Of a stretch of 64,000 bases of DNA, positions 1 through 64,000 are shown piece after piece (within the stretch, counting starts at the first letter, position 1; the number at the start of each line of letters is the position of its first letter). Source of the DNA: an uncultured Chloroflexia bacterium (lineage in GTDB: Bacteria > Chloroflexota > Limnocylindria > Limnocylindrales > CSP1-4); contig CAVRKB010000012.1 of the NCBI GenBank assembly GCA_963721545.1, positions 31,409 through 95,408 of the forward strand. The letters run 5' to 3'. Position numbers and translations under genes: made by a program. Below the pieces are notes generated by a model, which made no database searches, had not been told where the DNA came from, and saw only the letters and a program-made list of their open reading frames with translations.

Positions 1-621
1 CTGCTCGGTGACGTCGAGCCCGAGCGCGAGCGGCCGTGGGATCGACGGGTCGGCCTCGCGCGCCGCCGCCCACGCCTGGAACACGATCTTCGCTGCCTCC
101 GGGTCGCAGTGGATGTTCCACTCCGTGGTTGGCGTGGTGTTGCCCGGCACGCCGTACGCGCCGCCCATCAGCGTGTAGCCGCGGAGGAGCCGCGGCAGCG
201 CCGGCTCGCGCTGGACGGCGAGCGCGAGGTTGGTCAGCGGCCCGAGCGTGACCAGCATGACCTCGCCGGGCCGGCGCCGGGCCGTGTCGAGGATGACGTC
301 GACCGCGTGCCGTTCCGAGAGCGGCCGTGACGGCGGCGGCAGCTCCGCGTGACCGATGCCGCGCGGCCCGTGCGTCTCGGGCGTCGTCTCCAGCGGCCGG
401 ACGAGCGGGACCTCACGGCCGAGGGCGACCTCGACGTCCGGCCGCCCGGCGAGCTCGAGGACCGCCAGCGTGTTGATCGCGACCTGCCGGGCATCGACGT
501 TGCCCGAGACGCATGTCGCGGCGAGGAGCTCCGCGTCGGGCGAGGCCGCCGCGTAGAGGAGCGCCAGGCTGTCGTCGATCCCGGTGTCGACGTCGAGGAT
601 GAGGGCCGTCCGATCCACCAC
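1..621 (-). CDS. inosine-uridine-preferring nucleoside hydrolase (IunH family); N-terminal two-thirds, C-terminus beyond window start
   Basis: Minus-strand translation from GTG at 619-621 gives [25 protein letters not shown]...HGPRGIG...LGPLTNLA...CDPEA, the nucleoside hydrolase Asp-cluster and core motifs. No in-window stop, so it is absent from the ORF track. Confidence 0.8.
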
Positions 622-630
622 GGCCCGATC

Positions 631-1164
631 CTAGCCGAGCGCGGCAGCTCCGACCGCGGCGGCCACCCGTGCCACGGCATCGTCCGGGGAGTGCTCGTCG
701 ACGTCGACCATCAGCGCGCCGAGCGCTTCGGCCAGCGGCTCACGATGGGCCGCCTGCTCGGCGAGGAACGCCTCGGGCGACTCGCCGTAGGCCGGCCGAT
801 GTTCGTCGGCCGACTCGAAGCGGGCGGCCAGCGTCTCCGCGCTGGCGTCCAGCCACACGACCAGGACGGCCGGCTTCGTCATGGCCGCCCGGCAGGCCGG
901 GTCGTCGATCACGCTGGCGGCTGCACTCACCACCATCGGTCCCGGCGCGGCGAGCGCCTCGAGCAGGTGCGCGTGCTCGCGCTCGTGCATGGCGGTCACA
1001 CCCTCGCGGTCGCGCAGCTCGCGCACGGTGAGCCCGGTCGCCGCCTCGATGTCGACGTCGGAGTCGCGCCACGGCCAGCCAAGCCGCTTCGCGAGGTCTC
1101 GCCCGACGGTCGTCTTGCCGGCGCCCATCAGGCCGGTGATCACGACATGGTCAACGGCTGTCAT
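631..1164 (-). CDS. aroK: shikimate kinase
   Basis: Walker [23 protein letters not shown] followed by shikimate-kinase core. Internal Met ([11 protein letters not shown]) chosen as start, giving a divergent arrangement with purK. Confidence 0.8.
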
Positions 1165-1195
1165 CGCGACAGGGTAGCCCCCGTACACTCGCGCC

Positions 1196-2383
1196 ATGGG
1201 ACCGCAGCCGCCGATCGCGCCGCCGGCCGTCATCGGCATCCTCGGCGGCGGCCAGCTCGGCCGGATGCTCGGTGGCGCCGCCCACGCGATGGGCTACCGC
1301 GTCGCGGTCCTCGACCCGGATCCCGATTGTCCGGCCGCCGCGGTCGCCGATCACCTGGTCATCGGCTCGTACGACGACGTCGGCGCGGCCCTGCGCCTGG
1401 CCGAATGCAGCGCGGTCGTCACCTACGAGCTGGAGCACGTCGCGGCATCGGTCGTGGCCGCGGTCGAGGCGGTGGTCCCGGTCCGGCCCGGGACGCAGCC
1501 GCTGCTCGTCACCCAGGACCGGCTGACCGAGCGGCGGTTCGTGGAGGGCGCCGGCATCGCGGTTGCGCCGTGGCGCGAGGTGCGTTCGGTGGCGGAGGCG
1601 CGCACCGCCGCCGACGAGCTCGGCCTGCCGCTCCGGGTCAAGCTCCCGATCGGTGGCTACGACGGGCGTGGCCAGCTCCGGATCACGGACCCGGCACAGC
1701 TCGACGACGCGTGGCCGCGGCTCGGCCGCCAGGCCGGCGACCCGCTCCTCGCCGAGCGCGAGCTCGAGTTCGCCGCGGAGCTGTCGGTCGTCGTCGCGCG
1801 CGGGCTCGACGGCGTGCCGGAGACCTACCCGATCGCTCGCAACCGGCACGACGAGGGCATCCTGGTCGAGTCGGTCGCGCCGGCGCCGATCGACCAGGGG
1901 ACGGCCGACTGGGCCGCGACGATCGGCACGGACCTCGCCGCCGCCATGGACCTGTGCGGCACGCTGACCACCGAGCTCTTCCTGCTGCCGGACGGCGCCC
2001 TGGTCGTCAACGAGCTGGCGCCGCGGGTCCACAACTCGGGTCACTGGACGCTCGAAGGCGCCGCCACGTCGCAATTCGAGCAGCACATCCGCGCGATCTG
2101 CGGGCTGGGCCTGGGGTCCACGGCCGCGCTGGCACCGGCAGCCACGGTCAACCTCCTGGGACGCGGCCCGCGGCGGCCGGCGCGTCTGCTCGGCGCCGAC
2201 GCCGCGCTCGCCGACCCGGTCGTCCACCTCCACCTGTACGACAAGCGCCAGGTGTTCGAACGCCGCAAGATGGGGCACCTCACGGCGCTCGGCCCGGACG
2301 TCGACACGGCCCTCGCGAGTGCGACGCGGGCGCTGGCCACCCTGAGCTGGGCCAACGACGAGATCGAGGAGGGCACCCGATGA
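1196..2383 (+). CDS. purK: N5-carboxyaminoimidazole ribonucleotide synthase
   Basis: ATP-grasp PurK signature: [48 protein letters not shown]. Leaderless-type TACACT 6 nt upstream of ATG. Confidence 0.9.
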
Positions 2384-2889
2384 CCGAGCCGAGCACGGCC
2401 ACCGCCGCGCGGCCCGTCGTCGGCGTCGTCGGTGGCAGCCGCTCCGACTTCCCGATCCTCGAGGCGGCGGTGGCCGTGCTCGGCGAGCTCGGCGTCGCGG
2501 CGGAGCTTCGCGTCGTGTCCGCCCATCGAACCCCGGACCACCTGTTCCGCTACGCCGAGGACGCCGCCGGCCGCGGGATCAAGGTCATCGTGGCCGGCGC
2601 CGGGGGCGCGGCCCACCTGCCCGGGATGCTCGCCGCGAAGACGGCCCTGCCGGTCATCGGCGTGCCCATCCCGACCGAGCACCTCGGCGGCCTCGACTCG
2701 CTGCTGTCGATCGTCCAGATGCCGCGCGGGATCCCGGTCGCGACCGTGGCGATCGGCAACGCGACGAACGCCGGCCTCCTCGCGGCGGCGATCCTCGCGC
2801 TCTCGGACGACGCGCTGGCCGGACGCCTCGCCGCCTGGCGCGCCCGCCAGACCGAGGCCGTGCTCGACGACCCGTCGAACCCCGCCTAG
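2380..2889 (+). CDS. purE: N5-CAIR mutase
   Basis: [22 protein letters not shown]...[31 protein letters not shown] PurE signature. ATGA overlap with the purK stop. Sits inside the spurious 349..2889 ORF. Confidence 0.9.
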
Positions 2890-2902
2890 AGCCACGGGAG
2901 GA

Positions 2903-3833
2903 TCAGCCGCCCTCGACCCACGGCGTGACCGCGCCGCGCACACCGACGTCGATCGCCCACAGGGTCGTGGTCGCGGTGATGAACAGCCGCCGGCCGTCGG
3001 CGCCACCGAACGTGCAGTTGCCGGCCGGCTCGGGCACCAGGATCCGCCCGAGCTCGGTGCCCCGGTCGTCGAGGACGTGGATGCCGTCGCCGGCCGACGT
3101 CCACAGGTTGCCTTCGACGTCGACCCGGAAGCCGTCCGGGAGGCCGGGCTCGACGACCGCGAACACGCGGGGCGACTCGAGCGTCCGTCCGTCGATCACG
3201 TCGAAGGCGACGATGTGGTGGTTGCCGCCCTCGATCCGCGCGGCCGAGGTGTCCGACACGTACAGCACGCGCTCGTCGGGCGAGAAGGCCAGGCCGTTCG
3301 GGTGGACCAGGTCGCCGTAGACGATCGCCAGCTCGCCGCTGGCGGGGTCGAAGCGGAAGACGTTGCACGCACCAAGCTCGGAATCGGCCTTGTAGCCCTC
3401 GTGGTCGTCGAGGATGCCGTACGGCGGGTCGCTGAACCAGATGCGCGCCGTCAGACGCGACCACGAGGTCGTTCGGCGAGTTGAGGCGGCGGCCGTCGTA
3501 CCGGTCGACCACCGTCGTCCGCGAACCGTCGGGCTCGTAGCGCGCGACGCGCCGGGGTCCGTGCTCGCAGGCGAGGACCCGCCCGTCGAGGTCGAGCGTG
3601 TGGCCGTTGGCGAAGTCGGACGGGCGGAGGAGCTCGCTCGGGCCGTCGGCCGCCGACCAGCGACGCACCACGTTGCCCGGGACGTCGCTCCACAGGACGG
3701 CGTCCTCGTCGGGGACGTAGACGGGGCCTTCCGCCCAGATCGCGCCGTCCGCCAGCCGGACGAGCTCGGCGCCCGCCGGCACGAGCCGCTCCAGCCGCGG
3801 GTCGCGCACGATCCGCTCGACGCCGGTCCCCAT
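2903..3833 (-). CDS. SMP-30/gluconolactonase/LRE family protein (one apparent frameshift)
   Basis: N-part (MGTGVERIV...LVVASDGA) and C-part (IWFSDPPYG...LYVSDTSAARIEGGNHHIVAFDV...) are both SMP-30 homologous but lie in two frames. An extra C in gcgCatctgg near 3435 separates them. Confidence 0.7.
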
Positions 3834-4570
3834 CAGGACACCGCGTTCGGTCGTGGAGCCACGGCGGTCGCCGCTGACGGCCCGCGATGCTCGGCCAGGT
3901 GCAGCCCGAGGTCCAGCGCGATCTTGAGCAGCACGAGCACGACGATCGCCGCCGCCGGGGCGCCGGTCACGCTGATCGCCATCGCGCCGATGATGACCGT
4001 GACGTGCATGACGACCAGCCGGCCGTACGGCGCAAACATCTGCGCCGCGGCCGTGGTCCGCAGGTACTCGCCCCGGCCGATGTAGTTGAAGACGTACGAC
4101 ACCCCGTGGCTGATGAACAGGCCGACGAGCACGAAGGCGATCGCCAGCGGGTTCAGCGTCGTCCCGAAGTCCGGCTCGCCCTGGGCGCCCGTGAACGCGA
4201 ACAAGGGGAGCGTCAGGACGAACAGGCCGTGGACGACCCAGAAGATGCCGTAATGCATGATGAAGAACGGGATCAGGGTCGCCTTGTCCATGCCGCTCGG
4301 CGAGCGGCCGTTGACCCGCATGCCACTCAGCTTGCGACGGGTCTCGCGCACCGCTTCCGGCGACGCGTCCTCCGGCCCATCGGCGCGACGCATCTTCAGC
4401 ACGTTGAACAGCCCGTAGATGCCGTTCTCCAGCCAGTAGATGATCAGGATTCCCCAGACGTCCCAGCCGAACCACAGCACGCCGGCGAGTGGGATCAGGT
4501 TGGCGACGATCAGCGCGACGACCGCGCCGACCGACGAGCCGACCCGGTACCAGGCGACGAGGCGCTGCAT
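3833..4570 (-). CDS. hypothetical polytopic membrane protein
   Basis: Intact 245-aa ORF with 6-7 hydrophobic helices and no recognisable catalytic motif. Its stop overlaps the gluconolactonase start (ATGA). Confidence 0.55.
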   Translation of the reverse strand: MQRLVAWYRVGSSVGAVVALIVANLIPLAGVLWFGWDVWGILIIYWLENGIYGLFNVLKMRRADGPEDASPEAVRETRRKLSGMRVNGRSPSGMDKATLIPFFIMHYGIFWVVHGLFVLTLPLFAFTGAQGEPDFGTTLNPLAIAFVLVGLFISHGVSYVFNYIGRGEYLRTTAAAQMFAPYGRLVVMHVTVIIGAMAISVTGAPAAAIVVLVLLKIALDLGLHLAEHRGPSAATAVAPRPNAVS

Positions 4571-4626
4571 GCGCCCGATGCTATCCCGCTCGGCGGCGGG
4601 CCGTCCGCTCCCCCGGAGCGATCGCG

Positions 4627-5611
4627 CTAGGCGCTGAGCTCGACCGGGCTGACCGAGACGGACCGGCTCTCGCCGCCGCGTTCGACGCGCAGCTCGACGC
4701 GCCGCCCGATGACGTCGCCGACGAGCTGGCGCTGGAGGTCGCCGACGCCCTCGATCGGCTGTCCGTTGAGCTCGGTCACGATGTCGCCGACGCGCAGCCC
4801 GGCGCTGGCGGCCGGACCCGGCTCGAGGAGCTGGACGATCTCGAGCCCGCGTGGGCGGCCGATCCGGGCGGCGACGGCCTCGCCGAGCGGCCGCGTCCCG
4901 CCGACGATGCCGAGGAACGCGCGCCGGACGCGGCCGTCGACGATCAGCGCATCGAGGATCCCGCGGGTGACCGCGTCGATCGGCACGGCGAGGCCGAGCC
5001 CGATTCCGGCGACCGCGGTGTTGATGCCGACGACCCGTCCGCGCGAGTCGGCGAGCGCCCCGCCGGAGTTGCCCGGGTTGAGCGCGGCGTCGGTCTGGAT
5101 GACGTTCTCGACCAGCCGGCTCGACCGCCCGTCACGCGTGGCCAGCGAACGGCCGAGCGCGCTCACGACGCCGGCGGTCACAGTTCCCGCGAACCCGAGC
5201 GGATTGCCGATGGCGACGACGAGCTGGCCGACCCGCAGCCGGGCCGCGTCGCCGAGCGGCGCCGCCGTCGGGCTGCCGCCCGCCGTCCGGACGACGGCGA
5301 GGTCGGACAGGGGATCGCGGCCCACGACCGAGAAGTCGAGCTCGGCGCCGTCGACGAACGTGGCGGTGCCCCGTTCCGAGCCGGCGACCACGTGGGCCGA
5401 GGTCACGAGATAGCCGATCGGGCTCGATCGCCACGGCCGACCCCGCGCCGCCGGCCGACCAGCCGCCGACCTGGCGGGTCACGCGCAGGCTGGCGACCGA
5501 CGGGATCAGCCGCTCGGCCGCCGTCGAGACGGCGACCGAGTAGGCATCGAGCGCCTCGTCATCGATGGCGTCGACCGGATCGGCGTCCGGCCGTGGCAGC
5601 GAGGCGAGCAC
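4627..5611 (-). CDS. HtrA/DegP-family trypsin-like serine protease with C-terminal PDZ domain (one apparent frameshift)
   Basis: TSAHVV...D(L/I)AVVR...GNSGGAL catalytic triad context plus a PDZ tail. The N-terminal 60 aa are in another frame; a 1-nt insertion near 5420 (gatCggctat). Confidence 0.7.
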
Positions 5612-5616
5612 GGCGG

Positions 5617-6518
5617 TCAGGCCTCGCCGGTGGCGGTGGTACCCCCGCCGACCTGGACGGTGCGCTCATCGTTGCCGCGGACGAGCTTGACCTCGAACGG
5701 GAAGTCGAGCGCGCCGAGCGCCTCGTGGAGCTCGTCGGCATCGGTCACGGCGCGGCCGCCGGCCTCGACGATCAGGTCGCCCGGATTCGATCCCGGCCGC
5801 CGCCGCGGGGCTGCCGTCCTCGACGCCGCGGACGAGCACGCCCTCGCGCTCCGGGAGCCCGACCGACCGGCGCATCCGCCGCGCGACGTGCGACGGGGCG
5901 ACGGCCACGCCGAGGCGCAGGCGCTTGGGCGACTCACCGCGACCGAGGGCGTCGATCCGCCCGCGCAGCTCGTCGTCGGCCGGCAGGGCCAGATAGAAGC
6001 CCTCGCCGATCCGATTCGTGTTGATCCCGACGAGCTTGCCCGCCGCATCGAGGAGCGCCCCGCCGGACGAGCCGGGCGCGAGCGGCGCGGTGTGCTCGAC
6101 GCTGCCCTCGATCCGCCGGCCACCGGGGCCCCGGAACGCGCGGGCGACCGCCGAGACGAGCCCGAACGTCACACGGGTGCCGCCACCGTGGCTGGCGCCG
6201 GCGCCGAACACGGCCGTGCCGACCGTGAGCGCGGAGCCGTCGCCCCACTCGAGCGGGGTGGCGGCCGCCGGTGTCGACGTCGATGACGGCCAGGTCGCCC
6301 TCGCCGTCGAAGCCGGCGACGGTGCCGCGCACCCGCCGGCCATCGGCGAAGGTGACGGTGACCTCGTCGCCGCGCAGGTTGTGGGCGTTGGTCAGGACCT
6401 TGCCCGCAGCAAGGACGATGCCCGAGCCGCGCGTGCCACGGCCGATTCCGACGATCGATGGGCCGACGTTTTCGGCGGCCTGGGCGACGGCGGTCTGGAG
6501 TTCTTCGATGGCGCTCAT
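5617..6518 (-). CDS. HtrA/DegP-family serine protease, second tandem copy (two apparent frameshifts)
   Basis: Three consecutive frame segments: MSAIEELQ...GKVLTNAHNL...DLAVIDV, then GTAVFGAG...GSSGGALLDAAGKLVGINT, then the PDZ GDLIVEAGGRAVTD. ATG at 6516-6518 with a GGAGCAACC-type RBS. Confidence 0.65.
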
Positions 6519-6549
6519 GGGCTGGTTGCTCCGTGTTGTGCGGTGGGAA

Positions 6550-6571
6550 TAGACTTGTAACTTGCAATCTA
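6550..6571. promoter_or_regulatory. candidate operator in the htrA/hxlR divergent intergenic region (TAGA-CTTGTAA-CTTGCAA-TCTA)
   Basis: AT-rich 22-mer in a 70-bp intergenic region: tandem CTTGYAA heptamers flanked by inverted TAGA/TCTA. Positioned 17 nt upstream of the hxlR GTG. Confidence 0.3.
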
Positions 6572-6587
6572 CTACTGACTCGGAACC

Positions 6588-7070
6588 GTGACAACCCCCG
6601 ATCTCGCCCCTACCATCGCCGCCATGCCCGATGCCCAAGACCTGACCGCGGCCCGGCGCGAGTCGACATCCCTCGAAGCGGCGCTCGAGCGCGTCGGCGA
6701 CCGCTGGAGCCTGCTCTTGGTCGACGCCCTGCTCGCCGGCCCGCGCCGGTTCAACGAGCTGGCCGAGGCGATCCCCGCGATCGCACCGAACATCCTGACC
6801 GACCGGCTGCGCCGCCTCGAGCGCGAGCGGATCGTCCATGCGACGCCCTACCAGCAGCGCCCGCCCCGGATGTCCTACGCCCTGACCGCCGATGGACGCG
6901 ACCTCGCCTCCGTCCTGCGCCTCCTGGCCGACTGGGGCTCGCGCGGCGCGACCGACGCCGACCCGATGCGCCACGGCGTGTGCGGCACCCCGCTCGAGAC
7001 GCGCTGGTATTGCCCGACCTGCGACCTGTCGATCGAAAGCCGCGACGCCGACGAGTCACGGACCGTCTGA
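6588..7070 (+). CDS. HxlR-family transcriptional regulator with C-terminal Cys-rich (zinc-ribbon-like) extension
   Basis: DRWSLLLVDALLAGPRRFNELAEAIPAIAPNILTDRLRRLERERIV is the HxlR-type wHTH. The C-terminal tail VCGTPLETRWYCPTCD carries a C-x10-C-P-x-C arrangement. Confidence 0.8.
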   Translation: MTTPDLAPTIAAMPDAQDLTAARRESTSLEAALERVGDRWSLLLVDALLAGPRRFNELAEAIPAIAPNILTDRLRRLERERIVHATPYQQRPPRMSYALTADGRDLASVLRLLADWGSRGATDADPMRHGVCGTPLETRWYCPTCDLSIESRDADESRTV

Positions 7071-7076
7071 GGCGGC

Positions 7077-7499
7077 TCAGGCCTCAGTGCGCCGCGCGGC
7101 ACCGACGAACGCGTGGAGCCCGTCGAACAGCGGGCCGGTCAGCTCGAGCAGTCGGTCGTCGTCGACGGTCATCGACAACCCCCGGATCAGCGCGTCGAGC
7201 CCCGCAGCCTCGGGGGCGTCATAGCGGTCGTCGCCGATGTCCGCCTCGTGGACGATCCGGCCGATGGCCGCCAGCACAGGGTCTGTCAGCCCGTAGTGGG
7301 CGAGCATCACCTCGAACGTGCAGTCGCCGCCGTGGTGCGAGAACGCCGCACCCGGCACATCGAATGGCGTCGCGTCGACGGGCACGTCGCCCGGGTCGTC
7401 GACGAACACGAACGTCGCGTCGCGGTCGATCGAGCGCACGATCAGCCAGGCACAGGCGGCCCGATCGACATGGCAGCCGCGCCGTGTCGCCCACCTCAC
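7077..7499 (-). CDS. ChrB C-terminal-domain protein (chromate-resistance regulator family)
   Basis: WATRRGCHVDRAACAWLIVRSIDRDATFVFVDD matches the ChrB C-domain. GTGA overlap with the upstream ChrB N-domain ORF. Confidence 0.7.
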   Translation of the reverse strand: MRWATRRGCHVDRAACAWLIVRSIDRDATFVFVDDPGDVPVDATPFDVPGAAFSHHGGDCTFEVMLAHYGLTDPVLAAIGRIVHEADIGDDRYDAPEAAGLDALIRGLSMTVDDDRLLELTGPLFDGLHAFVGAARRTEA

Positions 7500-7969
7500 G
7501 ACGCGGCCTCGAGCGTGTCACCGAGTCCTTCGACCGCGGCCTCCGCCCTCGCCGCGATCGGCGGCGGGAAGTAGTCGCGCGACCGGATCCGGCGCAACTC
7601 ACGGCGCAGTCGGGCCACGGTCCGAAGCCGGTCGGACCGAGGGGCTGCCGCCGCGGCTCGAGCATCACCCATGACACGCGCATAGTCCGCCGCGACGGCC
7701 TCGGCCATCCGGGCAGCGAGCGCCTGATCCTGCCCCGTTGTCGCCGGCTCCGCCAGCCAGATCGTCGCCTCGCCGCCGGACTCACGAATGTCCTCGGCCA
7801 GCCAGTCCAGGCGTTCGCGCGTCTGCGCGTCCAGCGGGAGGGCCACGAGCCCGTCAGCCAGCTGGATTGCGCCGAGCCGGCGCAGCGTGCGCCAAGTAGA
7901 GATGCGAGGTGTCGACGGCTCGCGGGGGATCCGATAGGCCATCAGGACCCAGCGTCGCTTGGCTGCCAT
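7496..7969 (-). CDS. ChrB N-terminal-domain protein
   Basis: MAAKRRWVLMAYRIPREPSTPRISTWRTLRRLGAIQLADGLVALP matches the ChrB N-domain. Encoded separately from, and translationally coupled to, the C-domain ORF. Confidence 0.7.
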   Translation of the reverse strand: MAAKRRWVLMAYRIPREPSTPRISTWRTLRRLGAIQLADGLVALPLDAQTRERLDWLAEDIRESGGEATIWLAEPATTGQDQALAARMAEAVAADYARVMGDARAAAAAPRSDRLRTVARLRRELRRIRSRDYFPPPIAARAEAAVEGLGDTLEAAS

Positions 7970-8018
7970 GGCCGGAGTTTACCATGAAAAATGCAACCGT
8001 GGTTACAATTCTCGGTTC

Positions 8019-9308
8019 ATGGACGTCACGTCGACTCAAAGGTCAGCGGGCACGGCAGGCCTGTGGTCGAAGGCCGACTTCCGCCGGTTGTGGGGCGCCG
8101 ATGTGATCAGCCGTCTTGGCGATGCCACGACCGTGCTCGCCTTGCCACTGGCTGCCATCGTGGCTCTCGGGAGCAGCCCGTTCGAGGTGGGCCTCATCGG
8201 CGTCGCCCAGTTCGCCGCGGCGATCGTGTTCGGGTTGCCCGCGGGCGCGTGGGTCGACCGGCTCGGCCGCCGCAAATTGACGATGATCGCGGCCGACGTC
8301 GGCCGCGCCGTCAGCCTCGCGACGATCCCGCTGGCGTATGCGGCAGGGGTCCTGACGATCGGGCAGCTGCTGGTCGTCGCGGCCGTCAACGCCGCGCTCG
8401 CGTCGTTCTTCGACGTTGCCTCGAGCGCCTTCGTACCCGAGCTCGTGGGTCGGCCCAACCTGGTCGAGGCGAACGCCAAGCTGGCGATGGGACGATCTGC
8501 CGCGGAGGTCGGTGGGCCGGCCATCGGGGGCGCGCTGATCGCGGTCGCCGGCGCGCCGCTGGCCGTGGCCTTCGACGGCGTCAGCTTCGTCGTGTCGGCC
8601 ATGACGCTGCGGCGCGTGTCGATCGACGACCATGGGCAACCGCCCGGGACAACCTCGGGGGGCACATCCCTCCGACGCGACATCTCGATCGGCGTTCGCT
8701 TTGTCGCGCGGCAGCCGTACGTTCGCGCCGTTGCGGTGACGGCATGCCTTGGCAACCTGTCGCGCACCGTGGCGTTCACGGTCCTGCTCATCTACGCGAT
8801 CCGCGAGGCCGGCCTCTCGCCGCTCGCAATCGGTGTGGCGTTCGCGGTGGGCAATGTCGGGTTCTTCGTCGGCGGGCTTACCGCGACGCGGCTCACCAGG
8901 CGCCTCGGACTCGGATGCGCCATGGTCGTCGCGGTCCTTTGCTTTGGGCCGGCGATGACGCTCGTCCTGGTGGCACCGGCCGCCCAGCTGGCGCCGGCGA
9001 TCGGGCTGATGGCATTCCTGAACGGCCTCGGCATCGCCTTCCATGGGGTCAACCAGATCAGCCTGCGCCAGGCCGTTACGCCAGCTCGCCTGCTGGCTCG
9101 GGTCGCCGCGGTCACGCGGCTGCTGATCATGGGCGCCCTGCCGCTCGGCGCCGCCATCGGCGGGATCCTCGGGTCAGTCATCGGGCTCCACCAGACGATG
9201 GTGATCGGCACAGTCGGCCTGTATCTCATGGTGATCCCGTACCTCGTGTCTCCCGTCCATCGGCTGCGATCGCTGCCCGAGCCCGATGAAGGTCACGATC
9301 CCGCCTGA
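8019..9308 (+). CDS. MFS transporter
   Basis: 12-TM MFS architecture: GWVDRLGRRKL loop motif, repeated 6+6 helices. TACAAT 9 nt upstream of the ATG. Confidence 0.8.
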   Translation: MDVTSTQRSAGTAGLWSKADFRRLWGADVISRLGDATTVLALPLAAIVALGSSPFEVGLIGVAQFAAAIVFGLPAGAWVDRLGRRKLTMIAADVGRAVSLATIPLAYAAGVLTIGQLLVVAAVNAALASFFDVASSAFVPELVGRPNLVEANAKLAMGRSAAEVGGPAIGGALIAVAGAPLAVAFDGVSFVVSAMTLRRVSIDDHGQPPGTTSGGTSLRRDISIGVRFVARQPYVRAVAVTACLGNLSRTVAFTVLLIYAIREAGLSPLAIGVAFAVGNVGFFVGGLTATRLTRRLGLGCAMVVAVLCFGPAMTLVLVAPAAQLAPAIGLMAFLNGLGIAFHGVNQISLRQAVTPARLLARVAAVTRLLIMGALPLGAAIGGILGSVIGLHQTMVIGTVGLYLMVIPYLVSPVHRLRSLPEPDEGHDPA

Positions 9309-9536
9309 CCCCCAGCGCCGAGACCGCGTGCAACCTGGGCGGGCCACCGGCCGCGGGACCGTGTCCCGGAGCGACCATCCGCGACTGGTTCCGATCATGC
9401 GGAACCATCTGTGCTGATGGCCTGGAGATCGTTCCGTTTGGGTGGAACCAACTCCAAACGATGATCGTGGGCGGGCCCGATCCCAAACCTCGGTGCGCTT
9501 CCGGGCGCTCCGGCACGCTCCGGCTACACTCGGGCG

Positions 9537-9959
9537 ATGGATGACGAGCGCTGGGAGCCGGGCATGCCGGTCCTCGACCGCCAGGCCGTCCGTACCCCGG
9601 TCCTGCCGCCCAGCCTGCGCGGTCTTCCGCCCCGGTCTGTCCCTGAGGTCGCGCCCACCCCGCTCCAGCGCCACTACATCAACCTGAGCGTGATCGTGCT
9701 GATCTGCGGCGCCGTGGCGATCACCGCGCTCGAGCTCGGGGCGTCGCTCGGCAGCCCGCTGGTCAAGCTCTGCGTCGTGATCGCAGCGCCGCTCCTCGTG
9801 GTGACGACGGCCGACGCGGTGGTACGGATCTGGCGCTCGGCCTGGGCATGGATGCCGATCGACCGCACGAAGGGCCTCTTCCGCCTGGCCTGGGTCGCGG
9901 TCAGCCTGATCGGGCTCGCAGCGCTCGTCGCAGCATCGATCGTGGTCCTGCTCGCATGA
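9537..9959 (+). CDS. hypothetical small membrane protein
   Basis: 140-aa ORF with three predicted TM helices. Preceded by a 230-nt structured non-coding region. Confidence 0.45.
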   Translation: MDDERWEPGMPVLDRQAVRTPVLPPSLRGLPPRSVPEVAPTPLQRHYINLSVIVLICGAVAITALELGASLGSPLVKLCVVIAAPLLVVTTADAVVRIWRSAWAWMPIDRTKGLFRLAWVAVSLIGLAALVAASIVVLLA

Positions 9960-10017
9960 GCAGCCCGAGCGAGAGCCGCAGCCGACCGAGCGAGATCCGG
10001 CCGCGCCCCACCCGGCC

Positions 10018-10638
10018 ATGATGGACGAGCCGTTCCCGCGCGGACCCGACGGCCGCTCGACCGACCTGCCCTCCGGCCGCGGCGTCCCGCCGTGGCTCGC
10101 CGAATCGCTCAATTTCTGCTCGCGCTGTGGCTCGGCGCTGCGCTTCGGGATGGTTCCAGGCGAGGATCGCGAGCGGCTCGCCTGCGAATCGTGCGGGCAC
10201 GTCGCCTACGTCAACCCTCGGCTCGTCGTCACGACCCTGCCGATCACCGACGCCGGGGAGATCGTGCTGATCCGCCGTGGCATCGAGCCGGGCAAGGGAA
10301 CCTGGGCGCAGCCGGGCGGCTTCCTCGAGGTCGACGAGACGGTCAACCAGGCGGCTGTCCGCGAGACGTGGGAGGAGACCGGCCTCCTCGTAGAGCCGGG
10401 CGACATCGTCGGCCTCTACACGCGCCTCGAGGCGTCGGTCGTCACGATCGCATTCGAGGCCAGGATCGTCGGCGGGACGGCGTCGCCGACGATCGAGGCG
10501 ACCGAGGTGACGCCGTTCGCCCCCGAAGACCTGCCGTGGGCCGGCATCCAGTTCAAGACGACGATGTGGGCGCTCCACGACTGGCTGGAGCGGCGGCGGC
10601 CCGACCTCGAGCCACCCTGGTTCAACTCAGGTCGATGA
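10018..10638 (+). CDS. NUDIX hydrolase with N-terminal zinc ribbon (NudC-like)
   Basis: CSRCGSAL...CESCGH zinc ribbon followed by the Nudix box GGFLEVDETVNQAAVRETWEETGL. Confidence 0.8.
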   Translation: MMDEPFPRGPDGRSTDLPSGRGVPPWLAESLNFCSRCGSALRFGMVPGEDRERLACESCGHVAYVNPRLVVTTLPITDAGEIVLIRRGIEPGKGTWAQPGGFLEVDETVNQAAVRETWEETGLLVEPGDIVGLYTRLEASVVTIAFEARIVGGTASPTIEATEVTPFAPEDLPWAGIQFKTTMWALHDWLERRRPDLEPPWFNSGR

Positions 10639-12100
10639 ACACGTTCTTGGTCTCGGTGTACAGCTCGAGCGCCGACATCCCGAGCTCGCGCCCGATCCCC
10701 GACATCTTGTAGCCGCCGAACGGCGCCTCGGTGTGGACCGAGCTGTTCGAGTTGACGCTGATCACGCCGGCCTGCAGCCCCTTGGCCGTCCGCAGCGCCC
10801 GCCCGATGTCGCGGCTCCAGATCGAACCCGACAGCCCGTACGGCGTGGCGTTGGCGAGGCGCAGCGCCTCCTCCTCGGTGTCGAACGGGATGACCGACAC
10901 GACCGGGCCGAAGATCTCCTCGCGCGCGATCCGCATCTCGTTCGACACGCCGTCGAACACGGTGGGCATGAGGTACGCACCGTCGGCTAGCGCCGGATCG
11001 GTCGGCGCCTCGCCACCGAGGACCAGCGTGGCGCCCTCGGCCAGCCCGATCTCGATGTAGTCGCGCACGCGATCGCGCTGCTTGAAGCTGACCAGGCTGC
11101 CGACCTCCGTCGCGTCGTCGGCCGGGTCGCCGACCTTCATGGTCCGCGTCGCCTCGGCGAACAGCTCGACGACCCGCTCGTGGGCCGACCGCTCGACGAG
11201 GATCCGGCTCCGCGCGCAGCAGTCCTGGCCCGCGTTGTCGAACACCGAATAGGGCGATTCGCGGGCGAACTTCTCGAGGTCCGCGTCGGCGAACACGATG
11301 TTGGGGCTCTTGCCACCCAGCTCGAGCGAGATCTTCTTCACGTTGTTCGAGGCCAGCCGCATGATCTCCTGGCCGGTCGTCGTCTCGCCCGTGAAGGCGA
11401 CCTTGCCGATGCCCGCGTGCCCGGCGATCGCGGCGCCGGCGGAGCCGCCCGGTCCGGTCACCACGTTGAGCACGCCGGGCGGGATCCCGGCCTCGAGCGC
11501 CAGCTCCCCGAGCCGGATCGCCGTCAACGGCGAGTAGCTGGCCGGCTTGAGGATCGCGGTGTTGCCGGCGGCCAGCGCCGGGGCCACCTTCCACGAGGCC
11601 ATCAGCAGCGGGAAGTTCCAGGGCACGATCAGCCCGACCACGCCGATCGGCTCGCGCAGCGTCAGGTCGAGCCCGGGCTTCGACACCGGGATCGTCTGGC
11701 CGAAGAGCTTGTTGGCGGCGCCGGCGTAGTAGTCGAACACGAGGCTGGCGCCGGTGATCTCGCCGCGGGCGCCCGTGATCGGCTTGCCCACGTTGCGGCT
11801 CTCGAGCTGGGCGAGCTCCTCGGTGTTCGCCTTGAGCAGCGCCGCGAACTTGGCCAGCGTCCGGCCGCGCTTGCCGGCCGCCCAGGTCGCCCAGCCCTTG
11901 CGCTCGTCGAACGCGCGCTGGGCCGCCTCCACCGCGCGGTCGACGTCGGCCGGCCCACCGAGCGGCGCGGTCGCGATCACGGCGCCGGTCGCCGGATTGA
12001 CGACGTCGAACGTCTCCCCATCGAGCGCGTCCACGGACTCGCCGCCGATGACCATCCGGGCGGTCGTCGGGTCGGCGGAAGCGGTGGTCGGCGTGGTCAT
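10622..12100 (-). CDS. NAD(P)-dependent aldehyde dehydrogenase
   Basis: ELGGKSP, FDNAGQDCCA catalytic Cys, VPWNFPLLMASWK and GTTTGQEIM motifs. ATG at 12098-12100 with a GGAGG RBS. The 726-aa ORF-track entry is a 5' read-through. Confidence 0.9.
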   Translation of the reverse strand: MTTPTTASADPTTARMVIGGESVDALDGETFDVVNPATGAVIATAPLGGPADVDRAVEAAQRAFDERKGWATWAAGKRGRTLAKFAALLKANTEELAQLESRNVGKPITGARGEITGASLVFDYYAGAANKLFGQTIPVSKPGLDLTLREPIGVVGLIVPWNFPLLMASWKVAPALAAGNTAILKPASYSPLTAIRLGELALEAGIPPGVLNVVTGPGGSAGAAIAGHAGIGKVAFTGETTTGQEIMRLASNNVKKISLELGGKSPNIVFADADLEKFARESPYSVFDNAGQDCCARSRILVERSAHERVVELFAEATRTMKVGDPADDATEVGSLVSFKQRDRVRDYIEIGLAEGATLVLGGEAPTDPALADGAYLMPTVFDGVSNEMRIAREEIFGPVVSVIPFDTEEEALRLANATPYGLSGSIWSRDIGRALRTAKGLQAGVISVNSNSSVHTEAPFGGYKMSGIGRELGMSALELYTETKNVFIDLS

Positions 12101-12222
12101 CGTGGGCCTCCGGGTGTGAACGAACGGCGCTGGGCGCCGGCAGGTGTGGGCCCTCGATGATACGCCCGGCGCCCGGGCGGCCCTCTCGGAGCGCCGCCGA
12201 TCGGTGACCCGCGGCGCGACCC

Positions 12223-13098
12223 TCAGCTCTTGGCGTCGCCCTCCGCCACGGGCTCCGGGGCCGCGGCGATGGAGGCCAGCACGGTCTCGAACGAGACGGC
12301 CTGTGCGACGTGCGACGACCCGGACGCGACGATCGCCGCGCCGATGATCCCGGCATCGTTGCGCAGCTGGGCCGGGACGACGGGACAGCGCACGGTCAGG
12401 CGCGGGATGAACTTGTCGGCGCTCTTGCTGACGCCGCCGCCGAGGATCATCAGGTTCGGCCACGTCAGCTGCTGGATGCGGTCGAGGTGCTCGTCCAGGT
12501 CGGCCGCCCAGGCCTTCCACGACAAGCCGCGCTTGACCCGCGCGGCGGCAGCCGAGCGGCGCTCGGCGGGCCGGCCGCGGATCTCCATCTGGCCGAACTC
12601 GGTGTTCGGGACGAGGATCCCGTCGACGAACACGCCGGACCCGACGCCGGTCCCGAGGGTCAGGAAGATGACCACGCCGGGCTGGTCCCGACCAACGCCG
12701 AAGCGCATCTCGGCGATCCCCGCCGCGTCGGCGTCGTTGATGATCGAGGTCGGCCGCCCGACGACACGGGCCACCCGCTCGACGACCGGGAAGTCGATCC
12801 ACCCGGCGTCGATGTTCGCGGCGGACTTCAGCACGCCGTCGATCGTGACGCCGGGCAGCCCGATGCCGATCGGCGTGGCGTCGCCGAGCCCGCTCGACTT
12901 GGCCAGGCGTTTGACCAGCCGCGCGACCGAGGCCAGGACGGCGTCGGGCGTCGAGGGGCTCGGCGTCGCCACCCGGATCCGCTCCGAGCGGAAACGCCCG
13001 GCCTCGACGTCCACCACGGCCGCCTTGATCCCGCTCCCGCCGATGTCGATGCCGATCGCGATCCGGCCGCTGGCCATGTCCGGCGTCTCCTCCGTCAT
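12223..13098 (-). CDS. ppgK: polyphosphate glucokinase (ROK family)
   Basis: IGIDIGGSGIKAAVVD, LGTGVGSGVF and ROK/PPGK core motifs. GGAGG RBS 5 nt upstream of ATG 13098. Confidence 0.8.
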   Translation of the reverse strand: MTEETPDMASGRIAIGIDIGGSGIKAAVVDVEAGRFRSERIRVATPSPSTPDAVLASVARLVKRLAKSSGLGDATPIGIGLPGVTIDGVLKSAANIDAGWIDFPVVERVARVVGRPTSIINDADAAGIAEMRFGVGRDQPGVVIFLTLGTGVGSGVFVDGILVPNTEFGQMEIRGRPAERRSAAAARVKRGLSWKAWAADLDEHLDRIQQLTWPNLMILGGGVSKSADKFIPRLTVRCPVVPAQLRNDAGIIGAAIVASGSSHVAQAVSFETVLASIAAAPEPVAEGDAKS

Positions 13099-13117
13099 CG
13101 ATTCCTCCGGCCTGCCC

Positions 13118-13885
13118 TCAAAAGTAGTTGACCGTGATCCCGCCATCGACGACGAGCGAGGCGCCGTTGGTCCAGCGCGATTCGTCGGATGCGAGGTAGA
13201 CGGCGAGGTGGACGATCTCCTCGGGCTTGCCGAAGCGGCCCGTGGGGTTGCGCGCGAGCCGGAGCTGCTTGGCCGCCTCGTCCTTGACCAGCCAGTCCAT
13301 CAGCAGCGGCGTCTCGACCGGTCCGGGACAGATCGCGTTGGTCCGAACCCCGTGCGGCCCGAACTGGACGGCCAGGCTGCGCGTCAGCGACAGGACGGCG
13401 CCCTTGGAGGCGGTATAGGCGTCCTGCGGCACGCTGCAGCCGAGGAGCGCCACGAAGCTCGCGATGTTGATGATCGACCCGCCGCCGCCATCGATCATCG
13501 CCGGGATGGCGTACTTGCAGCCGAGGAACACGCCACGGACGTTGACCGCCATGACGGCATCCCAGGTGGCCACGTCGGTGTCGGTCACCGAGTGGTCCGC
13601 TTCGGGCATCACCCCGGCGTTGTTGTACAGGCAGTCGACCTTGCCGTAGGTCGCCAGGGCGTGATCGACCATCGCCTTGGCATCGGCCTCCTGCGATACG
13701 TCGGCCCGCACGAAGGTCGCCTCGCCGCCGGCCTGGCGGACGAGCTCCACGGTCTCGATGCCGGCTGCCTCGCCGTACTCGGCGACCACGATGCGCGCCC
13801 CCTGGGCTGCGAACAGCTGGGCGGCCACCCGGCCCATCCCGCCACCGGCGCCGGTGATGATCGTGACCTTGTCCTGCAGCCGCAT
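13118..13885 (-). CDS. SDR-family oxidoreductase
   Basis: TGAGGGMG Rossmann motif, NNAG, catalytic S...YTASK. Confidence 0.85.
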   Translation of the reverse strand: MRLQDKVTIITGAGGGMGRVAAQLFAAQGARIVVAEYGEAAGIETVELVRQAGGEATFVRADVSQEADAKAMVDHALATYGKVDCLYNNAGVMPEADHSVTDTDVATWDAVMAVNVRGVFLGCKYAIPAMIDGGGGSIINIASFVALLGCSVPQDAYTASKGAVLSLTRSLAVQFGPHGVRTNAICPGPVETPLLMDWLVKDEAAKQLRLARNPTGRFGKPEEIVHLAVYLASDESRWTNGASLVVDGGITVNYF

Positions 13886-13942
13886 GCCCGCTCCCTCATC
13901 CATCCGTGGCGCGGATGCCAGAGTAGCGCGATGCGGCCCCGT

Positions 13943-14380
13943 TCACGACCTCGCTTCGAGCATTCCCTCGATGATCGAAGCCGCTTGATCGAGGCGGCGA
14001 CGCTCCTTGGGCGTGAGCGGGCCGAGCATCCCCTCCAGCGCCGCGACGCGGCGGTCCCGGCCGGCCAGGAGGAGCGCACGCCCGGCCGGGGTCGCGCGGA
14101 CCCGGACCACGCGCCGGTCGGCCGGGTCCTCGGACCGCTCGACCAGCCCGTCCCGGACCATCGCCGCGACCAGACGTGTCATCGTCGGCGCCGTGACCCC
14201 CTCGGCCGAGGCGAGCGCCCCGATCGTCCGCGGGCCGCCGAACACCAGCACGGACAGCGCCGACAGGCGCGGCGCACTCACGCCGCTGGCCCGATCCTCC
14301 TGCGCCAGCCGGCGCAACAGGTGGAGGGACGCCGAGTGGACCCGCGCCGACAGCTCATCGGTGGTTGAACTTCGCGCCAT
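13943..14380 (-). CDS. MarR-family transcriptional regulator
   Basis: 145-aa wHTH MarR core: SAPRLSALSVLVFGGPRTIGALASAEGVTAPTMTRLVAAMVRDGLVER. TAATAT 7 nt upstream of the ATG (leaderless). Confidence 0.85.
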   Translation of the reverse strand: MARSSTTDELSARVHSASLHLLRRLAQEDRASGVSAPRLSALSVLVFGGPRTIGALASAEGVTAPTMTRLVAAMVRDGLVERSEDPADRRVVRVRATPAGRALLLAGRDRRVAALEGMLGPLTPKERRRLDQAASIIEGMLEARS

Positions 14381-14390
14381 CGACGGTATA

Positions 14391-14417
14391 TTAGTTGCTG
14401 CACCTAACGATCGTCGA
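14391..14417. promoter_or_regulatory. imperfect palindrome TTAGTTGCTGCACCTAA plus a PaaR-like half-match CTAACGATCGTCGA in the marR/ankyrin divergent promoter
   Basis: 17-bp imperfect inverted repeat overlapping the -35/-10 region of marR. The adjacent 14-mer (14404-14417) shares a 12/12 identical stretch, CCTAACGATCGT, with the paaR operator at 28406-28417. Confidence 0.35.
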
Positions 14418-14431
14418 GAGGGAATCGCCGT

Positions 14432-15103
14432 ATGGCCAGCCCCGCCGAGGACCTGATCGCCGCCGTGAACGACGACGACGCGGCACGGGTGACCGAGCTG
14501 CTCGAGACCGATCCGGCCCTCGCTGCCACCCGCAACCGGGACGGCGTGTCGGTCATCATGCTGTCGCGCTACCGCTTCGATCGCGCCACGACCGACGCCC
14601 TGCTTGCGGTCGACCCCGACCTCGACGTATTCGAGGCGACGGCGCTCGGTTACATCGATCGGCTGCGCGAGCGGTTGATGGAGGACCCGGGGCGGGCAAA
14701 GGCCTATTCGCCGGACGGCTTCACCGCCCTCCACTTCGCCGCCTTCTTCGGCAAGGCCGAGGCAGCCCGCACGCTGATCGACGCCGGCGCGGGGGTCGAC
14801 GTGTACTCGGTCAACGAGCTCCAGGTGCAGCCGCTCCACAGCGCGGCGTCGGGCCGCCATCTCGAGGTCTGCCGGCTGCTGATCGCGGCCGGCGCGGACG
14901 TCAACGCGACCCAGCGCCACGAGTTCACGCCGCTCCACGCCGCGGCGCAGCACGGTGACGTCGAGCTGGTCGAGCTGTTGCTGTCTGCGGGTGCGGACCC
15001 GACCGCCCTGACCGAGAGCGGCGATGCGCCCGCCGACACCGCCCAGGCGGCAGGTCACGTGGACGTCGCGCGGCGGCTCCGCGAGGTCGCGGCCGCGCGC
15101 TAG
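14432..15103 (+). CDS. ankyrin-repeat protein
   Basis: Four or five ANK repeats (G-TALH-AA--G, TPLHAAAQHGDVELVELLLSAGAD). Confidence 0.8.
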   Translation: MASPAEDLIAAVNDDDAARVTELLETDPALAATRNRDGVSVIMLSRYRFDRATTDALLAVDPDLDVFEATALGYIDRLRERLMEDPGRAKAYSPDGFTALHFAAFFGKAEAARTLIDAGAGVDVYSVNELQVQPLHSAASGRHLEVCRLLIAAGADVNATQRHEFTPLHAAAQHGDVELVELLLSAGADPTALTESGDAPADTAQAAGHVDVARRLREVAAAR

Positions 15104-15110
15104 GGCCGGG

Positions 15111-16514
15111 TCAACCGCGCTCGAGGTAGCGTTCGCGCTCCCAGGCGTGGACCACCGAGTCGTAGGCCTCCTGCTCAACGCGGGCGGCGTTGAGGTAGTG
15201 GTCGACGACGTCCTGGCCGAAGATCTCGACCGCGGCCTCGGATCGCTCGAGCTCCGCGATCGCCTCGTACAGCGCGCGCGGCATGCGCTTGACGCCGGTC
15301 GCCAGGTAGCCGTTGCCCTTGAACTCGGGGTCGAGCGCCAGCCCGTGCTCGATGCCGTAGAGCCCCGCCCCGATCATCGCGGCGTAGGTCAGGTAGGCGT
15401 TCATGTCGCCGCCGGGGAAGCGGTCCTCGACGTGCAGCGACGGGCCGCGGCCGACGAGCCGGAAGCCGGTCGTCCGGTTGTCACGACCCCACACCACGTT
15501 GACCGGGGCCCACGACAGCGACGCGTAGCGCTTGTACGAGTTGATGAACGGCGCGACGAACACGGCCAGCTCGCGCGACAGGTGCATCATCCCCGCCATG
15601 AACTGCTGGCCGACCTCGGACAGGCCGTATGGGCCGGCCGGCTCCCCCTCGGCAGCGGCCATCAGCGGGCGGTCATCCGGATCCCACAGGCTCATGTGGA
15701 GGTGGCCCGACGAGCCGGTCCAGTGGTGGTCCGGCTTGGCCATGAAGGTGATCCCCCAGCCGTTGAGGTAGGCGATCTCCTTGGCGCCGTGCTTGAACAC
15801 GACGCTCCGGTCGGCCGATTCGAGGACATGGTCGTAGCGGATGTTGACCTCGTGCTGGCCGCGGGCCGCCTCGCCCTTGCTGAACTCGATCGGCACGTCC
15901 GCGGCGGTCATCTGGTTGCGCAGCAGCCGATACAGCGGCTCGGCCTTGGTCGCCTGCAGCAGGTGGTAATCCTCGTTGTAGTGGCCGAACGGCCGGGGGA
16001 CCGGCCAGCCCTGGTCGGCGAGCTCCTCCCACGAGTCGCGCAGGACGTAGAACTCGAACTCGGAGCCGGCCTTCAGGGTCAGGCCCATCGACGCCGCTCG
16101 CGCGACCTGTCGCTTGAGGACCGTCCGCGGCGCGATCGGGACCTCGTGGCCGGTCTCCTCGTCGACGACGTCGGCGAGCACCATCGCGGTTCCCGGCAGC
16201 CAGGGCAGGACGCGCAGCTGGTCCCACACGGGTTCGGCGATCCAGTCGCCGTAGCCCGTGTCCCAGTTCATCAGCTGGAAGCCCCCGGGCGTGCTCATCT
16301 CCATGTCCGTGCCGAGCAGGTAGGTGCAGAAGTGCGCTCCGTGGGCCACGACGCCGTCGAGGAACGCCTGGCCCTGGACACGCTTGCCCATCAGGCGGCC
16401 CTGCATGTCGGTGAACGCCACGACCAGCGTGTCGACCGTGCCGGCCCGGACCAGCTCCTCCAGCTCGACCAGCCGCGGATGCCGCTCGCCGGCGGCGTGA
16501 TCGTGGTCGCTCAC
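15111..16514 (-). CDS. glutamine synthetase family protein (GlnA type-I-like catalytic domain; possibly a gamma-glutamyl-amine ligase)
   Basis: GS catalytic-domain motifs: KPDHHWTGSSGHLHMSLW, NSYKRY, VVWGRDNRTTGFR. GTG start at 16512-16514 chosen from the frame. Confidence 0.85.
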   Translation of the reverse strand: MSDHDHAAGERHPRLVELEELVRAGTVDTLVVAFTDMQGRLMGKRVQGQAFLDGVVAHGAHFCTYLLGTDMEMSTPGGFQLMNWDTGYGDWIAEPVWDQLRVLPWLPGTAMVLADVVDEETGHEVPIAPRTVLKRQVARAASMGLTLKAGSEFEFYVLRDSWEELADQGWPVPRPFGHYNEDYHLLQATKAEPLYRLLRNQMTAADVPIEFSKGEAARGQHEVNIRYDHVLESADRSVVFKHGAKEIAYLNGWGITFMAKPDHHWTGSSGHLHMSLWDPDDRPLMAAAEGEPAGPYGLSEVGQQFMAGMMHLSRELAVFVAPFINSYKRYASLSWAPVNVVWGRDNRTTGFRLVGRGPSLHVEDRFPGGDMNAYLTYAAMIGAGLYGIEHGLALDPEFKGNGYLATGVKRMPRALYEAIAELERSEAAVEIFGQDVVDHYLNAARVEQEAYDSVVHAWERERYLERG

Positions 16515-16519
16515 GTCGA

Positions 16520-17302
16520 TCAGTAGAGCATCGTCGTGCCGGTCGGGAAGGCGAAGTCGAAGGCGGTCGGCTGGAGCACCGCATCCGGGGACAGCTCGAC
16601 CACCTCCGCGCGACGGGTCTCGGCGCCGCCCATCGACTCGACCAGGCGAAGCAGCACGCCGGTGTCGCGATCGGCCGCGATCGAGATGTGGAAGTCGGGC
16701 CGATCGCCGGCCAGCTCGGTCGTGCGCGGGTGGTCGCACTCGAGCAGGATCGCCTCACGCCCGCTGACGATGGCCGAGCCCGTGACCGTGCAGCGACCGG
16801 TCGCCAGCACGTTCTGGCAGTAGCCGGCAGGGTGGACGAAGGTGTCGGGCAGGGTCTCCATCGGAAGCGCCGTGACCGGCTCGTAGACGCGCGACGGACC
16901 CGGGAAGTCGGCGTCCTCGAGGCCGCGCGGGCGATTGCGGACGGGCCGCTGGGTGCCGAGGCCGTGGGCGCTCGCGTAGGTCCGGACCAGCTCCCCGTCG
17001 GACACCCAGAGCTCGTAGTCGGACTTGATCGAGACCTCGCCGTGGGTGGTCATGACCTTGGCGTCACCCGGGTGGCGGACGATGGCCTCCATCGTCGTGA
17101 GCTCCTCGCCGCGCGCGGTCTGCGCCCGTTCCTCGATCCGCAGCCGGAGGGTGCCGAAGCGCAGCTCCGCGTCGCGCATGAAGTCGAACAGCTCGGCGAC
17201 CGTCGGCAGGCCGGCATCAAGGGTCGCGACCTCGGGGAGTCGCCGTCCATCCGCCCGGGCAGGCAGGGCAGCGGCACGATCCCACAGACGCGTCTCGGTC
17301 AT
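16520..17302 (-). CDS. conserved hypothetical protein
   Basis: Intact ORF co-directional with and 5 nt upstream of the GS gene. TACAAT 7 nt upstream of ATG 17302 (leaderless). No recognisable domain. Confidence 0.5.
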   Translation of the reverse strand: MTETRLWDRAAALPARADGRRLPEVATLDAGLPTVAELFDFMRDAELRFGTLRLRIEERAQTARGEELTTMEAIVRHPGDAKVMTTHGEVSIKSDYELWVSDGELVRTYASAHGLGTQRPVRNRPRGLEDADFPGPSRVYEPVTALPMETLPDTFVHPAGYCQNVLATGRCTVTGSAIVSGREAILLECDHPRTTELAGDRPDFHISIAADRDTGVLLRLVESMGGAETRRAEVVELSPDAVLQPTAFDFAFPTGTTMLY

Positions 17303-17358
17303 CGCGCGGATTGTAGCCGCCGGGTTGGTGGCGCGACGCATCGCCGGGGCCTGGGGGC

Positions 17359-17387
17359 TTGACAGGGCCTGCCCGTGCCGCTATATA
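17359..17387 (+). promoter_or_regulatory. sigma-70-type promoter for sodC (TTGACA-17-TATATA)
   Basis: Consensus -35 TTGACA (17359-17364), 17-nt spacer, -10 TATATA (17382-17387). This is an AT-rich island in 72% GC DNA, 57 nt upstream of the sodC ATG. Confidence 0.5.
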
Positions 17388-17402
17388 TCGTGTCACGATA
17401 TA
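17384..17402. promoter_or_regulatory. perfect 19-bp palindrome TATATCGTGTCACGATATA overlapping the sodC -10/TSS (candidate repressor operator, possibly PadR)
   Basis: Nine-bp arms around a central T. Followed by a degenerate second copy, GTGTCGTGATAGATCAGCACAC. Confidence 0.45.
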
Positions 17403-17443
17403 GCGTGTCGTGATAGATCAGCACACGATTGAGAGGGACCCAG

Positions 17444-17998
17444 ATGCCCACCACCCGCCGCTCCGTCGCCATCGTCGCCGGCCCCGTCCTCGCCGTGCTC
17501 ATCGCGGCCTCCGTGGTCGCCGGCCCGCCGGCACCGAACCACGCCAGCGCCACGTTCGTCGATGCGTCGGGGGCCGTCGTCGGCTGGGTCGGGCTGACCG
17601 AGGATCGCGCGGGGGACGTCCACGTCAATGCCCACGTCAAGGGCCTGTCCGCCGGGCTGCACGGCATCCACATCCACGCCGTCGGGTCCTGCTCGCCGAC
17701 GTTCGCCGCCGCGGGTGGCCACTACAACCCGCTCGGCCACCAGCACGGCCTGGACAACCCGAACGGCCCGCATGCCGGTGACCTGCCGAACCTGATCGTC
17801 AACGAGGACGGCATCGGCCACCTCGATGCGCGAACGGACCGCGTGTCGCTGTCGGACGGCCTGGCCGGCCTGTTCGACGCCGACGGCAGCGCGTTCATCA
17901 TCCACGCCAACACGGACGACCAGGTGACCGACGCGGGGGCCAGCGGACCCGGCGGCAGCGGCGCCCGAATCGCCTGCGCGGTCGTGACCGCCGAGTGA
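17444..17998 (+). CDS. sodC: Cu/Zn superoxide dismutase
   Basis: Signal peptide, then HGIHIHAVGSC, GGHYNPLG, GPHAGDLPNL, GARIACAVV. GAGAGGGA RBS. Confidence 0.85.
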   Translation: MPTTRRSVAIVAGPVLAVLIAASVVAGPPAPNHASATFVDASGAVVGWVGLTEDRAGDVHVNAHVKGLSAGLHGIHIHAVGSCSPTFAAAGGHYNPLGHQHGLDNPNGPHAGDLPNLIVNEDGIGHLDARTDRVSLSDGLAGLFDADGSAFIIHANTDDQVTDAGASGPGGSGARIACAVVTAE

Positions 17999-18038
17999 TG
18001 CCGGCGTATGGTGGCAGGGCGTTGACAGGGGTGCTGCC

Positions 18039-18362
18039 GTGACCCAGGGCCTGACCGATCTCGGGCGGTTCGCCGAGCCGTCGCTGTTCATCCTCGTGTC
18101 GCTGTCCGAGGGGCCGAAGCACGGCTACGCGATCATGACCGACGTCGAGGCGTTCTCCGGCGTGCCGCTCGGACCCGGGACGCTGTACGGGGCGCTGGCC
18201 AGGCTCGAGTCGCGCGGGCTGATCGAGGCGCTCGAGCCCGAGGATCGGCGCCGGCCGTACCGGCTGACCGGGCTCGGCGTCACGACGCTGCAGGCGCAGC
18301 TCGACGGGCTGGCCGGGTTCGCCAAGGTCGGCCTGCAGCGGCTGCGGGAGACGTCCCGATGA
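18039..18362 (+). CDS. PadR-family transcriptional regulator
   Basis: FILVSLSEGPKHGYAIMTDV...GTLYGALARLESRGLIE PadR wHTH. GTG start. Confidence 0.85.
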   Translation: MTQGLTDLGRFAEPSLFILVSLSEGPKHGYAIMTDVEAFSGVPLGPGTLYGALARLESRGLIEALEPEDRRRPYRLTGLGVTTLQAQLDGLAGFAKVGLQRLRETSR

Positions 18363-19111
18363 CACGCCTGATCGCGCTCTACCCGCGGACCTGGCGGGAT
18401 CGATATGAGGACGAGTTCCTCGCCCTGCTCAACGAGCGCGCGCCGGATCCGCTCGATCGCCTCGACATCGTGCGCGGCGCGATCGACGCCAGAATTCATC
18501 CACAGGTCAAGGGGTCACCGGTCGCGCCCGAGCCGCCCGTCGTCCTTGGCCCGTGGCCGGCTCGTGCCGGCTGGTTGACGCTTCTTGGCGGCGTGCTCTG
18601 GCTCGCCGCGTTCCTGGTCGTGGTGAACTCGCCGATGATCGTCGACCAATGGGGGACCTACCGAGATACAACGACGGCCGTGCCCCTGTTCTTCGGCGCG
18701 GTCATGCTGCTTGGGGTCGGGATGATTGCCGTCGTCCTCCAGCTGCCGACGGCGGCGCGCGCCGCGCGCGCCGCGACGTACATCGGTTCGATGGCGGGGT
18801 TGCTGTGGGCGCTCGCTCCCTGGTTCCTGTGGGCCGGGGCGGTCGCGTTCGGCGGACTGCTCGTCGTCGCCGTTGCCGCCTGGCGTGCCGGACGGTGGTC
18901 GTCGGTCGAGCTCGGGATCCTGGCGGCGGGCATCTGCACCGGATGGCTCCCGATCCTGGCGTTCATGGTCGGTGCGTGGAGACCGTCGGCGGCGGACCCC
19001 GACCTCCAGTTCCTGATCCTGGGGTCGCTCGTCTCGGTGTGGCTCGTCGTCGGCGCCTCGCTCGTGCGCGCGCCTCGCCCGCACGCCGCGCCACCGCCGA
19101 CGGTTGCCTGA
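18359..19111 (+). CDS. PadR-associated membrane protein (N-terminal LYPRxWRxRYxDEF cytoplasmic module plus 4-5 TM helices)
   Basis: ATGA overlap with padR. N-terminal MTRLIALYPRTWRDRYEDEFLALL motif, then hydrophobic helices. A paralogue lies at 19788-20466. Confidence 0.6.
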   Translation: MTRLIALYPRTWRDRYEDEFLALLNERAPDPLDRLDIVRGAIDARIHPQVKGSPVAPEPPVVLGPWPARAGWLTLLGGVLWLAAFLVVVNSPMIVDQWGTYRDTTTAVPLFFGAVMLLGVGMIAVVLQLPTAARAARAATYIGSMAGLLWALAPWFLWAGAVAFGGLLVVAVAAWRAGRWSSVELGILAAGICTGWLPILAFMVGAWRPSAADPDLQFLILGSLVSVWLVVGASLVRAPRPHAAPPPTVA

Positions 19112-19791
19112 CCGATCAGCCGTGGCCCGCAACGTCGTTCCGCATGCGTCGCCGGGACCGCTGACCGCGCCGGCGATCCGGGCGCTCCGCGGCACGCCAA
19201 CGGACGGGCTGTCGCGCCGCACGCTCCTCCGTCGCGGGCTCGCAGCCGGTGCCGGGGTGCTGGCCATCGAATGGCTGGCTGGAACGGTCGGGTTCGCCTG
19301 GTCCGCGGTCGCCAAAGCCACGCCGGTCGTTCGGGTCGGGACCTTCGAGGATCTCCTTGCGGCAAACCCCGGCCTGCCGATCCGCGAGGGCTTCCCGGCG
19401 TATGTCCCCATCGGCCCGCGCCTTCGTCATGGTGCTCGATCCCCGTCGTGGCGGATGGCAGCCGGGCACCGACCCGACCGGAGACGGCACGGCGCTCAAC
19501 GTCCGCGCGCTGTCGCAGGTCTGTCCGCATCTCGGCTGCCGGCCGAACCCGTGCATCGAGGATTACTGGTTCCACTGCCCGTGCCATCAGTCGCGCTACG
19601 ATCGGCGCGGGATCAAGGCAGCCGGCGAACGCTACGGGCCGGCGCAGCGCGGGATGGATCGATACGCCATCGAGGTCGATGCCCGTGGCGTCCTGACGAT
19701 CGACACCGGCCGCGTGGCTCTCGGGCCGTTGCCGGTCGCCCTCGGCCAGCCCGGCATCATCCCGCCCCGCGTCGAGAACGGCTGCACATGA
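19104..19791 (+). CDS. Rieske [2Fe-2S] domain protein with Tat signal (one apparent frameshift)
   Basis: SRRTLLRRGLAAGAGVLA twin-arginine signal. The C-terminal half CPHLGC...CPCHQSRYD Rieske box is in a second frame; the shift is near 19420. Confidence 0.65.
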
Positions 19792-20466
19792 GATCGGGGC
19801 TCGTCCGCCTCTACCCGGGGCCGTGGCGCGCGCGGTACGGCGAGGAGATGCGCGCGCTGCTCGGCAGTGCGCCGGGCCGTCGGCGCGACGTGCTCGACCT
19901 GCTCCGCGGGGCGCTCGACGCCTGGCTGCACCCGGCGGCGCCGTCGCGAGTGCCGGCGATCGCGGCGCTCGTCGGTGGCGGCCTGTGGACGATCGCCGCC
20001 GCGGGCGTCATCAGCCAGCCCGTCCCGCCGGACTGGCCGGGCTACCTGGCTGAGATCGTGCTTGTGGCGCTTGGCCGCGGCCTCCCTGCTGCTCGTTGCG
20101 ACGCTCGGCTGCGCGCTCCGGGCCGGCGACACCGGCGGCCGCTCGATGCGGGTCGGATCGGCGCTCACGGCCGTCGGGTTCGTCGCCTGGATGGCCGCGC
20201 TGGCGGTCGCGGCCGCCGGCCAGACCGACGGCGCCACGCTGGCCGCGGCGCAGACCCTGGCGATGATCGGCGCCACGCTCGTCGGGGTCGTCCTCGTGCG
20301 CGAGGGCGACTGGCCGATCGGCGTGCTCGTGGTCATCGGATCGGTGGCGATGCTCGTGCCATGGACCGCCGCCTGGCTCGTGTTCGGCGGCGCGTGGACC
20401 GCCATCGGGGTCCTGCTCGTCGTGACGTGGAGCCACGGCCGGACGATCGGCGGTCTGCCGGCCTGA
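19788..20466 (+). CDS. PadR-associated membrane protein, paralogue (one apparent frameshift)
   Basis: MRSGLVRLYPGPWRARYGEEMRALLGS parallels the 18359 protein. The TM part continues in the +1 frame after about 20065. Confidence 0.55.
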
Positions 20467-20503
20467 CGCAGCGGGGCGGCGAGTGGCCAGCGTTCGGGAG
20501 CTC

Positions 20504-21921
20504 GCTGGCTCAGCCGCCCGCGGATCCTCCGCCGAGACCCGGTTCGGTCATCGATGCCGGATCGAGCAGCCGGTCGAGCTCGCTCGGCGTCGAGGCCGCG
20601 CTCCAGCGCCAGCTCGCGGATCGTGCGACCGGAGGCATGGGCCTGCTTCGCCAGCTTGGCCGCCTCGTCGTAGCCGATGACCGGGGCGAGCGCCGTCGCC
20701 AGCATCAGGCCCTGCTCGACGAGCTGCGGCCCGCGCTCGGTGGCGGTCAGGCCCTCGATGCAGCGTTCGCTGAAGTTGGCGGTCGCGGCCGCCAGGAGCT
20801 CGATCGACTCGAGCAGCGCCGCCGCGCTGACCGGGAGCATGACGTTGAGCTCGAGGAAGCTGCCGGTCTGCCCGAAGGCGATCGTCGCGTCGTTGCCGAC
20901 GACCCGGGCGACGACCATCGTCAGGCTCTCGACGATGACCGGGTTCACCTTGCCGGGCATGATGCTCGAGCCTGGCTGCGTCTCCGGGAGGGCCAGCTCG
21001 GCAAGCCCGGCGCGCGGGCCCATCCCCATCAGCCGCACGTCCGAGGCGATCTTCCACAGGCTCAGGGCGATCGTCCGGATCGCGCCGTGGGCCGCGATCG
21101 CGACGTCGAGCGTGGCCTGCGCGTGGAAGTGGTTGGGGGTCTCGCGCACGGTCAGCCCGGTCAGGGTGGACAGCCGGGCGCAGGCCCGGAAGGCGTACTC
21201 GGGATGGGCGTTGATGCCGGTCCCGACGGCCGTCCCGCCGAGCGGCACGGCCAGCAGCTCGGCCTGCGCGGCACGGGCGCGGCGGAGCGATTCCTCGACC
21301 TGCCCGGCGTAGCCCCGGAACTCCTGGCCGAGGCGGATCGGGGTGGCGTCCTGGAGGTGGGTCCGGCCGGTCTTGACGACCGGCCAGAACGCCTGCTCCT
21401 TGGCGACGAGCGCGGTATGGAGTCGCTCGAGGGCGGGCAGCAGGTCGGTTTCGATGGCCATCGCGGCGGACAGCTGCAGCGCGGTCGGGATCGTGTCGTT
21501 CGAGCTCTGGCAGCGGTTGACGTCGTCGTTCGGGTGGACCCGCCGGCCAGCGAGCCGCGCGCCGGCGAGGTTGGCGACGACCTCGTTCATGTTGGTGTTC
21601 GTCGAGGTGCCCGAGCCGGTCTGGTAGACGTCGATCGGGAACTGGTCGTCGTACCCGCCGTCGGCGACCTCCCGCGCCGCGGCCGGCGATCGCCGCGGCG
21701 ACGTCCGCGTCGAGCAGCCCCAGCTCGCCGTTTGCCTCCGCGGCGGCCAGCTTGACCAGCGCCAGCGCGTGGAGGAAGCGAGGCGGCAGGCCACGGCCGG
21801 AGATCGGGAAGTTGAGCACCGCCCGCTGGGTCGAGGCGCCGTACAACGCGCCGGCGGGGACGGCCATCTCGCCCATCGAGTCGCGCTCGATGCGGGTGGC
21901 CGGCGCGGGCGTGTCGGGCAT
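20504..21921 (-). CDS. aspA: aspartate ammonia-lyase / class-II fumarase family protein, likely aspartase (two or three apparent frameshifts)
   Basis: Three frame segments: the N-terminal [15 protein letters not shown]...STQRA, then the core [22 protein letters not shown]...[12 protein letters not shown], then the C-terminal [15 protein letters not shown]. An extra C lies at about 20580 and an extra G at about 21695. TACAAT 6 nt upstream of ATG 21921. Confidence 0.7.
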
Positions 21922-21968
21922 GCTGCGATTGTAGGCGCGCCGGGCATGCGGCTCGGCGGCGGGTCGTC

Positions 21969-23260
21969 CTAGTCGAGCCGGAGACGCCACACCGTCGTGT
22001 CGCCCATCGGCTGCCCCGACGATCCGGCCAAGGGCCACGGCGTCCGCCGCCGTTCCGGCCAGCCCGGGGACCTCGGCGGCCAAATCGCCGTCCGGCAGGC
22101 GGCTCCAGCTCGACCCGTCGGTGGTGACCCACGTGCGCGACATGCTGTCGTTCCCGTCGTAGCGCGCCCCGACCGCGACCACGCCGCCGGGTGTGAGGGT
22201 GAGCCGGAAGAAGCCGTAGCCCGCGCCGTTCCGGAGTCGCATCGTCGACCAGGACCGGCCGTCCGTGCTCAGCCAGCCCGTCGCGAACGCTGCTGCCATC
22301 CGCGTCGTACGTCCCCCCAATGGCGAGGACGCCGGACGTCGTCGGGACGACGGCATTGGACGGCGGCCCCGGCGAGCGACGGTTGCTTCGGAACGCGTGC
22401 TCCACGCCGATGCCGTCGGTGGAGGCCCACAGGGCCGCCCGCTCCGGCGGACCGCAGACGTCGTCGCAGTCGCGTGCCCCAGGCGATCAGGCCTCCGGCT
22501 GAAGGTCGTAACGCCCCGGATCGGTCCCGACATCAGGCTTCGAGGCGGTGCGGGTCCAGGTGACCCCGTCGGATGACGACCACGTGTCGAACCCGAAGAA
22601 ATGCGACGGCCCGGCGTGGACGCCCACCGCGATCCAGCCTCCGCCGGGTCGCGCCACGACGTCGACCAGCGCCCGGCTCTCGAGGCTGGCCTGGTCCGGC
22701 GCTCGACGCCACGTCCGACCGTCCGCCGAGATGAAGGCGGCGCCGTCGAGCTGCTCCCCGTCGCCCGGAATGCGGCGTCGCGCCCGACGGCGGCGTACCC
22801 GTCGGGGCCGCTCGCGACCGCGATCAGCTCGACGCGCGCCGTGTCGCCGTCCAGGTGTGCGCGTGGTCCACTCGCCGCCGTCCGACACGCGGATGGCGGC
22901 ACGAGTCGCAGTCGTCGGTCACCCGTCGGCACCCTGCAGCCAACCGCGATCAGCGTGCCCGAGCGCGGCCAGCTGCATCTCGAGACCTCGAACTCGGGCA
23001 GGGTCGTGTCGAGCGACCCAGGGTCCCGCGGGTCGTAGCGGCGCTTGGCAGGGCCGAGGGCGTCGCGCGACGCGGTCGGCGATGGCCACCGGCGACGGGC
23101 GTGGTTGGCGGGGTCGATGGCGACGCCGGGGTGGACGACGCCGTGGATCGGGGTCGGCGTCGGCGCCTGGGTCGCGACCGGGGTCGCCGAGCACGCGGCC
23201 ACGATCAGGCATAGCGCCTGGGCACCGGGTGCAGGAACCGTATCGACGCGGCACGCCTCG
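21969..23260 (-). CDS. lipoprotein with BNR/Asp-box-like repeats (S-x-DG-x-xW), heavily frameshifted
   Basis: Lipobox LCLIVAAC near 23200. At least six x-DG-x-xW-xR repeats ([36 protein letters not shown] and others) are scattered over three frames. Boundaries are approximate. Confidence 0.35.
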
Positions 23261-23361
23261 CCGGCTCGTTCATCGACGCTGAGACGGGTTGAGTGCCGGC
23301 TCCTGTTACGTCGCGCACGACGGCCGATCCAAGGGCGGGCGGCTTGGCCTAGACTCCCACG

Positions 23362-23903
23362 ATGACACCTGTCCGCGACGATCCCGTCCGACACCTTCCG
23401 CCGGGTGATGGGCCATTTCGTGACCGGCGTGACGGTCGTGACCGCGCTCGACGGCGAGCAGCCCTTCGGCATCACCGTCAACGCCCTGAGCTCGGTGTCG
23501 CTCGATCCGCCGCTGGTCATGGTCGCGCTCGATCGGCGCCGCTTCCTGACCCCGATCGTGCGTGCCGCGGGCGCTATGCCGTCAACGTCCTGTCCGAAGA
23601 CCAGCAGGCGCTGTCCGACTGCTTCGCGGGCGCGCCGGTCGAGCCGGGCCGGCAGCGCTTCTGCGGCGCCGAGTGGCACGCCGGAGAGACGCGGGCTGCC
23701 GCTCATCGACGGGGCGATCGCGACGCTCGAGTGCACGGTCGTCGAGACGTTCTCGGCCGGTGACCACGACCTGTTCATCGGGCGGGTGGACGTCCTGGCC
23801 AATGACCCCGAGCACGCCATGCCGCTGCTCTACTACCGCCGGCGCTACCTGCGCATCGAGCGCGCGCGCGACGGCCGAGGTCGAGGGCAAGCCGGAACGC
23901 TAG
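23362..23903 (+). CDS. flavin reductase (HpaC/NADH:FMN oxidoreductase-like), two apparent frameshifts
   Basis: [45 protein letters not shown], then [13 protein letters not shown]...F, then [30 protein letters not shown], across two frames. TAGACT 6 nt upstream of the ATG. Confidence 0.65.
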
Positions 23904-23913
23904 GATCGGTCCG

Positions 23914-24653
23914 ATGGCCGATCCCCGCTCCCCGTCGCTCGACGCCGGCCCGCCGGCCACGGCCCGCTTCATCGCCACCGCCGACGCCGGCGCCGTGACC
24001 GGCTCGGTCGTCGTGGTCGACGTGCTCCGGGCGTTCTCCACGGCGGCCTATGCGTTCGCCGCCGGCGCCCGGCATGTCTACCTGGTCGGCACCGTGGCCG
24101 AGGCGCTCGCGTTCAAGGCCGCGAACCCCGGCACGCTCGCGATGGGCGAGGAGCACGGCCGCCGACCCGACGGCTTCGACTTCGCCAATTCGCCGGCCCA
24201 GGTCGCACGCCGCCGACCTGCGCGACCGGGTGATCGTCCAGCGCACGTCGTCGGGGACCCAGGGTGTGATCGCCGCGGTCGGCGCGACCCGGCTGTGGTG
24301 CGCCGGGCTGGTGACGGCCTCGGCCACGGCAGCGGCGGTCCACTCGGCCGGGCTGGGCGCCCCGACCTACGTCATCACCGGCTGGTCGAGCAATGCGCCG
24401 GGCTCGGGCGAGGATGACCTGGCGACGGCCGAGCTGATCGAGCGGGCGCGGCTCGGCCAGCCGCTCCGGGCCGCGGCCACGGCCGAGCTGGTCGCCACGT
24501 CGCGAGGAAGCGGCCCGCACGCTGGTGATCGGCGCCGGCCACGTCGATCCCGCCGACGTCGAGCTGGCCGTCGCGGTCGACGCCTTCGACTTCGCGATGG
24601 AGGTGACCCGAAGCGCGAACGGCCTCCGGCTCGACCGCGTCGCGCCGGGGTAG
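23914..24653 (+). CDS. 2-phosphosulfolactate phosphatase (ComB) family protein, two apparent frameshifts
   Basis: VVVDVLRAFSTAAYAFAAGARHVYLV...ANSPAQV, RVIVQRTSSGTQGV...VITGWSSNAPGSGEDDLATAELIE and the tail FDFAMEVTRSANGLRLDRVAPG are in three frames. Confidence 0.6.
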
Positions 24654-24663
24654 CATCGGGCCG

Positions 24664-25464
24664 ATGCCGACGATCCTCGCCAACGGCCTCGAGATCGGCT
24701 ACGACGTGCTCGGTGCCGGGCCGCCGCTGGTCATGCTCCATGGCGCGGCCACGTCCGGCTCCGAGACGTTCGACCGGCAGGTGCCGGCGCTGTCGACCGG
24801 GTTCCGCGTCCATCTCCCCGATGCGCGCGGCCACGGCCGGACGCGCTGGGACGTGGCGGACGGGTTCCGCGCGTCGTGGCTGGTCGACGACGTGCTGGCG
24901 TTCGTCGACGGCCTCGGCCTCTCGACGTTCCACCTCGTCGGCTACTCGATGGGCGCCATGACCGCCCTCGAGCTCGCGACGCGGGCACCCGAGCGGCTGC
25001 GCACGCTGGTCGTCGTCGGGATCACGACCGAGCGCGAGCCGCGCGCGAAGGTGGCCGCCCGCCTCCTCGATCCGGAGCGCGTCCTGCGCGACGACCCGGC
25101 GTGGGCGGCCGCGCTCGCTCGCACGCACGATCCCGTGCAGGGCGCCGGCGCCTGGGCGCCGCTCCTGCGGGCGATCGCCGCCGACGTCGCCGACCAGCCG
25201 CTCCTGACGCCGGCCGAGCTGCGCGCGATCGACGCACCGACGCTCGTCGCGTGTGGCGATCGCGATCCGCTGGTCCCGGTCGCCCAGGCTGCGGCGCTCG
25301 CCCGCCAGGTCCGCGATGGCCGGCTGCTGGTGGCGCCCGATGCCGGCCACGACGTCATCCACGAAAGGGCCGACCTCGTCAACGAGGCGCTCCTGGGCTT
25401 CTATCGTTCGACCGCGTCGATCGCCAGCGCGCGAGCCGACGCACCAGTGGAGGTGCCTCGATGA
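24664..25464 (+). CDS. alpha/beta-fold hydrolase
   Basis: HG oxyanion motif PPLVMLHGAATSG, nucleophile elbow GYSMGA, C-terminal DAGHDV. Confidence 0.8.
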   Translation: MPTILANGLEIGYDVLGAGPPLVMLHGAATSGSETFDRQVPALSTGFRVHLPDARGHGRTRWDVADGFRASWLVDDVLAFVDGLGLSTFHLVGYSMGAMTALELATRAPERLRTLVVVGITTEREPRAKVAARLLDPERVLRDDPAWAAALARTHDPVQGAGAWAPLLRAIAADVADQPLLTPAELRAIDAPTLVACGDRDPLVPVAQAAALARQVRDGRLLVAPDAGHDVIHERADLVNEALLGFYRSTASIASARADAPVEVPR

Positions 25465-25847
25465 CGACCCTGCTCGCGCTCTACCGCCGGCCGGAAGGCG
25501 GCGACGAGGCCCAGGCAACGTTCGAGCGGCGCTACGCCGACGAGCACCTGCCGCTCGTCGCGGCGACCCCGGGCCTGCGCGGCGTCCGCGTCCGGCGGGT
25601 GACGCAGCCGCTCATGGGCGATCGCGAGGTCATCCTGGTCACGACCATGGAGTTCGACGACCGCGCGGCGCTCGACGCCGGCCTCGCCTCGGACGAGATG
25701 CGGGCCGCGGGCCGGAACCTGCGCGACATCGCGCCGGGGCTGGCCACGCTGCTCGTGCTCGAGGACGAGCCGGACATGCTTGACTCGGACGCCGTCGCTT
25801 CCCCCGCCGTGGATACTGTCGGGACGACAGTCGAGGAGCGCCCGTGA
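25461..25847 (+). CDS. EthD-domain protein
   Basis: MTTLLALYRRPEGG...FERRYADEHLPLVAATPGLRGVRV resembles the EthD/stress-responsive family. ATGA overlaps on both sides. Confidence 0.6.
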   Translation: MTTLLALYRRPEGGDEAQATFERRYADEHLPLVAATPGLRGVRVRRVTQPLMGDREVILVTTMEFDDRAALDAGLASDEMRAAGRNLRDIAPGLATLLVLEDEPDMLDSDAVASPAVDTVGTTVEERP

Positions 25848-26708
25848 CCGACCCCGCGCCATCGAGCGACCCGGCGGCGATCGCGCAGCCAGCAGCGGCC
25901 GAGCACGTCCGCGTCGACTTCCCGTCGCCCGCGCCGGCGGCCCTCGCGCCCGCGGCCACGCTGCCGAACGTCGCCCTGGTGACGCTCGACCGGCCCGCTG
26001 CGCTCAACGCGCTCAGCTTCGACCTGCTCGACCAGCTCGCCTCGGCGCTCGAGGCGCTCGACCGCGATCCGGCCTGCCGGGCGATCGTCATCACCGGGTC
26101 CGGCGACCGGGCGTTCGCGGCCGGCGCCGACATCCGCGAGCTCGCGCCGCAGAGCGCGGCATCGCTGGCATCGGGCGGCGGGTTCCGTGCCTGGGACCGG
26201 CTGGCGGCGATCGGCCTGCCGCTCATCGCCGCGGTCCGCGGCTTCGCGCTCGGCGGCGGCTGCGAGCTGGCGATGACCTGCGACATGATCGTGGCCGCCG
26301 AGGACGCCACGTTCGGCCAGCCCGAGATCCGGATCGGGGTCATGCCGGGGGCGGGCGGGACGCAGCGGCTGACCCGGGCGATCGGCAAGGCCCGGGCCAT
26401 GGAGCTGATCCTGACCGGCCGGACGATGAGCGCGCGACGAGGCGCAGGCCGCCGGGCTGGTCACGAGCGTGGTCCCGGCCGCCGCGACCGTGGACGCCGC
26501 GCTGGAGCTGGGCGCCCGGATCGCGGCCATGCCGCCGCTCGCCGTTCGTGCCGCCAAGGCGGCCATCCTCGACGCCGCGGAGCGCCCGCTCGGCGAGGGG
26601 CTGGCGCGCGAGCGCGACGCTTTCTTCGGACTCTTCGATACCCAGGACCAGGCCGAGGGGATGGCCGCCTTCACCGACAAACGCCCGCCCGTCTGGTCGG
26701 GACGCTGA
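25844..26708 (+). CDS. enoyl-CoA hydratase/isomerase (crotonase; PaaF-like), one apparent frameshift
   Basis: VITGSGDRAFAAGADI, AAVRGFALGGGCELAMTCD, then GLVTSVVP...FTDKRPPVW in the +1 frame after about 26430. Confidence 0.7.
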
Positions 26709-26733
26709 CCGCGAGCGAGCAAGGAGGACGGCG

Positions 26734-27537
26734 ATGGAGCAGGACACCAACGGCGGCACCGACGTCGGACGCGACTATGGGCGCGAGCTCGGCGACGAGC
26801 CGCCGGCGTCCATTCGCGACAGCGCGCCCGATTACCTCGCGCCGATCGACGAGTCGTCGCCGGTCAGCGGCCACCAGCCGGTCCCCGAATCGACGACCTC
26901 GCCGGTCGAATCGCCCGAGCAGGACTGGTCGATCGCCCAAGGCCTGCTCTATCCGGCGTTCCGGCCGGTCGGGACGCAGGGCCTGATGCTCGACACGATC
27001 GACCGCGAGAGCCTGGCCGCGCACGGCACGATGAGCCACGCCCAGCCGCTCATCGACGTGGGGCCGGCCGAGCTGCCGGTCGTCTACACGATCGACGCCG
27101 GGGCGTACGACATCATCGTCAACGGCGACCACCTGCTGTCCTGGGGCGTCGAGCCCTCGGCGATCCAGGACGCGGCGTTGCGCAACCTGGCGGCCTGGTC
27201 GGCGACCGCGCCGTGGACCGACGAGGTGAGCGGCGAGCGCCGGTTGATCAGCTCGGACACCGGCAACGGCTGGGATGCGGCGCGCATCCTGCTGCCCGAG
27301 GTCATCGCCCACCTGACCGCGGAGCTCGGCCCGGTCGGGCGGATCCTGATCGGGCTGCCCGAGCGCCACCTGATGACCGCCGGCTCGCTGCGCCCGGGCG
27401 ACGAGGACTTCGCGACGCTGTTCAGCGAGTTCATCGTCGAGCAATCGGGCGGCTCGGACGAGCCGATCGACCGTCGCGTGTTCGAGCTGGTGGACGGCCG
27501 GCTGGTCGAGTTCGCGGGGGTCCACCCGGTCGCCTGA
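26734..27537 (+). CDS. hypothetical protein
   Basis: Intact 267-aa ORF between two crotonase genes, acidic and Pro-rich at the N-terminus. No recognised domain. Confidence 0.5.
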   Translation: MEQDTNGGTDVGRDYGRELGDEPPASIRDSAPDYLAPIDESSPVSGHQPVPESTTSPVESPEQDWSIAQGLLYPAFRPVGTQGLMLDTIDRESLAAHGTMSHAQPLIDVGPAELPVVYTIDAGAYDIIVNGDHLLSWGVEPSAIQDAALRNLAAWSATAPWTDEVSGERRLISSDTGNGWDAARILLPEVIAHLTAELGPVGRILIGLPERHLMTAGSLRPGDEDFATLFSEFIVEQSGGSDEPIDRRVFELVDGRLVEFAGVHPVA

Positions 27538-28424
27538 TGCCGTCCGAACCCGGGCCTGACGGGGCCGCGCCCCTGCGGGTCGAGATCGCCGACGCGATCG
27601 CGACGATCACGCTCGACCGACCCGATGCCCTCAACGCGCTGACGATCCCGCTCAAGACCGCCCTGCTTGCCGCGTTCCGTTCGATCGGCCGCGACCGGTC
27701 GGTCCGCGCGGTCGTGCTGACCGGCGCCGGCCGGGCGTTCTGCGCCGGCCAGGACCTCAAGGAGCGGCTCGAGCCCGACGCCGTCCCGTTGGCCGTCGAG
27801 CTGCGCGAACGCTACAACCCGATCATCGCCGCGATGCGCGCGCTCGATCAGCCCATCGTCGGGGCGATCAACGGCGTGGCCGCCGGGGCCGGTGCCTCGC
27901 TCGCGTTCGCCTGCGACGTGCGGGTGGCGGCCGAGGGAGCCAGCTTCGTGCTCGCCTTCGGGCGGATCGGCCTCGTCCCCGACAGCGGCTCGACCTGGTT
28001 CCTGCCGCGGCTGGTCGGCCCGGCCAAGGCGGCCGAGCTGGCGCTGACCGGCGCGACGCTGTCGGCCGCCGACGCCGAGCGGTTCGGGCTGGTCGTGCGG
28101 GTCGTGCCGGCGGCCGAGCTCGCCGACGCCGCCCGATCGGTCGCCGCGGGCATGGCCGCGCTCGCCCCGATCGCGCTGGCCCAGACCAAGCGGGCGCTCG
28201 AGCGCGCGTGGTCGCTCGACCTCGATGCGGCGCTCGAGGAGGAGGCGTACCGGCAGGGGATCGCCGGCGCGACCGCCGATCACGCCGAGGGGATTGCCGC
28301 CTTCGTCGAGAAGCGGCCGCCGCGCTTCCGCGGGGATCCTGAAGCGCTCGCTCCGCGCCTCTTGCGGAGCCTTGACGGCGGTCTTTTCGCGCCGTACCCT
28401 GCCACCCTAACGATCGTTAGTTAG
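27537..28424 (+). CDS. paaG: enoyl-CoA hydratase/isomerase, probable PaaG (1,2-epoxyphenylacetyl-CoA isomerase)
   Basis: Crotonase fold: VLTGAGRAFCAGQDL, GAINGVAAGAGASLAFACD. It lies immediately upstream of paaR-paaABCD, and its last codons overlap the PaaR operator. Confidence 0.7.
   Translation: MPSEPGPDGAAPLRVEIADAIATITLDRPDALNALTIPLKTALLAAFRSIGRDRSVRAVVLTGAGRAFCAGQDLKERLEPDAVPLAVELRERYNPIIAAMRALDQPIVGAINGVAAGAGASLAFACDVRVAAEGASFVLAFGRIGLVPDSGSTWFLPRLVGPAKAAELALTGATLSAADAERFGLVVRVVPAAELADAARSVAAGMAALAPIALAQTKRALERAWSLDLDAALEEEAYRQGIAGATADHAEGIAAFVEKRPPRFRGDPEALAPRLLRSLDGGLFAPYPATLTIVS
28407..28420. promoter_or_regulatory. PaaR operator, perfect palindrome CTAACGATCGTTAG
   Basis: Perfect 14-bp inverted repeat 19 nt upstream of the paaR GTG. 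It fits the CNAACGNNCGTTNG consensus reported (from memory) for the Thermus TetR-type PaaR. Confidence 0.6.
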
Positions 28425-28438
28425 GAGACGCTGCAGCG

Positions 28439-29041
28439 GTGGTGGAGACCAACCGGCGTCGCGAGATCGAGGACGCCGCCAGCTCGCTCTTTCGTGAACG
28501 TGGCTATTCGGGCACGAGCGTCCGTGACATCGCGCGCGCTGTCGACATCCAGGGCGCCAGCCTGTACGCCCACGTCGCCTCGAAGCAGGACGTCCTGTGG
28601 GCGATCGTGGAGCGGATGGCCGCCCGGTTCGAGGCCGCAGCCGACGGCGTGGAGGCGACCGACCCGGGCGCCCTCGTGTTCGGCCCTGGCGTCCACCTCA
28701 TCTCGCTCGTCCGCGCCCACGTCGGCGTCCTGACCGACGACATCGAGCGGGCCAGCGTGTTCGTCCACGAATGGCGTGCCCTCGATCCCGGTCGCCGTGC
28801 CGAGATGGCACGTCGGCGCGACGCCTACGAGGCCCGATTCCGCGCCGCGATCGCCGACGGCGTCGGCACCGGCGCGTTCGCCCCGGTGGATCCGGCGCTG
28901 ACCGCGACGTACATCCTGACCGCGCTCAACGGCCTCGTGGGCTGGTACCAGCCGGATGGCCGGCTGTCGGCGCGGACGATCGCCGACGCCTTTGCCGACC
29001 TGTCGGTCCGCGCCGTCCAGATGCCGGGAGGCAGGCCATGA
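28439..29041 (+). CDS. paaR: TetR-family repressor of phenylacetate catabolism
   Basis: N-terminal TetR HTH: AASSLFRERGYSGTSVRDIARAVDIQGASLYAHV. Located directly upstream of paaA and downstream of the operator. Confidence 0.8.
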   Translation: MVETNRRREIEDAASSLFRERGYSGTSVRDIARAVDIQGASLYAHVASKQDVLWAIVERMAARFEAAADGVEATDPGALVFGPGVHLISLVRAHVGVLTDDIERASVFVHEWRALDPGRRAEMARRRDAYEARFRAAIADGVGTGAFAPVDPALTATYILTALNGLVGWYQPDGRLSARTIADAFADLSVRAVQMPGGRP

Positions 29042-30025
29042 CCGATCCCCTCGCCCTCGAACCCATCCTCGGGCCGCTCGAGCGCGGCCGTCCCGCGTTC
29101 AACGACGAGCTGCCGCACGACGAGCGCACGGCGCTGTTCGAGGCGCACGTCGCCGCGGGGCTCAAGATCGAGGCGACCGACTGGATGCCCGACGAGTACC
29201 GCAAGGCCGTCCTGCGCTTCGTCGAGATGCACGCCAACAGCGAGCTCATGGGCGTCCTCCCCGAGCGCGAGTGGCTGATGCGCGCCCCGACCCTCCGGCG
29301 CAAGCTGGCGCTCACCGCCAAGGTCCAGGACGAGGTCGGGCACGCCCAGCTGCTGTACCGCGTCGCGGAGGACCTCGGCAAGCCGCGCGAGGCGATGTTC
29401 GACGACCTGCTCGCTGGGAGTGACCAAGTTCCACAACGTGTTCCACTACCCGACCGTCGGCTGGGCGGACGTCGGGATGATCGCCTGGCTGGTCGACGCC
29501 GCCGCGATCGTGGCCCAGCAGGCGCTGCGCGACTCGAGCTACGCGCCGTACGCGCGGACGATGCGCAAGATCTGCTGGGAGGAATCGGTCCACATCATGC
29601 ACGGCCGCGACGTGGTCGTGACGATGGTCACCGGGAGCGTCGCCCAGCGCGCGGCGATCCAGGACGCGCTCGATCGCTGGTGGGGCCCGCTGATGCAGAT
29701 GCACGGCCCGCGCTCGCCGCGCGACAAGGACCGCGACCTCCACTGGCGGATCAAGGCCAAGACCTCCGAGGAGCTCCGCCAGGAGTTCCTGACCATCTAC
29801 GTGCCGCGCATCCGCGAGCTCGGGCTGGTCATCCCGGACCCCGACCTGGCATTCGACGACGAGGCCGGCGAGTGGCGCTACACCGAGCCGGACTGGGACG
29901 AGCTGCGCCGGGTCGTCACCAACCACGGGCCGATGTCCGAGGCGCGCCTCGAGTTCCGACGGCTCGCCCGCGAGGACACGCGCTGGGTCCGCGAGTCGAT
30001 CCTCGGCGTGCCGGCGGCGGCATGA
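29038..30025 (+). CDS. paaA: 1,2-phenylacetyl-CoA epoxidase subunit A (one apparent frameshift)
   Basis: Ferritin-like di-iron oxygenase motifs (EDLGKPRE, QDEVGHAQLL, EESVHIMHG). The frame shifts near 29420. Confidence 0.8.
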
Positions 30026-30390
30026 GCGACGGTGGCGCGCGGACGGACGCCGAGCCGGACCCGGTCGGCGAGATGCCGCCGGCCGCCGAGCCGTGGGAGG
30101 TCTTCCGGCGCGAGAAGGACGGCGACCCGATGCGCCACGGCGGGAGCGTCCTGGCCCCCGATGCCGAGCTCGCCACGCACTACGCCCGTGAGCTCTACGG
30201 CCGTCGCCAGGAGAGCGTCCGGCTGTGGATCGTGCGCCGGGCCGACATCGTCGACCTCGACGACGCGGACCTCCTCCAGCCGCCGCTCGACCGCTCGTTC
30301 AAGAAGCCGGGTGGCTACGTCATGCGCGACAAGCTGGCCGCCGCACGCGAGGCGGCCGGCCAGCCGAAGCCGAAGGCGCGCTCGTCGTGA
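30022..30390 (+). CDS. paaB: 1,2-phenylacetyl-CoA epoxidase subunit B
   Basis: PWEVFRREKDGDPMRHGGSVLAPDAELATHYARELYGRR PaaB signature. ATGA overlap. Confidence 0.85.
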   Translation: MSDGGARTDAEPDPVGEMPPAAEPWEVFRREKDGDPMRHGGSVLAPDAELATHYARELYGRRQESVRLWIVRRADIVDLDDADLLQPPLDRSFKKPGGYVMRDKLAAAREAAGQPKPKARSS

Positions 30391-31166
30391 GCGCCGTCGC
30401 GACCGGGCTCCCGCCGGCGACCGCCACCGCGCTCGAGGCGCTCCTGCGCTCGATGGCCGATGACGAGTTCGTGATCGGCTTCTCCGACTCGGAGTGGACG
30501 GGGATCGCGCCGCAGCTCGAGGAAGACGTCGCGATGAGCTCGCTCGCGCAGGACGAGCTGGGCCACGCGGCGGCGCTGTACGGATTGCTCGGCGGGCTGA
30601 CCGGGAGCGACCCGGACGCGCTCGCCTACGACCGCGAACCGGCCGACTACCGTCATTGCCGGCTGCTCGATCACGGCCGCGGCGACTGGGCGATGACGAT
30701 CGCCCGGCGCTACCTGTACGACACCGCCGACGCGGTCCGGCTGGAGGCGCTGGCCGGCGGGTCGTGGGCACCGCTGGCCGAGCTGGTCGGCAAGCTCCAA
30801 CGCGAGGAGCGGTACCACGTCATGCACGCCTCGACCTGGTTCGACCGCCTGGCCCGTGGCGGCCGCGAGCCGCGGACCCGGCTGCTGGCCGCGCTCGACG
30901 AGCTCGGCCCGGACGCGGCCACGGTCTTCACGCCACTCCCCGGCGAGCCGTTGCTGGTCGATGCGGGGATCCTCGCCGCTCCGTCGGCTGAGCTCGAGCG
31001 ACGCTGGCGGGCGGCGATCGGCCCGGCCTTCGCCGCCCTCGACCTGCCGATGCCGCCGGTCGCGCACGATCCCGAGCGTGGACGGCTCGACCACGGCGAG
31101 GCCTTCGCGTGGCTGTGGGGCGAGTTCACGACCGTGCGCCACGCGGATCCGGGTGCGGTCTGGTGA
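30387..31166 (+). CDS. paaC: 1,2-phenylacetyl-CoA epoxidase subunit C
   Basis: EFVIGFSDSEWTGIAPQLEEDVAMSSLAQDELGHAAALYGLL ferritin-like PaaC. GTGA overlap. Confidence 0.8.
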   Translation: MSAVATGLPPATATALEALLRSMADDEFVIGFSDSEWTGIAPQLEEDVAMSSLAQDELGHAAALYGLLGGLTGSDPDALAYDREPADYRHCRLLDHGRGDWAMTIARRYLYDTADAVRLEALAGGSWAPLAELVGKLQREERYHVMHASTWFDRLARGGREPRTRLLAALDELGPDAATVFTPLPGEPLLVDAGILAAPSAELERRWRAAIGPAFAALDLPMPPVAHDPERGRLDHGEAFAWLWGEFTTVRHADPGAVW

Positions 31167-31743
31167 GCGAGGCCGGGATCCAGGTCGCCGTGGCGCGCGC
31201 CCGGGCCGGGGCGACGCGTGCCGCCGCGCCGGCACGCGCCGCGCGTGGACGAGGCGGCCGTCCGCGCCATCCTCGCCGCCGTCCCGGACCCGGAGCTGCC
31301 AATGCTGTCGATCGTCGACCTCGGGATCGTGCATCGCGTCGACGTCGCGCCCGACGGCGGTCCGATCCGGGTCGAGATCCTGCCGACGTTCGTCGGCTGC
31401 CCGGCGCTCGAGCTCATCAAGGCCTCGGTCGCCGAGCGCCTCGCTGCCCTCGGCCGACCGGTCGAGGTCGTGGCGACCTTCGAGGTGCCGTGGACCTCGG
31501 ACCGGATCAGCGCCGGCGGGCCGCCAGGCGCTGCTCGATGCCGGGATCACGCCACCAGGGCCGGTCGTGGACGCGCCTGACGGCGGGACGCTGACCCTGA
31601 TCGGCCTCGAGCCGCGTGTTCCGTGCCCCTACTGCGGGTCGCGCCGGACCGTCCTCGACAACGCATTCGGGCCGACGCAGTGCCGCACGATCCGTTCCTG
31701 CCTGGACTGCCGCCAGCCGTTCGAAGCGATCAAGCCGGTCTGA
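31163..31743 (+). CDS. paaD: 1,2-phenylacetyl-CoA epoxidase subunit D (two apparent frameshifts)
   Basis: ILAAVPDPELPMLSIVDLGIVHRVDV...ILPTFVGCPALELIK and the C-terminal CPYCGSRRTVLDNAFGPTQCRTIRSCLDCRQPF zinc-ribbon are in different frames. Confidence 0.65.
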
Positions 31744-31745
31744 CG

Positions 31746-32934
31746 ATGCCCGGCGTCGTCGGCGTGGTCGGGGCCGGCACGATGGGCGCGGGGATCGCCC
31801 AGCTGGCCGTCGAGGCCGGTCATCGGGTCCACCTCCACGACGTGGACGCGGCCGCGATCGAGCGCGGTCACGAGCGCATCAGGGCGGGCCTCGAGCGGCG
31901 CGCCGGCCGGCTCGACCTCGACTCGGATTCGGCCGAGGCATGGGTCGCCGGACGCCTCGGTCTCCTCATCGACACGCCGGCGATCGCCGACGTCGCAGCC
32001 GGGGCCGAGCTGGTCGTCGAGGCCGCGCTCGAGGACCTTGCGGCGAAGCAGGCGATCTTCCGGGCGCTCGACGAAGCGGCCGCGCGGGCGACCCTCCTCG
32101 CCACCAATACGAGCGCGCTGTCGGTGGCCGACATCGCCGCCGTGACGTCGCGCCCGGAGCGCGTGCTCGGGCTGCACTTCTTCAACCCGGCCCCGGTGAT
32201 GCCGCTCGTCGAGGTCGTCGCGGCGCCGCGAACTGCCGCACGTGGCGGCCGACCGCGCCGCCGAGCTCGTCGGCGCATGGGGCAAGGTCACGGTCCGCTG
32301 CGCCGACACGCCCGGCTTCATCGTCAATCGGGTCAATCGTCCGTTCACGCTCGAGGCGCTGGCGATCCTCGAGGCGGGTCTCGCGACCGTGACGGCGATC
32401 GACGCCGCGGTCCGCGCCGCCGGCTACCCGATGGGCCCGTTCGAGCTGATGGACCTGATCGGCATCGACATCAACCTCGCCGCCGCCTACGGGGTCTACG
32501 AACGGACCCGCCGTGCCGGCGATCCGCTCGCCGAGCGGTTCCGGCCGTCGTCGATCCAGGAGCGGCTGGTCGCGAGCGGCCAGCTCGGGCGCAAGACCGG
32601 CCGCGGCTTCTACGAGTACGCCGCGGACGGCCGGATCGCCGGTCCGGCGGCCGGCTTCGAAGGGCGTGCCGAGCCGGCCGACGCCGATTCGACGGCCATC
32701 GTCGCCGACCGGATCTCGCTGGCGATCGTCAACGAGGCCTACCGGGCGCTCGGCGACCGCGTCGCGACGGCGGCCGACATCGACCTCGCGCTGCGCCTCG
32801 GGGCGGGCCACCCCATGGGGCCGTTCGAGCGCGCGACGGCGATCGGCGGGCCGGTCGCGGTCCTCGCGGGCCTTCGCGAGCATGCCGCGGCGGGCCCCCG
32901 GTTCGAGCCCGCTCCTGGCCTCGCCTCGCCGTAG
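31746..32934 (+). CDS. paaH: 3-hydroxyacyl-CoA dehydrogenase (3-hydroxyadipyl-CoA dehydrogenase), one apparent frameshift
   Basis: VVGVVGAGTMGAGIAQL Rossmann motif, TNTSALS, then GFIVNRVNRPF...MGPFELMDLIGID in a second frame after about 32225. Confidence 0.75.
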
Positions 32935-32966
32935 CCTCGCCGCCGGCGCCCCTACAATCGAACGCC

Positions 32967-34200
<1,234 letters not shown>

Positions 34201-34249
34201 CGCCGTAGCCTGATAGGCCCGACCGCTCCAACGACGGGCGGGTGGTGCC

Positions 34250-36404
34250 CTACGGTCGCGCGCCGAGCGAGGCGATCGCAGCCCCCAGGGCGGGAGCCAG
34301 CGACCGTGAGAACGTGGCCGTCAGGTGGCTGTGGTCGCGGTAGACGATCCGGTCGTTGACCACGACCGGGCAGGCGCCATCGCCGACGCAGATCCGGGCG
34401 GTCAGGTCGATGAGGGAAGCGCCGCTGGCTTTTGAGGCGATCGACTCGATGGCCCCAAGCCGCTCCGCGAAGGCCGTCTTGCGCGGGATGGCGCATGCCT
34501 CGACGTCGTCCTGGTTCGACGACAGGCAGCCGGGCACGTCACGGGCTGCATTCGGCGTGTCGACGATGATCGCCGACGTTCCCGGGATCCGGGCGAGCAT
34601 GCGACCGATGGCCGCGCCCTTCGCGGCGACCGTGGCGTCGCCGTCGCGCATCTCGTGGATGGCCAGCCTGCTCGTCGAGACGAGGGTCAGGTTCGGCTTG
34701 ATGGCGTCGAGCCGGGCCAGGGTGGCCTCGTTGAACTCGGCGCACTCTCGGTACTCGCGCTTGAGCGCGAGATTGCGGACCGGCATGTCGATGAACGGGC
34801 AGGCGACCTTGACGAACGTCACGATTCGCCAGCCCTCGTGGGTGGCAAGCCGTTCCAGTGCCGGGAACCAGTGCGCCGCATGCAAATCGCCGACGAGCGC
34901 GACCGTGTACCTCGAATCCTTGTCGCCGTAGACGCATGGCGCTGGCTTCGTCACCGGCTCGAAGGCGAGGCAGCCGTCGTTGCGGAGGCGTTCCTCGTCG
35001 GCGCGCGCGCCCGCCAATGCGGGCTTGACGCGACCGGACAGAGCGCCCGTGTTGACGACGTCGGGCGGCAGCGGCACGGTCGTGGGCGTCGGACGCGGCG
35101 TCGGCGACCCCGTCGGCGTCGATGTCGGCTCGGGCCGTCGGATCGGTCGTCGGTGTCGGGACGGCCGTCTCATCGGGCCACGGTTCATCGACCACCTCGG
35201 TCGGGGACGGCGTGGCGTCGGGCGGTGCGATCGCCTCGACGGGCGTCATCCCGAGCGACGGGCCTGCCGCGACAACCATGACCGCGAGCATGGCAGCCAG
35301 TCCGAGCGAGACGGTCCGTCCGGGACGGACCGCCAGGCTTGGCAGGCCCGTGCGGAACGGGGTCTCGATGAGCGCCCAGCAGAGGATGGCGGCGACGATC
35401 GACGCTCCGACGAGCCCGATGCTCCCGATCTCGTCGACCGGGCCGCCGATGGCCATCGGCGCCAGGACGAGGATCGGCCAGTGCACGAGATAGAGCGAGT
35501 AGCTGATCCTGCCCAGGAATCGGACCGGCGGGATCGACAGCAGCCTGCCCGGACCCAGCGCCCGCGAGCCGCCGGCGACCAGGGCGACCGTGCCGAGGAC
35601 CGGGAGGAGTGCCGCGACGCCTGGGTATGCCAGGGTCGCGTCAAAGGCCACGGTCGCCACTCCGACCGCGAGCAGGCCGAGCCAGCCGGCGAGCCCGACG
35701 ATCCGACCGGGAACGCGCGCCAGGGCGCCGGCACCGACCGCGAGCAGGCCACCCAGGCCGAGCTCCCAGGCCCGCGTCGGGAGCGAGTAGAACGCCCAGT
35801 TGGAGGCGATGTCCGTGACGATCAGGTTGGCTGCGAGCGAGGCCGCCACGATGGCGACGAGCACGACGGCGACCCGGCGCCGGGCGTGACCGCCGCGGGC
35901 GACCAGCAGGATGAGGGCCGGCCACAGGAGGTAGAACTGCTCTTCGACCCCGAGGCTCCAGAAATGCAGGAACGGGGATGGGGCGGTCACGCTCGAGAAG
36001 TAGTCGCCCGCAGCCAGGGCGAAGCGGATGTTGCCGAACGAGAGGGCCGCGACGGCGCCGTCCAGGCCGACGGCCGCCCGATCGAGCGGAGCCACGAGAA
36101 GGAAGGAGGCGCCAAGCGTGGCGATGAGCACGACGAGGGCCGCCGGAAGCAGACGCCGGGCTCGGCGTGCGTAGAACGGCAGCAGGCCGATCCGCCCGGT
36201 TCGCTCGTGCTCGCGCAGGAGGAGCCCGGTGATGAGGAAGCCGCTGATGACGAAGAAGACGTCGACGCCGACGAAGCCGCCGGCCATCCCGGCCAGGCCG
36301 GCGTGAAACAGGACGACGACGAGGACGGCCAGCCCGCGCAGGCCCTCGATGTCGGGGCGAAATCCGTCGTGGGTGCTGGAAGAGGCGGGTGTGGGCACGA
36401 TCAC
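34250..36404 (-). CDS. acyltransferase-3 (OafA/YrhL-type) membrane O-acyltransferase with C-terminal SGNH domain (one apparent frameshift)
   Basis: N-terminal 10-TM acyltransferase_3 domain (GLRGLAVLVVVLFHAG...FFVISGFLITG). The C-terminal SGNH hydrolase-type domain is in a second frame from about 35150, reached through a Pro/Thr-rich linker. Confidence 0.7.
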
Positions 36405-36700
36405 GTCACTCGAGCTATCGGTCACCGGTGAGTTCTCCGCCGGCCGCAATGGAGACGCGGAGGCGAAGCGCTTGTCACAGGTGCATGACTCACGCACACA
36501 CCATCAGTCGAAGCTCGCCCCCGCGGTATGGACGGCGATGGCCGGGCTGGATGGACGTTTGCGCCGTGTCCGGGTCAGCGCATGTCGACCCGACAGGAGT
36601 GACTGGACATCGAACCCTGGTCCGCGTGGCGCCCGGCGCATCGCGGTTCCGAGCCTCGCGCTAGACTGCCGAACTGAGACGAACGAGGCTGGGAGAGCGC

Positions 36701-37587
36701 TTGGTGCAACAGGCCCACCCGCGGACGAGCGCGCGCCGGAAACGAGTCGCCATGCTCCTGGCGCTGTCGATCGGCGCTCTGGCCCTGGCCGCGCTGTCGC
36801 CCGCGCCGAGCTCCGGGGTCCCCGGGCGCGCATCGGCGTTGGAGCCGGCCGCGGTGGCGAGAGCACGCCTCGAGCCCAGGCACCACGGACACCGAGGCGG
36901 CGAGCCCGATCCCGTCGTCGAGTCCGCCATCGCCGGCACCGGACACACCCGCCATCAGATCCGACCTCGGTCGCGCGGATGTCCCCGTCCGTGATCCCGC
37001 GCCGAACGTGGCTGCTCGTCACGTCGGCGGACTTGAAGGCGGTGTTCCTGGGCGACTCCTATACGACCGGGTGGAACGGCGCCGGGATTGGCCGCCGAGG
37101 GTGGCCGGCGATCGTGGGTCGGACGCTCGGCTGGCGGACGGTCAATCTGGCGGTGGCAGGTACAGGCTTCATGAACCCTGGGTGGACGAACCAGACGATC
37201 GGCGCACGCGTCGCAGCGACGATTCGACAGAAGCCCGACATCGTGGTCGTCGCCGCGGGCCACAACGACTCACGATGGTCGGTCGCAACGACCGCCCGTG
37301 CGGCCGACGCCGCGCTCGACCGCCTCCGTCGCGCCCTCCCGGATGCCGTGTTCGTCGTCGTCGCGCCGATCTGGTCGAATGCCACGCCACCGGCGCGGTG
37401 CCTCGACCTTCGGGATCACCTGCGACGGACGGCGCGCTCGATGCACGCGATCTTCGTCGACCCTCTTGCGGGTCGATGGTTCGCCGGGATCCGCCAGCGA
37501 CTGATCGGTCCCGACGGCCTCCACCCGACGGATGCGGGCCACCGCTACATCGCCCAGCAGTTCCTCGAAGCGATGGCCGCGAACTAG
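36701..37587 (+). CDS. secreted SGNH/GDSL-family hydrolase (one apparent frameshift)
   Basis: Signal peptide RKRVAMLLALSIGALALAA in frame 1. Catalytic blocks FLGDSYTTG, GHND and DGLHPT in frame 2 after about 36960. Confidence 0.65.
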
Positions 37588-37638
37588 CCGGACCGGCCGC
37601 CTCACTTGGAGCCGGCCGGTCCGCGTCCTCGCCGCCGG

Positions 37639-38148
37639 TCAGCCCGGGACGAGCACGCTGTCGATGACGTGGATCACGCCGTTCGAAGCGTCGACATCCG
37701 CCAAGAGGATCTCGGCACCGTCGACATAGGCCGACCCGCCCTGGACGGACGGGGACAGGAAGTCCCGGTTGAGCGTCCGAATCTTCGTCGAGGTCACGAC
37801 GTCGCCGCTGTCGCGCTCGCCCGGCGCCACGTGGTGGAGCAGGACGGCCCGCAGCGTGGCCACGGGAATGCCATCGACGCCGTCGACGCCGAGCGCGGCG
37901 TATAGGTCCCCGAATGCCGCATCCGTCGGCGCGAAGACGGTGAACTGGCGGTGGCCGTCCAGCTCGTCGACGAGCCCCGCCCGAACGACGGCGGCGATCA
38001 GTTCGTCGAACTCACCGGTCGCGGCATTCACGGCGATGGCCGTGTCGACGATCGTCGCTCCGGGCTGGCGGGCGGCGGCCGGCGTTGCGACGACGGCCAG
38101 GGAGAGTGCAGCCGCGGCGACCGCGGCGCTGAGACGTAGACCTCGCAT
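37639..38148 (-). CDS. fasciclin (FAS1) domain secreted protein
   Basis: Signal peptide plus FAS1 motifs: TVFAPTDAAF, NGVIHVIDSVLVP. GGAGCACC RBS before ATG 38148. Confidence 0.8.
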   Translation of the reverse strand: MRGLRLSAAVAAAALSLAVVATPAAARQPGATIVDTAIAVNAATGEFDELIAAVVRAGLVDELDGHRQFTVFAPTDAAFGDLYAALGVDGVDGIPVATLRAVLLHHVAPGERDSGDVVTSTKIRTLNRDFLSPSVQGGSAYVDGAEILLADVDASNGVIHVIDSVLVPG

Positions 38149-38195
38149 GGTGGGTGCTCCTTCGTTCGATGGGTTGGGTTGGCTGGTGAGTCGGA

Positions 38196-38426
38196 CTAGG
38201 CGAGCGCGGGCTCCTCGCGCCGTGCGACCCAGCGAATCAGCGTCGGGACGAGGCCGATCGCGGAGATGCCGACGAGGATGTAGATGACGCTGGAGATCGG
38301 GTTCGTCTCGCCAAAGGTCTGACCGGTTAGGGCGGCGACCAGGTCGAACTTCGCCACGCCTACGAGCAGCCAGTTCAGGCCGCCGACGATGACGAGGAAC
38401 AGGAAGAGGGGATTGAGGTAGCGCAT
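38196..38426 (-). CDS. DUF378-family small membrane protein
   Basis: MRYLNPLFLFLVIVGGLNWLLVGVAKFDLVAAL is the DUF378 signature. GGAGGACACGG RBS. Confidence 0.7.
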   Translation of the reverse strand: MRYLNPLFLFLVIVGGLNWLLVGVAKFDLVAALTGQTFGETNPISSVIYILVGISAIGLVPTLIRWVARREEPALA

Positions 38427-38458
38427 GGCGTCCGTGTCCTCCAAGTGTGGCTTGCCGC

Positions 38459-38476
38459 CTCGTACAACTCTTGTAC
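38459..38476. promoter_or_regulatory. inverted repeat CTCGTACAAC-TC-TTGTACAAG in the DUF378/merR divergent promoter (candidate MerR-type operator)
   Basis: GTACAA/TTGTAC arms separated by 3 nt. Shares the CTCGTAC heptamer with a second inverted repeat at 39564-39581. Confidence 0.3.
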
Positions 38477-38548
38477 AAGGTCTGTGCAGACTTTGCCATG
38501 TTGTTGAGGGCTTGTCAAGTCTCCCTCGACCGCTACACTGCACGAACC

Positions 38549-39533
38549 ATGTACACGATCAAGGAGGCCGCGGCGCGAACCGGCCTGACCGTACCCGTCC
38601 TCCGCGCCTGGGAGCGGCGCTACGGCGTGGTCGCGCCAACGCGCACGGCCAGTGGCTATCGGGTCTACGACGAGGCCGCCCTCGAGCGGCTGCGGTCGAT
38701 GAGGCGATTGGTCGACAACGGCTGGTCACCCAGTGCCGCGGCCGCAGCGATCATCGCGGGCACGGATCCGCCTGGGGGCATCCCGGTCGAGTCGATGGCC
38801 GAAGGAACGGTGGGATCGGCTAGCCGAGCAGCTCGTCGATGCCGCCGCGGCCCTCGACAGCCCACGGATCGAGGCGGTCCTGGATGAGATGCTTGCGGGC
38901 GGGACCTACGAGCGGGTCATGGACGACCACGTGATCCCGGCGCTCCGTGCCCTCGGCGACGCCTGGGCGGCGGGCCGCGTGCCCGTCGCGGGCGAACATG
39001 TCGCGAGCAACGCGGTTCTTCGTCGGCTCGCGGCATCGTTCCAGGCATCCGGGCCTGGACGCGACCAGGGCCGACCGGTGCTCGTCGGCATGCCGCCCGG
39101 AGCGCATCACGAGCTGGGCGGGCTCATCTTCGCGACGGCATTGCGTCGGGCTGGGCATTCTGTGGTCTACCTCGGCGCGGATCTTCCGCTGAACGACTGG
39201 ATCGGGGCCGTCGAACGGACCGATGCGCGCGCCGTCGTGATCGGCGCCGTCATGCCTGCCGACGCAACCGCGGCTCTGTCCGTCGCCGCAGGGCTGCGCG
39301 CGGCCCGACCTGAGGTCCTCATCGCGTTCGGCGGCGCCGCCGCCCCCGAACCGGACGGCGCCTCGGCGTCGTCCGACAGGACGATCCGCTTACCCGCGGA
39401 GGTCGTCAAGGGCGTCGAAACGCTGAGCGCCGCCCTGACGAGGAGCGTATCGGCGCCCCCAGGCGCTCCGCGAGCCGCAGGTTCTCCGCGTGGTCCATCG
39501 GCACGTCGACGAGCGACGGGCCTTCGGCCCTGA
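38549..39533 (+). CDS. MerR-family regulator with C-terminal cobalamin (B12)-binding domain (CarH/LitR-like), one apparent frameshift; 3' end uncertain
   Basis: N-terminal MerR HTH: YTIKEAAARTGLTVPVLRAWERRYGV. The C-terminal half, in the +1 frame from about 38820, has a B12-binding Rossmann domain (VLVGMPPGAHHELGGLIFATALRRAGHSVVYLGADLPLNDWIGAV). TACACT 9 nt upstream of the ATG. Confidence 0.65.
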
Positions 39534-39696
39534 GTACTTCACGGCTCCTCGACATGGCCGGGACTCGTACGGTGGTACGAGAGTTTCGGCGCGGGTGCTT
39601 GTCGAAACCCGTTGCCGTGCGTACGATGAGCGGGTACCGGGCGCTCACCGCCCACCCGACTGACCGCGAACAGCCCTCCCGGAGGACGAAAGCCCG

Positions 39697-40107
39697 ATGA
39701 TCGATCAGCAGCCGACGACGATCGACCCGCAGCCGCCGCAGACGACGGTGGTGTCGCTCACGGACGCCGCGGTCAGCAAGCTCCAGGAGCTGACCAAGGA
39801 AGAGACCAATCCGGCGATCGGGCTGCGCGTCTACGTCTATTCCGGCGGCTGCTCCGGCTTCCGCTACGGGATGATGCTCGAAGACGCCCCGACGCCCGAG
39901 GACCAGGTCCTCGACGCCAGCGGGATCAAGGTCTACGTCGACGGCCAGAGCATCAGCCTGCTCCAGGGCTCGCAGATCGACTATGTCGACACGCTGATGG
40001 GCGCCGGCTTCACGGTCAACAACCCGAATGCCGTCGCGGCGTGTGGCTGCGGCTCGAGCTTCCGGACCGCCGAGGACGAGGGCGCGCCCAAGGGCTGCTC
40101 CCACTGA
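39697..40107 (+). CDS. erpA: iron-sulfur cluster insertion protein (HesB/IscA/ErpA A-type carrier)
   Basis: VYVYSGGCSGFRYGM...VNNPNAVAACGCGSSF with the three conserved Cys. Confidence 0.85.
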   Translation: MIDQQPTTIDPQPPQTTVVSLTDAAVSKLQELTKEETNPAIGLRVYVYSGGCSGFRYGMMLEDAPTPEDQVLDASGIKVYVDGQSISLLQGSQIDYVDTLMGAGFTVNNPNAVAACGCGSSFRTAEDEGAPKGCSH

Positions 40108-40144
40108 CCCACGGCGGGCCTGACAGGGCCCGAACGACACCATC

Positions 40145-40170
40145 GAAGCCGCCGGGCGACTGGCGGCTTC
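40145..40170 (+). terminator. possible intrinsic terminator hairpin downstream of erpA
   Basis: GAAGCCGCC-gggcgact-GGCGGCTTC perfect 9-bp stem followed by ctgatt (weak U tract). Confidence 0.25.
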
Positions 40171-40340
40171 CTGATTCCACGCTCCGTGCACCCGACCTTT
40201 GGAGCGTCCGACCCGGTACCGCGGGGTCATGCGCGACCCTGCACGGCCTGAGCGACGCTCCGCGCAACCGAAACGGGGCTAGACTCGGAGCCGGTGGCCG
40301 GCCGGGCCGGACGTCAGATCGGACCGCGAAGGGTAGTTCG

Positions 40341-41198
40341 ATGGAGATCCCGCTCTTCCCGCTCCACACCGTCCTCTGCCCGGGCATCGTCCTGCCCCTC
40401 CACGTCTTCGAGGACCGCTACCGCGCGCTGACCCGCCACTGCCTCGACACGGGGACGCCGTTCGGGGTCGTCCTCATCCGCGAGGGGCGCGAGGTCGGTG
40501 CGGGCGAGCGTCCTGGCGCTGGCCGGCGTCGGCGCACTGGTCGAGATCCGCGAGGCGGGGCGCTACCCCGACGGCCGCTATGACCTGCTCGCCGCGGCCA
40601 CCGGGCGTTTCTCGATCGAGGCGGTCGACCCCGGGCGCGAGCCGTACCTCGTGGCCGACGTGACGCCGCTCGAGGACGAGGTCGGCGACGAGGCGCGCGC
40701 CGAGCGGCTGGCCGCGTCCGCGATCCGCCGGTTCATCCGCTATCTCGATCTCATGCGGGCGCGTGACGGCGAGACGAACGAGGTGCTCGACATCCGGGTC
40801 GAGGTCGACAGCACGGCGCTGCCGACACCGACGTGGACGAGATCGTGATCGATGACGACGACCGGCCGGCCATCGATCCGGCGGCGGCCCGCGCGGCCGA
40901 CGACCTCATGGCCGAGGGCGCCGAGGACGATGACGAGCTCGAGGACGACGACGATGCGCCGCCGTCGCGTCGCCGCGACCTGGTCATCCCCGATGACCCG
41001 ACGGTCCTGTCCCACCTGCTGTCGGGGATCGTCCAGATCGAGCTTCCCCGCCGCCAGGCGCTGCTCGAGGCGGCGACGACGACCGAGCGGCTCGAGGCCC
41101 TCATCCGGCTGCTCGACCGCGAGCTGCTGCTGCTCGCCCGGCGCCTCCGGCTGTTCGCCCCCGACCCGCGGCTGATGCGCGGGCCGCGCCGCAGCTAG
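40341..41198 (+). CDS. LON N-terminal substrate-binding domain protein (two apparent frameshifts)
   Basis: MEIPLFPLHTVLCPGIVLPLHVFEDRYRAL; a middle segment RYPDGRYDLLAAATGRFSI; and the C-terminal coiled coil LLEAATTTERLEALIRLLDRELLLL. Each lies in a different frame. Confidence 0.6.
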
Positions 41199-41214
41199 GC
41201 GACGCGAGGGCGGG

Positions 41215-41816
41215 CTACTCGCTGAAGCGCTCTTCCTTCCACGGGTCGGCGTCGTTGTTGTAGCCGTAGCGCTCCCAGAACCCGAGCTGGTCGTGGTCGA
41301 GGAACTCGAGCCCGCGGATCCACTTGCTGCTCTTCCAGAAGTAGCGCTTCGGGATGAGCAGGCGGAGCGGGTAGCCGTGCTCGAGCTCGAGCGGCTGGCC
41401 GTCGAACGTGTCGGCCAGCAGGACGTCCTCGTCGTCGAGGATCGACAGCGGGACGTTGGCGGTATAGCCCTGCTCGGCGTGCGACACCACGTGGGTGGCG
41501 GTCGGACGGACGCCGGCCATCTCGAGGATCGTCTGGATCGGGACGCCCTCCCAGGTCGTGTCGAGCTTCGTCCAGCGGGTGACGCAGTGGATGTCCGTGT
41601 GGACCGTCTTGCGCGGCAGGGCCTTGAACTGGTCCCAGGTCAGCGTGAACGGGGCGTCGACCTCGCCCCACACCCGGAAATCCCACGTCGCCAGGTCGGT
41701 GTGCGGCACCGATCCGTAGTGGAGGACCGGGAACTTGTCGGTCTTGTACTGCCCGGCGGGATGCGCTCGGCGACGGCGGGGTCCTGCTCCTTCGAGCCGA
41801 AGAGACGTTCGAACAT
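41215..41816 (-). CDS. sulfite-oxidase-family molybdopterin-dependent oxidoreductase (one apparent frameshift)
   Basis: VHTDIHCVTRWTKLDTTWEGVP and GYPLRLLIPKRYFWKSSKWIRGLEF Moco-binding motifs. The N-terminal 25 aa MFERLFG...ERIPPG are in another frame; a single C is missing near 41750. Confidence 0.65.
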
Positions 41817-41979
41817 GGCGGGCGGAGTCCTCGATGCTTGGCTACCGCCCGCATGGTCGCACAAGACCGTGACGGCCCCGTGACCGGCGGGTCCCACGCT
41901 CGCGTGCGGTACCCTTCGCCCGTGCCCATCCCCGAGACACCCGAGCCGACCGACCGCCGCGCCGCCTCGCCTGATCATC

Positions 41980-42718
41980 GTGATGCCCGCCTACAACGCG
42001 GCGCGCACGCTGGAGCGGACGTACGCCGACATCCCGCACGAGCTCGTCCACCGGATCATCCTGGTCGACGACGTGTCGCGCGACGAGACCGTCGACATCG
42101 CCCGGCAGCTCGGGCTCGACGTCATCATCCACAGCCAGAACCGCGGCTACGGCGGCAACCAGAAGACGTGCTACGACGCTGCGCTGGCCGCCGGCGCCGA
42201 CATCGTGGTCATGCTCCACCCGGACTACCAGTACGACGCGACGTCGCATCCCGGCCCTGATCGCCCCGATCGCCGACGGCTCGCGCGACCTGATGCTCGG
42301 CAGCCGCTTCCTGGGCGACCCGCTGGCGGGCGGCATGCCGCGCTGGAAGTACGTCAGCAACCGGTTCCTGACCGGCGTCGAGAACCTGGCCTTCGGGCTG
42401 CGCCTGTCCGAGTACCACACCGGCCTGCGCGCCTACAGCCGTCGATTGCTCGAGACGGTGCCCGTATCAGCTCAACAGCGACGACTTCGTGTTCGACCAG
42501 GAGCTGATCGCGCAGGTCGTGGCCGCCGGGATGGCCGGCCGGATCGGCGAGATCGGGGTGCCGACCCGCTACTTCGAGGAGGCCTCGTCGGTCGGGTTCC
42601 GGCGCAGCGTCGTGTACGGCCTGTCCACGCTGCGGGTCGTGGCGCGCTACCTGCTCCACCGGCTGCGCGTCCGGCGCTCGCCGAAGCTCCTCGCCCGCCG
42701 CCGTCGCTCCGACTGACC
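41980..42718 (+). CDS. family-2 glycosyltransferase (Dpm1/GtrB-like polyprenyl-phosphate sugar transferase), two apparent frameshifts
   Basis: [48 protein letters not shown] in frame a; GSRFLG...[20 protein letters not shown] continues through frames b and c. Confidence 0.7.
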
Positions 42719-42723
42719 GCCCG

Positions 42724-43789
42724 ATGCGGATCAGCAATGGCGCCATCCTCCGCGCCACGATCGGGATCGCGATCAGCGTCGTCGCGGTCGTCATCCTCGT
42801 CAGCTCGGTCGACATCGAGGCGGCGCTCCAGGTCCTCGCCACGGCGTCGCTCGCCTGGATCGCGGTCATGTTCGTGACGACCACCGTCGACATCGGCGCC
42901 CGGGGCGCCCGCTGGCGAGCCCTCCTCGCGCCGATTGCGCCGCTGCCCTACCGGCGGGTCCTCGGCTACACGTACATCGGCTACCTCGCCAACAACGTGC
43001 TGCCGGCCCGCCTCGGCGAGCTGTACCGCAGCCATGCCCTCGGGGAGGGGGAGGGGATCAGCCGCACGACGGTCCTCGGCACGGTCGTCGTCGAGCGCGT
43101 GGTCGACACCGTGATGGTCGTCACGATCGCCGCGCTGGCGGTGCTGGTGCTGAGCGTCCGCGGCGTGATGACCAGCGCGGTCCTGCTCGGGCTGGCGTTC
43201 GTCGCGCTGCTCGTCGTCGTGCTCGGACTGGGGATCGCCGCCCATCGCCTGCCCGGCGCCGATCGCGTCGCGGCGATCATCGCCCGCCGGCCGCGCGCTC
43301 CTCGAGCTGGCACGCCGGCTGCGCGACGGGCTGGCCGTGGCCGGGAAGCCGCGCGTGATCGGCGCCGCCCTCGTCTGCAGCGCCGTGGCGTGGGCCGCGT
43401 CGACCGGCACGTTCCTGGCGGCCGGCCAGGCGGTCGGCGTCGAGCTCAGCCTCGCGCAGGCGGCGCTGCTCACGAGCGGCGTGGCGCTGGTGTCGATCGT
43501 GCCGTCCGGCCCGGGCTACGTCGGCACGTTCGAGCTGACGGTCGTGGCGATCGCCGACGGCCTGGGGATCCCGCGCGATTCGGCGTTCGCGCTCGGCCTG
43601 CTCGTCCACCTGATGATCCTGCTGACGACGTCGGTCGGTGGCGTGACGGCGATGCTGCTGCTCCGGCGGCGGCGGGCGGCGGCCGCGCTGGCCGAGGCGG
43701 CGGCCGCGGACGGTGCCGCGACCGAGATCGGGCCAGCGCCGACACGGGCGGAGCCGCGAGACGTGGCGGAGGGCGAACCCGCGCCATGA
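42724..43789 (+). CDS. flippase-like / lysyl-PG-synthase-TM-region family membrane protein (UPF0104), one apparent frameshift
   Basis: Polytopic membrane protein immediately downstream of GT2. LANNVLPARLGELYRSHAL motif. The C-terminal four helices are in the +1 frame after about 43290. Confidence 0.55.
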
Positions 43790-45777
43790 CCGCGGCGTTC
43801 CCGCACGTCTTCGAGCCGCTCCGGCTGCGACACCGGACGCTGCGCAGCCGGATCACGTTCGGGGCCCACACCGCGAACATGGCCGAGGACGGGCTGCCCG
43901 GCGAGCGACACATCGGCTACTACCGCGAGCGGGCGCTCGGCGGCGCCGGGATGATCGTCGTCGAGCCGATCCCGATCCATCGCACGGCGGTCCTCACCCG
44001 CGGCAACTTCCGCCACTCGGACGATGCCGTCATCCCGGCCTTCCGGCGGGTGACCGACGCCTGCCGCGAGGCCAGCCCGGACGTCGTGCTCATCCACCAG
44101 CTGTACGACGTCGGCCAGCACGGCGACGCCGACAACTCGTTCGCGCCCAACTGGTCGCCGTCGGGGCTGCCGTCGTACCACGACGCCGACGGCAGCCACG
44201 CGATGACCGAGCCGGAGATCGAGGAGCTGATCGCCGGCTTCGTCGCGGCGGCCGGCCGGGCGCAGGCCAGCGGCTTCGACGGGATCGAGCTGTTCGCCGC
44301 CTACCACGCGGTCGTCGACCAGTTCTGGGCGCCTTGGTCGAACCGCCGGACGGACGCCTGGGGCGGCACGTTCGAGTGCCGGATGCGCTTCTCGGCCGAG
44401 ATCCTCGGGCGGATCCGCGAGCGCTGCGGCGACGACTTCATCGTCGGGCTCGCGGTCAGCGTCGACCCGGGTGCCGAGGCGACGCTGTCGATCGACGAGC
44501 TGGCCGAGGTCGTGGCCTGGCACGACGAGCGGCGGCTGATGGACTACGTCACCTGCGGAACCGGCTCGTACTTCGACTTCTACCAGATCATGCCGACGTC
44601 GCTGTACGACGCACGCCTCGGCGAGCCGCACGCGGCAGCGCTCAAGCGGGTCGTTCGGCACGCGCTCGTCCAGGCCGAGAGCCACATCCGGACCCCGGCC
44701 GCGGCCGAGGCCGTGCTGGCCGCCGGTCATGCCGACATGGTCAGCATCGTCAGGGGCCAGATCGCCGATCCGCACCTGGTGGCGAAAGCCCGCGACGGCC
44801 GCGCCGACGACGTCCGGCCGTGCATCTCGTGCAACCAGCTGTGCTGGGGCCGACGCTCACGCGACCTGTGGATCTCGTGCCTCGTCAATCCGTCGGCCGG
44901 TCGTGAGTTCGCTTGGGACGGCGACCGCTTCGAGCCGAGCCGGCGGCCACGCAACGTGCTCGTGGTCGGTGGCGGGCCGGCGGGCCTCGAGACGGCGCGC
45001 GTGGCGGCCGAGCGCGGCCACCGGGTGACCCTGGCCGAGCGGGGCGACGAGCTCGGCGGCCAGTTCCGGCTGGCCGGCCGGCAGCCGAGCCGCGGCCAGA
45101 TCCTCGACCTGCTCGCCTGGTACGAGCGACAGCTGGCGGCGCTCGGCGTGGACATCCGCCTGGGGCATGAGGTCGGCGCGGACGAGGTGGCGGCCGCGGG
45201 TGCGGACGAGGTCGTCGTGGCGACCGGGTCGCGGCCGCCGGGCACGGGCTTCCAGCGCGCGCTGCCGACCGTCGACCGTCTCCCCGGGGTGGACGGCGCG
45301 GACGTGCTGTCGATCCAGGACGTGCTGGCCGGCACGGCCGTCGCGGGCCGGCGGGTCATCGTCCTCGACGACGTCGACGACTGGCGGGGGATCGGGACCG
45401 CGCTGTATCTCGCGGAGCGCGGCCACGAGGTCACGCTCGTCAGCGCGGCCGCGGTCGTCGCCCAGGGCCTGTTCCACAGCGCCGCCGACGTGCCGCTCCG
45501 CCGCCGCTTCGCGGGGGCCGGCGGGACGATGCTCCCGTCGTCATCAGTCCTCGGCTGGCGCGACGGCGTGGCGCTCGTCCGCTCGACGCTGACCGGCGAG
45601 CTGACCAAGCTCGCTGCGGACGCGCTGGTCGTCGCCGAGACGCCCGTCGTCGTCGACGCGCTGGCCGGCGAGCTGACCCGGCGGGGCGTCGCGTTCCACC
45701 AGGTCGGCGATTGTGTCGCGCCGCGGCGAGCCAGCATGGCGTTCTACGAGGCGCGCGAGCTCGCCCGCCGTCTCTGA
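43789..45777 (+). CDS. fused OYE-like FMN oxidoreductase / [4Fe-4S] / FAD-NAD(P)-binding enzyme (trimethylamine dehydrogenase / N-methylproline demethylase StcD / 2,4-dienoyl-CoA reductase architecture)
   Basis: Intact 662-aa ORF. OYE TIM-barrel N-terminus (RSRITFGAHTANM...GFDGIELFAAYH), 4Fe-4S motif CISCNQLCW...C, then NVLVVGGGPAGLETA dinucleotide fold. Confidence 0.85.
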   Translation, partial: TAAFPHVFEPLRLRHRTLRSRITFGAHTANMAEDGLPGERHIGYYRERALGGAGMIVVEPIPIHRTAVLTRGNFRHSDDAVIPAFRRVTDACREASPDVVLIHQLYDVGQHGDADNSFAPNWSPSGLPSYHDADGSHAMTEPEIEELIAGFVAAAGRAQASGFDGIELFAAYHAVVDQFWAPWSNRRTDAWGGTFECRMRFSAEILGRIRERCGDDFIVGLAVSVDPGAEATLSIDELAEVVAWHDERRLMDYVTCGTGSYFDFYQIMPTSLYDARLGEPHAAALKRVVRHALVQAESHIRTPAAAEAVLAAGHADMVSIVRGQIADPHLVAKARDGRADDVRPCISCNQLCWGRRSRDLWISCLVNPSAGREFAWDGDRFEPSRRPRNVLVVGGGPAGLETARVAAERGHRVTLAERGDELGGQFRLAGRQPSRGQILDLLAWYERQLAALGVDIRLGHEVGADEVAAAGADEVVVATGSRPPGTGFQRALPTVDRLPGVDGADVLSIQDVLAGTAVAGRRVIVLDDVDDWRGIGTALYLAERGHEVTLVSAAAVVAQGLFHSAADVPLRRRFAGAGGTMLPSSSVLGWRDGVALVRSTLTGELTKLAADALVVAETPVVVDALAGELTRRGVAFHQVGDCVAPRRASMAFYEARELARRL

Positions 45778-45837
45778 GTCCCGCTCCGCCGTACCATTGC
45801 GGTCGGCGGATCACGCGCTCGAGCCCGAGGTGATCAG

Positions 45838-47385
45838 ATGGCTGTCCCTGACGTTGAACGCCCGACGCTGCGGCGCGGTCGGGCAGCGCGCCAGACCGAG
45901 CGGCTGGCTCGCCACATGGACACCGTCCCATACCTGACCCGCCGCCTCGCCCCGGTCGAGGTCGTCTCCACCGAGGGCCTCGAGCAGATCGAGGCCAACG
46001 CCGACACGCTCCTCGAAGAAGTCGGCATCGAGATCGTCAACTTTCCCGAGGCGACCGAGATCTTCCGCGGTGCCGGGGCGGATGTCACCGACCAGCGCGT
46101 CCGCTTCCCCCGCGGCATGTGCCGCGCACTCGTTCAGGCGACGGCGCCACGGCTGTTCGCGCAGCGCGCCCGGAACGAGGCTCGCAGCGTCCAGATCGGC
46201 GACCCGTACATGGTCCTCGTCCCGACCTACGGCTCGCCGTTCATCCACAACCTCGACGAGGGACGGCGCTACGCGACGATCGAGGACTTCCGCAACTTCG
46301 TGAAGCTGACCTACACGAGCCGGACGCTCCACCACGGCGGCGGGACGCTGTGCGAGCCGGTCGACCTGCCGGTCAACAAGCGCCACTTCGAGATGGTCTA
46401 CAGCCACATCCGCTACTCGGACCGCGCGTTCATGGGCTCCGTGACGCACCCCAGCCGGGCCCAGGATTCGGTCGACATGGCGCGCATCGTGTTCGGTGGC
46501 GAGACCATGGAGACCGAGCACGTGATCATGGGTCTGGCCAACGCCAACTCGCCGATGTCGTGGGACTTCAACATGCTGGGCTCGGCCAAGGTCTACGCCG
46601 AGAACAACCAGATCATGCTCATCACGCCGTTCATCCTCGGCGGCGCGATGGCCCCGGTCACCGTCGCGGCGCAGGCGACACAGACCCTCGCGGAAGCGCT
46701 CGCCGGGATGGCGTTCTGCCAGATCGTCCGGCCGGGGGCGCCCGTCATCTTCGGCTCGTTCGCGTCATCGATGTCGATGCAGTCGGGCGCGCCGACGTTC
46801 GGCACTCCGGAGCCGCAACTGGTGCTGTTCGTGCTCGCCGCGCTGTCGCGCCGGCTGGGCGTCCCATTCCGGAGCGGCGGCAACTTCACCGCCTCCAAGC
46901 TGCCCGACTACCAGGCCGCCTATGAGAGCGCGATCAGCTACATGGCGACGATGCAGGCGGGCGTCAACTTCAACCTCCACACGGCGGGCTGGCTGGAGGG
47001 CGGCCTCGCCGTCGGGTACGAGAAGTTCATCCTCGACGAAGACCAGGCGTCGATGACCGAGGCCTACATCAAGGGCGTCGACGTCACCGACAACGGCTAC
47101 GCGCTCGACGCCATGCTTGGCGGCGGGCCCGGCCAGCACTTCCTGGGCTCGCCCCACACGCTGGCGAACTTCGAGACGGCGTTCTGGCGGTCCGAGCTGT
47201 CGAACAACGACTCCTTCGAGCAGTGGGAGATCGACGGTGGCCTCGACGCCGCGCAGCGCGCGAACCTGCGCTGGAAGAAGCGCCTGACCGAATACGAGCG
47301 GCCGGCGCTCGACGACGCGATCCACGACGAACTCGTCGAGTGGATGGACCGGCGCAAGGCGAGCTTCCCCGACTCGGACGTCTAG
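45838..47385 (+). CDS. MttB-superfamily (trimethylamine methyltransferase family, non-pyrrolysine) quaternary-amine methyltransferase homologue
   Basis: Intact 515-aa ORF with MttB-family TIM-barrel blocks (PFIHNLDEGRRYATIEDF, GGAMAPVTVAAQATQT, SMQSGAPTFGTPE, GWLEGGLAVGYEKFILDED). No in-frame TAG. Confidence 0.85.
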   Translation: MAVPDVERPTLRRGRAARQTERLARHMDTVPYLTRRLAPVEVVSTEGLEQIEANADTLLEEVGIEIVNFPEATEIFRGAGADVTDQRVRFPRGMCRALVQATAPRLFAQRARNEARSVQIGDPYMVLVPTYGSPFIHNLDEGRRYATIEDFRNFVKLTYTSRTLHHGGGTLCEPVDLPVNKRHFEMVYSHIRYSDRAFMGSVTHPSRAQDSVDMARIVFGGETMETEHVIMGLANANSPMSWDFNMLGSAKVYAENNQIMLITPFILGGAMAPVTVAAQATQTLAEALAGMAFCQIVRPGAPVIFGSFASSMSMQSGAPTFGTPEPQLVLFVLAALSRRLGVPFRSGGNFTASKLPDYQAAYESAISYMATMQAGVNFNLHTAGWLEGGLAVGYEKFILDEDQASMTEAYIKGVDVTDNGYALDAMLGGGPGQHFLGSPHTLANFETAFWRSELSNNDSFEQWEIDGGLDAAQRANLRWKKRLTEYERPALDDAIHDELVEWMDRRKASFPDSDV

Positions 47386-47400
47386 CCGGAGGCCCGGGCG

Positions 47401-48340
47401 TCAGCGGCGGGCGAACGTCTCGATCAGCATCGACACGAACTTCGGCGCATCGGCGTCGAACGCGACGAAGGCGTTCGGCTCCTTGTCCGGCAGCGCGCGG
47501 GTGTCCATGATCGTGCGCCCGATCGTGCCCTCGCCGCGGGTCTCGACGTCGACGTGGATGCGCCGGCCGGTCACCACGCTCGGGTCCACCAGGTAGGCGA
47601 CGCACAAGGCGTCATGAACCGGGGCCGTGTGGGCGACGGCCATCGGCTGGAGGTCGTCGTAGGCGACGATCCGGTGCTCGATGAAGTCCGCCGCGGCCTG
47701 CCCGGCCGGCGTGCCCGACTCGCGCATCCGGCGGCAGTCGTCGAGCGACACGAGCGCCCGGTGCGTGGCGTCGAGGGGCATGACCACGACGTTCTGGAGC
47801 CCCGCCCCGAACACGACGCGGGCCGCCTCCGGGTCGACCCAGATGTTGAACTCGGCGGATGCCGTGGTGTTCCCCTTCTCGTGGCAGCCGCCCATGATGA
47901 TCGTCTCGGGGATCCGCTCCACGATCCGCGGCTCGAGCTTGATCGCCATCGCGATGTTGGTCAGCGGTCCGACCGGGACGAGCGCGATCGGCTCGCGTGG
48001 CGGCCAGGTACGTCTCGACCAGGAACTCGACCGCCCGCTTCGACTGCTTGACCGAGCGCGGCTTGGGGATCGGCAGCTCCAGCCCGTGCATCCTGCCCTT
48101 CTCCTGGATGACCTCGCGCGGCGTCGGGAAGTCATCGCGGACCATCGGCGTCGCCATGCCCTCGTAGACCGGGATGTCGAGGCCGAGGAGGTCGAACACG
48201 CGCAGCGTGTTGTCCGTGCAGTTGACGACCGGGTTGTTGCCGTTGACCGTCGTCGCGGCCACGAGCTCGAGGTCGGGGTGGAGCGCAGCCAGCATCAGCG
48301 CGACGGCGTCGTCCGTGCCGGTGTCGACGTCGAGGATCAA
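47401..48340 (-). CDS. nucleoside hydrolase, second paralogue (one apparent frameshift)
   Basis: MILDVDTGTDDAVALMLA N-terminus (TTG start). PVGPLTNIAMAI...IIMGGCHEKGNTTASAEFNIWVDPEAA is in the +1 frame after about 48000 (1-nt indel near acgcgagccg). Confidence 0.7.
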
Positions 48341-48364
48341 CTTCGTTTCGGCATGGCCGTAGGG

Positions 48365-49560
48365 CTAGGCGCCGGTCGGGCGGGCCGGTCGTCGGGCGTG
48401 CCGGTCGAACCGCCGCGGCTCGTCGGCCGTGGCGGCCTCGGCGGCCGCCTGGGCCTCGGCCGCCGCAAGCGCGTCGGCGACCGCGTCGACCACGGCACCC
48501 GCCTCACCCGACTCGTCCGCCGGCGGCGTGACCAGCACCTCGCCGGTCTCGGCCGCTCGCTGCTGCAGCCGGCCGAGCTCCTCGAGCGGGATGTGGCAGC
48601 TCATCAGGTGACCCGGCTCGACCTCGACCAGCGGCGGCTCGGTCACCTCGCACAGGCCGCGGATCACGCGGTGGCAGCGCGTGTTGAAGACGCAGCCGGT
48701 CGGCGGGTTGGCCGGGCTCGGGATCTCGCCCTCGAGCAGGATCCGCGGCGCGGTCCTCGCCGTCGACGTTCGGGACGGCCGACAGGAGCGCCTCGGTGTA
48801 GGGGTGGTTCGGGCCGCGGAAGACCGTCTCCGAGTCGCCGACCTCCATGATCCGGCCGAGGTACATGACCGCGATCCGGTCGGCCAGGTAGCGGACCACC
48901 CCGAGGTCGTGCGAGATCAGCAGGTAGCTCGTCTTGCTCTTGAGCTGGAGGTCGGACAGCAGGTTGAGGATCGCGGCCTGGACCGACACGTCGAGCGCGC
49001 TCGTCGGCTCGTCGGCGACGACGATCTTGGGGTCGCCGGCGAACGCCCGCGCGATCGCCAGCGCGCTGCTTGAGCCCGCCCGACAGCTGGCGCGGCTTGA
49101 GGTCGAGGTGGCGCTGGGTCAGGCGCAGGTCGGCGGCCAGCTTGTCGACCCGCTCGTTGACCGCCTTGCCCTTGAGCCCGGTGAGCTTGCTGACCGAGCG
49201 GGTCAGGATGTGGCGTGCCGTCCAGCCGCGGTTGAGCGCCGAATCGGGGTTCTGGAAGACCATCTGGATCGAGCGCTTGTCGTCGGTCGGCCGGTTCGTC
49301 GAGAGCGGCGCCAGCGTCGTGGTCGTCGAGCTCGATCCGCGCCGCCGGCGTCGGGCGCTCTCGATGCCGAGGATCGTCTTGGCCATGCGTCGACTTGCCC
49401 GAGCCCGACTCGCCGACGAGCCCGAGCGTCTCGCCGTCGTACAGGTCGAGCCCGACCTTGACCAGCGCCGGCACGTCGTGGCCGCTCTGGTGGAACGTCT
49501 TGGACACGTTGGTCAGCGACAGCGCGAGGTCGCCGTGGACGCGTCTCCTGGCCGGCGATC
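48365..49560 (-). CDS. Opp/Dpp-family ABC transporter ATP-binding protein (OppF-like), about 3 apparent frameshifts; 5' boundary approximate
   Basis: Walker [13 protein letters not shown], signature LSGGLKQR, and the C-terminal oligopeptide-ABC extension [15 protein letters not shown]...CHIPLEEL, spread over four frames. Confidence 0.6.
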
Positions 49561-50620
49561 GCCGGCGGCTCGACCAGCTCGCCGAGCCGGTCGACGTGGT
49601 GGCAGCAGCGTCCAGCGCCCGGGCCCGACCTCGACGACCGGCGGGACGACCGTCCGGCACAGGTCGGTGGCCAGCGGGCAGCGGTCGACGAACACGCAGG
49701 TCGGCAGGTCCGTGCCGATCTGCGGCAGGTTGCCCGGGATCGTCGACAGCGACCGCTGCGACTTGCGGATGCCGTGGCGCGGCAGCGAGCGCAGCAGGCC
49801 CGAGCGTGTACGGATGCTGCGGGTTCTCGAAGACCGTCGCCGCGTCGCCCTCCTCGACGATCTTGCCGGCGTACATCACGCCGACCCGGTCGCACAGCGT
49901 CCGGATGACGCCGAGGTTGTGGGCGATCAGCAGGACCGCCGCGTTCGTCTCGGCCTGGAGCGAGCGGACGAGGTCGAGGACGCTCGCCTCGACCGTCGCG
50001 TCGAGGCCGGTCGTCGGCTCGTCGAGGACGAGCAGCTTCGGGTCGGAGGCGAGGGCGATCGCGATCACGACGCGCTGCTGCATCCCGCCCGACAGCTGGT
50101 ACGGGTAGCGCTGGGCGACCCGCTCCGGGTCGGCGATCTGGACCCGCTCGAGCGCCTTGAGCGCGCTCGCCTCGGCCTCTTCCTTGCCCTGGCCGAGGAT
50201 CGTGAACGCCTCGACGACCTGCGGCCCGACCTTGGTCGTCGGGTTGAGCGCGGCGCCGGGGTCCTGGTAGACCATCGACGCGTGGTGCATCCGGAAGCGG
50301 CGCACCTCGTCGTCGGTCATCTTCGTGACGTCGTCGCCGCCGACCAGGATCCGGCCGCCGGTGATGACGCGCGTTGCGTGGCAGGTAGCGGACCGCGGCA
50401 TAGGCCGTCGTCGACTTGCCGCAGCCGGACTCGCCGACCAGGCCGTACGACTCGCCCGGCCGGACCTCGAACGACACGCCGCGGAGCACCGGGCGCTGGA
50501 TGCCGCGCACGACGTAGGCGAGCGACAGGTCCTCGACCCGCAGCGCGGCCTGGCGCGCCGCCCGACGCGCCGGGGCCGGCTGCCCGGGACCGGCCGCGGG
50601 CGCGCCGCCTCGGTCGTCAT
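49513..50620 (-). CDS. Opp/Dpp-family ABC transporter ATP-binding protein (OppD-like), about 4 apparent frameshifts; 3' boundary approximate
   Basis: GLVGESGCGKSTTA Walker A, YPYQLSGGMQQRVVIA signature, LLVLDEPTTGLD Walker B, PQHPYTLG and a C-terminal CVFVDRCPLATDLC Cys motif, in alternating frames. The ATG overlaps the oppC stop (ATGA). Confidence 0.6.
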
Positions 50621-51508
50621 TCGCTCAGCACCGACTGGAGCGAGTCCGCGATCAGGTTGACGGCGATGACCGTGCTGGCGATGGCGAGCGCCGGGAACAG
50701 CGTCGGCCACCACACGCCGGAGATCATGTTGTTGTACTCCTCGGCGACCGACAGGCCCCAGTCGGGCGACGGCGGCTGGAGGCCGACGCCGAGGAACGAC
50801 AGCGTGGCGACGGTGAAGATCGCGTAGCCGAAGCGGACGGTCATCTCGACGACCGTCGGGCCGAGGACGTTGGGGAAGATCTCGCGCGACAGGATGAACG
50901 GCCCCGATTCGCCGCGGAGCTTGGCCGCCGTGACGTAGTCGAGCTGGCGCTCCGACAGGACCGCCGAGCGGACGGTTCGGGCGACGATCGGGGTGAACAG
51001 GATGCCCACGACGCACACGACGACGAGCGGCGACGTCCCGAGCACGACCAGCGTGAGCAGCGCGACGAGCACCACGGGCAGCGCCAGGAACGCCTCCACG
51101 ATCCGGCTCAGGACGTCGTCGACGGTCCCCCGGTAGTAGCCCATGACCAGGCCGAGGAGCGTCCCGGCGACCACCCCGAGCAGGGCCGCCAGCGGAGCGA
51201 CGATCAGGACGTCGCGCGATCCGACCATGACCCGCGACAGCACGTCGCGGCCGAGCCGGTCGGTGCCCATCAGGTGCTCCGAGCTGGGCGGCAGGTGGCC
51301 GGCGAAGAACTGGTTGAACGGGTCGTACGGGCGTGATCCGCTGGCCGAGGATGGCCGTGATGATCCAGCCGATGAGCACGATGTTGCCGATGATGAAGGC
51401 CGGTCGCCGGACGAGCTGGCGGAAGGTCTCGCGCCGGGCCTGGGAGCGCTCGGACACGGCCGGTCCGGCCACCGGGGCGACGGGCTGGGGCGTGATCGTG
51501 ACGTCCAT
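50617..51508 (-). CDS. Opp/Dpp-family ABC permease (OppC-like), one apparent frameshift
   Basis: EAA-loop region and the C-terminal five helices in the 50617 frame. N-terminal MDVTITP...FIIGNIVLIGWIITA in a second frame. Confidence 0.65.
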
Positions 51509-52462
51509 CAGCGATCCGCGTCCAGCCGGATCCGCGGGTTCATCCAGGCGATCGTCATGTCGGCCGACGAGCGTGGCCAGCATGTACACGATGCCGATGA
51601 CGATGACGCCCGCGGTCAGCATCGGGATGTCCTTGCGCTGGGCGGCGAACAGCATCGTCTGGCCCATGCCGTTGTAGTTGAAGATCTTCTCGACCGCGAT
51701 GATCCCGCCGAACAGGTAGCCGACCTGGACGGCGATGACCGCCACGGTCGGGATGAGCGCGTTGCGCAGGACGTGGCGGCGCATCACCTGCGACGTGGTC
51801 AGGCCCTTCATCGTCGCGGTCCGCGTGTAGTCGGACTGGAGGACGTCGATCGTGCCGGCGCGGGTCATCCGCGCGATGTAGCCGAAGTACACGATGGCCA
51901 TGGCCATGGCGGGCATCAGCAGGTAGCGGATCTGGGTCGGGATGTCGGCGTTCGGCGGCGGCGTCGCGAGGACGGGCAGCAGCTCCAGCTGGACGCCGAC
52001 GACGACGACCAGGACCGTCCCGGTGACGAACTCGGGGATCGACGACGAGGTGACGCCCAGCAGCACGACCGCGCGATCGGAGACGCGGTCACGCCGGCGC
52101 GCGGCGAAGAGCCCGGCGATGATCGCGACCGGGATCGTGAGCAGCAGCGCCAGCCCGGCCAGCTTCGTCGAGCGGCCGATCGCCGCCGACGAGCTGCGGC
52201 AGCACGGGGTTGCCGTTGACGTACGAGTCGCCGAAGTCGAGGGTGACCACGCCGATCAGCGTGTCGACGTACTGGACGATGATCGGCCGGTCCGTGCCCA
52301 GCCGCTCGTTGAGCGCGTCGACGGTCTCCTGCGGTGCGAACGGGCCCAGGATCGTCCGCCCCACGTCGTTGGGCAGGACGTTGGCGATGAAGAAGACGAT
52401 GGTCACCAACAACCAATGGTGATCAGTGACAGGAGCAGTCGGCGCCCGACGAACCGTGCCAT
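51508..52462 (-). CDS. Opp/Dpp-family ABC permease (OppB-like), about 3 apparent frameshifts
   Basis: MARFVGRRLLLSLIT, then LLVTIVFFIANVLPNDVGRTILG, then PEFVTGTVLVVVVGVQLELLP, then C-terminal MNPRIRLDADR, in alternating frames. An extra G in gtcgGccgac near 51540. Confidence 0.6.
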
Positions 52463-52549
52463 GGGCTACCTCACCCGGACGACGGAGAACGAAGAAGGGC
52501 CGATGGGGTGAACATCGGCCCTTCGTGGTCGAGAGGTCAGGCCGTCTTG

Positions 52550-54271
52550 CTAGGCTGCCGAGAAGAACATCTGCCCGAGGCCGCTCGCGTAGAGGCCCGT
52601 GAAGCCCTTCGAGCTGCCGGCGAGGTAGTTGTAGAAGTACGGGAGGCCGATCGGGGTGTCGTCGAGCAGGACGGTCTCGATCTTGGTGCAGGCCGCCTTC
52701 TGCGCGTCGACGCCGACGGCCTTCTGGAAGTCCGAGAACGCGGCGTCGAACGCCGGTCGAGCCGTACTGCGACGAGTTCCAGATGCCCTTCGACTTGAGC
52801 GCCGCGTTGAGGTAGACGTCCGGCGTGCCGCGATGGCCGTAGTCGACGATGCCGAGCTCGGCCGCGCCGGAGCACGGCGGATCTGCCGGCTCGGCCGGGC
52901 ACCACTGCGCGCCGTAGAACGTGTCGAGGCTCTCGACCGCCGACGTTCAGCGTGATCCCGGCCTCGGCGGCCTGGCTCTTGAGCAGGGTCGCGAGGTCGG
53001 GGATCTCCAGCAGCTGCCCGGCATGCAGGGTCGCGGTCAGGCTGCTGGCATTCGGCCTCGGCCAGGAGCGCCTTGGCCTTGTCGATGTCCTTGGCCCGCT
53101 GCGGGACCGCGGAGTCGAAGTAGGGGTAGCCCTCCCAGATGACGTGGTCGTTGCCGAGCTGGGCCTTGCCCTGGAACAGCGTCTGGATGAGCGCCGGGCG
53201 GTCGAACGTCAGGGCGAGTGCCTGGCGGACGCGCTTGTCGGCGAACGCGCCCGTGTCGGTGCGCATCCAGATCTGTCGATGCAGCGCCGCGGGCGTGCGC
53301 GATCAGGTTGAAGTTCGTGTCGTCCAGCAGGCTCTTGCCGGACAGGACGTCGAACTGGATGATCGCGTCCACCTGCTGGCCCTGGTAGGCCGTGACCATC
53401 GGGCCGGTCGCATCGAAGAAGATGAACTCGAGGCCGTCGAGCGGCGTCGTGCCGCCCCACCAGTCCGGGTTGCGCTCGAACGTGGCGCCGGTCTGCTGGT
53501 TGTAGGTCTTGAGCTTCCAGGCGCCCGTGCCGGCCGGAACCTTGTCGAACGTCGTGCCGGCCGCGTAGGCCTTGGGCGTGATCAGCGACTGGGCGTTGAA
53601 CACCGACACGAGATACGGGAAGTTGCCGTTGCGCGCCGAGCAGGGTGAAGGTCACGGTGTTGGCGTCGGTGGCGACCGCGCCGCCCGGCCCGAGGACGCC
53701 CTTCAGGCCCGAGTTGCCGGCGGTGACGAGGCGCTCCATCGTGGCGACCACGTCGTCCGCGGTGAACGGCCGTGCCGTCATGCCACTTCACGCCCTGGCG
53801 GAGCTTGAACGTCCACACGGTCCCATCCGCGTTGGGCGCCCACTCCAGGGCGAGCCCGGGACCGATGGAGACGAGGTCCTTCGGTCGTCGCGGTGACACA
53901 GGAACTCGAACGACTGGGACGTGATCCCGTAGCCGCCGAGGTCCTGCATCGCGACCGGATCGACCGACACCGGACGCTGGACCGGCGATCCGGATCACGC
54001 CGCCGGTGACCGCCGAGGCGGCCGCCGAAGGGGCGCTGCTCGCGCCGGAGCTCGCGCCCGACGTCGCGGCGGCGCCACTGGCCGACGGCGAGGTGCTCGT
54101 GCCACCGCACGCGGCGATGACCATGCCGATCGAGCCCATCGACAGGCCGACGATCGCGCCTCGCTGGATGAACTCGCGCCGGCTGAGCCGCCCCGCGACG
54201 TAGGCATCGACCACGTCCAGCTGGAGCGGCGCCGCCGAGCGGCGCACCTTGTCTAGCTTGGGAAAGTCCAT
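52550..54271 (-). CDS. Opp/Dpp-family (cluster C, SBP_bac_5) substrate-binding lipoprotein, five or more apparent frameshifts
   Basis: Signal with lipobox (MVIAACGG), Ser/Ala-rich linker, then SBP_bac_5 blocks (WHDGTPFTADDVVATMERL, AQSLITPKAY, DAIIQFDV, PIGLPYFYNYLAGS) scattered over multiple frames. GGAGGAGTACAGCG RBS before ATG 54271. Confidence 0.55.
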
Positions 54272-54446
54272 CGCTGTACTCCTCCGGCATCCACCCTGGC
54301 AGGGTCGCGCGCTCGCGAGCATCGTTCGCGGACAGCCACCGCCCGGCCACGGGTTCCTCCTCCGAGCGGCGGTGTCTCGGAACGGTACTGGCGGCCCCTC
54401 GCACTGTCAACGAACCCGACTCGCAACACTGCGCGATACTCGCGCC

Positions 54447-55558
54447 GTGCGCATCACCGCCGTTCGCGCTCGATCGCCTGGTCGTCCCGCTGGACCCGCC
54501 GTTCGACGCCGCGTGGGACCCGCAGCCGCGCCGCTCGTTCGCCGCAACGATCGTGCGGGTCGAGACCGACGAGGGCGTCGTCGGGGTCGGCTCGGGCGAC
54601 ACGATGGACGGCTTCGAGGCGTTCGAGCACCTGTTCGTCGGGCAGGACCCGCTGGCGATCGCCCGGCACGTCCGGGCGCTCGAGACGATCGACTTCCACG
54701 CCGGCCGCTACTGGCCGCTCGAGGTCGCGCTGTGGGACGTCATCGGCCAGGTCGCGGGTCTCCCCGTCGCCACGCTCTTCGGCGGCGCGCTCGACGGCAT
54801 CCCGGCCTACGCCTCGTGCGGGTCGCTGCTGCCCCCGGCCGAGCGGGCCGAGTCGGCGCTCGCGCCGGCGCGACGAGGGCTTCCGGGCGCTCAAGATCCG
54901 GGTCGACCCGAACCACCTCGAGGAGGGGCTCGCCGCGGTCGCCGCGACGCGCGACGCGGTCGGAGATTCGATGGCGATCATGGTCGACCTCAACCAGGGC
55001 TGGCGGATGGCGGGCGACACGGCGGGCTCGCTCGACCCGGTCGCGGCCCGCGAGATCGCGGTCCGGCTGGCCGATTACGACGTGCTGTGGCTGGAGGAGC
55101 CGCTGGCCGGCACGGACCTGCCCGGCCTGGCCGCGCTGCGAGCATCGGCGCCCGGCATCCGCATCGCCGGCGGCGAGATGACCCGCACCTTCACCGAGCT
55201 CGTCGCCGCGCTCGACGCGGACGCGTTCGACGTCCACCAGCCCGATGTCGTCCTGGCCGCCGGGATGCTCCGCGGGCGGACGCTCGGCGAGCTGGCGCTG
55301 GCCCGCAACCGCTGGTACAGCCCGCACACCTGGACCAACGGGATCGGGCTGCTGGCCAACCTGCACGTCGCGGCGGGGGTCGGCGGCGGTCCGTTCATCG
55401 AATACCCGTACGACCCGCCCGGCTGGACCGCCGAGCGGCGCGACTTCATGCTCCGCGAGCCGGTCCGGCCCGGTCCCGACGGCGTCCTCCGCGTCCCCGC
55501 CGCGCCGGGCCTCGGGATCGAGCTCGACGAGGCCGCCCTGCGGCGCTACGCGGCATGA
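54447..55558 (+). CDS. enolase-superfamily enzyme (mandelate racemase/muconate lactonising enzyme subgroup), two apparent frameshifts
   Basis: Capping-domain N-terminus (VRVETDEGVVGVGSGD); barrel with RALKIRV, metal ligands MVDLNQGW / WLEEP / DVHQPD, and a C-terminal HTWTNG. Three frame segments: 54447-54475, to about 54860, and to 55558. Confidence 0.65.
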
Positions 55559-57068
55559 CCGCCGGGACCAAGCGCGACGCTCGACGACTGGCTTGCTCGG
55601 GCGGCCGCGGTTGCGCCCCGGACGGAGCTGTTCGTCGACGGGCGGTTCGCGCCGGCCGCCTCGGGTCGGACGTTCGACGACATGGCGGGCCGCGACGGGT
55701 CGCGGATCGCGGCGGTGGCGGAGGGCGGCACGGAGGACGTCGACCGCGCCGTCGCAGCCGCCCGCCGCGCCTTCGACGACCGGCGCTGGTCGGACCAGCC
55801 GCCGCATGGCGCGCAAGAAGGTCCTGCTCCGCCTCGCCGAGCTGGTCCGCGAGCACCTCGAGGAGCTCGCCCTGCTCGAATCGCTCGACGTCGGCAAGCC
55901 GATCCGCGACACGCTCCGGGTGGACGTCCCGAGCGCCGCGACGACGCTCCAGTGGTACGCCGAGACGATCGACAAGACGTACGGCGAGGTCGGCCCGACC
56001 GGGCCGGACGCCCTGTCACTGGTGACCCGCGAGCCGATCGGCGTCGTCGCCGCGATCGTGCCCTGGAACTACCCGCTGATCATCACCGCCTGGAAGCTGG
56101 GCGCCGCCCTGTCGACCGGCAACTCGGTCGTGCTCAAGCCGGCCAGCCAGTCGCCGCTGACCGCGCTGCGCCTTGCCGAGCTCGCCGCCGAGGCGGGGCT
56201 TCCGGACGGCGTGCTCAACGTGGTGACCGGTCCGGGCCAGGTCATCGGCGACGCACTGGCGCGCCATCCCGGCGTGGACAAGATCGCGTTCACCGGCTCG
56301 ACCGAGGTGGGTCGTTCGCTGCTCCGCGCGGTCGGGGAATCGGACGTCAAGGCCATCTCGCTCGAGCTCGGCGGCAAGAGCCCGCAGGTCGTGCTGGCCG
56401 ACGTCGGCGACCTCGAGGCGGCCGCCTCCACGATCGGCTGGGGGATCTTCTACAACAGCGGGCAGACCTGCAACGCCGGGTCGCGCCTCGTCGTCCATCG
56501 CTCGCACCGGGCGGAGCTGGTCGAGCGGGTGGCGGCATTCGGTCGGACGGTGGCGCCGGGCGAGCCGCTCGACCCGCGGACCAAGCTCGGCTCGATCGTC
56601 GACGAGCGCCAGCTGGCGAAGGTCCTCGGCTACGTGCAGCTCGGGCGCGAGGAGGGTGCCACCGTCGTCGCCGGCGGCGAGCGCGTCCGGGAGGAGAGCG
56701 GCGGCGCGTACATCGGCCCGACGATCCTCGACGGCGTGGCCAACTCGATGCGGGTCGCGCGCGAGGAGATCTTCGGACCCGTCCTGACCGTGACCGAGTT
56801 CGACGACGAGGACGAGGCGATCGCGATCGCCAACGACTCGCCGTACGGCCTGGCCGCCGGGCTGTGGACCCGCGACGTCAAGCGCGCCCACCGGCTCGCC
56901 CGGCGGATCCGAGCGGGCGTCGTGTGGGTCAACACCTTCGACACGGCCGACATCACGGTCCCGTTCGGTGGCTACAAGCAATCCGGCTTCGGGCGCGACA
57001 AGGGCCTCCCGGCGCTCGACGGGTACACCCAGCTCAAGACGACCTGGCTCGACCTGTCGGACGGCTAG
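55555..57068 (+). CDS. NAD(P)-dependent aldehyde dehydrogenase (two apparent frameshifts near the 5' end)
   Basis: IVPWNYPLIITAWK, ELGGKSP, YNSGQTCNAGSRL catalytic Cys, EEIFGPV. The first 80 codons are spread over three frames. ATGA overlap with the enolase-family stop. Confidence 0.75.
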
Positions 57069-57156
57069 CCCGGCTCCGACGGGGCACCGGCGCGCTACAC
57101 TCACCGTTCGACGAAACCGCCGATGAAAGACGAGCGCTCCAGGGGGTGATCGACAT

Positions 57157-57565
57157 GACGGACCAGACGAGCACGGCGTCGGGGGCCGCCAAAAAGGATG
57201 ATGCTGCAGCCCTCGAGCCGACCCAGGCCGAGATCGACGCCTGGGCCGCCCGCGAGCGACAGCGGCGCGAGGCGTGGCTGAACGGTCCGTCCGAGGAGGA
57301 GCGCGCCGAGTACGCGCAGCACCTCCGGCACCGCCGGCTGGCATCGACCTTCGACGAGGGCGAGGCCCGCATCGCCGACACCGTCCGCATGGGGGTCCGC
57401 TACGGACGCGAAGGCCAGCTCGCGATGGAAGGGGCGATGGCGCTCCTCTATCGCTTCTCGCGCAGGAGCTTCGCGGAGCTGGTCCGTGCCGGTCGTGAAT
57501 GGGAGGAGGAGACGACGCTCCCGACTCGGCGCAAGCGCGTATCGCTGGACGACGAGGGCTCGTGA
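57157..57565 (+). CDS. hypothetical protein
   Basis: Intact 136-aa charged, helix-rich ORF between the ALDH and the UbiB kinase. No recognised domain. Confidence 0.45.
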
Positions 57566-57658
57566 CGTCGCCGGCCCCACGCCCGGGCACCCGGTAGCGC
57601 GCACCTCGCGACAGCCGTCCCGGCGACGCGCCGTCGCCAGTGACCAGGGCCACGCCCC

Positions 57659-59362
57659 ATGAGAACGCTGTTCCGGCATCCGCGCCGGGTCTGGCACGTC
57701 CTCGCCGTCTTCTTCGTCCTGTTCATCGCTCCGGCCTTCCACCTGCCCGGCTCGGACCGGCGCAGCCGGCCGGTCCGGATGCGGATCGCCTTCGAGCGTC
57801 TCGGCGGCGCCTGGATCAAGTTGGGCCAGATGCTGGCGCTGCGCTTCGACCTGCTGCCCGCCGCCTACTGCGACGAGCTGTTCAAGCTGCTCAACCAGGT
57901 TGCCCCGTTCTCCTACGACGAGGTCCGCGCCATCGTCCGCAAGGAGCTCGGTGCCGAACCCGAGACGGTCTTCCGGTCGTTCTCGCACGAGTCGTTCGCC
58001 GCGGCCTCCATCGGCCAGGTCCACCGCGCCGTGCTCCACAGCGGGGAGCAGGTCGCCGTCAAGGTCCAGCGGCCGGGCATCCGCAAGACGCTCGGGGCGG
58101 ACATCGCGCTGATGTACTCGACGACCTGGATCCTCGATTGGAGCCACGTCTTCGGGGCGACGAAGAGCCGCGAGGTCATCGACGAGTTCGCGCGCTGGAC
58201 CGCCGACGAGCTCGACTACATGGTCGAGGCGCGGCAGGCCGTCCTCCTGTACCAGAACGCGCAGGGTGACAAGGTCGAGCGCATCGCCCGCGTCCACCGC
58301 GACTACACCACGTCGCGCGTCCTGACCACCGAGCTGATCGTCGGCATCCCGCTGATCGACATCATGGTCGCCAAGCGCGAGGGCAACACCGCGTACCTCG
58401 AGGCGCTGGCCGCCCGCGGCCACGACCTCGATCGGATCGTCCGCAACCTCGACTGGAACATGCTCAATCAGGTCTACGTGTTCGGCTACTTCCACGCCGA
58501 CCTGCATCCGGCCAACCTGTTCGTCCTGCCGGGCGACGCGATCGGCTACGTCGACTTCGGGATCGTCGGCCAGCTGCCCGATCGCGTCCGGGATTCGCTC
58601 ACCCGCTACAGCTGGCTGCTCTTCCGGGGCGAGGTCGAGTCCGCCGTCCTGGAGCTCATGCGCTGGCTTGCACCGGGACCTGAGACGGACATCGCGACCA
58701 CCCGCTGGCAGCTGATCCGCGTCCACCAGGCGTTCCTGTACGACACCGTCGCGGACCGCCTGCGGACGACCGAGGCGGCGCCCGGCCCCGCCCAACACAA
58801 GGAAAACCCGTATTCGAAGCTGGCGGTCGACATCCTCGACACGATCCGCGTCCAGCAGCTGACGATGTCGTCCAGCATCGTCGGCTACCTCAAGATGCTG
58901 GTCACGCTCGGCACGCTGCGGCATTCGCTCGCCGTCGAGTACGACCTGCAGGAGACCGTCCGGCGCTTCGTTCGCCGCCTCGCACGTCAGCAGGGGCTGG
59001 CCCTGCTCGACCCTCGCCGGACGTTCGACCGGCTCTACGCCGGCACGGGTCGGATCCAGCGCACGCTGGAGTTCCTGGAGTTCGTCGAGGCCCAGGAGCC
59101 GGTCATCACCGAAGCGACCACCATGCTGTTCGGCTACCGCAACCGGATCCGGCGCGTGAAGCAGCGGCTCATCGGCTTCGGCACCGCCGTCCTGGTCGTC
59201 GGCGCGGTGCTGTACCTGGTCCTCGTCTTCCCCGACGATACCCGGCGGATGATTCCCCGGGAGCTGGACTACACCTGGCTCCAGCTCGGCCTCCTGGCGG
59301 TCCTGCTCGTCCTGATCGTCAACCTCATCCGCAACATGCGCAGCATGGGTTCCGGGGAGTAG
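57659..59362 (+). CDS. ABC1/UbiB-family atypical protein kinase
   Basis: Intact 567-aa ORF. ASIGQVH...AVKVQRPG lysine motif, FHADLHPANL catalytic loop, IGYVDFG, and C-terminal TM helices. Confidence 0.85.
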   Translation: MRTLFRHPRRVWHVLAVFFVLFIAPAFHLPGSDRRSRPVRMRIAFERLGGAWIKLGQMLALRFDLLPAAYCDELFKLLNQVAPFSYDEVRAIVRKELGAEPETVFRSFSHESFAAASIGQVHRAVLHSGEQVAVKVQRPGIRKTLGADIALMYSTTWILDWSHVFGATKSREVIDEFARWTADELDYMVEARQAVLLYQNAQGDKVERIARVHRDYTTSRVLTTELIVGIPLIDIMVAKREGNTAYLEALAARGHDLDRIVRNLDWNMLNQVYVFGYFHADLHPANLFVLPGDAIGYVDFGIVGQLPDRVRDSLTRYSWLLFRGEVESAVLELMRWLAPGPETDIATTRWQLIRVHQAFLYDTVADRLRTTEAAPGPAQHKENPYSKLAVDILDTIRVQQLTMSSSIVGYLKMLVTLGTLRHSLAVEYDLQETVRRFVRRLARQQGLALLDPRRTFDRLYAGTGRIQRTLEFLEFVEAQEPVITEATTMLFGYRNRIRRVKQRLIGFGTAVLVVGAVLYLVLVFPDDTRRMIPRELDYTWLQLGLLAVLLVLIVNLIRNMRSMGSGE

Positions 59363-59470
59363 CTCGGCCTGCGTCCGGTCCGGTCTCCGGCCGGGGTACC
59401 GGCTAGCATTGGGCGGGTCGTCGATCGGTGGCGCCGCGCCCGGTCGTGGGATCAGCTGCGGGAGACCTGC

Positions 59471-60889
59471 GTGACGGATATGGACACGGCCGCGGGCGAG
59501 GGGCTGCGCCGACGGCGAGGCGGCGGCCGTGAGGGTCATGCCCGCAATGCCCTGCCGCAGCAGCCGCCGTGGGCCCAGCCGCGCCTGCGCTACCCCCCGA
59601 CCGAGCTGCTGTCGGCCGACGAGCTCGAGTCGATCCATACCGGCTCGCTCCGCGTCCTGTCCGAGATCGGGATGGACTTCCTCGACGCGGACGCCCGCGA
59701 GGTCCTGCGCGCCGCCGGGGCGACCGTCGAGCCCGATTCGCAGCGGGTCCGGTTCGACCCCGGGATGGTCACCGAGCTGATCAAGACGGCGCCGGCGCAG
59801 TTCACGCTCCACGCCCGCAACCCCGCGCGTGACGTCCAGCTGGGTGGCGACTGGGTCGCCTTCGGGACCGTCGGCAGCCCGCCCAACGTCGCCGACCTGG
59901 ACCGCGGCCGGCGGATCGGGAACCGGGCCGACTACCAGAACCTGCTGCGCCTCGCCCAGTCGCTCAACGCCGTCCATTTCCTGTCGGGCTATCCCGTGGA
60001 GCCGGTCGACCTCCATCACGGGGTTCGGCACCTGTGGGCGAGCTACGACGCCCTGACGCTGATGGACAAGGCGGTCCACTGCTACAGCCTCGGCCGTCAG
60101 CGCAACATCGACGTCCTCGAGATGGTCCGCATCGCCCGCGGCGTCGACCAGGCGACGATCGACCGGGAGCCGTCGGTCTTCACCGTCGTCAACTCGAGCT
60201 CACCGTTGCGCCTCGACGCCCCGATGCTCCAGGGGATCATGGAGTTCGCGGCCCACAACCAGGTGGTGTGCATCACGCCGTTCACCCTGGCCGGGGCGAT
60301 GGCCCCGGTCACCCTCGCCGGTGCCCTCGCCGAGCAGAATGCCGAGGCGCTGGCCGGGATGGTGCTGACCCAGGCGGTCAATCCGGGTGCCCCGGTCATC
60401 TACGGAGGCTTCACCTCGAACGTCGACATGCAGTCGGGGGCGCCGGCGTTCGGGACTCCCGAGTACATGCGGACGGCGATGATCGGTGGCCAGCTGGCGC
60501 GCCGCTACGGCGTCCCGTACCGGTCCTCGAACGTGTGCGCCGCCAACGCCCTCGACGCGCAGGCCGCCTACGAATCGGTCTTCTCGCTGTGGGGCGCGAT
60601 CCAGGGCGGGGTCAACCTGCTGATGCACGGCGCCGGCTGGATGGAGGGCGGGCTGCACGCCAGCTACGAGAAGATGATCCTCGACGCGGAGCTCCTCGGG
60701 ATGGTCGCCGCGTTTCTCGAGCCGGTCGTGGTGGACGACGAGACGCTGGCCTTCTCGGCGATGCAGGAGGTCGGTCCCGGCGGCCACTTCTTCGGCGCCG
60801 AGCACACCCAGTCGCGCTACCGGACCGCGTTCCACAAGCCGATGCTGAGCGACTGGCGCAACTACGAGACGTGGGAGGAGGCCGGATAG
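59471..60889 (+). CDS. MttB-superfamily methyltransferase homologue, second copy (C-terminal 49 aa continue in the +1 frame to 61038 after an apparent indel creating TAG at 60887)
   Basis: 472-aa frame with MttB-family blocks (GAMAPVTLAGALAEQNAEALAG, DMQSGAPAFGTPE, GWMEGGLHASYEKMILDAE). The downstream +1 frame encodes ANRIWKELLAAYEPPPMDPAIAEELDAFV, homologous to the C-terminal tail of the first MttB copy. Confidence 0.8.
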   Translation: MTDMDTAAGEGLRRRRGGGREGHARNALPQQPPWAQPRLRYPPTELLSADELESIHTGSLRVLSEIGMDFLDADAREVLRAAGATVEPDSQRVRFDPGMVTELIKTAPAQFTLHARNPARDVQLGGDWVAFGTVGSPPNVADLDRGRRIGNRADYQNLLRLAQSLNAVHFLSGYPVEPVDLHHGVRHLWASYDALTLMDKAVHCYSLGRQRNIDVLEMVRIARGVDQATIDREPSVFTVVNSSSPLRLDAPMLQGIMEFAAHNQVVCITPFTLAGAMAPVTLAGALAEQNAEALAGMVLTQAVNPGAPVIYGGFTSNVDMQSGAPAFGTPEYMRTAMIGGQLARRYGVPYRSSNVCAANALDAQAAYESVFSLWGAIQGGVNLLMHGAGWMEGGLHASYEKMILDAELLGMVAAFLEPVVVDDETLAFSAMQEVGPGGHFFGAEHTQSRYRTAFHKPMLSDWRNYETWEEAG

Positions 60890-61049
60890 CCCGGAGCTCC
60901 CTGCCAAGGCCAACCGGATCTGGAAGGAGCTGCTCGCGGCGTACGAGCCGCCGCCCATGGATCCGGCGATCGCCGAGGAGCTCGACGCGTTCGTCGCCCG
61001 GCGGGTGGCCGAGGGCGGCGTCCCGACCGATTACTGAAGGGGACCGATC

Positions 61050-63512
61050 GTGAAGTCATCAGCCCAGGTGTGGTCATCGGCGGCGGCGTCGTCGGGTGCA
61101 GCGTGCTGTACCACCTGACCAAGGCCGGCTGGACGGACGTCGTGCTGCTCGAGCGGCGCGAGCTGACGGCCGGCTCGACGTGGCACGCGGCCGGTGGCAT
61201 GCACACCCTCAACGGCGACCCGAACGTGGCCCGCCTCCAGCAGTACACGATCAAGCTGTACGAGGAGATCGAGCGGGTCTCCGGCCAGGACTGCTCGATC
61301 CATCTGCCCGGCGGGCTGATGCTGGCCGACACGGAGGTCCGCATGGACTTCCTGCGGATGGCCCAGTCGCGCGGCCGCTACCTGGGCATGGACCTCGAGC
61401 TGATCTCCGCGCGCGAGGCGCAGGACCTCTTCCCGCTGCTCGACCCGCAGTACTTCGTCGGCGCGCTGTACGACCCGGTCGAGGGCCACGTGGACCCGAC
61501 CGGCGTCACCCGCGCCTACGCCAAGTGCGCCCAGCTCGCCGGGGCGGAGATCCGCCAGCACACGAAGGTCGACGGGCTCGCCCAGCGCCCGACGGCACGT
61601 GGGACGTCCTGATCGAGGACGGCGACCCGATCCACGCCGAGCACGTCGTCAACGCCGGCGGGCTGTGGGCGCGCGAGGTCGGCCGGATGGTCGGGCTGGA
61701 GCTGCCGGTCCTCGCCATGCAGCACCAGTACCTGCTGACCGTGGACATGCCCGAGGTCGCGGAGCACGTCGCGCAAACGGGCCGCGAGATGCCGATGACG
61801 CTCGACTTCGGCGGCGAGATCTACCTCCGCCAGGAGGGCGGCGGCACGCTGATGGGGACCTACGAGCAGGCCGCCATCCCGTGGTCGCCGAAGGAGACGC
61901 CGTGGGACTTCGGGTCGGAGCTGCTCAAGCCCGACCTCGACCGGATCACCCCGGAGCTCCAGGTCGCCTTCCGCCACTACCCGGCGATGGGCACGACCGG
62001 GATCCGGCGGGTCGTCAACGGCCCGTTCACCTTCGCCCCGGACGGCAACCCGCTCGTCGGCCCGATCCGCGGGCTGCGCAACTTCTGGGTCGCCTGCGGG
62101 GTGATGGCCGGGCTGTCGCAGGGCGGCGGCGTTGGCCTCGCGCTGGCGGCCTGGATGACCGCCGGCGACCACGGCGACTCGGGCATGGATATCTGGGCGA
62201 TGGATGTCGCGCGGTTCGGCGATTACGCGACGCTGGCCTACACCAACGCCAAGGTCCAGGAGAACTACCGGCGCCGGTTCCGGATCACGTTCCCGAACGA
62301 GGAGCTGCCGGCCGCCCGGCCGCTGCTGACCACGCCGATCCACGACCGGCTGACCGCCGCCAACGCGGTATGGGGCGCGTCGTTCGGGCTCGAGCACGTG
62401 CTGTGGTTCCAGAAGCCCGGCCTGCCGCCGTTCGAGGACGTGACGTTCCGCCGGTCGAATGCCTGGGAGCCGGTCGCCGGCGAGGTCGAGGCCGTCCGCG
62501 AGCGGGTGGGGCTGACCGAGATCTCGAACTACGCCAAGTACCGCGTGACCGGCCCGGGCGCCGAGGCGTGGCTGTCGTCGCTCCTCACCGCGCGGATGCC
62601 GAAGGCCGGGCGAATGACGCTCACCGCGATGCTCAACGACGGGGCCGGATCGTCGGCGAGTTCACCGTGGCCCGGCCCGACGACGGCGACACGTACTACC
62701 TGTTCGGCTCGCTCGGGGCGGAGGTCCATCACTCGCGCTGGTTCCGCGCCCACCTGCCCGCCGACGGGAGCGTCCGCTTCGAGGTCCTCGGGCTGTCGCT
62801 GACGGGGCTGTCGATCGCCGGGCCGCACGCCCGTGACGTCCTGGCGTCGATCACCGACGAGGACCTGTCGACCGAGGCATTCCGGTTCATGGACTTCCGG
62901 CGGGTCGACCTCGGGATGATCCCGGCGCTCGTGGCGCGGATCAACTACGCCGGCGACCTCGGCTACGAGCTGTGGGTCGCGCCGGAATACCAGGCCGCGC
63001 TGTTCGACGCGGTGATGGCCGCCGGGCAGGAGCACGGCATCCGCCTGTTCGGCTTCCGCGCGCTGATGTCGCTCCGGCTGGAGAAGAGCTACGGGACCTG
63101 GTTCCGCGAGTACCGGCCGATCTACACCCCGGCCGAGGGCGGGATCACCAACTACCTCAAGCTCGACCACGAGTTCATCGGGCGGGCCGCGCACGAGGCC
63201 GAGCTGGCCGCCGGTGGCCCCGCCCGCCGGCTCGTCGCGCTCGTCGTCGAGCCGGATCCGGACGATCCAGCGGATGTCATCGGCGACGAGCCGATCTGGC
63301 ACGGCGGCGAGGTGGTCGGCTGGGTGACCTCGGGCGGCTACGGCCACCACGTCAAGCAGTCGATCGCGCTGGGTTACGTACCCGCGGCACTGGCGGACCC
63401 GGCCGGTCCGGGCGCCGACGGCTTCGAGATCGAGATCATCGGCCGGCGCCGGCCGGCCCGGCTCCAGCCACGGCCGCTGTTCGACCCCGAGGGCGCCCGG
63501 ATGCGCCAGTGA
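61050..63512 (+). CDS. dimethylglycine/sarcosine dehydrogenase-family FAD oxidoreductase with C-terminal GcvT-like folate-binding domain (about 3 apparent frameshifts)
   Basis: VVIGGGVVGCSVLYHL DAO Rossmann, HAAGG, GLWAREVG, FGLEHVLWF; then the aminomethyltransferase-like domain (ARINYAGDLGYELW, GFRALMSLRLEKSYG, GWVTSGGYGHHV) in a third frame. GTG at 61050 is proposed only if a 1-nt indel restores MKSSAQVVVIGGG. Confidence 0.75.
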
Positions 63513-64000
63513 CCGAAGGGGCCTCGCCCGAAGTCGAGGGCGCGCCCGGACGGATCGTCGTCGACGGGCGGCCGCTAGCGTTCGAGCCGGGCGACTCGGT
63601 GGCCGTCGCGATCCTGCGCGCCGGCGAGGTCCCTGGGCGCGGCGGGACGCTGTGCCTCGCCGGCGACTGCGGGAATTGCCTGGCACAGGTCGACGGCGTG
63701 GCCTACGTGCGGACCTGCCAGACCGCGGCCCGGCCCGGGATGGCCGTCGTCCGGCACCCAGCCGGTTCGAAGCCGCCACTCCCCGTGGTTGCCGGCCCGG
63801 ACCTGACCTCCCCGCCGGTCGAGCGGGAGGTGCCGGTCTGGCGCGTCGAAACGGACATGGCGGTCATCGGCGGCGGGACCGCGGGCGCCACGGCGCGTGC
63901 AGCCGCGGAGGGTGCCGGTCGCTCGTCGATGCTGCTCGACGCGGCCGCCGGCGACGAGGTGGTGGCGATCTACCCGGGTCCGACCATCGTGGTCCGGACG
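63509..64000 (+). CDS. sarcosine-oxidase-alpha-like subunit, N-terminal part (2Fe-2S ferredoxin-like domain then FAD-binding motif); continues beyond window
   Basis: GTGA overlap with the preceding stop. RIVVDGRPLAFEPGDSVAVAIL...CLAGDCGNCLAQVDGVAYVRTCQT ferredoxin-like segment, then MAVIGGGTAGATAA dinucleotide motif. Confidence 0.55.
   Translation, partial: MTEGASPEVEGAPGRIVVDGRPLAFEPGDSVAVAILRAGEVPGRGGTLCLAGDCGNCLAQVDGVAYVRTCQTAARPGMAVVRHPAGSKPPLPVVAGPDLTSPPVEREVPVWRVETDMAVIGGGTAGATARAAAEGAGRSSMLLDAAAGDEVVAIYPGPTIVVRT

Follow-up and report, generated by a model that had tools for sequence, protein, structure and literature searches.

Single-base frameshifts across a 64-kb window from Chloroflexota "Ca. 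Limnocylindrales" most likely reflect consensus errors

Results

Extent of frame breakage in the window

The window, by which we mean the whole 64-kb stretch of DNA analysed, has Chloroflexota "Ca. Limnocylindrales" MAGs as its relatives, no genome in GTDB r232 exceeded ~83% nucleotide identity to it, and look-ups of exact protein matches gave no hit. We tracked reading frames by codon usage with a six-frame Viterbi path, scanned the joined frame segments with Pfam, and performed frameshift-aware protein-to-DNA alignment with intact proteins of short-read relatives as references. These approaches revealed ~56 frame-breaking one-base indels across 28 genes, of which 50 were insertions and 6 were deletions (binomial p = 1e-9), a rate of ~1 per 1.1 kb that equals a consensus quality of ~Q30. 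A preliminary description had reported ~50 pervasive single-nucleotide frameshifts in at least 30 genes; the frameshifts and the widespread breakage were borne out, but the gene count was 28, and its statement that deletions and premature stops were lacking proved incorrect. The affected genes outside the opp operon were as follows.

2906..3880, minus strand: SMP-30/gluconolactonase (SGL); insertion ~3444 (GCG[C]ATCTGG); Pfam SGL 1-245/246 across the junction; with the C removed, the frames read ...VVASDGA joined to IWFSDPPYG
4630..5608, minus strand: HtrA-like serine protease 1; insertion 5422; Pfam Trypsin across the junction; 2 short-read references concur
5620..6569, minus strand: HtrA-like serine protease 2; insertions 5782 and ~6266; Trypsin_2 and PDZ_2 across the junctions; 4 references concur
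19119..19788, plus strand: Rieske [2Fe-2S] protein with TAT signal; insertion 19407; 4 references; DNA alignments give GTATGT[C]CCC in the window versus GTACGT-CGC
19789..20463, plus strand: membrane protein, function unassigned; insertion ~20069, the least supported of the listed events; Viterbi switch, one-base gap in 1 relative
20513..21960, minus strand: aspA, aspartate ammonia-lyase/fumarase-class lyase; insertions ~20586 and 21684; 4 references for both positions; Lyase_1 1-312/312 across 21684; window-specific gaps versus 15/15 and 10/13 relatives
23366..23893, plus strand: flavin reductase; compensating pair of deletion ~23570 (DNA-aligned at 23562, present versus 7/7 relatives) and insertion ~23692; Flavin_Reduct 1-152/153 across both; 1 reference gives both
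23905..24650, plus strand: ComB, 2-phosphosulfolactate phosphatase; insertions ~24203 (2-ph_phosp across it) and ~24501 (frame reading TS[C]EEAARTLV)
25802..26705, plus strand: enoyl-CoA hydratase; insertion 26435; ECH_1 5-250/251 across the junction; 4 references concur
29024..30022, plus strand: PaaA; insertion ~29422; PaaA_PaaC 4-263/263 across the junction; 1 reference
31245..31740, plus strand: PaaD; insertion 31512; FeS_assembly_P and PaaD zinc-ribbon flank the junction; 2 references concur
31739..32931, plus strand: PaaH, 3-hydroxyacyl-CoA dehydrogenase; insertion ~32244; 3HCDH_N 2-179/180 across the junction; 1 reference
32967..34197, plus strand: PaaJ, thiolase; insertion 33462; Thiolase_N across the junction; 4 references; gap versus 9/9 relatives
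34253..36443, minus strand: AT3 acyltransferase-SGNH fusion; insertion ~35078; Acyl_transf_3 and SGNH in different frames; placed by frame reading only (DAHD[C]VPLPPDVV)
38544..39530, plus strand: MerR-family regulator with B12-binding domains; insertion ~38801; MerR_1 and B12-binding in different frames; placed by frame reading only (ESMAE[G]ERWDRLAEQ)
40320..41195, plus strand: LON substrate-binding-domain protein; insertion ~40509 and deletion ~40828, the latter imprecisely placed because of an acidic low-complexity stretch; LON_substr_bdg 1-200/200 across both; 4 references
41218..41843, minus strand: molybdopterin oxidoreductase (MsrP/YedY-like); deletion ~41753; 4 references; deletion versus 30/30 relatives
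41926..42713, plus strand: family 2 glycosyltransferase (GT2); insertions 42244 and 42461; gaps versus 30/30 and 31/31 relatives; an intact 257-278 aa reference falls in three successive frames
42724..43786, plus strand: lysyl-phosphatidylglycerol-synthase-like membrane protein; insertion 43297; LPG_synthase_TM across the junction; 4 references
47407..48343, minus strand: inosine-uridine nucleoside hydrolase; insertion 47995; IU_nuc_hydro 1-296/297 across the junction; gap versus 15/16 relatives; 1 reference
54423..55555, plus strand: enolase-superfamily (MR_MLE) enzyme; insertions 54468 and 54862; MR_MLE_N and MR_MLE_C in different frames; 4 references for both positions
55559..57065, plus strand: aldehyde dehydrogenase 2; insertion 55805; Aldedh 5-460/461 across the junction; references concur
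59471..61034, plus strand: MttB-family methyltransferase 2 (MttB2); TAG 60887-60889, then a one-base insertion ~60890-60893; 4 references; MTTB profile positions 1-456 and 460-500 in successive frames; DNA alignment gives GGATAGCCCGGAG in the window versus GGCTCGCCC-GAG in relatives
61003..63509, plus strand: dimethylglycine-dehydrogenase-like enzyme (DAO, FAO_M, GCV_T); deletions 61589 (2 references and DNA alignment) and ~62640 (Viterbi and Pfam basis only); DAO and GCV_T each across a junction

Along the Viterbi path the frame changed dozens of times on the same strand at points that lacked a stop codon, and codon bias was undamaged in every shifted segment. In the joined segments, single Pfam domain matches continued unbroken across the junctions; these were SGL, Trypsin_2 (1-144/144 in both HtrA genes), Lyase_1, Flavin_Reduct, ECH_1, PaaA_PaaC, 3HCDH_N, Thiolase_N, LON_substr_bdg, Glycos_transf_2, LPG_synthase_TM, IU_nuc_hydro, SBP_bac_5, Aldedh, DAO, and GCV_T. 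Shift positions were reproduced by independent short-read reference proteins, and DNA alignments showed one-base insertions specific to the window against as many as 63/63 relatives. Multi-base deletions were absent among the frame-breaking events of the window, and the only in-frame stop was the TAG at 60887, which adjoins an insertion and is TCG in relatives.

Most sites singled out in the preliminary description were recovered close to where it had put them: the extra C at ~3435 lay at ~3444, the extra bases at ~5420 and ~20580 at 5422 and 20580-20588, and the event at ~21695 at 21684, and the TAG at 60887 did continue in the +1 frame. The motif gtcgGccgac was present, but at 51564 rather than 51540.

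The opp operon

The opp genes lie in a hot zone of events and were resolved as follows.

48515..50650, minus strand: fused OppD/OppF ATPase (OppDF); 10 insertions (48749, 49062, 49318, 49340, 49356, 49387, 49541, 49605, 49801, 50369); 4 references of 688-753 aa yield the identical ten; gaps versus as many as 63/63 relatives in DNA alignments
50620..51544, minus strand: OppC permease; insertion 51331; 4 references; gap versus 60/61 relatives
51511..52465, minus strand: OppB permease; insertions 51568 and 52184, deletion 52414; 4 references; versus 61/61, 58/59, and 57/59 relatives
52541..54274, minus strand: OppA substrate-binding protein; 10 insertions (52552, 52757, 52941, 53053, 53297, 53631, 53767, 53882, 53895, 53983); aligned to the intact 574-aa JGI protein P0001

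In this lineage a single ORF encodes OppD and OppF as a fusion, giving four opp genes in total and not the five counted earlier. After removal of 10 bases, OppA was 96.5% identical to P0001 over all 574 residues. The JGI contig that encodes P0001 is independent and the closest relative, and at the protein level, at which alone it was compared, its OppA (574 aa), OppB (317 aa), and OppC (296 aa) are intact, and its OppDF ORF continues uninterrupted for at least 707 aa until the contig end cuts it. Two checks proposed earlier, comparison with a related genome and restoration of single full-length proteins by corrected ORFs, came out in favor of sequencing error. The intact operon in this near-conspecific contig supports reading the frameshifts of the window as errors.

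Intact regions and clustering of events

Several parts of the window were free of frameshifts.

6579..19108, no strand assigned: control block of 13.1 kb with ~16 genes (HxlR, ChrB_C, MFS, NUDIX, ALDH1, ROK, SDR, MarR, ankyrin, glutamine-synthetase-like, SOD, PadR, and others); no internal shift in alignments with up to 80 references per gene; full-length Pfam coverage
43776..45774, plus strand: OYE/FAD oxidoreductase; 680-aa references without internal frameshift
45838..47385, plus strand: MttB1; 501-564 aa references without internal frameshift; residues 1-515 at 95% identity
57659..59362, plus strand: UbiB/ABC1-family kinase, 567 aa; single ORF; one Viterbi frame over 57663-59345; Pfam ABC1 1-230/244

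The last three had been cited as intact long genes, and they were. Events were strongly clustered (index of dispersion 3.2, p = 8e-9). The hot zone at 48.4-54.9 kb (6.5 kb) held 26 events in the final list (24 in the tally behind the dispersion test), in agreement with the density peak described earlier in the opp operon, and another stretch, of 13.1 kb, had none. Within the window, event density did not correlate with G+C content, nor did it follow the density found per kilobase in the Nanopore relatives (rho = 0.28, p = 0.30). The clustering could reflect local low coverage or mixed-strain read support.

Insertion context and conservation

Among 23 precisely placed insertions, 14 had a run length of 1, 7 a run length of 2, and 2 a run length of 3; typical insertions turned GG into GCG or CC into CGC. 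Insertion slots favored the position between G and C (25% versus 13% background) and the interior of GG or CC pairs. The sites were G+C-rich, as the preliminary description had noted, but were not the homopolymer runs implied by its placement of lesions in GC runs. No shared motif was found around them, the best 4-mer enrichment being 1.6-fold, and none of the sites was common to any of up to 63 relatives.

After frame correction, only 0.5-1.9% of reference-invariant residues differed in frameshifted genes (OppDF 1.1%, 6/539; OppC 0.9%; GT2 0.5%; aspA 1.9%), compared with 2-7% in intact neighbors. The affected genes remain under purifying selection, and relaxed selection was not seen.

The signature follows sequencing technology

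We applied an identical frameshift pipeline to the window and to 62 related MAG loci, 39 Nanopore and 23 short-read. The rate in the window was 13.1 frame-shifting events per 10 kb. The short-read loci (n = 23) contained 7 insertions and 13 deletions in 287 kb (median 0, pooled 0.7 per 10 kb), whereas the MFD Nanopore-only loci of the same clade (n = 39) contained 176 insertions and 36 deletions in 625 kb, with up to 12 events per 10 kb (Mann-Whitney p = 3.5e-5). Inserted bases stood in runs of length 1 in 76/104 cases in the Nanopore MAGs, as in 14/23 in the window, and insertions made up ~83-89% of errors in the window and related MFD MAGs. The MFD-LR MAGs were assembled with Flye --meta --nano-hq and one Medaka round, and short-read polishing was absent (PMC12313526). 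By analogy, the window itself was probably produced by a Nanopore-type, long-read-only pipeline.

Discussion

We consider it highly probable that these frameshifts entered the deposited sequence as consensus errors and are not mutations of the organism; the window most likely derives from a long-read-only Nanopore-type MAG. The source would be such a MAG of a Chloroflexota "Ca. Limnocylindrales" bacterium, with a consensus built on read support that was modest or, in places, poor. This would leave about one spurious base per kilobase (~Q30), overwhelmingly single inserted bases outside homopolymers. Each would shift the frame, gene callers would split or truncate the 28 genes, and removing 50 bases and adding 6 would restore full-length, highly conserved proteins. 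These data agree with the earlier suggestion that the reads were long and uncorrected or the MAG region was of low coverage. Nanopore-only MAGs of the clade share the signature.

Genuine recent mass pseudogenisation, in which the organism is losing opp, paa, and other genes, has in its favor that the frameshifts are undeniably in the sequence, that they cluster in certain operons, above all opp and paa, as might be seen if dispensable pathways were decaying, and that there is one true in-frame stop. Real bacterial pseudogenes, however, generally show a deletion bias, and the 50:6 excess of insertions is the opposite. Multi-base deletions are lacking and nonsense codons essentially so, genes with ten frameshifts differ at ~1% of invariant residues, below their intact neighbors, codon bias is kept in all shifted segments, the opp operon of the nearest relative is intact, and the signature tracks technology across the 62 related MAGs. 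Mass pseudogenisation is therefore largely refuted already, and we regard it as very improbable; the preference for sequencing error expressed in the preliminary description was sound. Pervasive programmed +1 recoding or transcript editing, by which the cell would read past the extra bases, agrees with the need for a one-base skip at nearly all events and with clear selection on the genes. Yet recoding is very unlikely because the sites have no common slippery or stimulatory motif; moreover, they are not conserved in relatives, short-read MAGs of the clade lack them, and in the nearest relative one frame suffices to encode the same protein. It is the most far-fetched of the readings considered here.

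Consensus error could itself arise in more than one way. One is miscalling of homopolymer length, as with 454, Ion Torrent, or older Nanopore R9; the preliminary description favored this mechanism and named the first two platforms. It would account for one-base indels in G+C-rich sequence, for the minority of insertions that lengthen 2- or 3-base runs, and for at least 2 deletions in short G runs (41753, 61589). But most of the insertions that could be placed precisely form a run of length 1 and none lies in a run longer than 3. The window has only 53 runs of at least 5 bases (maximum 6), and a near-total insertion bias is not expected from such miscalls. We judge this mechanism very doubtful. 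A subtype of assembly error in which mixed strains lead both alleles of a polymorphic site to be kept side by side, leaving one-base insertions, is unlikely but deserves more weight. It would account for the excess of insertions, their position outside homopolymers, the clustering in more variable genes, and the occurrence in metagenome assemblies only, and the preference for G-C junctions and GG or CC interiors is in line with it. If most of the doubled sites were synonymous polymorphisms, however, insertions should avoid the slot between the first and second codon position, and insertion slots were not significantly non-uniform (p = 0.17 in the window, p = 0.23 in Nanopore relatives).

As artefacts of a long-read consensus, the frameshifts would hold little biological interest, and such errors mean that the window needs polishing before annotation.

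Comparison with known systems

In reductive decay of the Mycobacterium leprae type, genes gain deletions and nonsense codons, non-synonymous change rises, and codon bias fades. The window resembles it in that many genes are interrupted in a short stretch, some with several lesions, but those four hallmarks were not seen.

The closer likeness is to artefacts of long-read-only Nanopore MAGs, in which one-base indels likewise split full-length conserved genes, the rate is set by platform and coverage, and homology-guided single-base edits rebuild the proteins; the IDEEL test, proovframe, and short-read polishing are used to deal with them (PMC9262707; bioRxiv 10.1101/2021.08.23.457338; PMC12313526). 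Nanopore bins under ~40x coverage require polishing against frameshifts (PMC9262707). In that literature residual indels are mainly homopolymer, whereas in the window and the MFD MAGs they fall mostly outside homopolymers, and we found no published account of errors that are mostly insertions outside homopolymers. Many database pseudogenes are likewise assembly artefacts that vary by platform and coverage, and a raised pseudogene count is a sign of poor assembly (Cooley and Wright 2024, PMC11017572). The window is like these cases in that frameshifts are traced to assembler, platform, and coverage and not to evolution; that study gives weight to internal stops as an indicator of error overall, whereas the window carries nearly pure insertions, with almost no substitutions or stops.

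Frame breaks in the window and recovery of full-length proteins

Four independent approaches agreed that the frameshifts are present in the sequence. The codon-usage Viterbi path through six frames contained numerous same-strand frame changes at which the old frame had no stop codon. The frame segments were then joined and scanned against Pfam, and single Pfam matches crossed the junctions with continuous profile coordinates; single-base edits gave full-length proteins collinear with their homologues.

Pfam matches spanning frame junctions (profile coordinates/profile length)
SGL, 1-245/246
Trypsin_2, 1-144/144 (both HtrA genes)
Lyase_1, 1-312/312
ECH_1, 5-250/251
PaaA_PaaC, 4-263/263
Thiolase_N, 2-258/260
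IU_nuc_hydro, 1-296/297
Aldedh, 5-460/461
DAO, 3-353/353

Frameshift-aware protein-to-DNA alignment was performed with proteins predicted from short-read relatives as references, and the results showed that shift coordinates were identical across independent references and that the alignments reached full reference length. An intact GT2 reference of 257-278 aa was spread over three consecutive frames (shifts at 42244 and 42461), and a fused OppD/F reference of about 700 aa required ten shifts. DNA alignment further revealed that the one-base insertions were specific to the window against up to 63 of 63 relatives.

The final count was about 56 events, of which 50 were insertions and 6 were deletions, and 28 genes were affected. 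The preliminary description had estimated about 50 indels, which agrees with this count, and at least 30 affected genes, which is close. All of its example sites were recovered within about 25 nt, and the check that it had proposed, whether corrected ORFs restore single full-length proteins, was borne out by the unbroken Pfam matches and reference alignments.

Several switches and events were left out of the count. The frame switches at 3887 (DUF6498 to SGL) and 25401 (hydrolase to EthD) were ordinary gene boundaries, as were the Viterbi switches in PaaA-B-C-D, among others, and the switch at 12075 lay upstream of ALDH1 and was not a frameshift. Events that mapped to roughly the first 15 residues of a reference were also dropped (for example 26735, 43787, 45788, 55564 and 61039-61071), because the reference ORFs were untrimmed and carried spurious upstream extensions there. 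On the minus strand at about 21950-23300, about 1 kb was scored as non-coding by the frame model and contained Asp-box-like repeats (S/T-x-D-G-x-x-W) split over two frames, suggesting a beta-propeller-type gene that probably holds a few further, uncounted frameshifts.

Relatives of the window and comparison sets

The G+C content of the window was 72%, and its genes had their closest counterparts in uncultured Chloroflexota placed in "Candidatus Limnocylindrales". Relatives were gathered in two scans, and the following genes served as queries or were compared closely:

15114-16523: glutamine-synthetase-like gene
45838-47385: MttB1, intact MttB-family gene
48515-54274, minus strand: opp operon (OppA, OppB, OppC and fused OppDF)
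59471-61034, plus strand: MttB2

The MttB1 protein, searched against a single genome for each GTDB species, gave 80 loci, in which the MttB-family protein was 71-96% identical and which were syntenic with the window at roughly 33-60 kb; the best-aligning loci had a nucleotide identity of about 80-83%. Many of these loci came from MAGs named "MFD...", with Flye-style contig names, and others from short-read MAGs with k141_ or NODE_ contig names. The MFD MAGs belong to the Microflora Danica long-read catalogue, which was built from Nanopore data alone by assembly in Flye (--meta --nano-hq) followed by a single Medaka round (PMC12313526). A second scan, of JGI metagenome contigs with the glutamine-synthetase-like gene, added 80 contigs spanning roughly 10-28 kb of the window.

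None of the GTDB r232 species representatives exceeded about 83% nucleotide identity to the window, and its species seems not to be represented there. Look-ups of exact matches to the UbiB and MttB1 proteins gave no record. The closest sequence recovered was a 6.1-kb JGI metagenome contig (sample 3300067032), whose OppA was 96.5% identical.

The frameshifted genes do not resemble decaying genes

The indel spectrum of bacterial pseudogenes is generally deletion-biased. In the window, insertions outnumbered deletions 50:6 (binomial P = 1e-9), and no deletion longer than one base was found in the aligned genes, the opposite of what genuine pseudogenes or reductive evolution would give. We then measured divergence at positions where three or more references agreed without exception. 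The most frameshifted genes were the least diverged, with 0.5-1.9% of invariant residues changed compared with 2-7% in intact genes. A gene with ten real frameshifts would evolve neutrally and should have accumulated many substitutions, and the low divergence therefore counts against decay. Codon-usage frames were recovered in every shifted segment, and the Viterbi path follows these segments because their codon bias is intact.

Divergence at invariant residues in frameshifted and intact genes
Frameshifted: OppDF, 1.1% (6/539)
Frameshifted: OppC, 0.9%
Frameshifted: GT2, 0.5%
Frameshifted: HtrA2, 1.7%
Frameshifted: aspA, 1.9%
Intact: ALDH1, 3.6%
Intact: glutamine-synthetase-like gene, 3.3%
Intact: MttB1, 2.4%
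Intact: OYE, 7.0%

Among the corrected genes, only one in-frame stop was present, TAG at 60887-60889 in MttB2. It is a substitution, being TCG (Ser) in 4/4 aligned relatives, and it is directly followed by a one-base insertion that turns CCC-GAG into CCCGGAG (60887-60893). The relatives' TCG, the location near profile position 457 of 500 and the insertion that follows at once rule out reading this TAG as pyrrolysine. Programmed ribosomal frameshifting or recoding was likewise examined as an explanation for the frame changes. None of the insertion sites recurred in any of up to 63 relatives, the orthologues were single-framed at these positions in all relatives aligned, and the sites had no slippery or stimulatory motif in common; programmed frameshifting is therefore excluded.

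A search with the frame-corrected OppA identified a 574-aa protein on the JGI contig. Once ten single bases were removed from the window, the two proteins aligned over their whole length with 96.5% identity and without a seam at the junctions, a comparison made at the protein level with a relative that is not strictly conspecific. The same contig carried intact OppA (574 aa), OppB (317 aa) and OppC (296 aa) together with an OppDF ORF that is open over at least 707 aa and cut short where the contig stops. Comparison with a close relative, which the preliminary description had proposed, thus found the opp genes uninterrupted at the protein level.

The error signature tracks sequencing technology

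As a control, the identical test for lineage-specific indels was run on each relative. The Nanopore set differed from the short-read set (Mann-Whitney P = 3.5e-5), and the window lay at the top of the Nanopore-MAG distribution, far outside the short-read distribution. Among the relatives, the error signature thus tracks sequencing technology.

Lineage-specific indels by sequence source
Window: 24 insertions, 0 deletions; 18.3 kb tested; 13.1 events per 10 kb
23 short-read MAG loci: 7 insertions, 13 deletions; 287 kb; median 0 per 10 kb
39 Nanopore-only MFD loci: 176 insertions, 36 deletions; 625 kb; up to 12.0 per 10 kb

At the level of single loci, seven MFD loci (L001, L016, L019, L020, L032, L047 and L078) showed insertion-biased, non-homopolymer frameshifts as in the window, and the short-read MAGs of the clade were clean of them. 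At four Nanopore-only MFD loci (L069, L070, L076 and L078), the MttB match at 10001-115xx had a length that was not a multiple of three.

Sequence context of the inserted bases

Homopolymer-length error, as in 454, Ion Torrent or Nanopore R9 data, should affect runs of at least about 4 bases. For 23 insertions in the window the position could be fixed precisely; these bases formed runs of 1 in 14 cases, of 2 in 7 and of 3 in 2, with typical changes of GG to GCG, CC to CGC and G|C to GNC. Homopolymers of at least 5 bases number only 53 in the window, and the longest has 6 bases. The lesions occur at G+C-rich sites; since the placed insertions lie in runs of 1-3 and long runs are few, they are not homopolymer-length errors, and the sub-mechanism that the preliminary description had preferred did not agree with the run lengths and was rejected. 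Run lengths were distributed likewise in the Nanopore-MAG relatives, where 76 of 104 inserted bases formed a run of 1.

We examined 127 insertion sites from the window and the MFD loci together. No surrounding motif was enriched more than 1.6-fold and no methylation-like motif was found; the best 4-mer, CGGC, reached 1.6-fold and was marginal after correction for 108 tests. Inserted bases stood at G|C junctions twice as often as expected (25% vs 13%) and often split GG or CC pairs, and CpG junctions were rarer than expected (10% vs 16%).

Two further explanations for the one-base insertions were considered. The consensus may have kept both alleles of polymorphic sites, a less likely explanation that the codon position of the insertion slot neither favoured nor opposed; its distribution showed no significant non-uniformity, either in the window (P = 0.17) or in the Nanopore relatives (P = 0.23). 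Alternatively, pervasive insertions could be real and tolerated in functional genes of this Limnocylindria lineage and of the related lineages of the Nanopore MAGs, either through +1 recoding or transcript editing or as the very early stage of an unusual insertion-biased mutational process. In a weaker version, an unusual DNA modification in this high-G+C clade could provoke systematic insertion miscalls in Nanopore reads, and the artefact would then reflect genuine epigenetic biology. We consider this alternative very improbable; its modification version is more plausible than real tolerated insertions.

Clustering of events along the window

In an earlier tally, the events were strongly over-dispersed (index of dispersion 3.2; P = 8e-9). 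No event was found in 6266-19407, a 13.1-kb stretch of about 16 genes with good reference coverage. The 6.5-kb zone at 48.4-54.9 kb, comprising the opp operon and its neighbours, held 24 events compared with 5.5 expected in that tally (Poisson P = 5e-9) and 26 in the final list, and four insertions fell within 70 nt at 49318-49387. Event density correlated neither with G+C content (rho = 0.16, P = 0.37) nor with the per-kilobase density in the Nanopore relatives (rho = 0.28, P = 0.30). This clustering may stem from local dips in coverage or from strain variation that was collapsed, the two most obvious candidates.

Gene content of the opp and MttB regions

In this lineage, OppD and OppF form one fused ORF of about 690-750 aa (48515-50650, minus strand; orthologues at L007, L010, L013, L053 and L055), so the opp operon comprises four genes and not the five first described. 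At 42.7-47.4 kb and 59.4-64.0 kb, we observed two MttB-family methyltransferases (the intact copy without an internal TAG), a dimethylglycine-dehydrogenase-like enzyme, an OYE/FAD oxidoreductase and a downstream 2Fe-2S (Fer2_4) protein. This gene content suggests a cluster for the demethylation of methylated amines or glycine betaine.

Discussion

The frameshifts are most likely a consensus indel artefact of a long-read-only MAG, as indicated by the restoration of full-length proteins, the lack of relaxed selection, the absence of the events from relatives and the link to technology. The main interpretation of the preliminary description, error and not mass pseudogenisation, is thus supported by the indel spectrum, the low divergence, the intact relative and the technology link. 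The pattern and its link to technology were observed directly among the relatives; from these we infer that the window itself was made by a long-read-only pipeline like theirs. The consensus would then come from a long-read-only assembly polished where reads gave too little support, overall or locally; this would leave residual indels at about one per 1.1 kb (about Q30).

The value of this result is practical, for annotation, and not biological. Unpolished annotation would leave 28 of roughly 60 window genes split, truncated or called pseudogenes. Completeness estimates and metabolic reconstructions are at risk (opp peptide uptake, paa phenylacetate, aspartase and the methylamine/dimethylglycine genes), and inference of genome decay would be distorted if the sequence were left as it is. 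In this high-G+C Chloroflexota clade, most errors left in Nanopore-only MAGs are insertions of one base that lie outside homopolymers. Quality checks and correction tools focused on homopolymers would miss them; the frames need to be corrected with homologues as a guide, or the sequence polished with short reads.

Frameshifts persist in Nanopore bins of less than about 40x coverage unless these are polished (PMC9262707), and many database pseudogenes are artefacts of platform, assembler and coverage (PMC11017572); proovframe was made for correcting such frameshifts (bioRxiv 10.1101/2021.08.23.457338). The pattern failed all the tests that define genuine pseudogenes, homopolymer-type error or programmed recoding. 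The window belongs to this known class of frameshift artefacts of long-read-only assemblies, and its only departures from textbook long-read artefacts are the dominance of insertions and the lack of dependence on homopolymers.

Follow-up and report, generated by a model that had tools for sequence, protein, structure and literature searches.

The photoreceptor CarH is well understood and much used in optogenetics. CarA of Myxococcus and the LitR classes all carry a MerR head, and CarA and AerR have B12-type domains, whereas AerR/PpaA proteins have no DNA-binding domain; class II and class III LitR proteins are not known to carry the B12-binding motif. The CarH proteins of Myxococcus xanthus, other myxobacteria and Bacillus megaterium are repressors that depend on adenosylcobalamin (AdoCbl), with operators of three to five tandem TnnACA repeats, and the −35 element TTGACA falls within one of these repeats (PMC9304148). 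The CarH operator unit is described as nnnnTnnACAn, in three to five tandem copies of which one includes a promoter element, and some CarH operators govern two divergent promoters; CarA, which is B12-independent, keeps the EH of the Wx9EH motif and is missing its Trp and flanking residues (PMC9304148). In the neighbourhoods of heliorhodopsin genes, MerR regulators (‘MerR family transcriptional regulator’) and SDRs are among the frequent neighbours; the MerR neighbour is not identified there as a B12 photoreceptor, and DUF378 and fasciclin go unmentioned (PMC11109279).

The regulator and its cobalamin motifs

In the stretch of DNA analysed here (64,000 nucleotides, hereafter the window), a carH/litR-type gene lies on the + strand at 38549–39533, with its ATG at 38549 and its stop at 39533, and encodes 327 residues once one base is removed. 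The product contains the Pfam domains MerR, B12-binding_2 and B12-binding. Specifically, a MerR helix-turn-helix occupies residues 2–65 (MerR_1, E 3.5e-17) and includes RAWERRY at residues 19–25, a B12-binding_2 four-helix bundle occupies residues 92–162 and includes W139-x9-E149-H150, and a B12-binding Rossmann domain occupies residues 178–265 (E 1.6e-12) and includes H187. MYTIKEAA forms the N-terminus in all relatives aligned.

In the full-length comparison with Thermus thermophilus CarH (TtCarH/LitR; PDB 5C8D, 5C8E, 5C8F and 3WHP) that the earlier note had called for, the protein matches 5c8d/3whp at E 5e-33 over residues 1–268. Both proteins are built from the same three parts, and the RxWERRY and Wx9EH motifs of TtCarH are conserved together with its lower-axial His. 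In particular, W139, E149, H150 and H187 align with W131, E141, H142 and H177 of Thermus CarH and, like RAWERRY, are invariant across 22 relatives, bearing out the first description of the protein as CarH/LitR-like with a lower-axial His. The Wx9EH motif had been described as absent; it is present at residues 139–150 of the repaired protein (WAAGRVPVAGEH). The Trp considered in that description is another one, which lies inside the frameshifted stretch. The Trp of the motif being present, the protein is not CarA-like, and unlike AerR/PpaA it has all three parts, with Wx9EH intact.

The Rossmann criterion for class I CarH/LitR proteins is D/ExHx2G/P-x41-SxT/V-x22-27-GG, in which the His is the lower axial ligand. 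The motif found here is A185-x-H187-xx-G190-x41-G232-x-V234-x26-G261G262, with His, Gly, Val and GG at the exact spacing and two positions altered throughout the clade, D/E to A185 and S to G232 (ExH to AxH and SxV to GxV relative to TtCarH). Given A185 and G232, cobalamin binding by the carH product is still likely. Two further positions differ from TtCarH: W139-A140 takes the place of W131-H132 and, with no His after the Trp, the bis-His photoproduct of Thermus CarH could not form; and the salt-bridge Arg (R176) is a His in this allele and an Arg in most relatives. The NCBIfam CarH model NF052513 is the top match of the library (163 bits, E 7e-48) at a score below its equivalog cutoff of 400 bits, a cutoff that marks close equivalogs of the seed proteins, so the score says that this is a distant member rather than a protein outside the family. 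Judged from its sequence, the carH product is an ordinary full-length member of the CarH/LitR family of B12 light-sensing repressors.

The frameshift that the earlier note placed around 38820 is real in the given sequence. It falls within 38808–38816 (+ strand), in the variable stretch that links the DNA-binding domain to the B12 domains, and amounts to one extra base at about 38811–38815 (T38811 relative to contig L081, A38815 relative to L082 and L105); dropping either base gives back the 327-residue ORF. Intact alleles are found in P0001 (98% identical), P0002 (90%) and L105, and the intact alleles at 90–98% identity include one on a 462-kb contig that shares the gene order. Furthermore, the LON-N, Oxidored_molyb, GT2 and LPG_synthase genes of the window are frameshifted relative to their L083 orthologues, and window-specific indels relative to L105, at 38815, 40505, 41751 and 42461, coincide with frameshifted neighbour genes. 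With intact genes in the relatives at 90–98% identity, and with four or more neighbouring genes frameshifted too, the carH frameshift is most likely an assembly error, and the worry that the protein might be truncated is not supported. If carH were instead a true pseudogene in this strain, its DNA-binding head would be split from the B12 domain and the adjoining DUF378 and fasciclin genes would be constitutively expressed. This would accord with the sequence as given, since a consensus by itself is compatible with a real strain frameshift, and with L103 and L104, other assemblies of close relatives that likewise have no intact carH call; we nevertheless regard it as improbable, because the frameshifted neighbours are of unrelated function, the window-specific indels are single bases scattered in coding DNA, intact alleles are so close, and the ORF is, one base aside, free of decay.

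Predicted operator repeats and back-to-back promoters

The 122-bp intergenic region between carH and the DUF378 gene contains two putative operator sets. Set A (38461–38488) consists of three tandem 11-bp direct repeats, CGTACA (38461–66), TGTACA (38472–77) and TGTGCA (38483–88), of which the first carries C for T; read along the sense strand of DUF378, they become TGCACA, TGTACA and TGTACG and are of the TnnACA type. The set spans about −5 to +25 of the predicted DUF378 promoter, taking in the −10 element, the transcription start and the early transcribed region. Set B (38502–38518) consists of two repeats 11 bp apart, TGTTGA (38502–07) and TGTCAA (38513–18), at which the regulator may also bind. 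Its second repeat is the palindromic −35 element CTTGTCAAG common to both promoters, and many relatives have three repeats at this position (sites at −47 from the ATG).

The promoter scan places the carH promoter at 38512–38539 (+ strand), with a −35 element TTGTCA (38512–17), a 16-nt spacer and a −10 element TACACT (38534–39). This promoter keeps its position in relatives. Transcription is predicted to start about 3 nt ahead of the ATG, so that the carH mRNA would be close to leaderless. The putative DUF378–fasciclin promoter (38490–38518, − strand), read from the sequence and from an alignment of 57 upstream regions and not called by the promoter scan in the window, has a −35 element TTGACA (38518–38513), a 17-nt spacer and a −10 element CAAAGT (38495–38490); most relatives have TAAAGT, TAGAGT or TACAGT at the −10 box, and CAAAGT is weaker. 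The palindromic element and the flanking −10 boxes are conserved in the 57 aligned regions.

Three TGTNNA cores with an 11-bp period and at most one mismatch occur once in the 64-kb window, against 0.03 expected, and it is only as three 11-bp direct repeats that the site rises above chance. Of 78 related loci, 39 have the 11-bp repeat pattern in the 180 nt before carH, at −89 and/or −47 from the carH ATG and with its orientation nearly always preserved; flanking DNA gives one match in 591 kb. Within the window, a scan allowing up to two mismatches detected no further CarH operators outside 38461–38529. Upstream of carH there are thus at least three tandem 11-bp direct repeats overlapping −35/−10 elements, and binding is predicted. 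The site had first been read as an inverted repeat at 38459–38476: the repeat exists (CTCGTACAACTCTTGTACAAG, 38459–38479; the end at 38476 was slightly short), but it belongs to a run of three 11-bp direct repeats like those published for CarH, a reading that replaces that of an inverted repeat. That an operator lies in the DUF378/merR divergent promoter, as the earlier note proposed, agrees with the conserved repeats near carH, and the site is predicted to be a real CarH operator. As in TtCarH, three tandem 11-bp operator repeats overlap promoter elements and the gene diverges from its adjoining proposed targets and is probably autoregulated, whereas here two repeat sets surround back-to-back promoters with one common palindromic −35 element. 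As in the myxobacterial and B. megaterium operators, TTGACA is itself one of the repeats.

We consider it probable that the locus is a self-contained CarH/LitR light-response cassette, an explanation that starts from the observed architecture, repeats and gene pairing and in which we infer cobalamin binding, the light response, the bound repeats and the promoter starts. In the dark, the regulator would carry AdoCbl and oligomerise, and its MerR-type heads would then bind the tandem 11-bp direct repeats of the intergenic region, with set A over the −10, start site and early transcribed region of the DUF378–fasciclin promoter and set B over the palindromic −35 element shared with the back-to-back carH promoter. 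Because sets A and B together cover both promoters, both transcription units would consequently be repressed in the dark. Light would break the Co–C bond under the Wx9EH cap, causing the oligomer to dissociate and DUF378, fasciclin and carH to be expressed.

The palindrome upstream of erpA

The Fe-S carrier gene erpA (39697–40107, + strand) lies beyond carH, and between them, 31 nt past the carH stop, is the perfect 7+4+7 palindrome CTCGTAC-GGTG-GTACGAG (39564–39581). The earlier note had taken it for a second operator, related to the first through the heptamer CTCGTAC. Its existence as a perfect inverted repeat at these positions stands; its operator role fails on chance frequency and on the lack of fit to the repeat. 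It is extremely improbable that the palindrome is a second site of the regulator, placing erpA under B12 or light control. In addition to its perfect symmetry and the heptamer common to both sites, its retention in L081, L082 and L105 might speak for such a role, but these contigs are 96–100% identical over the whole stretch, which makes their retention uninformative, and the heptamer occurs 12 times in the window, which undoes the proposed relation between the two sites. The window contains 61 perfect inverted repeats with stems of 7 or more and loops of 3–6, compared with 65.6 ± 6.9 in shuffles. The GTAC cores of the palindrome are 8 bp apart, not 11, and the window scan with up to two mismatches gives no 11-bp repeat match at the palindrome. 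Furthermore, five contigs (L083, L087, L089, L090 and L092) lack the left arm yet keep the erpA promoter block, among them L092, which shares the carH-to-erpA gene order; the block is invariant in 16 contigs with various upstream genes, and erpA is found downstream of carH in none of 80 species-level loci. The palindrome is, on this sequence evidence, a chance occurrence, and erpA is outside the predicted CarH regulon.

Conservation of 39440–39700 was considered as a sign of constraint on the palindrome and rejected: all of 39250–40800 is 96–100% identical to L082, compared with 87–90% for carH, which points to mosaic recent ancestry rather than constraint. Rather unlikely, but less so than an operator role, is another origin of the palindrome: as a hairpin at the 3′ end of the carH transcript, specific to the lineage and serving to stabilise the transcript or weakly terminate it, or as a side effect of the junction formed where the cassette was inserted or inverted beside erpA. 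Its position just after the carH stop and a predicted hairpin energy of −9.4 kcal/mol would suit the hairpin; as for a junction, homology to L083 begins inside the palindrome, at about 39572, and the carH cassette sits between thiolase and erpA in opposite orientations in different genomes and is absent from others. The tail (AGTTTCGG), however, is not T-rich, the terminator scan made no call, and chance alone suffices as an explanation. Two other candidates were also set aside. For a riboswitch or other structured RNA in the leader of erpA or in the carH region, an Rfam scan of 36000–42000 returned only two sub-threshold hits elsewhere. The minus-strand ORF 39406–39555, considered as the relic of another gene at a rearrangement junction, is matched by tblastn only in near-identical contigs, where it runs antisense to the end of carH.

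The divergent unit and a proposed conserved regulon

The DUF378 gene (38196–38426, − strand; Pfam PF04070, E 5e-18) encodes 76 residues with two predicted membrane helices and is proposed to be the first gene of the divergent unit and a CarH target. The second gene of the unit, 46 nt after DUF378, encodes a fasciclin (FAS1) protein of 169 residues with an N-terminal signal peptide (37639–38149, − strand; Pfam PF02469, E 2.5e-27), which matches TGFBIp, periostin and Fdp in the PDB. With a GDSL/SGNH gene as the other neighbour of the locus, gene and Pfam calls agree with the neighbours listed earlier (DUF378, fasciclin, SGNH hydrolase and erpA).

DUF378 and/or fasciclin genes divergent from carH were found by HMM searches in 44 of 73 loci, from several phyla. 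Neighbours in related loci were taken from these searches and from database gene calls, which replaced a naive ORF calling of 80 loci that was too noisy. In relatives, the gene string divergent from carH adds heliorhodopsin (10 loci) and an SRPBCC–SDR fusion (at least 17 loci). Heliorhodopsin is a retinal photoreceptor, and its presence in the string fits a light regulon. Compared with the published heliorhodopsin neighbourhoods (PMC11109279), relatives of the cassette hold heliorhodopsin and an SDR-type gene divergent from carH, while none was detected among the window ORFs scanned.

No carotenoid, photolyase or heliorhodopsin gene was detected in the window among 20 ORFs searched by Pfam or tblastn, many ORFs there being fragmented by frameshifts, and no carotenoid gene is linked to carH in the window ORFs scanned or in the related loci examined. 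The regulons of myxobacterial and B. megaterium CarH are carotenoid clusters, whereas no linked carotenoid gene is found here, and the predicted targets differ from those of TtCarH, being DUF378 and fasciclin instead of crtB or other carotenoid genes. The earlier view of the regulon as unusual and free of carotenoid genes thus holds, the pairing with DUF378 and/or fasciclin being conserved. The new point is that the apparent targets of carH are genes for a small membrane protein and a secreted fasciclin rather than pigment genes; in the searchable literature, neither DUF378 nor fasciclin was found to be linked to CarH/LitR.

In one alternative, the regulator would sense B12 availability rather than light, as a CarA-like repressor or another corrinoid-responsive one that works independently of light. 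The changed Asp/Glu and Ser positions in the classic His-Asp-Ser triad (A185, G232), the lack of carotenoid and photolyase genes among the window ORFs scanned, and the corrinoid-dependent MttB-family enzymes encoded in the genome lend this alternative some plausibility; we judge it very improbable, because Wx9EH, which separates photoreceptor CarH from B12-independent CarA (PMC9304148), is intact and invariant here, and because heliorhodopsin is among the co-located genes in relatives. The first suggestion of light-independent sensing had been drawn from a missing Wx9EH and loses its ground with the motif present. A light-responsive CarH remains the preferred reading.

The fasciclin protein was also considered as a specific AstaP-like carotenoid binder, a candidate that is remote at best: AstaP structures give E-values of no better than 4e-8 to 7e-6, a long way below those for TGFBIp, periostin and Fdp, and the sole bacterial homologue tested in the literature shows no carotenoid binding (PMC10147662). 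A role of the FAS1 and SRPBCC proteins in handling carotenoid or retinal, like that of algal AstaP, is improbable at best.

We see about an even chance that carH, together with its repeat operator, is a portable cassette induced by light and spread across phyla, whose cargo would be envelope- or chromophore-related proteins, not pigment synthesis. The cargo so understood comprises DUF378 and secreted FAS1 here, with heliorhodopsin and the SRPBCC–SDR fusion in addition in relatives.

Given how well CarH is understood, one more homologue adds little. Of two doubts about the locus, the missing photoreceptor motif resolves as an error and the broken gene most probably as one too, and the second operator resolves as chance. 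What the locus offers is a strongly conserved, non-carotenoid regulon for a CarH clade, predicted to comprise DUF378 and fasciclin, with heliorhodopsin and the SRPBCC–SDR fusion in relatives. If the portable cassette is real, it would provide the first regulatory context for DUF378 and bacterial FAS1 proteins, and a B12 photoreceptor would gate heliorhodopsin expression in many soil Chloroflexota. The conserved regulon may also make expression in dark and light a direct handle on three protein families whose roles in bacteria are obscure or under debate.

A CarH-type regulator with an intact photoreceptor motif

Judged from sequence, both the window regulator and its operator are canonical: the one a B12 photoreceptor repressor of the CarH/LitR type, the other a set of tandem repeats. 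Its gene, carH, starts at ATG 38549 (+); the frame breaks near 38811, and the stop codon at 39531–39533 is reached in the +1 frame. The first ~87 codons encode a MerR-type helix-turn-helix (MYTIKEAAARTGL...RAWERRY...). The joined product matches MerR_1 (residues 2–65, Pfam E 3.5e-17), B12-binding_2 (residues 92–162, E 1.9e-11) and B12-binding (residues 178–265, E 1.6e-12). Its closest solved structures are those of Thermus thermophilus CarH (TtCarH; 3WHP and 5C8D; E ~5e-33, residues 1–268 aligned), and its top NCBIfam match is the CarH model, with 163 bits versus an equivalog cutoff of 400. HMMER aligns "PPGAHHELG" to "PPGERHEIG" of TtCarH, i.e. to H177, which supports the CarH-like character and lower-axial His described in an earlier note.

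The frameshift, which that note placed at about 38820, resolves to exactly one extra base in a variable linker: T38811 relative to contig L081, or A38815 relative to contigs L082 and L105. Deletion of either base restores a 327-aa ORF, the length of two intact relatives (P0001, 98% identical; P0002, 90% identical). On L105 (462 kb, 96% identical), the genes are ordered as in the window and carH is intact; window-specific single-base indels relative to this contig, at 38815, 40505, 41751 and 42461, coincide with frame breaks. Compared with intact orthologues on contig L083, the LON-N domain and glycosyltransferase (GT2) genes are each split over three frames, and the Oxidored_molyb and LPG_synthase genes over two. 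Single-base frame breaks lie at 40505, ~40813, ~41751, ~42250, ~42461 and ~43297. The consensus accuracy of the window is low, and any "pseudogene" in it is therefore doubtful. Two close-relative assemblies (L103 and L104) also have carH broken, at other places. The simplest reading, an indel error in the consensus, is the probable one; a true pseudogene in the window strain is improbable.

Two further genes may be affected. The AT3-SGNH acyltransferase gene (34253–36497) is probably frameshifted as well. In the long ORF at 42508–45774 (+), three domains occur together: LPG_synthase_TM (membrane), Oxidored_FMN (Old-Yellow-Enzyme-type) and pyridine-nucleotide-disulphide reductase, an unusual combination that could be a frameshift artefact; its L105 counterpart (6021 onward) is called as a single 1017-aa product.

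The earlier note judged the Wx9EH motif apparently absent and light-independent B12 sensing also possible. The Trp on which it relied ("W-DRLAEQLVD") belongs to the part read out of frame around the frameshift, and the real motif is WAAGRVPVAGEH (residues 139–150). Specifically, HMMER places "LGDAWAAGRVPVAGEHVASN" over W131, E141 and H142 of TtCarH, and none of W139, E149, H150 and H187 varies among 22 aligned relatives, the most distant of them at 55% identity. In published work, photoreceptor CarH is told apart from its B12-independent paralogue CarA by having Wx9EH intact alongside the B12 motif (PMC9304148). The main argument for light-independent sensing therefore falls away. In the classic D/ExHxxG...SxT/V...GG motif, D/E is replaced by Ala185 and Ser by Gly232 throughout the clade, with spacing otherwise exact, and the Arg adjoining the axial His is replaced by His in the window allele. 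Unlike TtCarH, window CarH cannot form a bis-His photoproduct, because the residue after the Trp is not His. We regard the proposed CarH mechanism at this locus as likely, and stop short of greater confidence because of the altered B12 triad and the reliance on sequence comparison.

MttB-family methyltransferases work with corrinoid proteins. The window encodes two such trimethylamine methyltransferase-like proteins (45778–47382, +, Pfam E 3e-207; 59363–60886, +, E 1e-184), so the organism probably uses corrinoids and makes or imports cobalamin.

Direct-repeat operator and predicted divergent promoters

An operator in the divergent DUF378/carH promoter had been proposed as an inverted repeat. 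The location stands; the element consists instead of three 11-bp direct repeats, unique in the window. Specifically, CTCGTACAACTCTTGTACAAG extends into GTCTGTGCAGAC, and the 11-bp period defines three repeats (set A): cGTACA (38461–38466), TGTACA (38472–38477) and TGTGCA (38483–38488). The pattern TGTNNA-N5-TGTNNA-N5-TGTNNA (≤1 mismatch) has one match in the 64-kb window versus 0.03 in dinucleotide shuffles. On the opposite strand, the three cores become TGCACA, TGTACA and TGTACG and fit the TnnACA core described for the CarH operator (nnnnTnnACAn), in which the −35 element usually lies within one repeat; three tandem repeats are bound by TtCarH, four by Bacillus CarH, and up to five in myxobacteria (PMC9304148). 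Furthermore, the triple repeat (≤1 mismatch) occurs within 180 nt upstream of carH in 39 of 78 related loci from species-representative genomes, versus one match in 591 kb of surrounding DNA, nearly always in the same orientation and at −89 and/or −47 from the ATG. We therefore read set A as a CarH operator composed of direct repeats.

Anchored alignment of 57 upstream regions reveals a conserved layout: set A, a TAnnGT-type −10 box on the DUF378 strand, a second repeat set (set B), and the carH −10 box. Set B contains a near-invariant palindrome, CTTGTCAAG, at a fixed distance of 37 nt from the carH ATG. The predicted carH promoter, TTGTCA-16-TACACT (38512–38539, +), is the sole promoter-like site in the scan and leaves a predicted leader of ~3 nt. 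The same palindrome read on the other strand supplies the −35 element of the predicted DUF378-fasciclin promoter (−; TTGACA 38518–38513, 17 nt, CAAAGT 38495–38490). Set A spans ~−5 to +25 of the latter, while set B (TGTTGA 38502–38507, TGTCAA 38513–38518) lies over the shared −35 element. With start sites and occupancy as inferred here, the two sets are placed as a repressor would need them to shut both promoters.

Between set B and the DUF378 −10 box, the close relatives L081, L103 and L105 are one or two bases longer than the window (38500/38498), so that the DUF378 −35/−10 spacing in the window is 17 nt rather than 18. Either the sequences truly differ here or the consensus has one more error.

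The palindrome and promoter block upstream of erpA

The earlier note proposed CTCGTAC-GGTG-GTACGAG (39564–39581) as a second candidate operator. This perfect palindrome belongs to a class with 61 members in the window versus 65.6 ± 6.9 in shuffles, i.e. at chance frequency, and the heptamer CTCGTAC, common to both proposed sites, occurs 12 times. The palindrome spaces its GTAC cores by 8 bp, and scanning for the repeat pattern gives no match at this place, even allowing 2 mismatches. Its retention in L081, L082 and L105 is uninformative, because the whole 39250–40800 stretch is 96–100% identical there, versus 87–90% for carH. In L083 (CarH 82% identical), the cassette is inverted and erpA follows fasciclin; homology to the window starts inside the palindrome, at ~39572, and conservation covers the right arm and the next 50 nt but leaves out the left arm. 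The left arm is in none of the 16 contigs returned by a metagenome scan with the 29-mer TTGTCGAAACCCGTTGCCGTGCGTACGAT, including L092, which shares the window's carH-to-erpA order, and erpA lies downstream of carH in 0 of 80 species-level loci. We therefore reject the palindrome as a regulatory site and read it as a lineage-specific accident at a variable junction. It is at most a weak predicted carH 3′ hairpin (−9.4 kcal/mol, no T-tract), and the terminator scan does not call it.

Upstream of erpA lies a block, GGTACGAGAGTTTCGGCGCG..GCTTGTCGAAACCCGTTGCCGTGCGTACGAT (39574–39628, core 39600–39628), with a promoter-like TTGTCG, a 17-nt spacer and TACGAT. The 29-mer is upstream of erpA in all 14 of the 16 contigs that reach the gene (ErpA proteins 82–93% identical). 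The 16 contigs do not differ in the 29-nt core, which takes in the spacer; leaders have diverged and the upstream gene varies (thiolase, fasciclin or carH). erpA thus appears to have its own strongly conserved promoter block, whose invariant spacer suggests a bound regulator or another constraint. No Rfam family matches the block. Elsewhere, the Rfam NiCo riboswitch model has a match at 41344–41428 (+), antisense to Oxidored_molyb within its coding sequence; with 24 bits (E 0.059) it stays below the gathering score of 37, and we take it as a probable chance match.

An apparently movable cassette and its non-carotenoid cargo

The neighbours are as first listed: DUF378 (38196–38426, −), fasciclin (37639–38149, −), GDSL/SGNH (36349–37587, +) and an ErpA-type Fe-S carrier gene (erpA, 39697–40107, +; above the NCBI ErpA equivalog cutoff). 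We compared the cassette (window 37590–39600) with L083 (7378–8945), L087–L090, L094 and L097–L100. The window and L083 share collinear flanks (TetR-paa-3HCDH-thiolase ... erpA-LON-Oxidored_molyb-GT2-LPG_synthase). Between thiolase and erpA, the carH-(DUF378)-fasciclin cassette points one way in some genomes and the other way in others; there are also contigs that lack it, in which thiolase directly abuts erpA. Regulator, operator and cargo thus appear to move together as a unit. The cassette ends showed neither repeats nor mobility genes.

In 44 of the 73 loci with enough upstream sequence, tblastn and hit-derived HMMs place DUF378 and/or fasciclin immediately divergent from carH; elsewhere in the 4-kb flanks both are nearly absent, the sole exception being a weak same-strand fasciclin match in L061. 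These loci are mostly from Limnocylindria-type Chloroflexota, and the pairing recurs, with the double repeat layout kept, in Actinomycetota, Solirubrobacterales and Gemmatimonadales (e.g. L066, L072). Full-text searches found no CarH/LitR-fasciclin link, and no DUF378 light regulon in literature mentioning both DUF378 and light. The window fasciclin has a signal peptide and is far nearer TGFBIp, periostin and Rhodobacter Fdp than algal AstaP, which binds carotenoids; a Synechocystis homologue from the AstaP work showed no carotenoid binding (PMC10147662).

In relatives, the divergent string adds heliorhodopsin (10 loci) and an SRPBCC lipid-binding plus NAD-binding SDR fusion (at least 17 loci); neither was found in the window. 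The heliorhodopsin genes (Pfam E ~1e-90; −; L018 2802–3635, L037 2740–3576, L042, L019, L020, L029, L031, L033, L036 and L038) lie next to DUF378 or fasciclin, upstream of carH, often followed by the fusion gene (470–500 aa). Frequent neighbours of heliorhodopsin, according to one study, include "MerR family regulator" and "SDR", with the regulator not identified as a B12 photoreceptor (PMC11109279); another gene-context study mentions none of these.

The regulator belongs to a known kind, and the modest novelty of the locus is its conserved non-carotenoid cargo. Our working guess is that the cargo would bring about a light-dependent change of the cell surface. The gene order in relatives points to heliorhodopsin expression under B12-photoreceptor control in soil Chloroflexota.

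Follow-up and report, generated by a model that had tools for sequence, protein, structure and literature searches.

Aerobic, cobalamin-dependent glycine betaine methyltransferase systems (MtgB/MtgC/MtgD(/MtgE)) have been described in Ruegeria pomeroyi, Phaeobacter inhibens and Sinorhizobium meliloti; in R. pomeroyi, mtgC and mtgD are supported by genetics and MtgB by proteomics (Mausz et al. 2025, PMC12478193). In these systems mtgB, mtgC and mtgD may be unlinked, and up to seven pfam06253 paralogues occur per genome (PMC12478193). The anaerobic MtgB of Desulfitobacterium hafniense (2QNE, 9YCE) has a probable cognate corrinoid protein encoded by the neighbouring gene DSY3155 (PMC13080624). 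In Eubacterium limosum, MtpB, MtcB, MtyB and MthB act on proline betaine, carnitine, gamma-butyrobetaine and phosphocholine, respectively (PMC12478193). N-methylproline demethylase activity has been published for the OYE family (PMC11759058).

The island described here occupies the last third of a 64,000-nucleotide stretch of DNA (the window). GC3 frame segmentation, stitched translations and Pfam searches recovered every gene of the original prediction at or near its expected place (Table 1), and this gene content supports the proposal of a betaine-type quaternary-amine demethylation island. The best matches to the window proteins are in Chloroflexota and Limnocylindria MAGs, and intact syntenic loci were found in relatives (L001, L003, L004, L010, L011 and L014). 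The host is an aerobic, high-GC member of the Chloroflexota of the Candidatus Limnocylindria type; the predicted aerobic lifestyle is borne out, since genes for Cu/Zn SOD, a PaaABC oxygenase and sarcosine oxidase are present. The island is conserved, and the habitat of the host bacterium is soil or freshwater.

Table 1. Features of the island and the B12-binding regulator upstream of it (coordinates are those of the window).
Feature	Coordinates	Strand	Remarks
B12-binding protein	38549-~39530		MerR-type, CarH/LitR-like
OYE1, OYE/FMN + [4Fe-4S] + FAD/NAD(P)	43786-45777	+	662 aa, intact
MttB1	45838-47385	+	PF06253, 689 bits; 515 aa, intact
IU nucleoside hydrolase	47401-48364	-	PF01156, 282 bits; one frameshift ~47995
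Fused two-domain ABC ATPase, Opp/Dpp type (DppD/F-like)	48365-50624	-	stitched translation; multiple frameshifts
Two ABC permeases	50617-52470	-	DppC-like 50617-51511, DppB-like ~51514-52470; three frame breaks in total
Family-5 (Opp/Dpp/Nik-type) substrate-binding lipoprotein (SBP)	52550-54271	-	stitched; several frameshifts
MR/MLE enolase-superfamily enzyme	~54463-55558	+	PF13378 + PF02746; one frameshift ~54862
ALDH, NAD(P)-dependent	~55559-57068	+	PF00171, 561 bits; one frameshift ~55806
Small conserved ORF	57155-57565	+	136 aa; no Pfam match
UbiB/ABC1 atypical kinase	57659-59362	+	PF03109, 196 bits; 567 aa, intact
MttB2	59471-61037	+	PF06253, 665 bits; 521 aa once stitched; frameshift ~60889
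DMGDH-like enzyme	61070-63512	+	DAO + FAO_M + GCV_T + GCV_T_C; ~816 aa; frameshifts ~61588 and ~62640
SoxA-like N-terminus	63548-64000	+	PF13510 (Fer2_4) + FAD/NAD start; cut by window end

We consider it likely that the island serves betaine import and stepwise N-demethylation, with the partner cassette encoded in trans. The Dpp-type ABC importer would take up a carboxylate-bearing quaternary amine (betaine), from which MttB1 and MttB2 would each strip the first methyl group. This group would most likely pass to the corrinoid protein MtgC and then, via the pterin methyltransferase MtgD, to tetrahydrofolate, while RamA and DUF1638 would carry out the reductive reactivation of the corrinoid; the partner genes would most likely form an mtgC-DUF1638-mtgD-ramA-mtgB operon elsewhere, as in related Chloroflexota. 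Later methyl groups would be removed by flavoenzymes: in one module by the OYE/FMN-FeS-FAD enzyme beside MttB1, where relatives have a second OYE-type enzyme, and in the other, after MttB2, by the DMGDH-like enzyme and a SoxA(G)BD sarcosine-oxidase-like complex. ALDH, together with an Fe-ADH just past the window end, could channel in choline-type alcohols. The order originally proposed, a first demethylation by MttB followed by flavin- or THF-dependent demethylases, is probably correct, and the island looks like a further example of the B12-dependent aerobic pathway described in 2025 rather than a new chemistry.

MttB1 matches PDB entry 4YYC with 613 bits and D. hafniense MtgB (2QNE), which we take to be DSY3156, with 360 bits. 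Its identity to the S. meliloti MtgB that adjoins mtgC and mtgD is 56-57%, and the two proteins share clade and pocket signature. In a neighbour-joining tree MttB1 is nested among canonical MtgB sequences, and its pocket residues Y131, R345, H381 and W385 are the same as in canonical clade A. Tree and pocket place MttB1 in clade A, the aerobic MtgB type; it clusters with an aerobic function already described, in the cassette-linked MtgB clade, which is an outcome that the original prediction itself had named as speaking against its reading. Because its pocket signature matches that of the canonical aerobic MtgB, glycine betaine is the most likely substrate. Across the relatives, MttB1-type genes stay linked to the fused ABC ATPase, in five loci (L010-L014) and also in L001 and L002.

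MttB2 aligns along its whole length (100%) with an intact 521-aa homologue (P0121), at 95% identity. DNA alignment showed that the TAG at 60887-60889 is the product of a 1-nt insertion, and neither MttB gene contains a pyrrolysine codon, as had been predicted. In the tree MttB2 groups with homologues from S. meliloti pSymA, Mesorhizobium and Parasedimentitalea. Where MttB1 has the pocket tyrosine, MttB2 has Gly135, with R351 and H386 retained; it belongs to a second clade (B), which lacks this tyrosine. The substrate would be glycine betaine or, because the pocket tyrosine has been lost, possibly a bulkier carboxylate betaine. The pair formed by a clade B MttB and a DMGDH-like enzyme is also present in S. 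meliloti pSymA and in two other loci (L048, L067), and in Parasedimentitalea it is conserved as a set with SoxBDAG.

Both proteins have the fold and family of D. hafniense MtgB (346-360 bits) and its carboxylate-binding Arg and His, and MttB1 keeps the equivalent of Y97. They differ from it in their identity of about 39%, in having Gly at the position of F356 and in a conserved Trp four residues before that position; MttB2 also lacks Y97. MttB1 is without a counterpart of F356, and in MttB2 both aromatic residues are missing at the positions aligned to the D. hafniense enzyme, points that weigh against the pathway proposed here. As in the aerobic MtgB/C/D system, the genes encode pfam06253 non-pyrrolysine methyltransferases of an aerobe with several paralogues, the partners may be unlinked, and genes for DMG/sarcosine demethylation are often nearby. 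The island differs from that system in belonging to the Chloroflexota, in that neither gene is part of the mtgC operon, both being additional paralogues, in that MttB1 has a Dpp-type importer and OYE-type flavoenzymes linked to it, and in that MttB2 falls in the second clade. By description, there is also a likeness to E. limosum, where one corrinoid protein serves several paralogues of the MttB family that differ in quaternary-amine specificity (PMC12478193, PMC13080624), although the E. limosum enzymes come from a strict anaerobe, unlike the host.

Unlike the situation in D. hafniense, no corrinoid-protein gene adjoins either MttB in the window. The earlier claim that the corrinoid/MtgA partner is absent stands for the 20 kb and for the 64-kb window, where genes for pterin-binding proteins, methyltransferase-type corrinoid proteins and RamA were not found, but a B12-binding protein does occur in the window. 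This protein is a CarH/LitR-like regulator and not a methyltransferase partner; such a B12-dependent regulator suggests that the host cell has cobalamin. Nor do the syntenic relatives carry pterin-binding, corrinoid or RamA genes, or a corrinoid/MtgA pair, within 10 kb past the window end. Moreover, the Limnocylindria MttB1 subclade (the window, L001, L002 and L010-L014) shows no cassette gene detected near its MttB1-type genes; instead, an ABC importer is linked to them in every locus, and in most loci one or two OYE-type flavoenzymes are as well. These observations would fit MttB enzymes that are corrinoid-free and use another methyl acceptor or couple directly to flavoenzymes, as in the hybrid or undescribed route of the original prediction. 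We nevertheless hold this reading to be highly improbable. Every characterised member of the family methylates a corrinoid (PMC13080624), and documented unlinked partner genes exist in R. pomeroyi (PMC12478193), so that a missing partner within 20 kb is no sign of new chemistry. The same follows from the position of MttB1, with an identical pocket signature, in a clade that is usually linked to the cassette. The S. meliloti MtgB has as neighbours a cobalamin-binding protein, DUF1638, a methyl-THF:cobalamin methyltransferase, MetF and an ASKHA/RamA protein; among the more distant MttB1 relatives, genes of the mtgC-DUF1638-mtgD-ramA cassette adjoin 50 of 75 clade A loci (29 of the 37 with full flanks).

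The cassette also occurs in the lineage of the host. Five Chloroflexota loci with 70-72% GC (L016, L024, L029, L031 and L043) hold the whole mtgC-DUF1638-mtgD-ramA-mtgB operon, and a 2.2-Mb contig (L098) likewise bears the whole cassette, in the order DMGDH-ETF-IclR-MtgC-...-Pterin_bind-RACo-MTTB-MTHFR; the MttB1 clade takes in all six of these high-GC loci. MtgC homologues carry the name Candidatus Limnocylindrales, and MAGs of this group thus encode MtgC, which again argues against new chemistry, as does the finding that clade A and clade B MttB genes, relatives of MttB1 and MttB2, both flank a single cassette in Gammaproteobacteria (L036, L044, L046 and L076). Judging from the related MAGs, mtgC, mtgD and ramA most likely lie elsewhere in the host genome, and we infer that both MttB enzymes depend on a corrinoid.

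The importer bears on whether the donors are betaines at all. Intact homologues of the fused ATPase (703-727 aa; L001, L003 and L004) contain ABC_tran and oligo_HPY twice, and the permeases, located by tblastn of the intact L003 proteins against the window, have BPD_transp_1 domains in relatives. The SBP starts with MDFPKLDKV...RREFIQ...AACGG, has an intact SBP_bac_5 homologue of 562-574 aa in L003 and L004, and gives weak NikA/Opp matches in NCBIfam. It is of the family-5 Opp/Nik type and not a ProX/OpuAC-type betaine binder, and nothing evident ties UbiB, the nucleoside hydrolase or the enolase-family gene to betaines. On these grounds the donors could be trimethylamine, tetramethylammonium, choline derivatives or methylated sulfur compounds, with the flavoenzymes in unrelated pathways and the gene grouping functional only in part, a reading that we regard as unlikely: the Arg and His that bind the carboxylate in MtgB are conserved in MttB1 and MttB2 (PMC13080624), and the pyrrolysine codon required for tertiary-amine substrates is missing in both genes. 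Furthermore, pairs of MttB with a DMGDH-like enzyme (with SoxBDAG in Parasedimentitalea) and of MttB with OYE1 recur across phyla, and clade A relatives in Azoarcus adjoin betA, betB and a choline SBP. A betaine donor remains the preferred reading.

OYE1 combines PF00724 and Pyr_redox_2 domains with a CxxCxxxCx11C [4Fe-4S] motif. Its best PDB matches are FadH 1PS9 (240 bits) and NCR (235 bits), while histamine dehydrogenase and TMADH score lower (170-178 bits). Its top NCBIfam model is FadH/OYE family, under its cut-off, and no curated NCBIfam cut-off was reached; both results weigh against the proposed pathway. P. aeruginosa DgcA has the same FMN-OYE, Fe/S and FAD architecture, and by description so do the N-methylproline demethylases StcD of S. 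meliloti and OYEBi of Burkholderia insecticola (PMC11759058), whose neighbourhoods likewise place a betaine or dipeptide-type ABC transporter beside the OYE gene. OYE1 has the canonical four-Cys motif, unlike OYEBi, whose cluster has a Cys-to-Ala change at the second position. In rhizobia, orthologues of OYE1 belong to proline/glycine-betaine transporter clusters; one of them, encoded on a plasmid of Rhizobium leguminosarum and 58.6% identical, has an Ldh-family gene and a proline/glycine-betaine ABC transporter as neighbours. In S. fredii and in the Limnocylindria relatives, the homologue adjoins an MttB gene. OYE1 is a candidate for the demethylation of N-methyl amino acids or tertiary amines.

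The DMGDH-like enzyme, by its domains a predicted FAD/THF-dependent N-methyl amine dehydrogenase or oxidase, is 59% identical to those adjoining clade B MttB in L048 and L067 and 43% to the S. meliloti pSymA counterpart. It forms with these clade B-linked enzymes an orthogroup of its own (43-59%); its identity to DMGDH-like genes of the canonical MtgB loci is only 26-39%. It resembles DMGDH + SoxABDG in its DAO-FAO_M-GCV_T-GCV_T_C architecture and in the SoxA-, SoxB- and SoxD-like genes directly downstream in relatives, and differs in that every score is under the curated cut-off. In L003 and L004 the order is a SoxA-like protein of 731 aa, short compared with the 996-position TIGR01372 soxA model, followed by a 124-aa ORF, SoxB (406 aa; 394 bits to TIGR01373), SoxD (80 aa) and Fe-ADH (394 aa).

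Comparison of 16 genes, 7 of them outside the island, with intact homologues revealed at least 13 frame breaks. As assembled, MttB2 and the DMGDH-like, transporter, ALDH and enolase-family genes are frameshifted, and the ABC ATPase and SBP genes are broken further. The breaks that could be aligned are 1-nt indels outside long homopolymers. A decaying island, in which these genes are pseudogenes while OYE1, MttB1 and UbiB are functional, would account for such heavy fragmentation, but seems to us very unlikely. Breaks occur window-wide, including in PaaABCD, thiolase, 3HCDH, glycosyltransferase and LPG-synthase-like genes, and across every one of them the GC3 bias stays that of coding DNA and the amino-acid identity stays high. 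In addition, close relatives assembled from short reads have unbroken genes, while other relatives, whose contigs are named contig_N and are taken as long-read, are fragmented in the same way. Given this spread, the persisting coding signal and the typical assembly-type pattern, the 1-nt frameshifts are most likely assembly errors, that is, consensus indels.

ALDH scores 605 bits with the PuuC model, 512 with BADH and 352 with alpha-ketoglutarate-semialdehyde dehydrogenase, all under cut-offs; this ranking, contrary to the type first suggested, points to an aminoaldehyde/betaine-aldehyde (PuuC/BADH-like) enzyme. The MR/MLE enzyme had been proposed as HpbD-like, an identity not supported by its ranking in PDB (best 4GGB/4HPN and galactonate dehydratase 5OLC) and NCBIfam (galactonate, galactarate and arabinonate dehydratases). 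By depositor name, none of the 60 PDB matches listed is a betaine or hydroxyproline-betaine epimerase/racemase, and by entry code presumably none is an HpbD entry. It shares only 25% identity with the MR/MLE gene of the S. meliloti pSymA betaine cluster and resembles the acid-sugar dehydratase/cycloisomerase group, with an uncertain role in the island. Like UbiB, the nucleoside hydrolase and the small ORF, it is probably a bystander. The nucleoside hydrolase is at the same position in L011 and missing there in L001 and L010, while the small ORF has counterparts of 123-134 aa in the same place in L003-L005. UbiB, whose C-terminal part contains transmembrane segments, keeps its synteny in close relatives only.

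The candidate betaine demethylation genes at positions 43786-64000 of the window, hereafter the island, are most likely a Chloroflexota addition to the aerobic, cobalamin-dependent betaine demethylation systems of the MtgB type, and they bring no new chemistry. Two of their features are uncharacterised, namely an MtgB paralogue linked to OYE enzymes and a second MttB clade (clade B) with a DMGDH-like partner of its own. With a G+C content of 72%, the window yields raw ORF lists crowded with spurious frames. The gene map was obtained by frame-aware codon-position GC segmentation and stitched translations, and confirmed by Pfam; it is coherent and bears out the gene inventory and coordinates of the original prediction. 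No island protein scored above any curated NCBIfam cut-off, so equivalog-level names are not justified, and Rfam at the gathering threshold found no riboswitch (cobalamin, glycine or THF) and no other RNA in the window. The enolase-family protein, UbiB, the nucleoside hydrolase and the small ORF are probably bystanders. The small ORF keeps its position between ALDH and UbiB in three homologous loci from other genomes (L003-L005), and the inosine-uridine nucleoside hydrolase has a paralogue at 631-1293 (-), beside a shikimate kinase gene at the start of the window.

Table. Features of the island, in window coordinates
Feature	Position	Strand	Basis
OYE/FMN and FAD enzyme (OYE1), CxxCxxxCx11C motif	43786-45777	+	Pfam
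MttB1	45838-47385	+	Pfam
Nucleoside hydrolase	47401-48364	-	Pfam
Opp/Dpp-type ABC importer: fused ATPase, two permeases, family-5 SBP	48365-54271	-	segmentation, stitched translation
MR/MLE (enolase-family) enzyme	about 54463-55558	+	Pfam
ALDH	about 55559-57068	+	Pfam
Small domain-less ORF, 136 aa, no Pfam match	57155-57565	+	segmentation
UbiB/ABC1	57659-59362	+	Pfam
MttB2	59471-61037	+	Pfam
DMGDH-like enzyme	61070-63512	+	Pfam
SoxA-like gene, start only	63548-64000	+	Pfam

Nearly every window gene longer than about 1 kb contains one or more reading-frame changes (for example at 42245-42252, 42462, 55806, 60889, 61588, about 62640, 51320-51330, 51567, 52191-52216, 54862, 47995, 33400-33580 and 32222-32251). 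When intact homologues were used in tblastn, query coverage was contiguous across these changes, both in the island (permeases, enolase-family gene, ALDH, MttB2 and DMGDH-like gene) and in the unrelated upstream glycosyltransferase, LPG-synthase-like, thiolase and 3HCDH genes. The breaks that were aligned at the DNA level with intact relatives are 1-nt indels with local mismatches; the genes are intact in close relatives from short-read assemblies, and the same fragmentation is seen in relatives on contigs named contig_N, which were taken as long-read assemblies. Taken together, these observations indicate that errors of a long-read consensus, left uncorrected, are the most likely cause. Because the breaks are spread over the whole window and relatives carry intact genes, true pseudogenes are unlikely. 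None of the sites checked lies in a long homopolymer, and the type of error alone is therefore not diagnostic. MttB1 is an uninterrupted ORF of 515 codons. The sole TAG in MttB2, codon 473 (60887-60889), at which the first MttB2 ORF stops, arises from a 1-nt insertion relative to L003, and the homologous frame shifts after it; a pyrrolysine codon was rejected on account of this shift and of the wrong position. Neither protein has an in-frame UAG at the pyrrolysine position, which places both in the non-pyrrolysine MttB branch.

Both proteins are full-length members of the MttB superfamily (PF06253/COG5598). Against the MTTB TIM-barrel profile of 500 positions, MttB1 scores 689 bits (positions 2-500) and MttB2 665 bits (positions 1-500). 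Matches to PDB 4YYC and to D. hafniense MtgB reach 613 and 360 bits for MttB1, and 375 and 347 bits for MttB2. The original prediction proposed a hybrid or undescribed route on the grounds that a corrinoid or MtgA partner was missing nearby, and the absence itself holds. Pfam searches of the 64-kb window, which covered frame-corrected pseudo-proteins of 1-43.8 kb and ORFs from stretches of unusual composition, detected no domain of the pterin-binding, MtrH, RACo/RamA or DUF1638 type. Neither the window nor the flanks of syntenic relatives carry mtgC, mtgD or RamA/DUF1638 genes, so that the absence covers 64 kb plus 10 kb. A single protein of the window has B12-binding domains; it is encoded from 38549 to about 39530 (+), with a frameshift near 38880, whose MerR-HTH, B12-binding_2 and B12-binding domains form the architecture of a CarH/LitR regulator, not of a methyltransferase partner. 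A regulator of this type implies that cobalamin is available to the cell.

A recent study (Mausz et al., PNAS 2025; PMC12478193) showed that the aerobic bacterium Ruegeria pomeroyi induces pfam06253 proteins (MtgB). Betaine methyltransferases of the MttB family can thus no longer be regarded as known from anaerobes alone. The mtg genes are unlinked in R. pomeroyi and clustered in S. meliloti, genomes carry up to seven pfam06253 paralogues, and genes for the demethylation of DMG and sarcosine often lie near mtg genes (PMC12478193). In the light of these findings, nothing can be concluded from the lack of a corrinoid gene in the neighbourhood.

The two methyltransferases fall into different clades, as judged by tblastn against plasmids and chromids, annotated neighbourhoods, alignment and a neighbour-joining tree. 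Clade A, to which MttB1 belongs, is associated with a cassette of corrinoid protein (mtgC), DUF1638, pterin-binding methyltransferase (mtgD) and reactivation (ramA) genes. The S. meliloti clade A gene adjoins genes for a cobalamin-binding protein, DUF1638, methyl-THF:cobalamin methyltransferase, MetF and ASKHA/RamA as well as bmt genes, and the Azoarcus gene adjoins betA, betB, a choline SBP gene and folD. One genome per species was scanned, giving 80 clade A loci that were screened with seed proteins. At least one cassette gene was found in 50 of the 75 loci with less than 80% identity to MttB1, and all four in 36 of these 75; among clade A loci with full flanks, cassette genes occur in 29 of 37. 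MttB1 is 58-69% identical to cassette-linked homologues and groups with MtgB proteins encoded next to mtgC and mtgD; in the neighbour-joining tree, the MttB1 type forms a distinct subclade nested among canonical MtgB sequences.

The cassette is also present in Chloroflexota. Complete operons were found in six high-GC Chloroflexota loci, five of which, at 70-72% G+C, have the order mtgC-DUF1638-mtgD-ramA-mtgB. The MtgC of one high-GC locus has homologues of 86-91% identity named Candidatus Limnocylindrales; in one MAG of that name (GCA_036393495.1) the order is IclR-MtgC-DUF1638, followed by the contig end. Another of these homologues lies on a 2.2-Mb contig in a cluster with ALDH, DMGDH, ETF, IclR, Pterin_bind, RACo, MTTB and MTHFR. 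In the MAG records compared, no contig holds both an MtgC homologue and the island. A corrinoid-independent or hybrid route, suggested at first by the missing partner, is very unlikely, and all the comparative evidence stands against it; an aerobic MtgB-type system that depends on a corrinoid protein encoded elsewhere in the genome is what this evidence points to.

Homologues of MttB1 and MttB2 that are 83-95% identical come from MAGs labelled Chloroflexota or Candidatus Limnocylindria/Limnocylindrales. The MttB1-type genes of the window and of seven related loci (L001, L002 and L010-L014) have no cassette gene nearby; all are linked to an ABC importer, and most to OYE1, to a second OYE enzyme (OYE2) or to both, with neither in L002. 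The order (OYE1)-MttB1-OYE2-(nucleoside hydrolase)-ABC importer is found in L001, L010, L011 and L014, with an OYE1 match in the first three and none in L014. Past the importer come an enolase-family gene and ALDH in L010 and an enolase-family gene in L011 and L014, and the L001 contig stops inside the importer. OYE2 (684 aa) directly follows MttB1 in these loci (L001 11556-13610, L010 11579-13627, L011 11566-13614, and also L014). It is absent from the window, where the gap after MttB1 is 47385-47401, and no OYE2-type match was found in L012 or L013 either. A regular-expression scan of OYE2 found no four-Cys motif, and the protein is 52% identical to a rhizobial NADH:flavin oxidoreductase encoded beside ETF genes.

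The surroundings of MttB2 are conserved in another pair of loci, L003 and L004, which share the order ABC importer-enolase-ALDH-small ORF-ABC1-MttB2-DMGDH-like-SoxA-like (731 aa)-124-aa ORF-SoxB (394 bits, below the cut-off of 529)-SoxD-Fe-ADH. The N-terminus of the SoxA-like protein is all of it that lies within the window; the synteny suggests that a sarcosine-oxidase-like set and an iron alcohol dehydrogenase, and no corrinoid genes, follow beyond the window end. The Fe-ADH of the relatives has comparable scores, below cut-off, to lactaldehyde reductase and GbsB choline dehydrogenase. In L003 and L004, about 0.7 kb (11566-12282) with two domain-less ORFs (51-77 aa and 151 aa) separates MttB2 from the DMGDH-like gene, unlike the window, in which the two are almost contiguous (61037-61070).

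Clade B is found beside DMGDH-like enzymes across phyla. On S. meliloti pSymA, the immediate neighbours of the clade B gene encode a DMGDH-like oxidoreductase and a LysR protein, and genes for a betaine-type ABC system, an MR/MLE enzyme and an Ldh-family protein lie at a greater distance; in Parasedimentitalea, the context is SoxG-A-D-B, LysR, MttB, a member of the Xaa-Pro peptidase family and a DMGDH-like enzyme. Two further loci (L048 and L067) carry a clade B MttB and DMGDH-like pair, the latter enzyme being 59% identical to that of the window. In four gammaproteobacterial MAGs (L036, L044, L046 and L076), one cassette comprising mtgC, DUF1638, mtgD and ramA lies between one clade A and one clade B gene, with a metF match also in the first three; the arrangement suggests that, in aerobes, methyltransferases of two specificities can share a single corrinoid protein. 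Both clades are thus physically tied to corrinoid machinery somewhere in bacteria. Literature searches returned no description of this island or of the substrates of clade B; one study states that Limnocylindria MAGs carry mttB-like genes, and nothing further.

Picking et al. (JBC 2026; PMC13080624) found that Y97, F356, R312 and H348 bind glycine betaine in D. hafniense MtgB, and that R312, and largely H348, are conserved in family members acting on acidic quaternary amines. The aligned MttB1 pocket has Y131, R345 and H381, with Gly389 at the F356 position and Trp385 four residues earlier, and this signature is identical to that of every cassette-linked clade A MtgB examined; MttB1 therefore most likely still uses glycine betaine, as far as the pocket signature can tell. 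MttB2 has Gly135 at the Y97 position, R351, H386 and Gly394. All clade B proteins keep the Arg, and all but L093 (Gln) keep the His; the Tyr is replaced by Gly, Ala, Ser or Thr in all, and the following SPF becomes PPN in most. These residues suggest that MttB2 would accommodate a carboxylate betaine, glycine betaine or another, in a roomier pocket. Substrates other than betaines are unlikely for either enzyme, since the Arg and His that bind the carboxylate are conserved and demethylase partners recur.

The flavoenzymes are candidates for the later demethylations. OYE1 has PF00724 and Pyr_redox_2 domains and a four-Cys [4Fe-4S] motif (CISCNQLCWGRRSRDLWISC), so that the TMADH-like three-domain architecture originally predicted stands, but its nearest relatives are FadH and NCR reductases (240 bits for FadH 1PS9 and 235 for NCR) rather than amine dehydrogenases (178 for histamine dehydrogenase and 170 for TMADH); its best NCBIfam model, under the curated cut-off, is of the FadH/OYE family. 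A role as demethylase is suggested by its neighbourhood. A Rhizobium leguminosarum plasmid encodes an enzyme 58.6% identical to OYE1; its gene follows those of a proline/glycine-betaine ABC system and precedes one for an Ldh-family oxidoreductase, and the cluster further contains an OYE2-type enzyme, ETF and formaldehyde detoxification genes. In S. fredii, an MttB gene and the gene for the OYE1 orthologue converge. Demethylation of N-methylproline has been demonstrated biochemically for OYEBi, an OYE-family Fe/S flavoenzyme (PMC11759058), and is attributed to StcD as cited in that paper. The DMGDH-like enzyme has the full family architecture (DAO, FAO_M, GCV_T and GCV_T_C in a stitched protein of 816 aa) and groups with the enzymes encoded beside clade B genes.

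Two assignments made from the sequence at the outset did not survive the comparison. ALDH is nearer to PuuC and betaine-aldehyde dehydrogenase models (NCBIfam, scores below cut-off), and the alpha-ketoglutarate-semialdehyde type was rejected. For the enolase-family protein, the nearest relatives are acid-sugar dehydratases and cycloisomerases (best PDB matches 4GGB/4HPN, 5OLC and 3SJN; best NCBIfam models, acid-sugar dehydratases), and an HpbD-like function was rejected. None of the 60 PDB matches listed is named as a betaine or hydroxyproline-betaine epimerase or racemase, and none is known to be an HpbD entry. The protein contains the motifs 'DVHQPD' and 'SPHTW', which resemble those of the MR subgroup of the enolase superfamily.

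The pathway proposed from these data would begin with import of a betaine by the Dpp-type system. Gene content, synteny and the association of the clades with the cassette are observed; the corrinoid dependence of this organism, the substrates and the parts played by the flavoenzymes are inferred. MttB1 and MttB2 would each transfer the first methyl group to an MtgC encoded in trans, from which MtgD would pass it to THF, while RamA and DUF1638 would maintain the corrinoid in its active state. Tertiary and secondary amines formed in this way would be demethylated by OYE1 (with OYE2 in the relatives) in a first module, and by the DMGDH-like enzyme and a SoxA(G)BD-like complex in a second. There is a small chance that the island holds something newer. 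The Limnocylindria MttB1 subclade, with its cassette linkage lost, OYE-linked in most loci and importer-linked in all, could be a new functional unit: its betaine specificity might be new to the MtgB clade, or it might pass its product or methyl group straight to the OYE enzymes and bypass the MtgC/MtgD relay. Likewise, the clade B genes and their separate DMGDH-like and Sox-like orthogroups could form a three-step pathway, so far uncharacterised, whose substrate is a betaine different from glycine betaine.

If the MtgB-type pathway is correct, the cobalamin-dependent aerobic betaine demethylation recently described in marine Proteobacteria also occurs in Limnocylindria, a Chloroflexota class of soil, sediment and fresh water (here MAGs and metagenome contigs; PMC11264602), and betaine turnover and B12 demand in these habitats would extend to this class. 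Two leads in the MttB superfamily emerge, useful for substrate discovery without amounting to a new type of system. One is the MtgB paralogue linked to OYE enzymes. The other is clade B, which lacks the pocket tyrosine and across phyla is repeatedly paired with a DMGDH-like enzyme of a distinct kind, joined in Parasedimentitalea by SoxBDAG.

Elsewhere in the window, a cluster encoding PaaABCD phenylacetyl-CoA oxygenase, enoyl-CoA hydratases, 3HCDH and thiolase lies upstream of the island at about 28400-34200 (+), its part from PaaC/PaaD through 3HCDH and thiolase being syntenic with L001 1-3057. This cluster and a Cu/Zn superoxide dismutase gene at about 17.5 kb support an aerobic lifestyle. 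A long ORF at about 21850-23450 (-) has recurring 'DG.SW' motifs and no Pfam match, and the GC3 model calls the stretch non-coding. A Rieske [2Fe-2S] protein, whose leader is twin-arginine-like, is split over two frames at about 19017-19790 (+).
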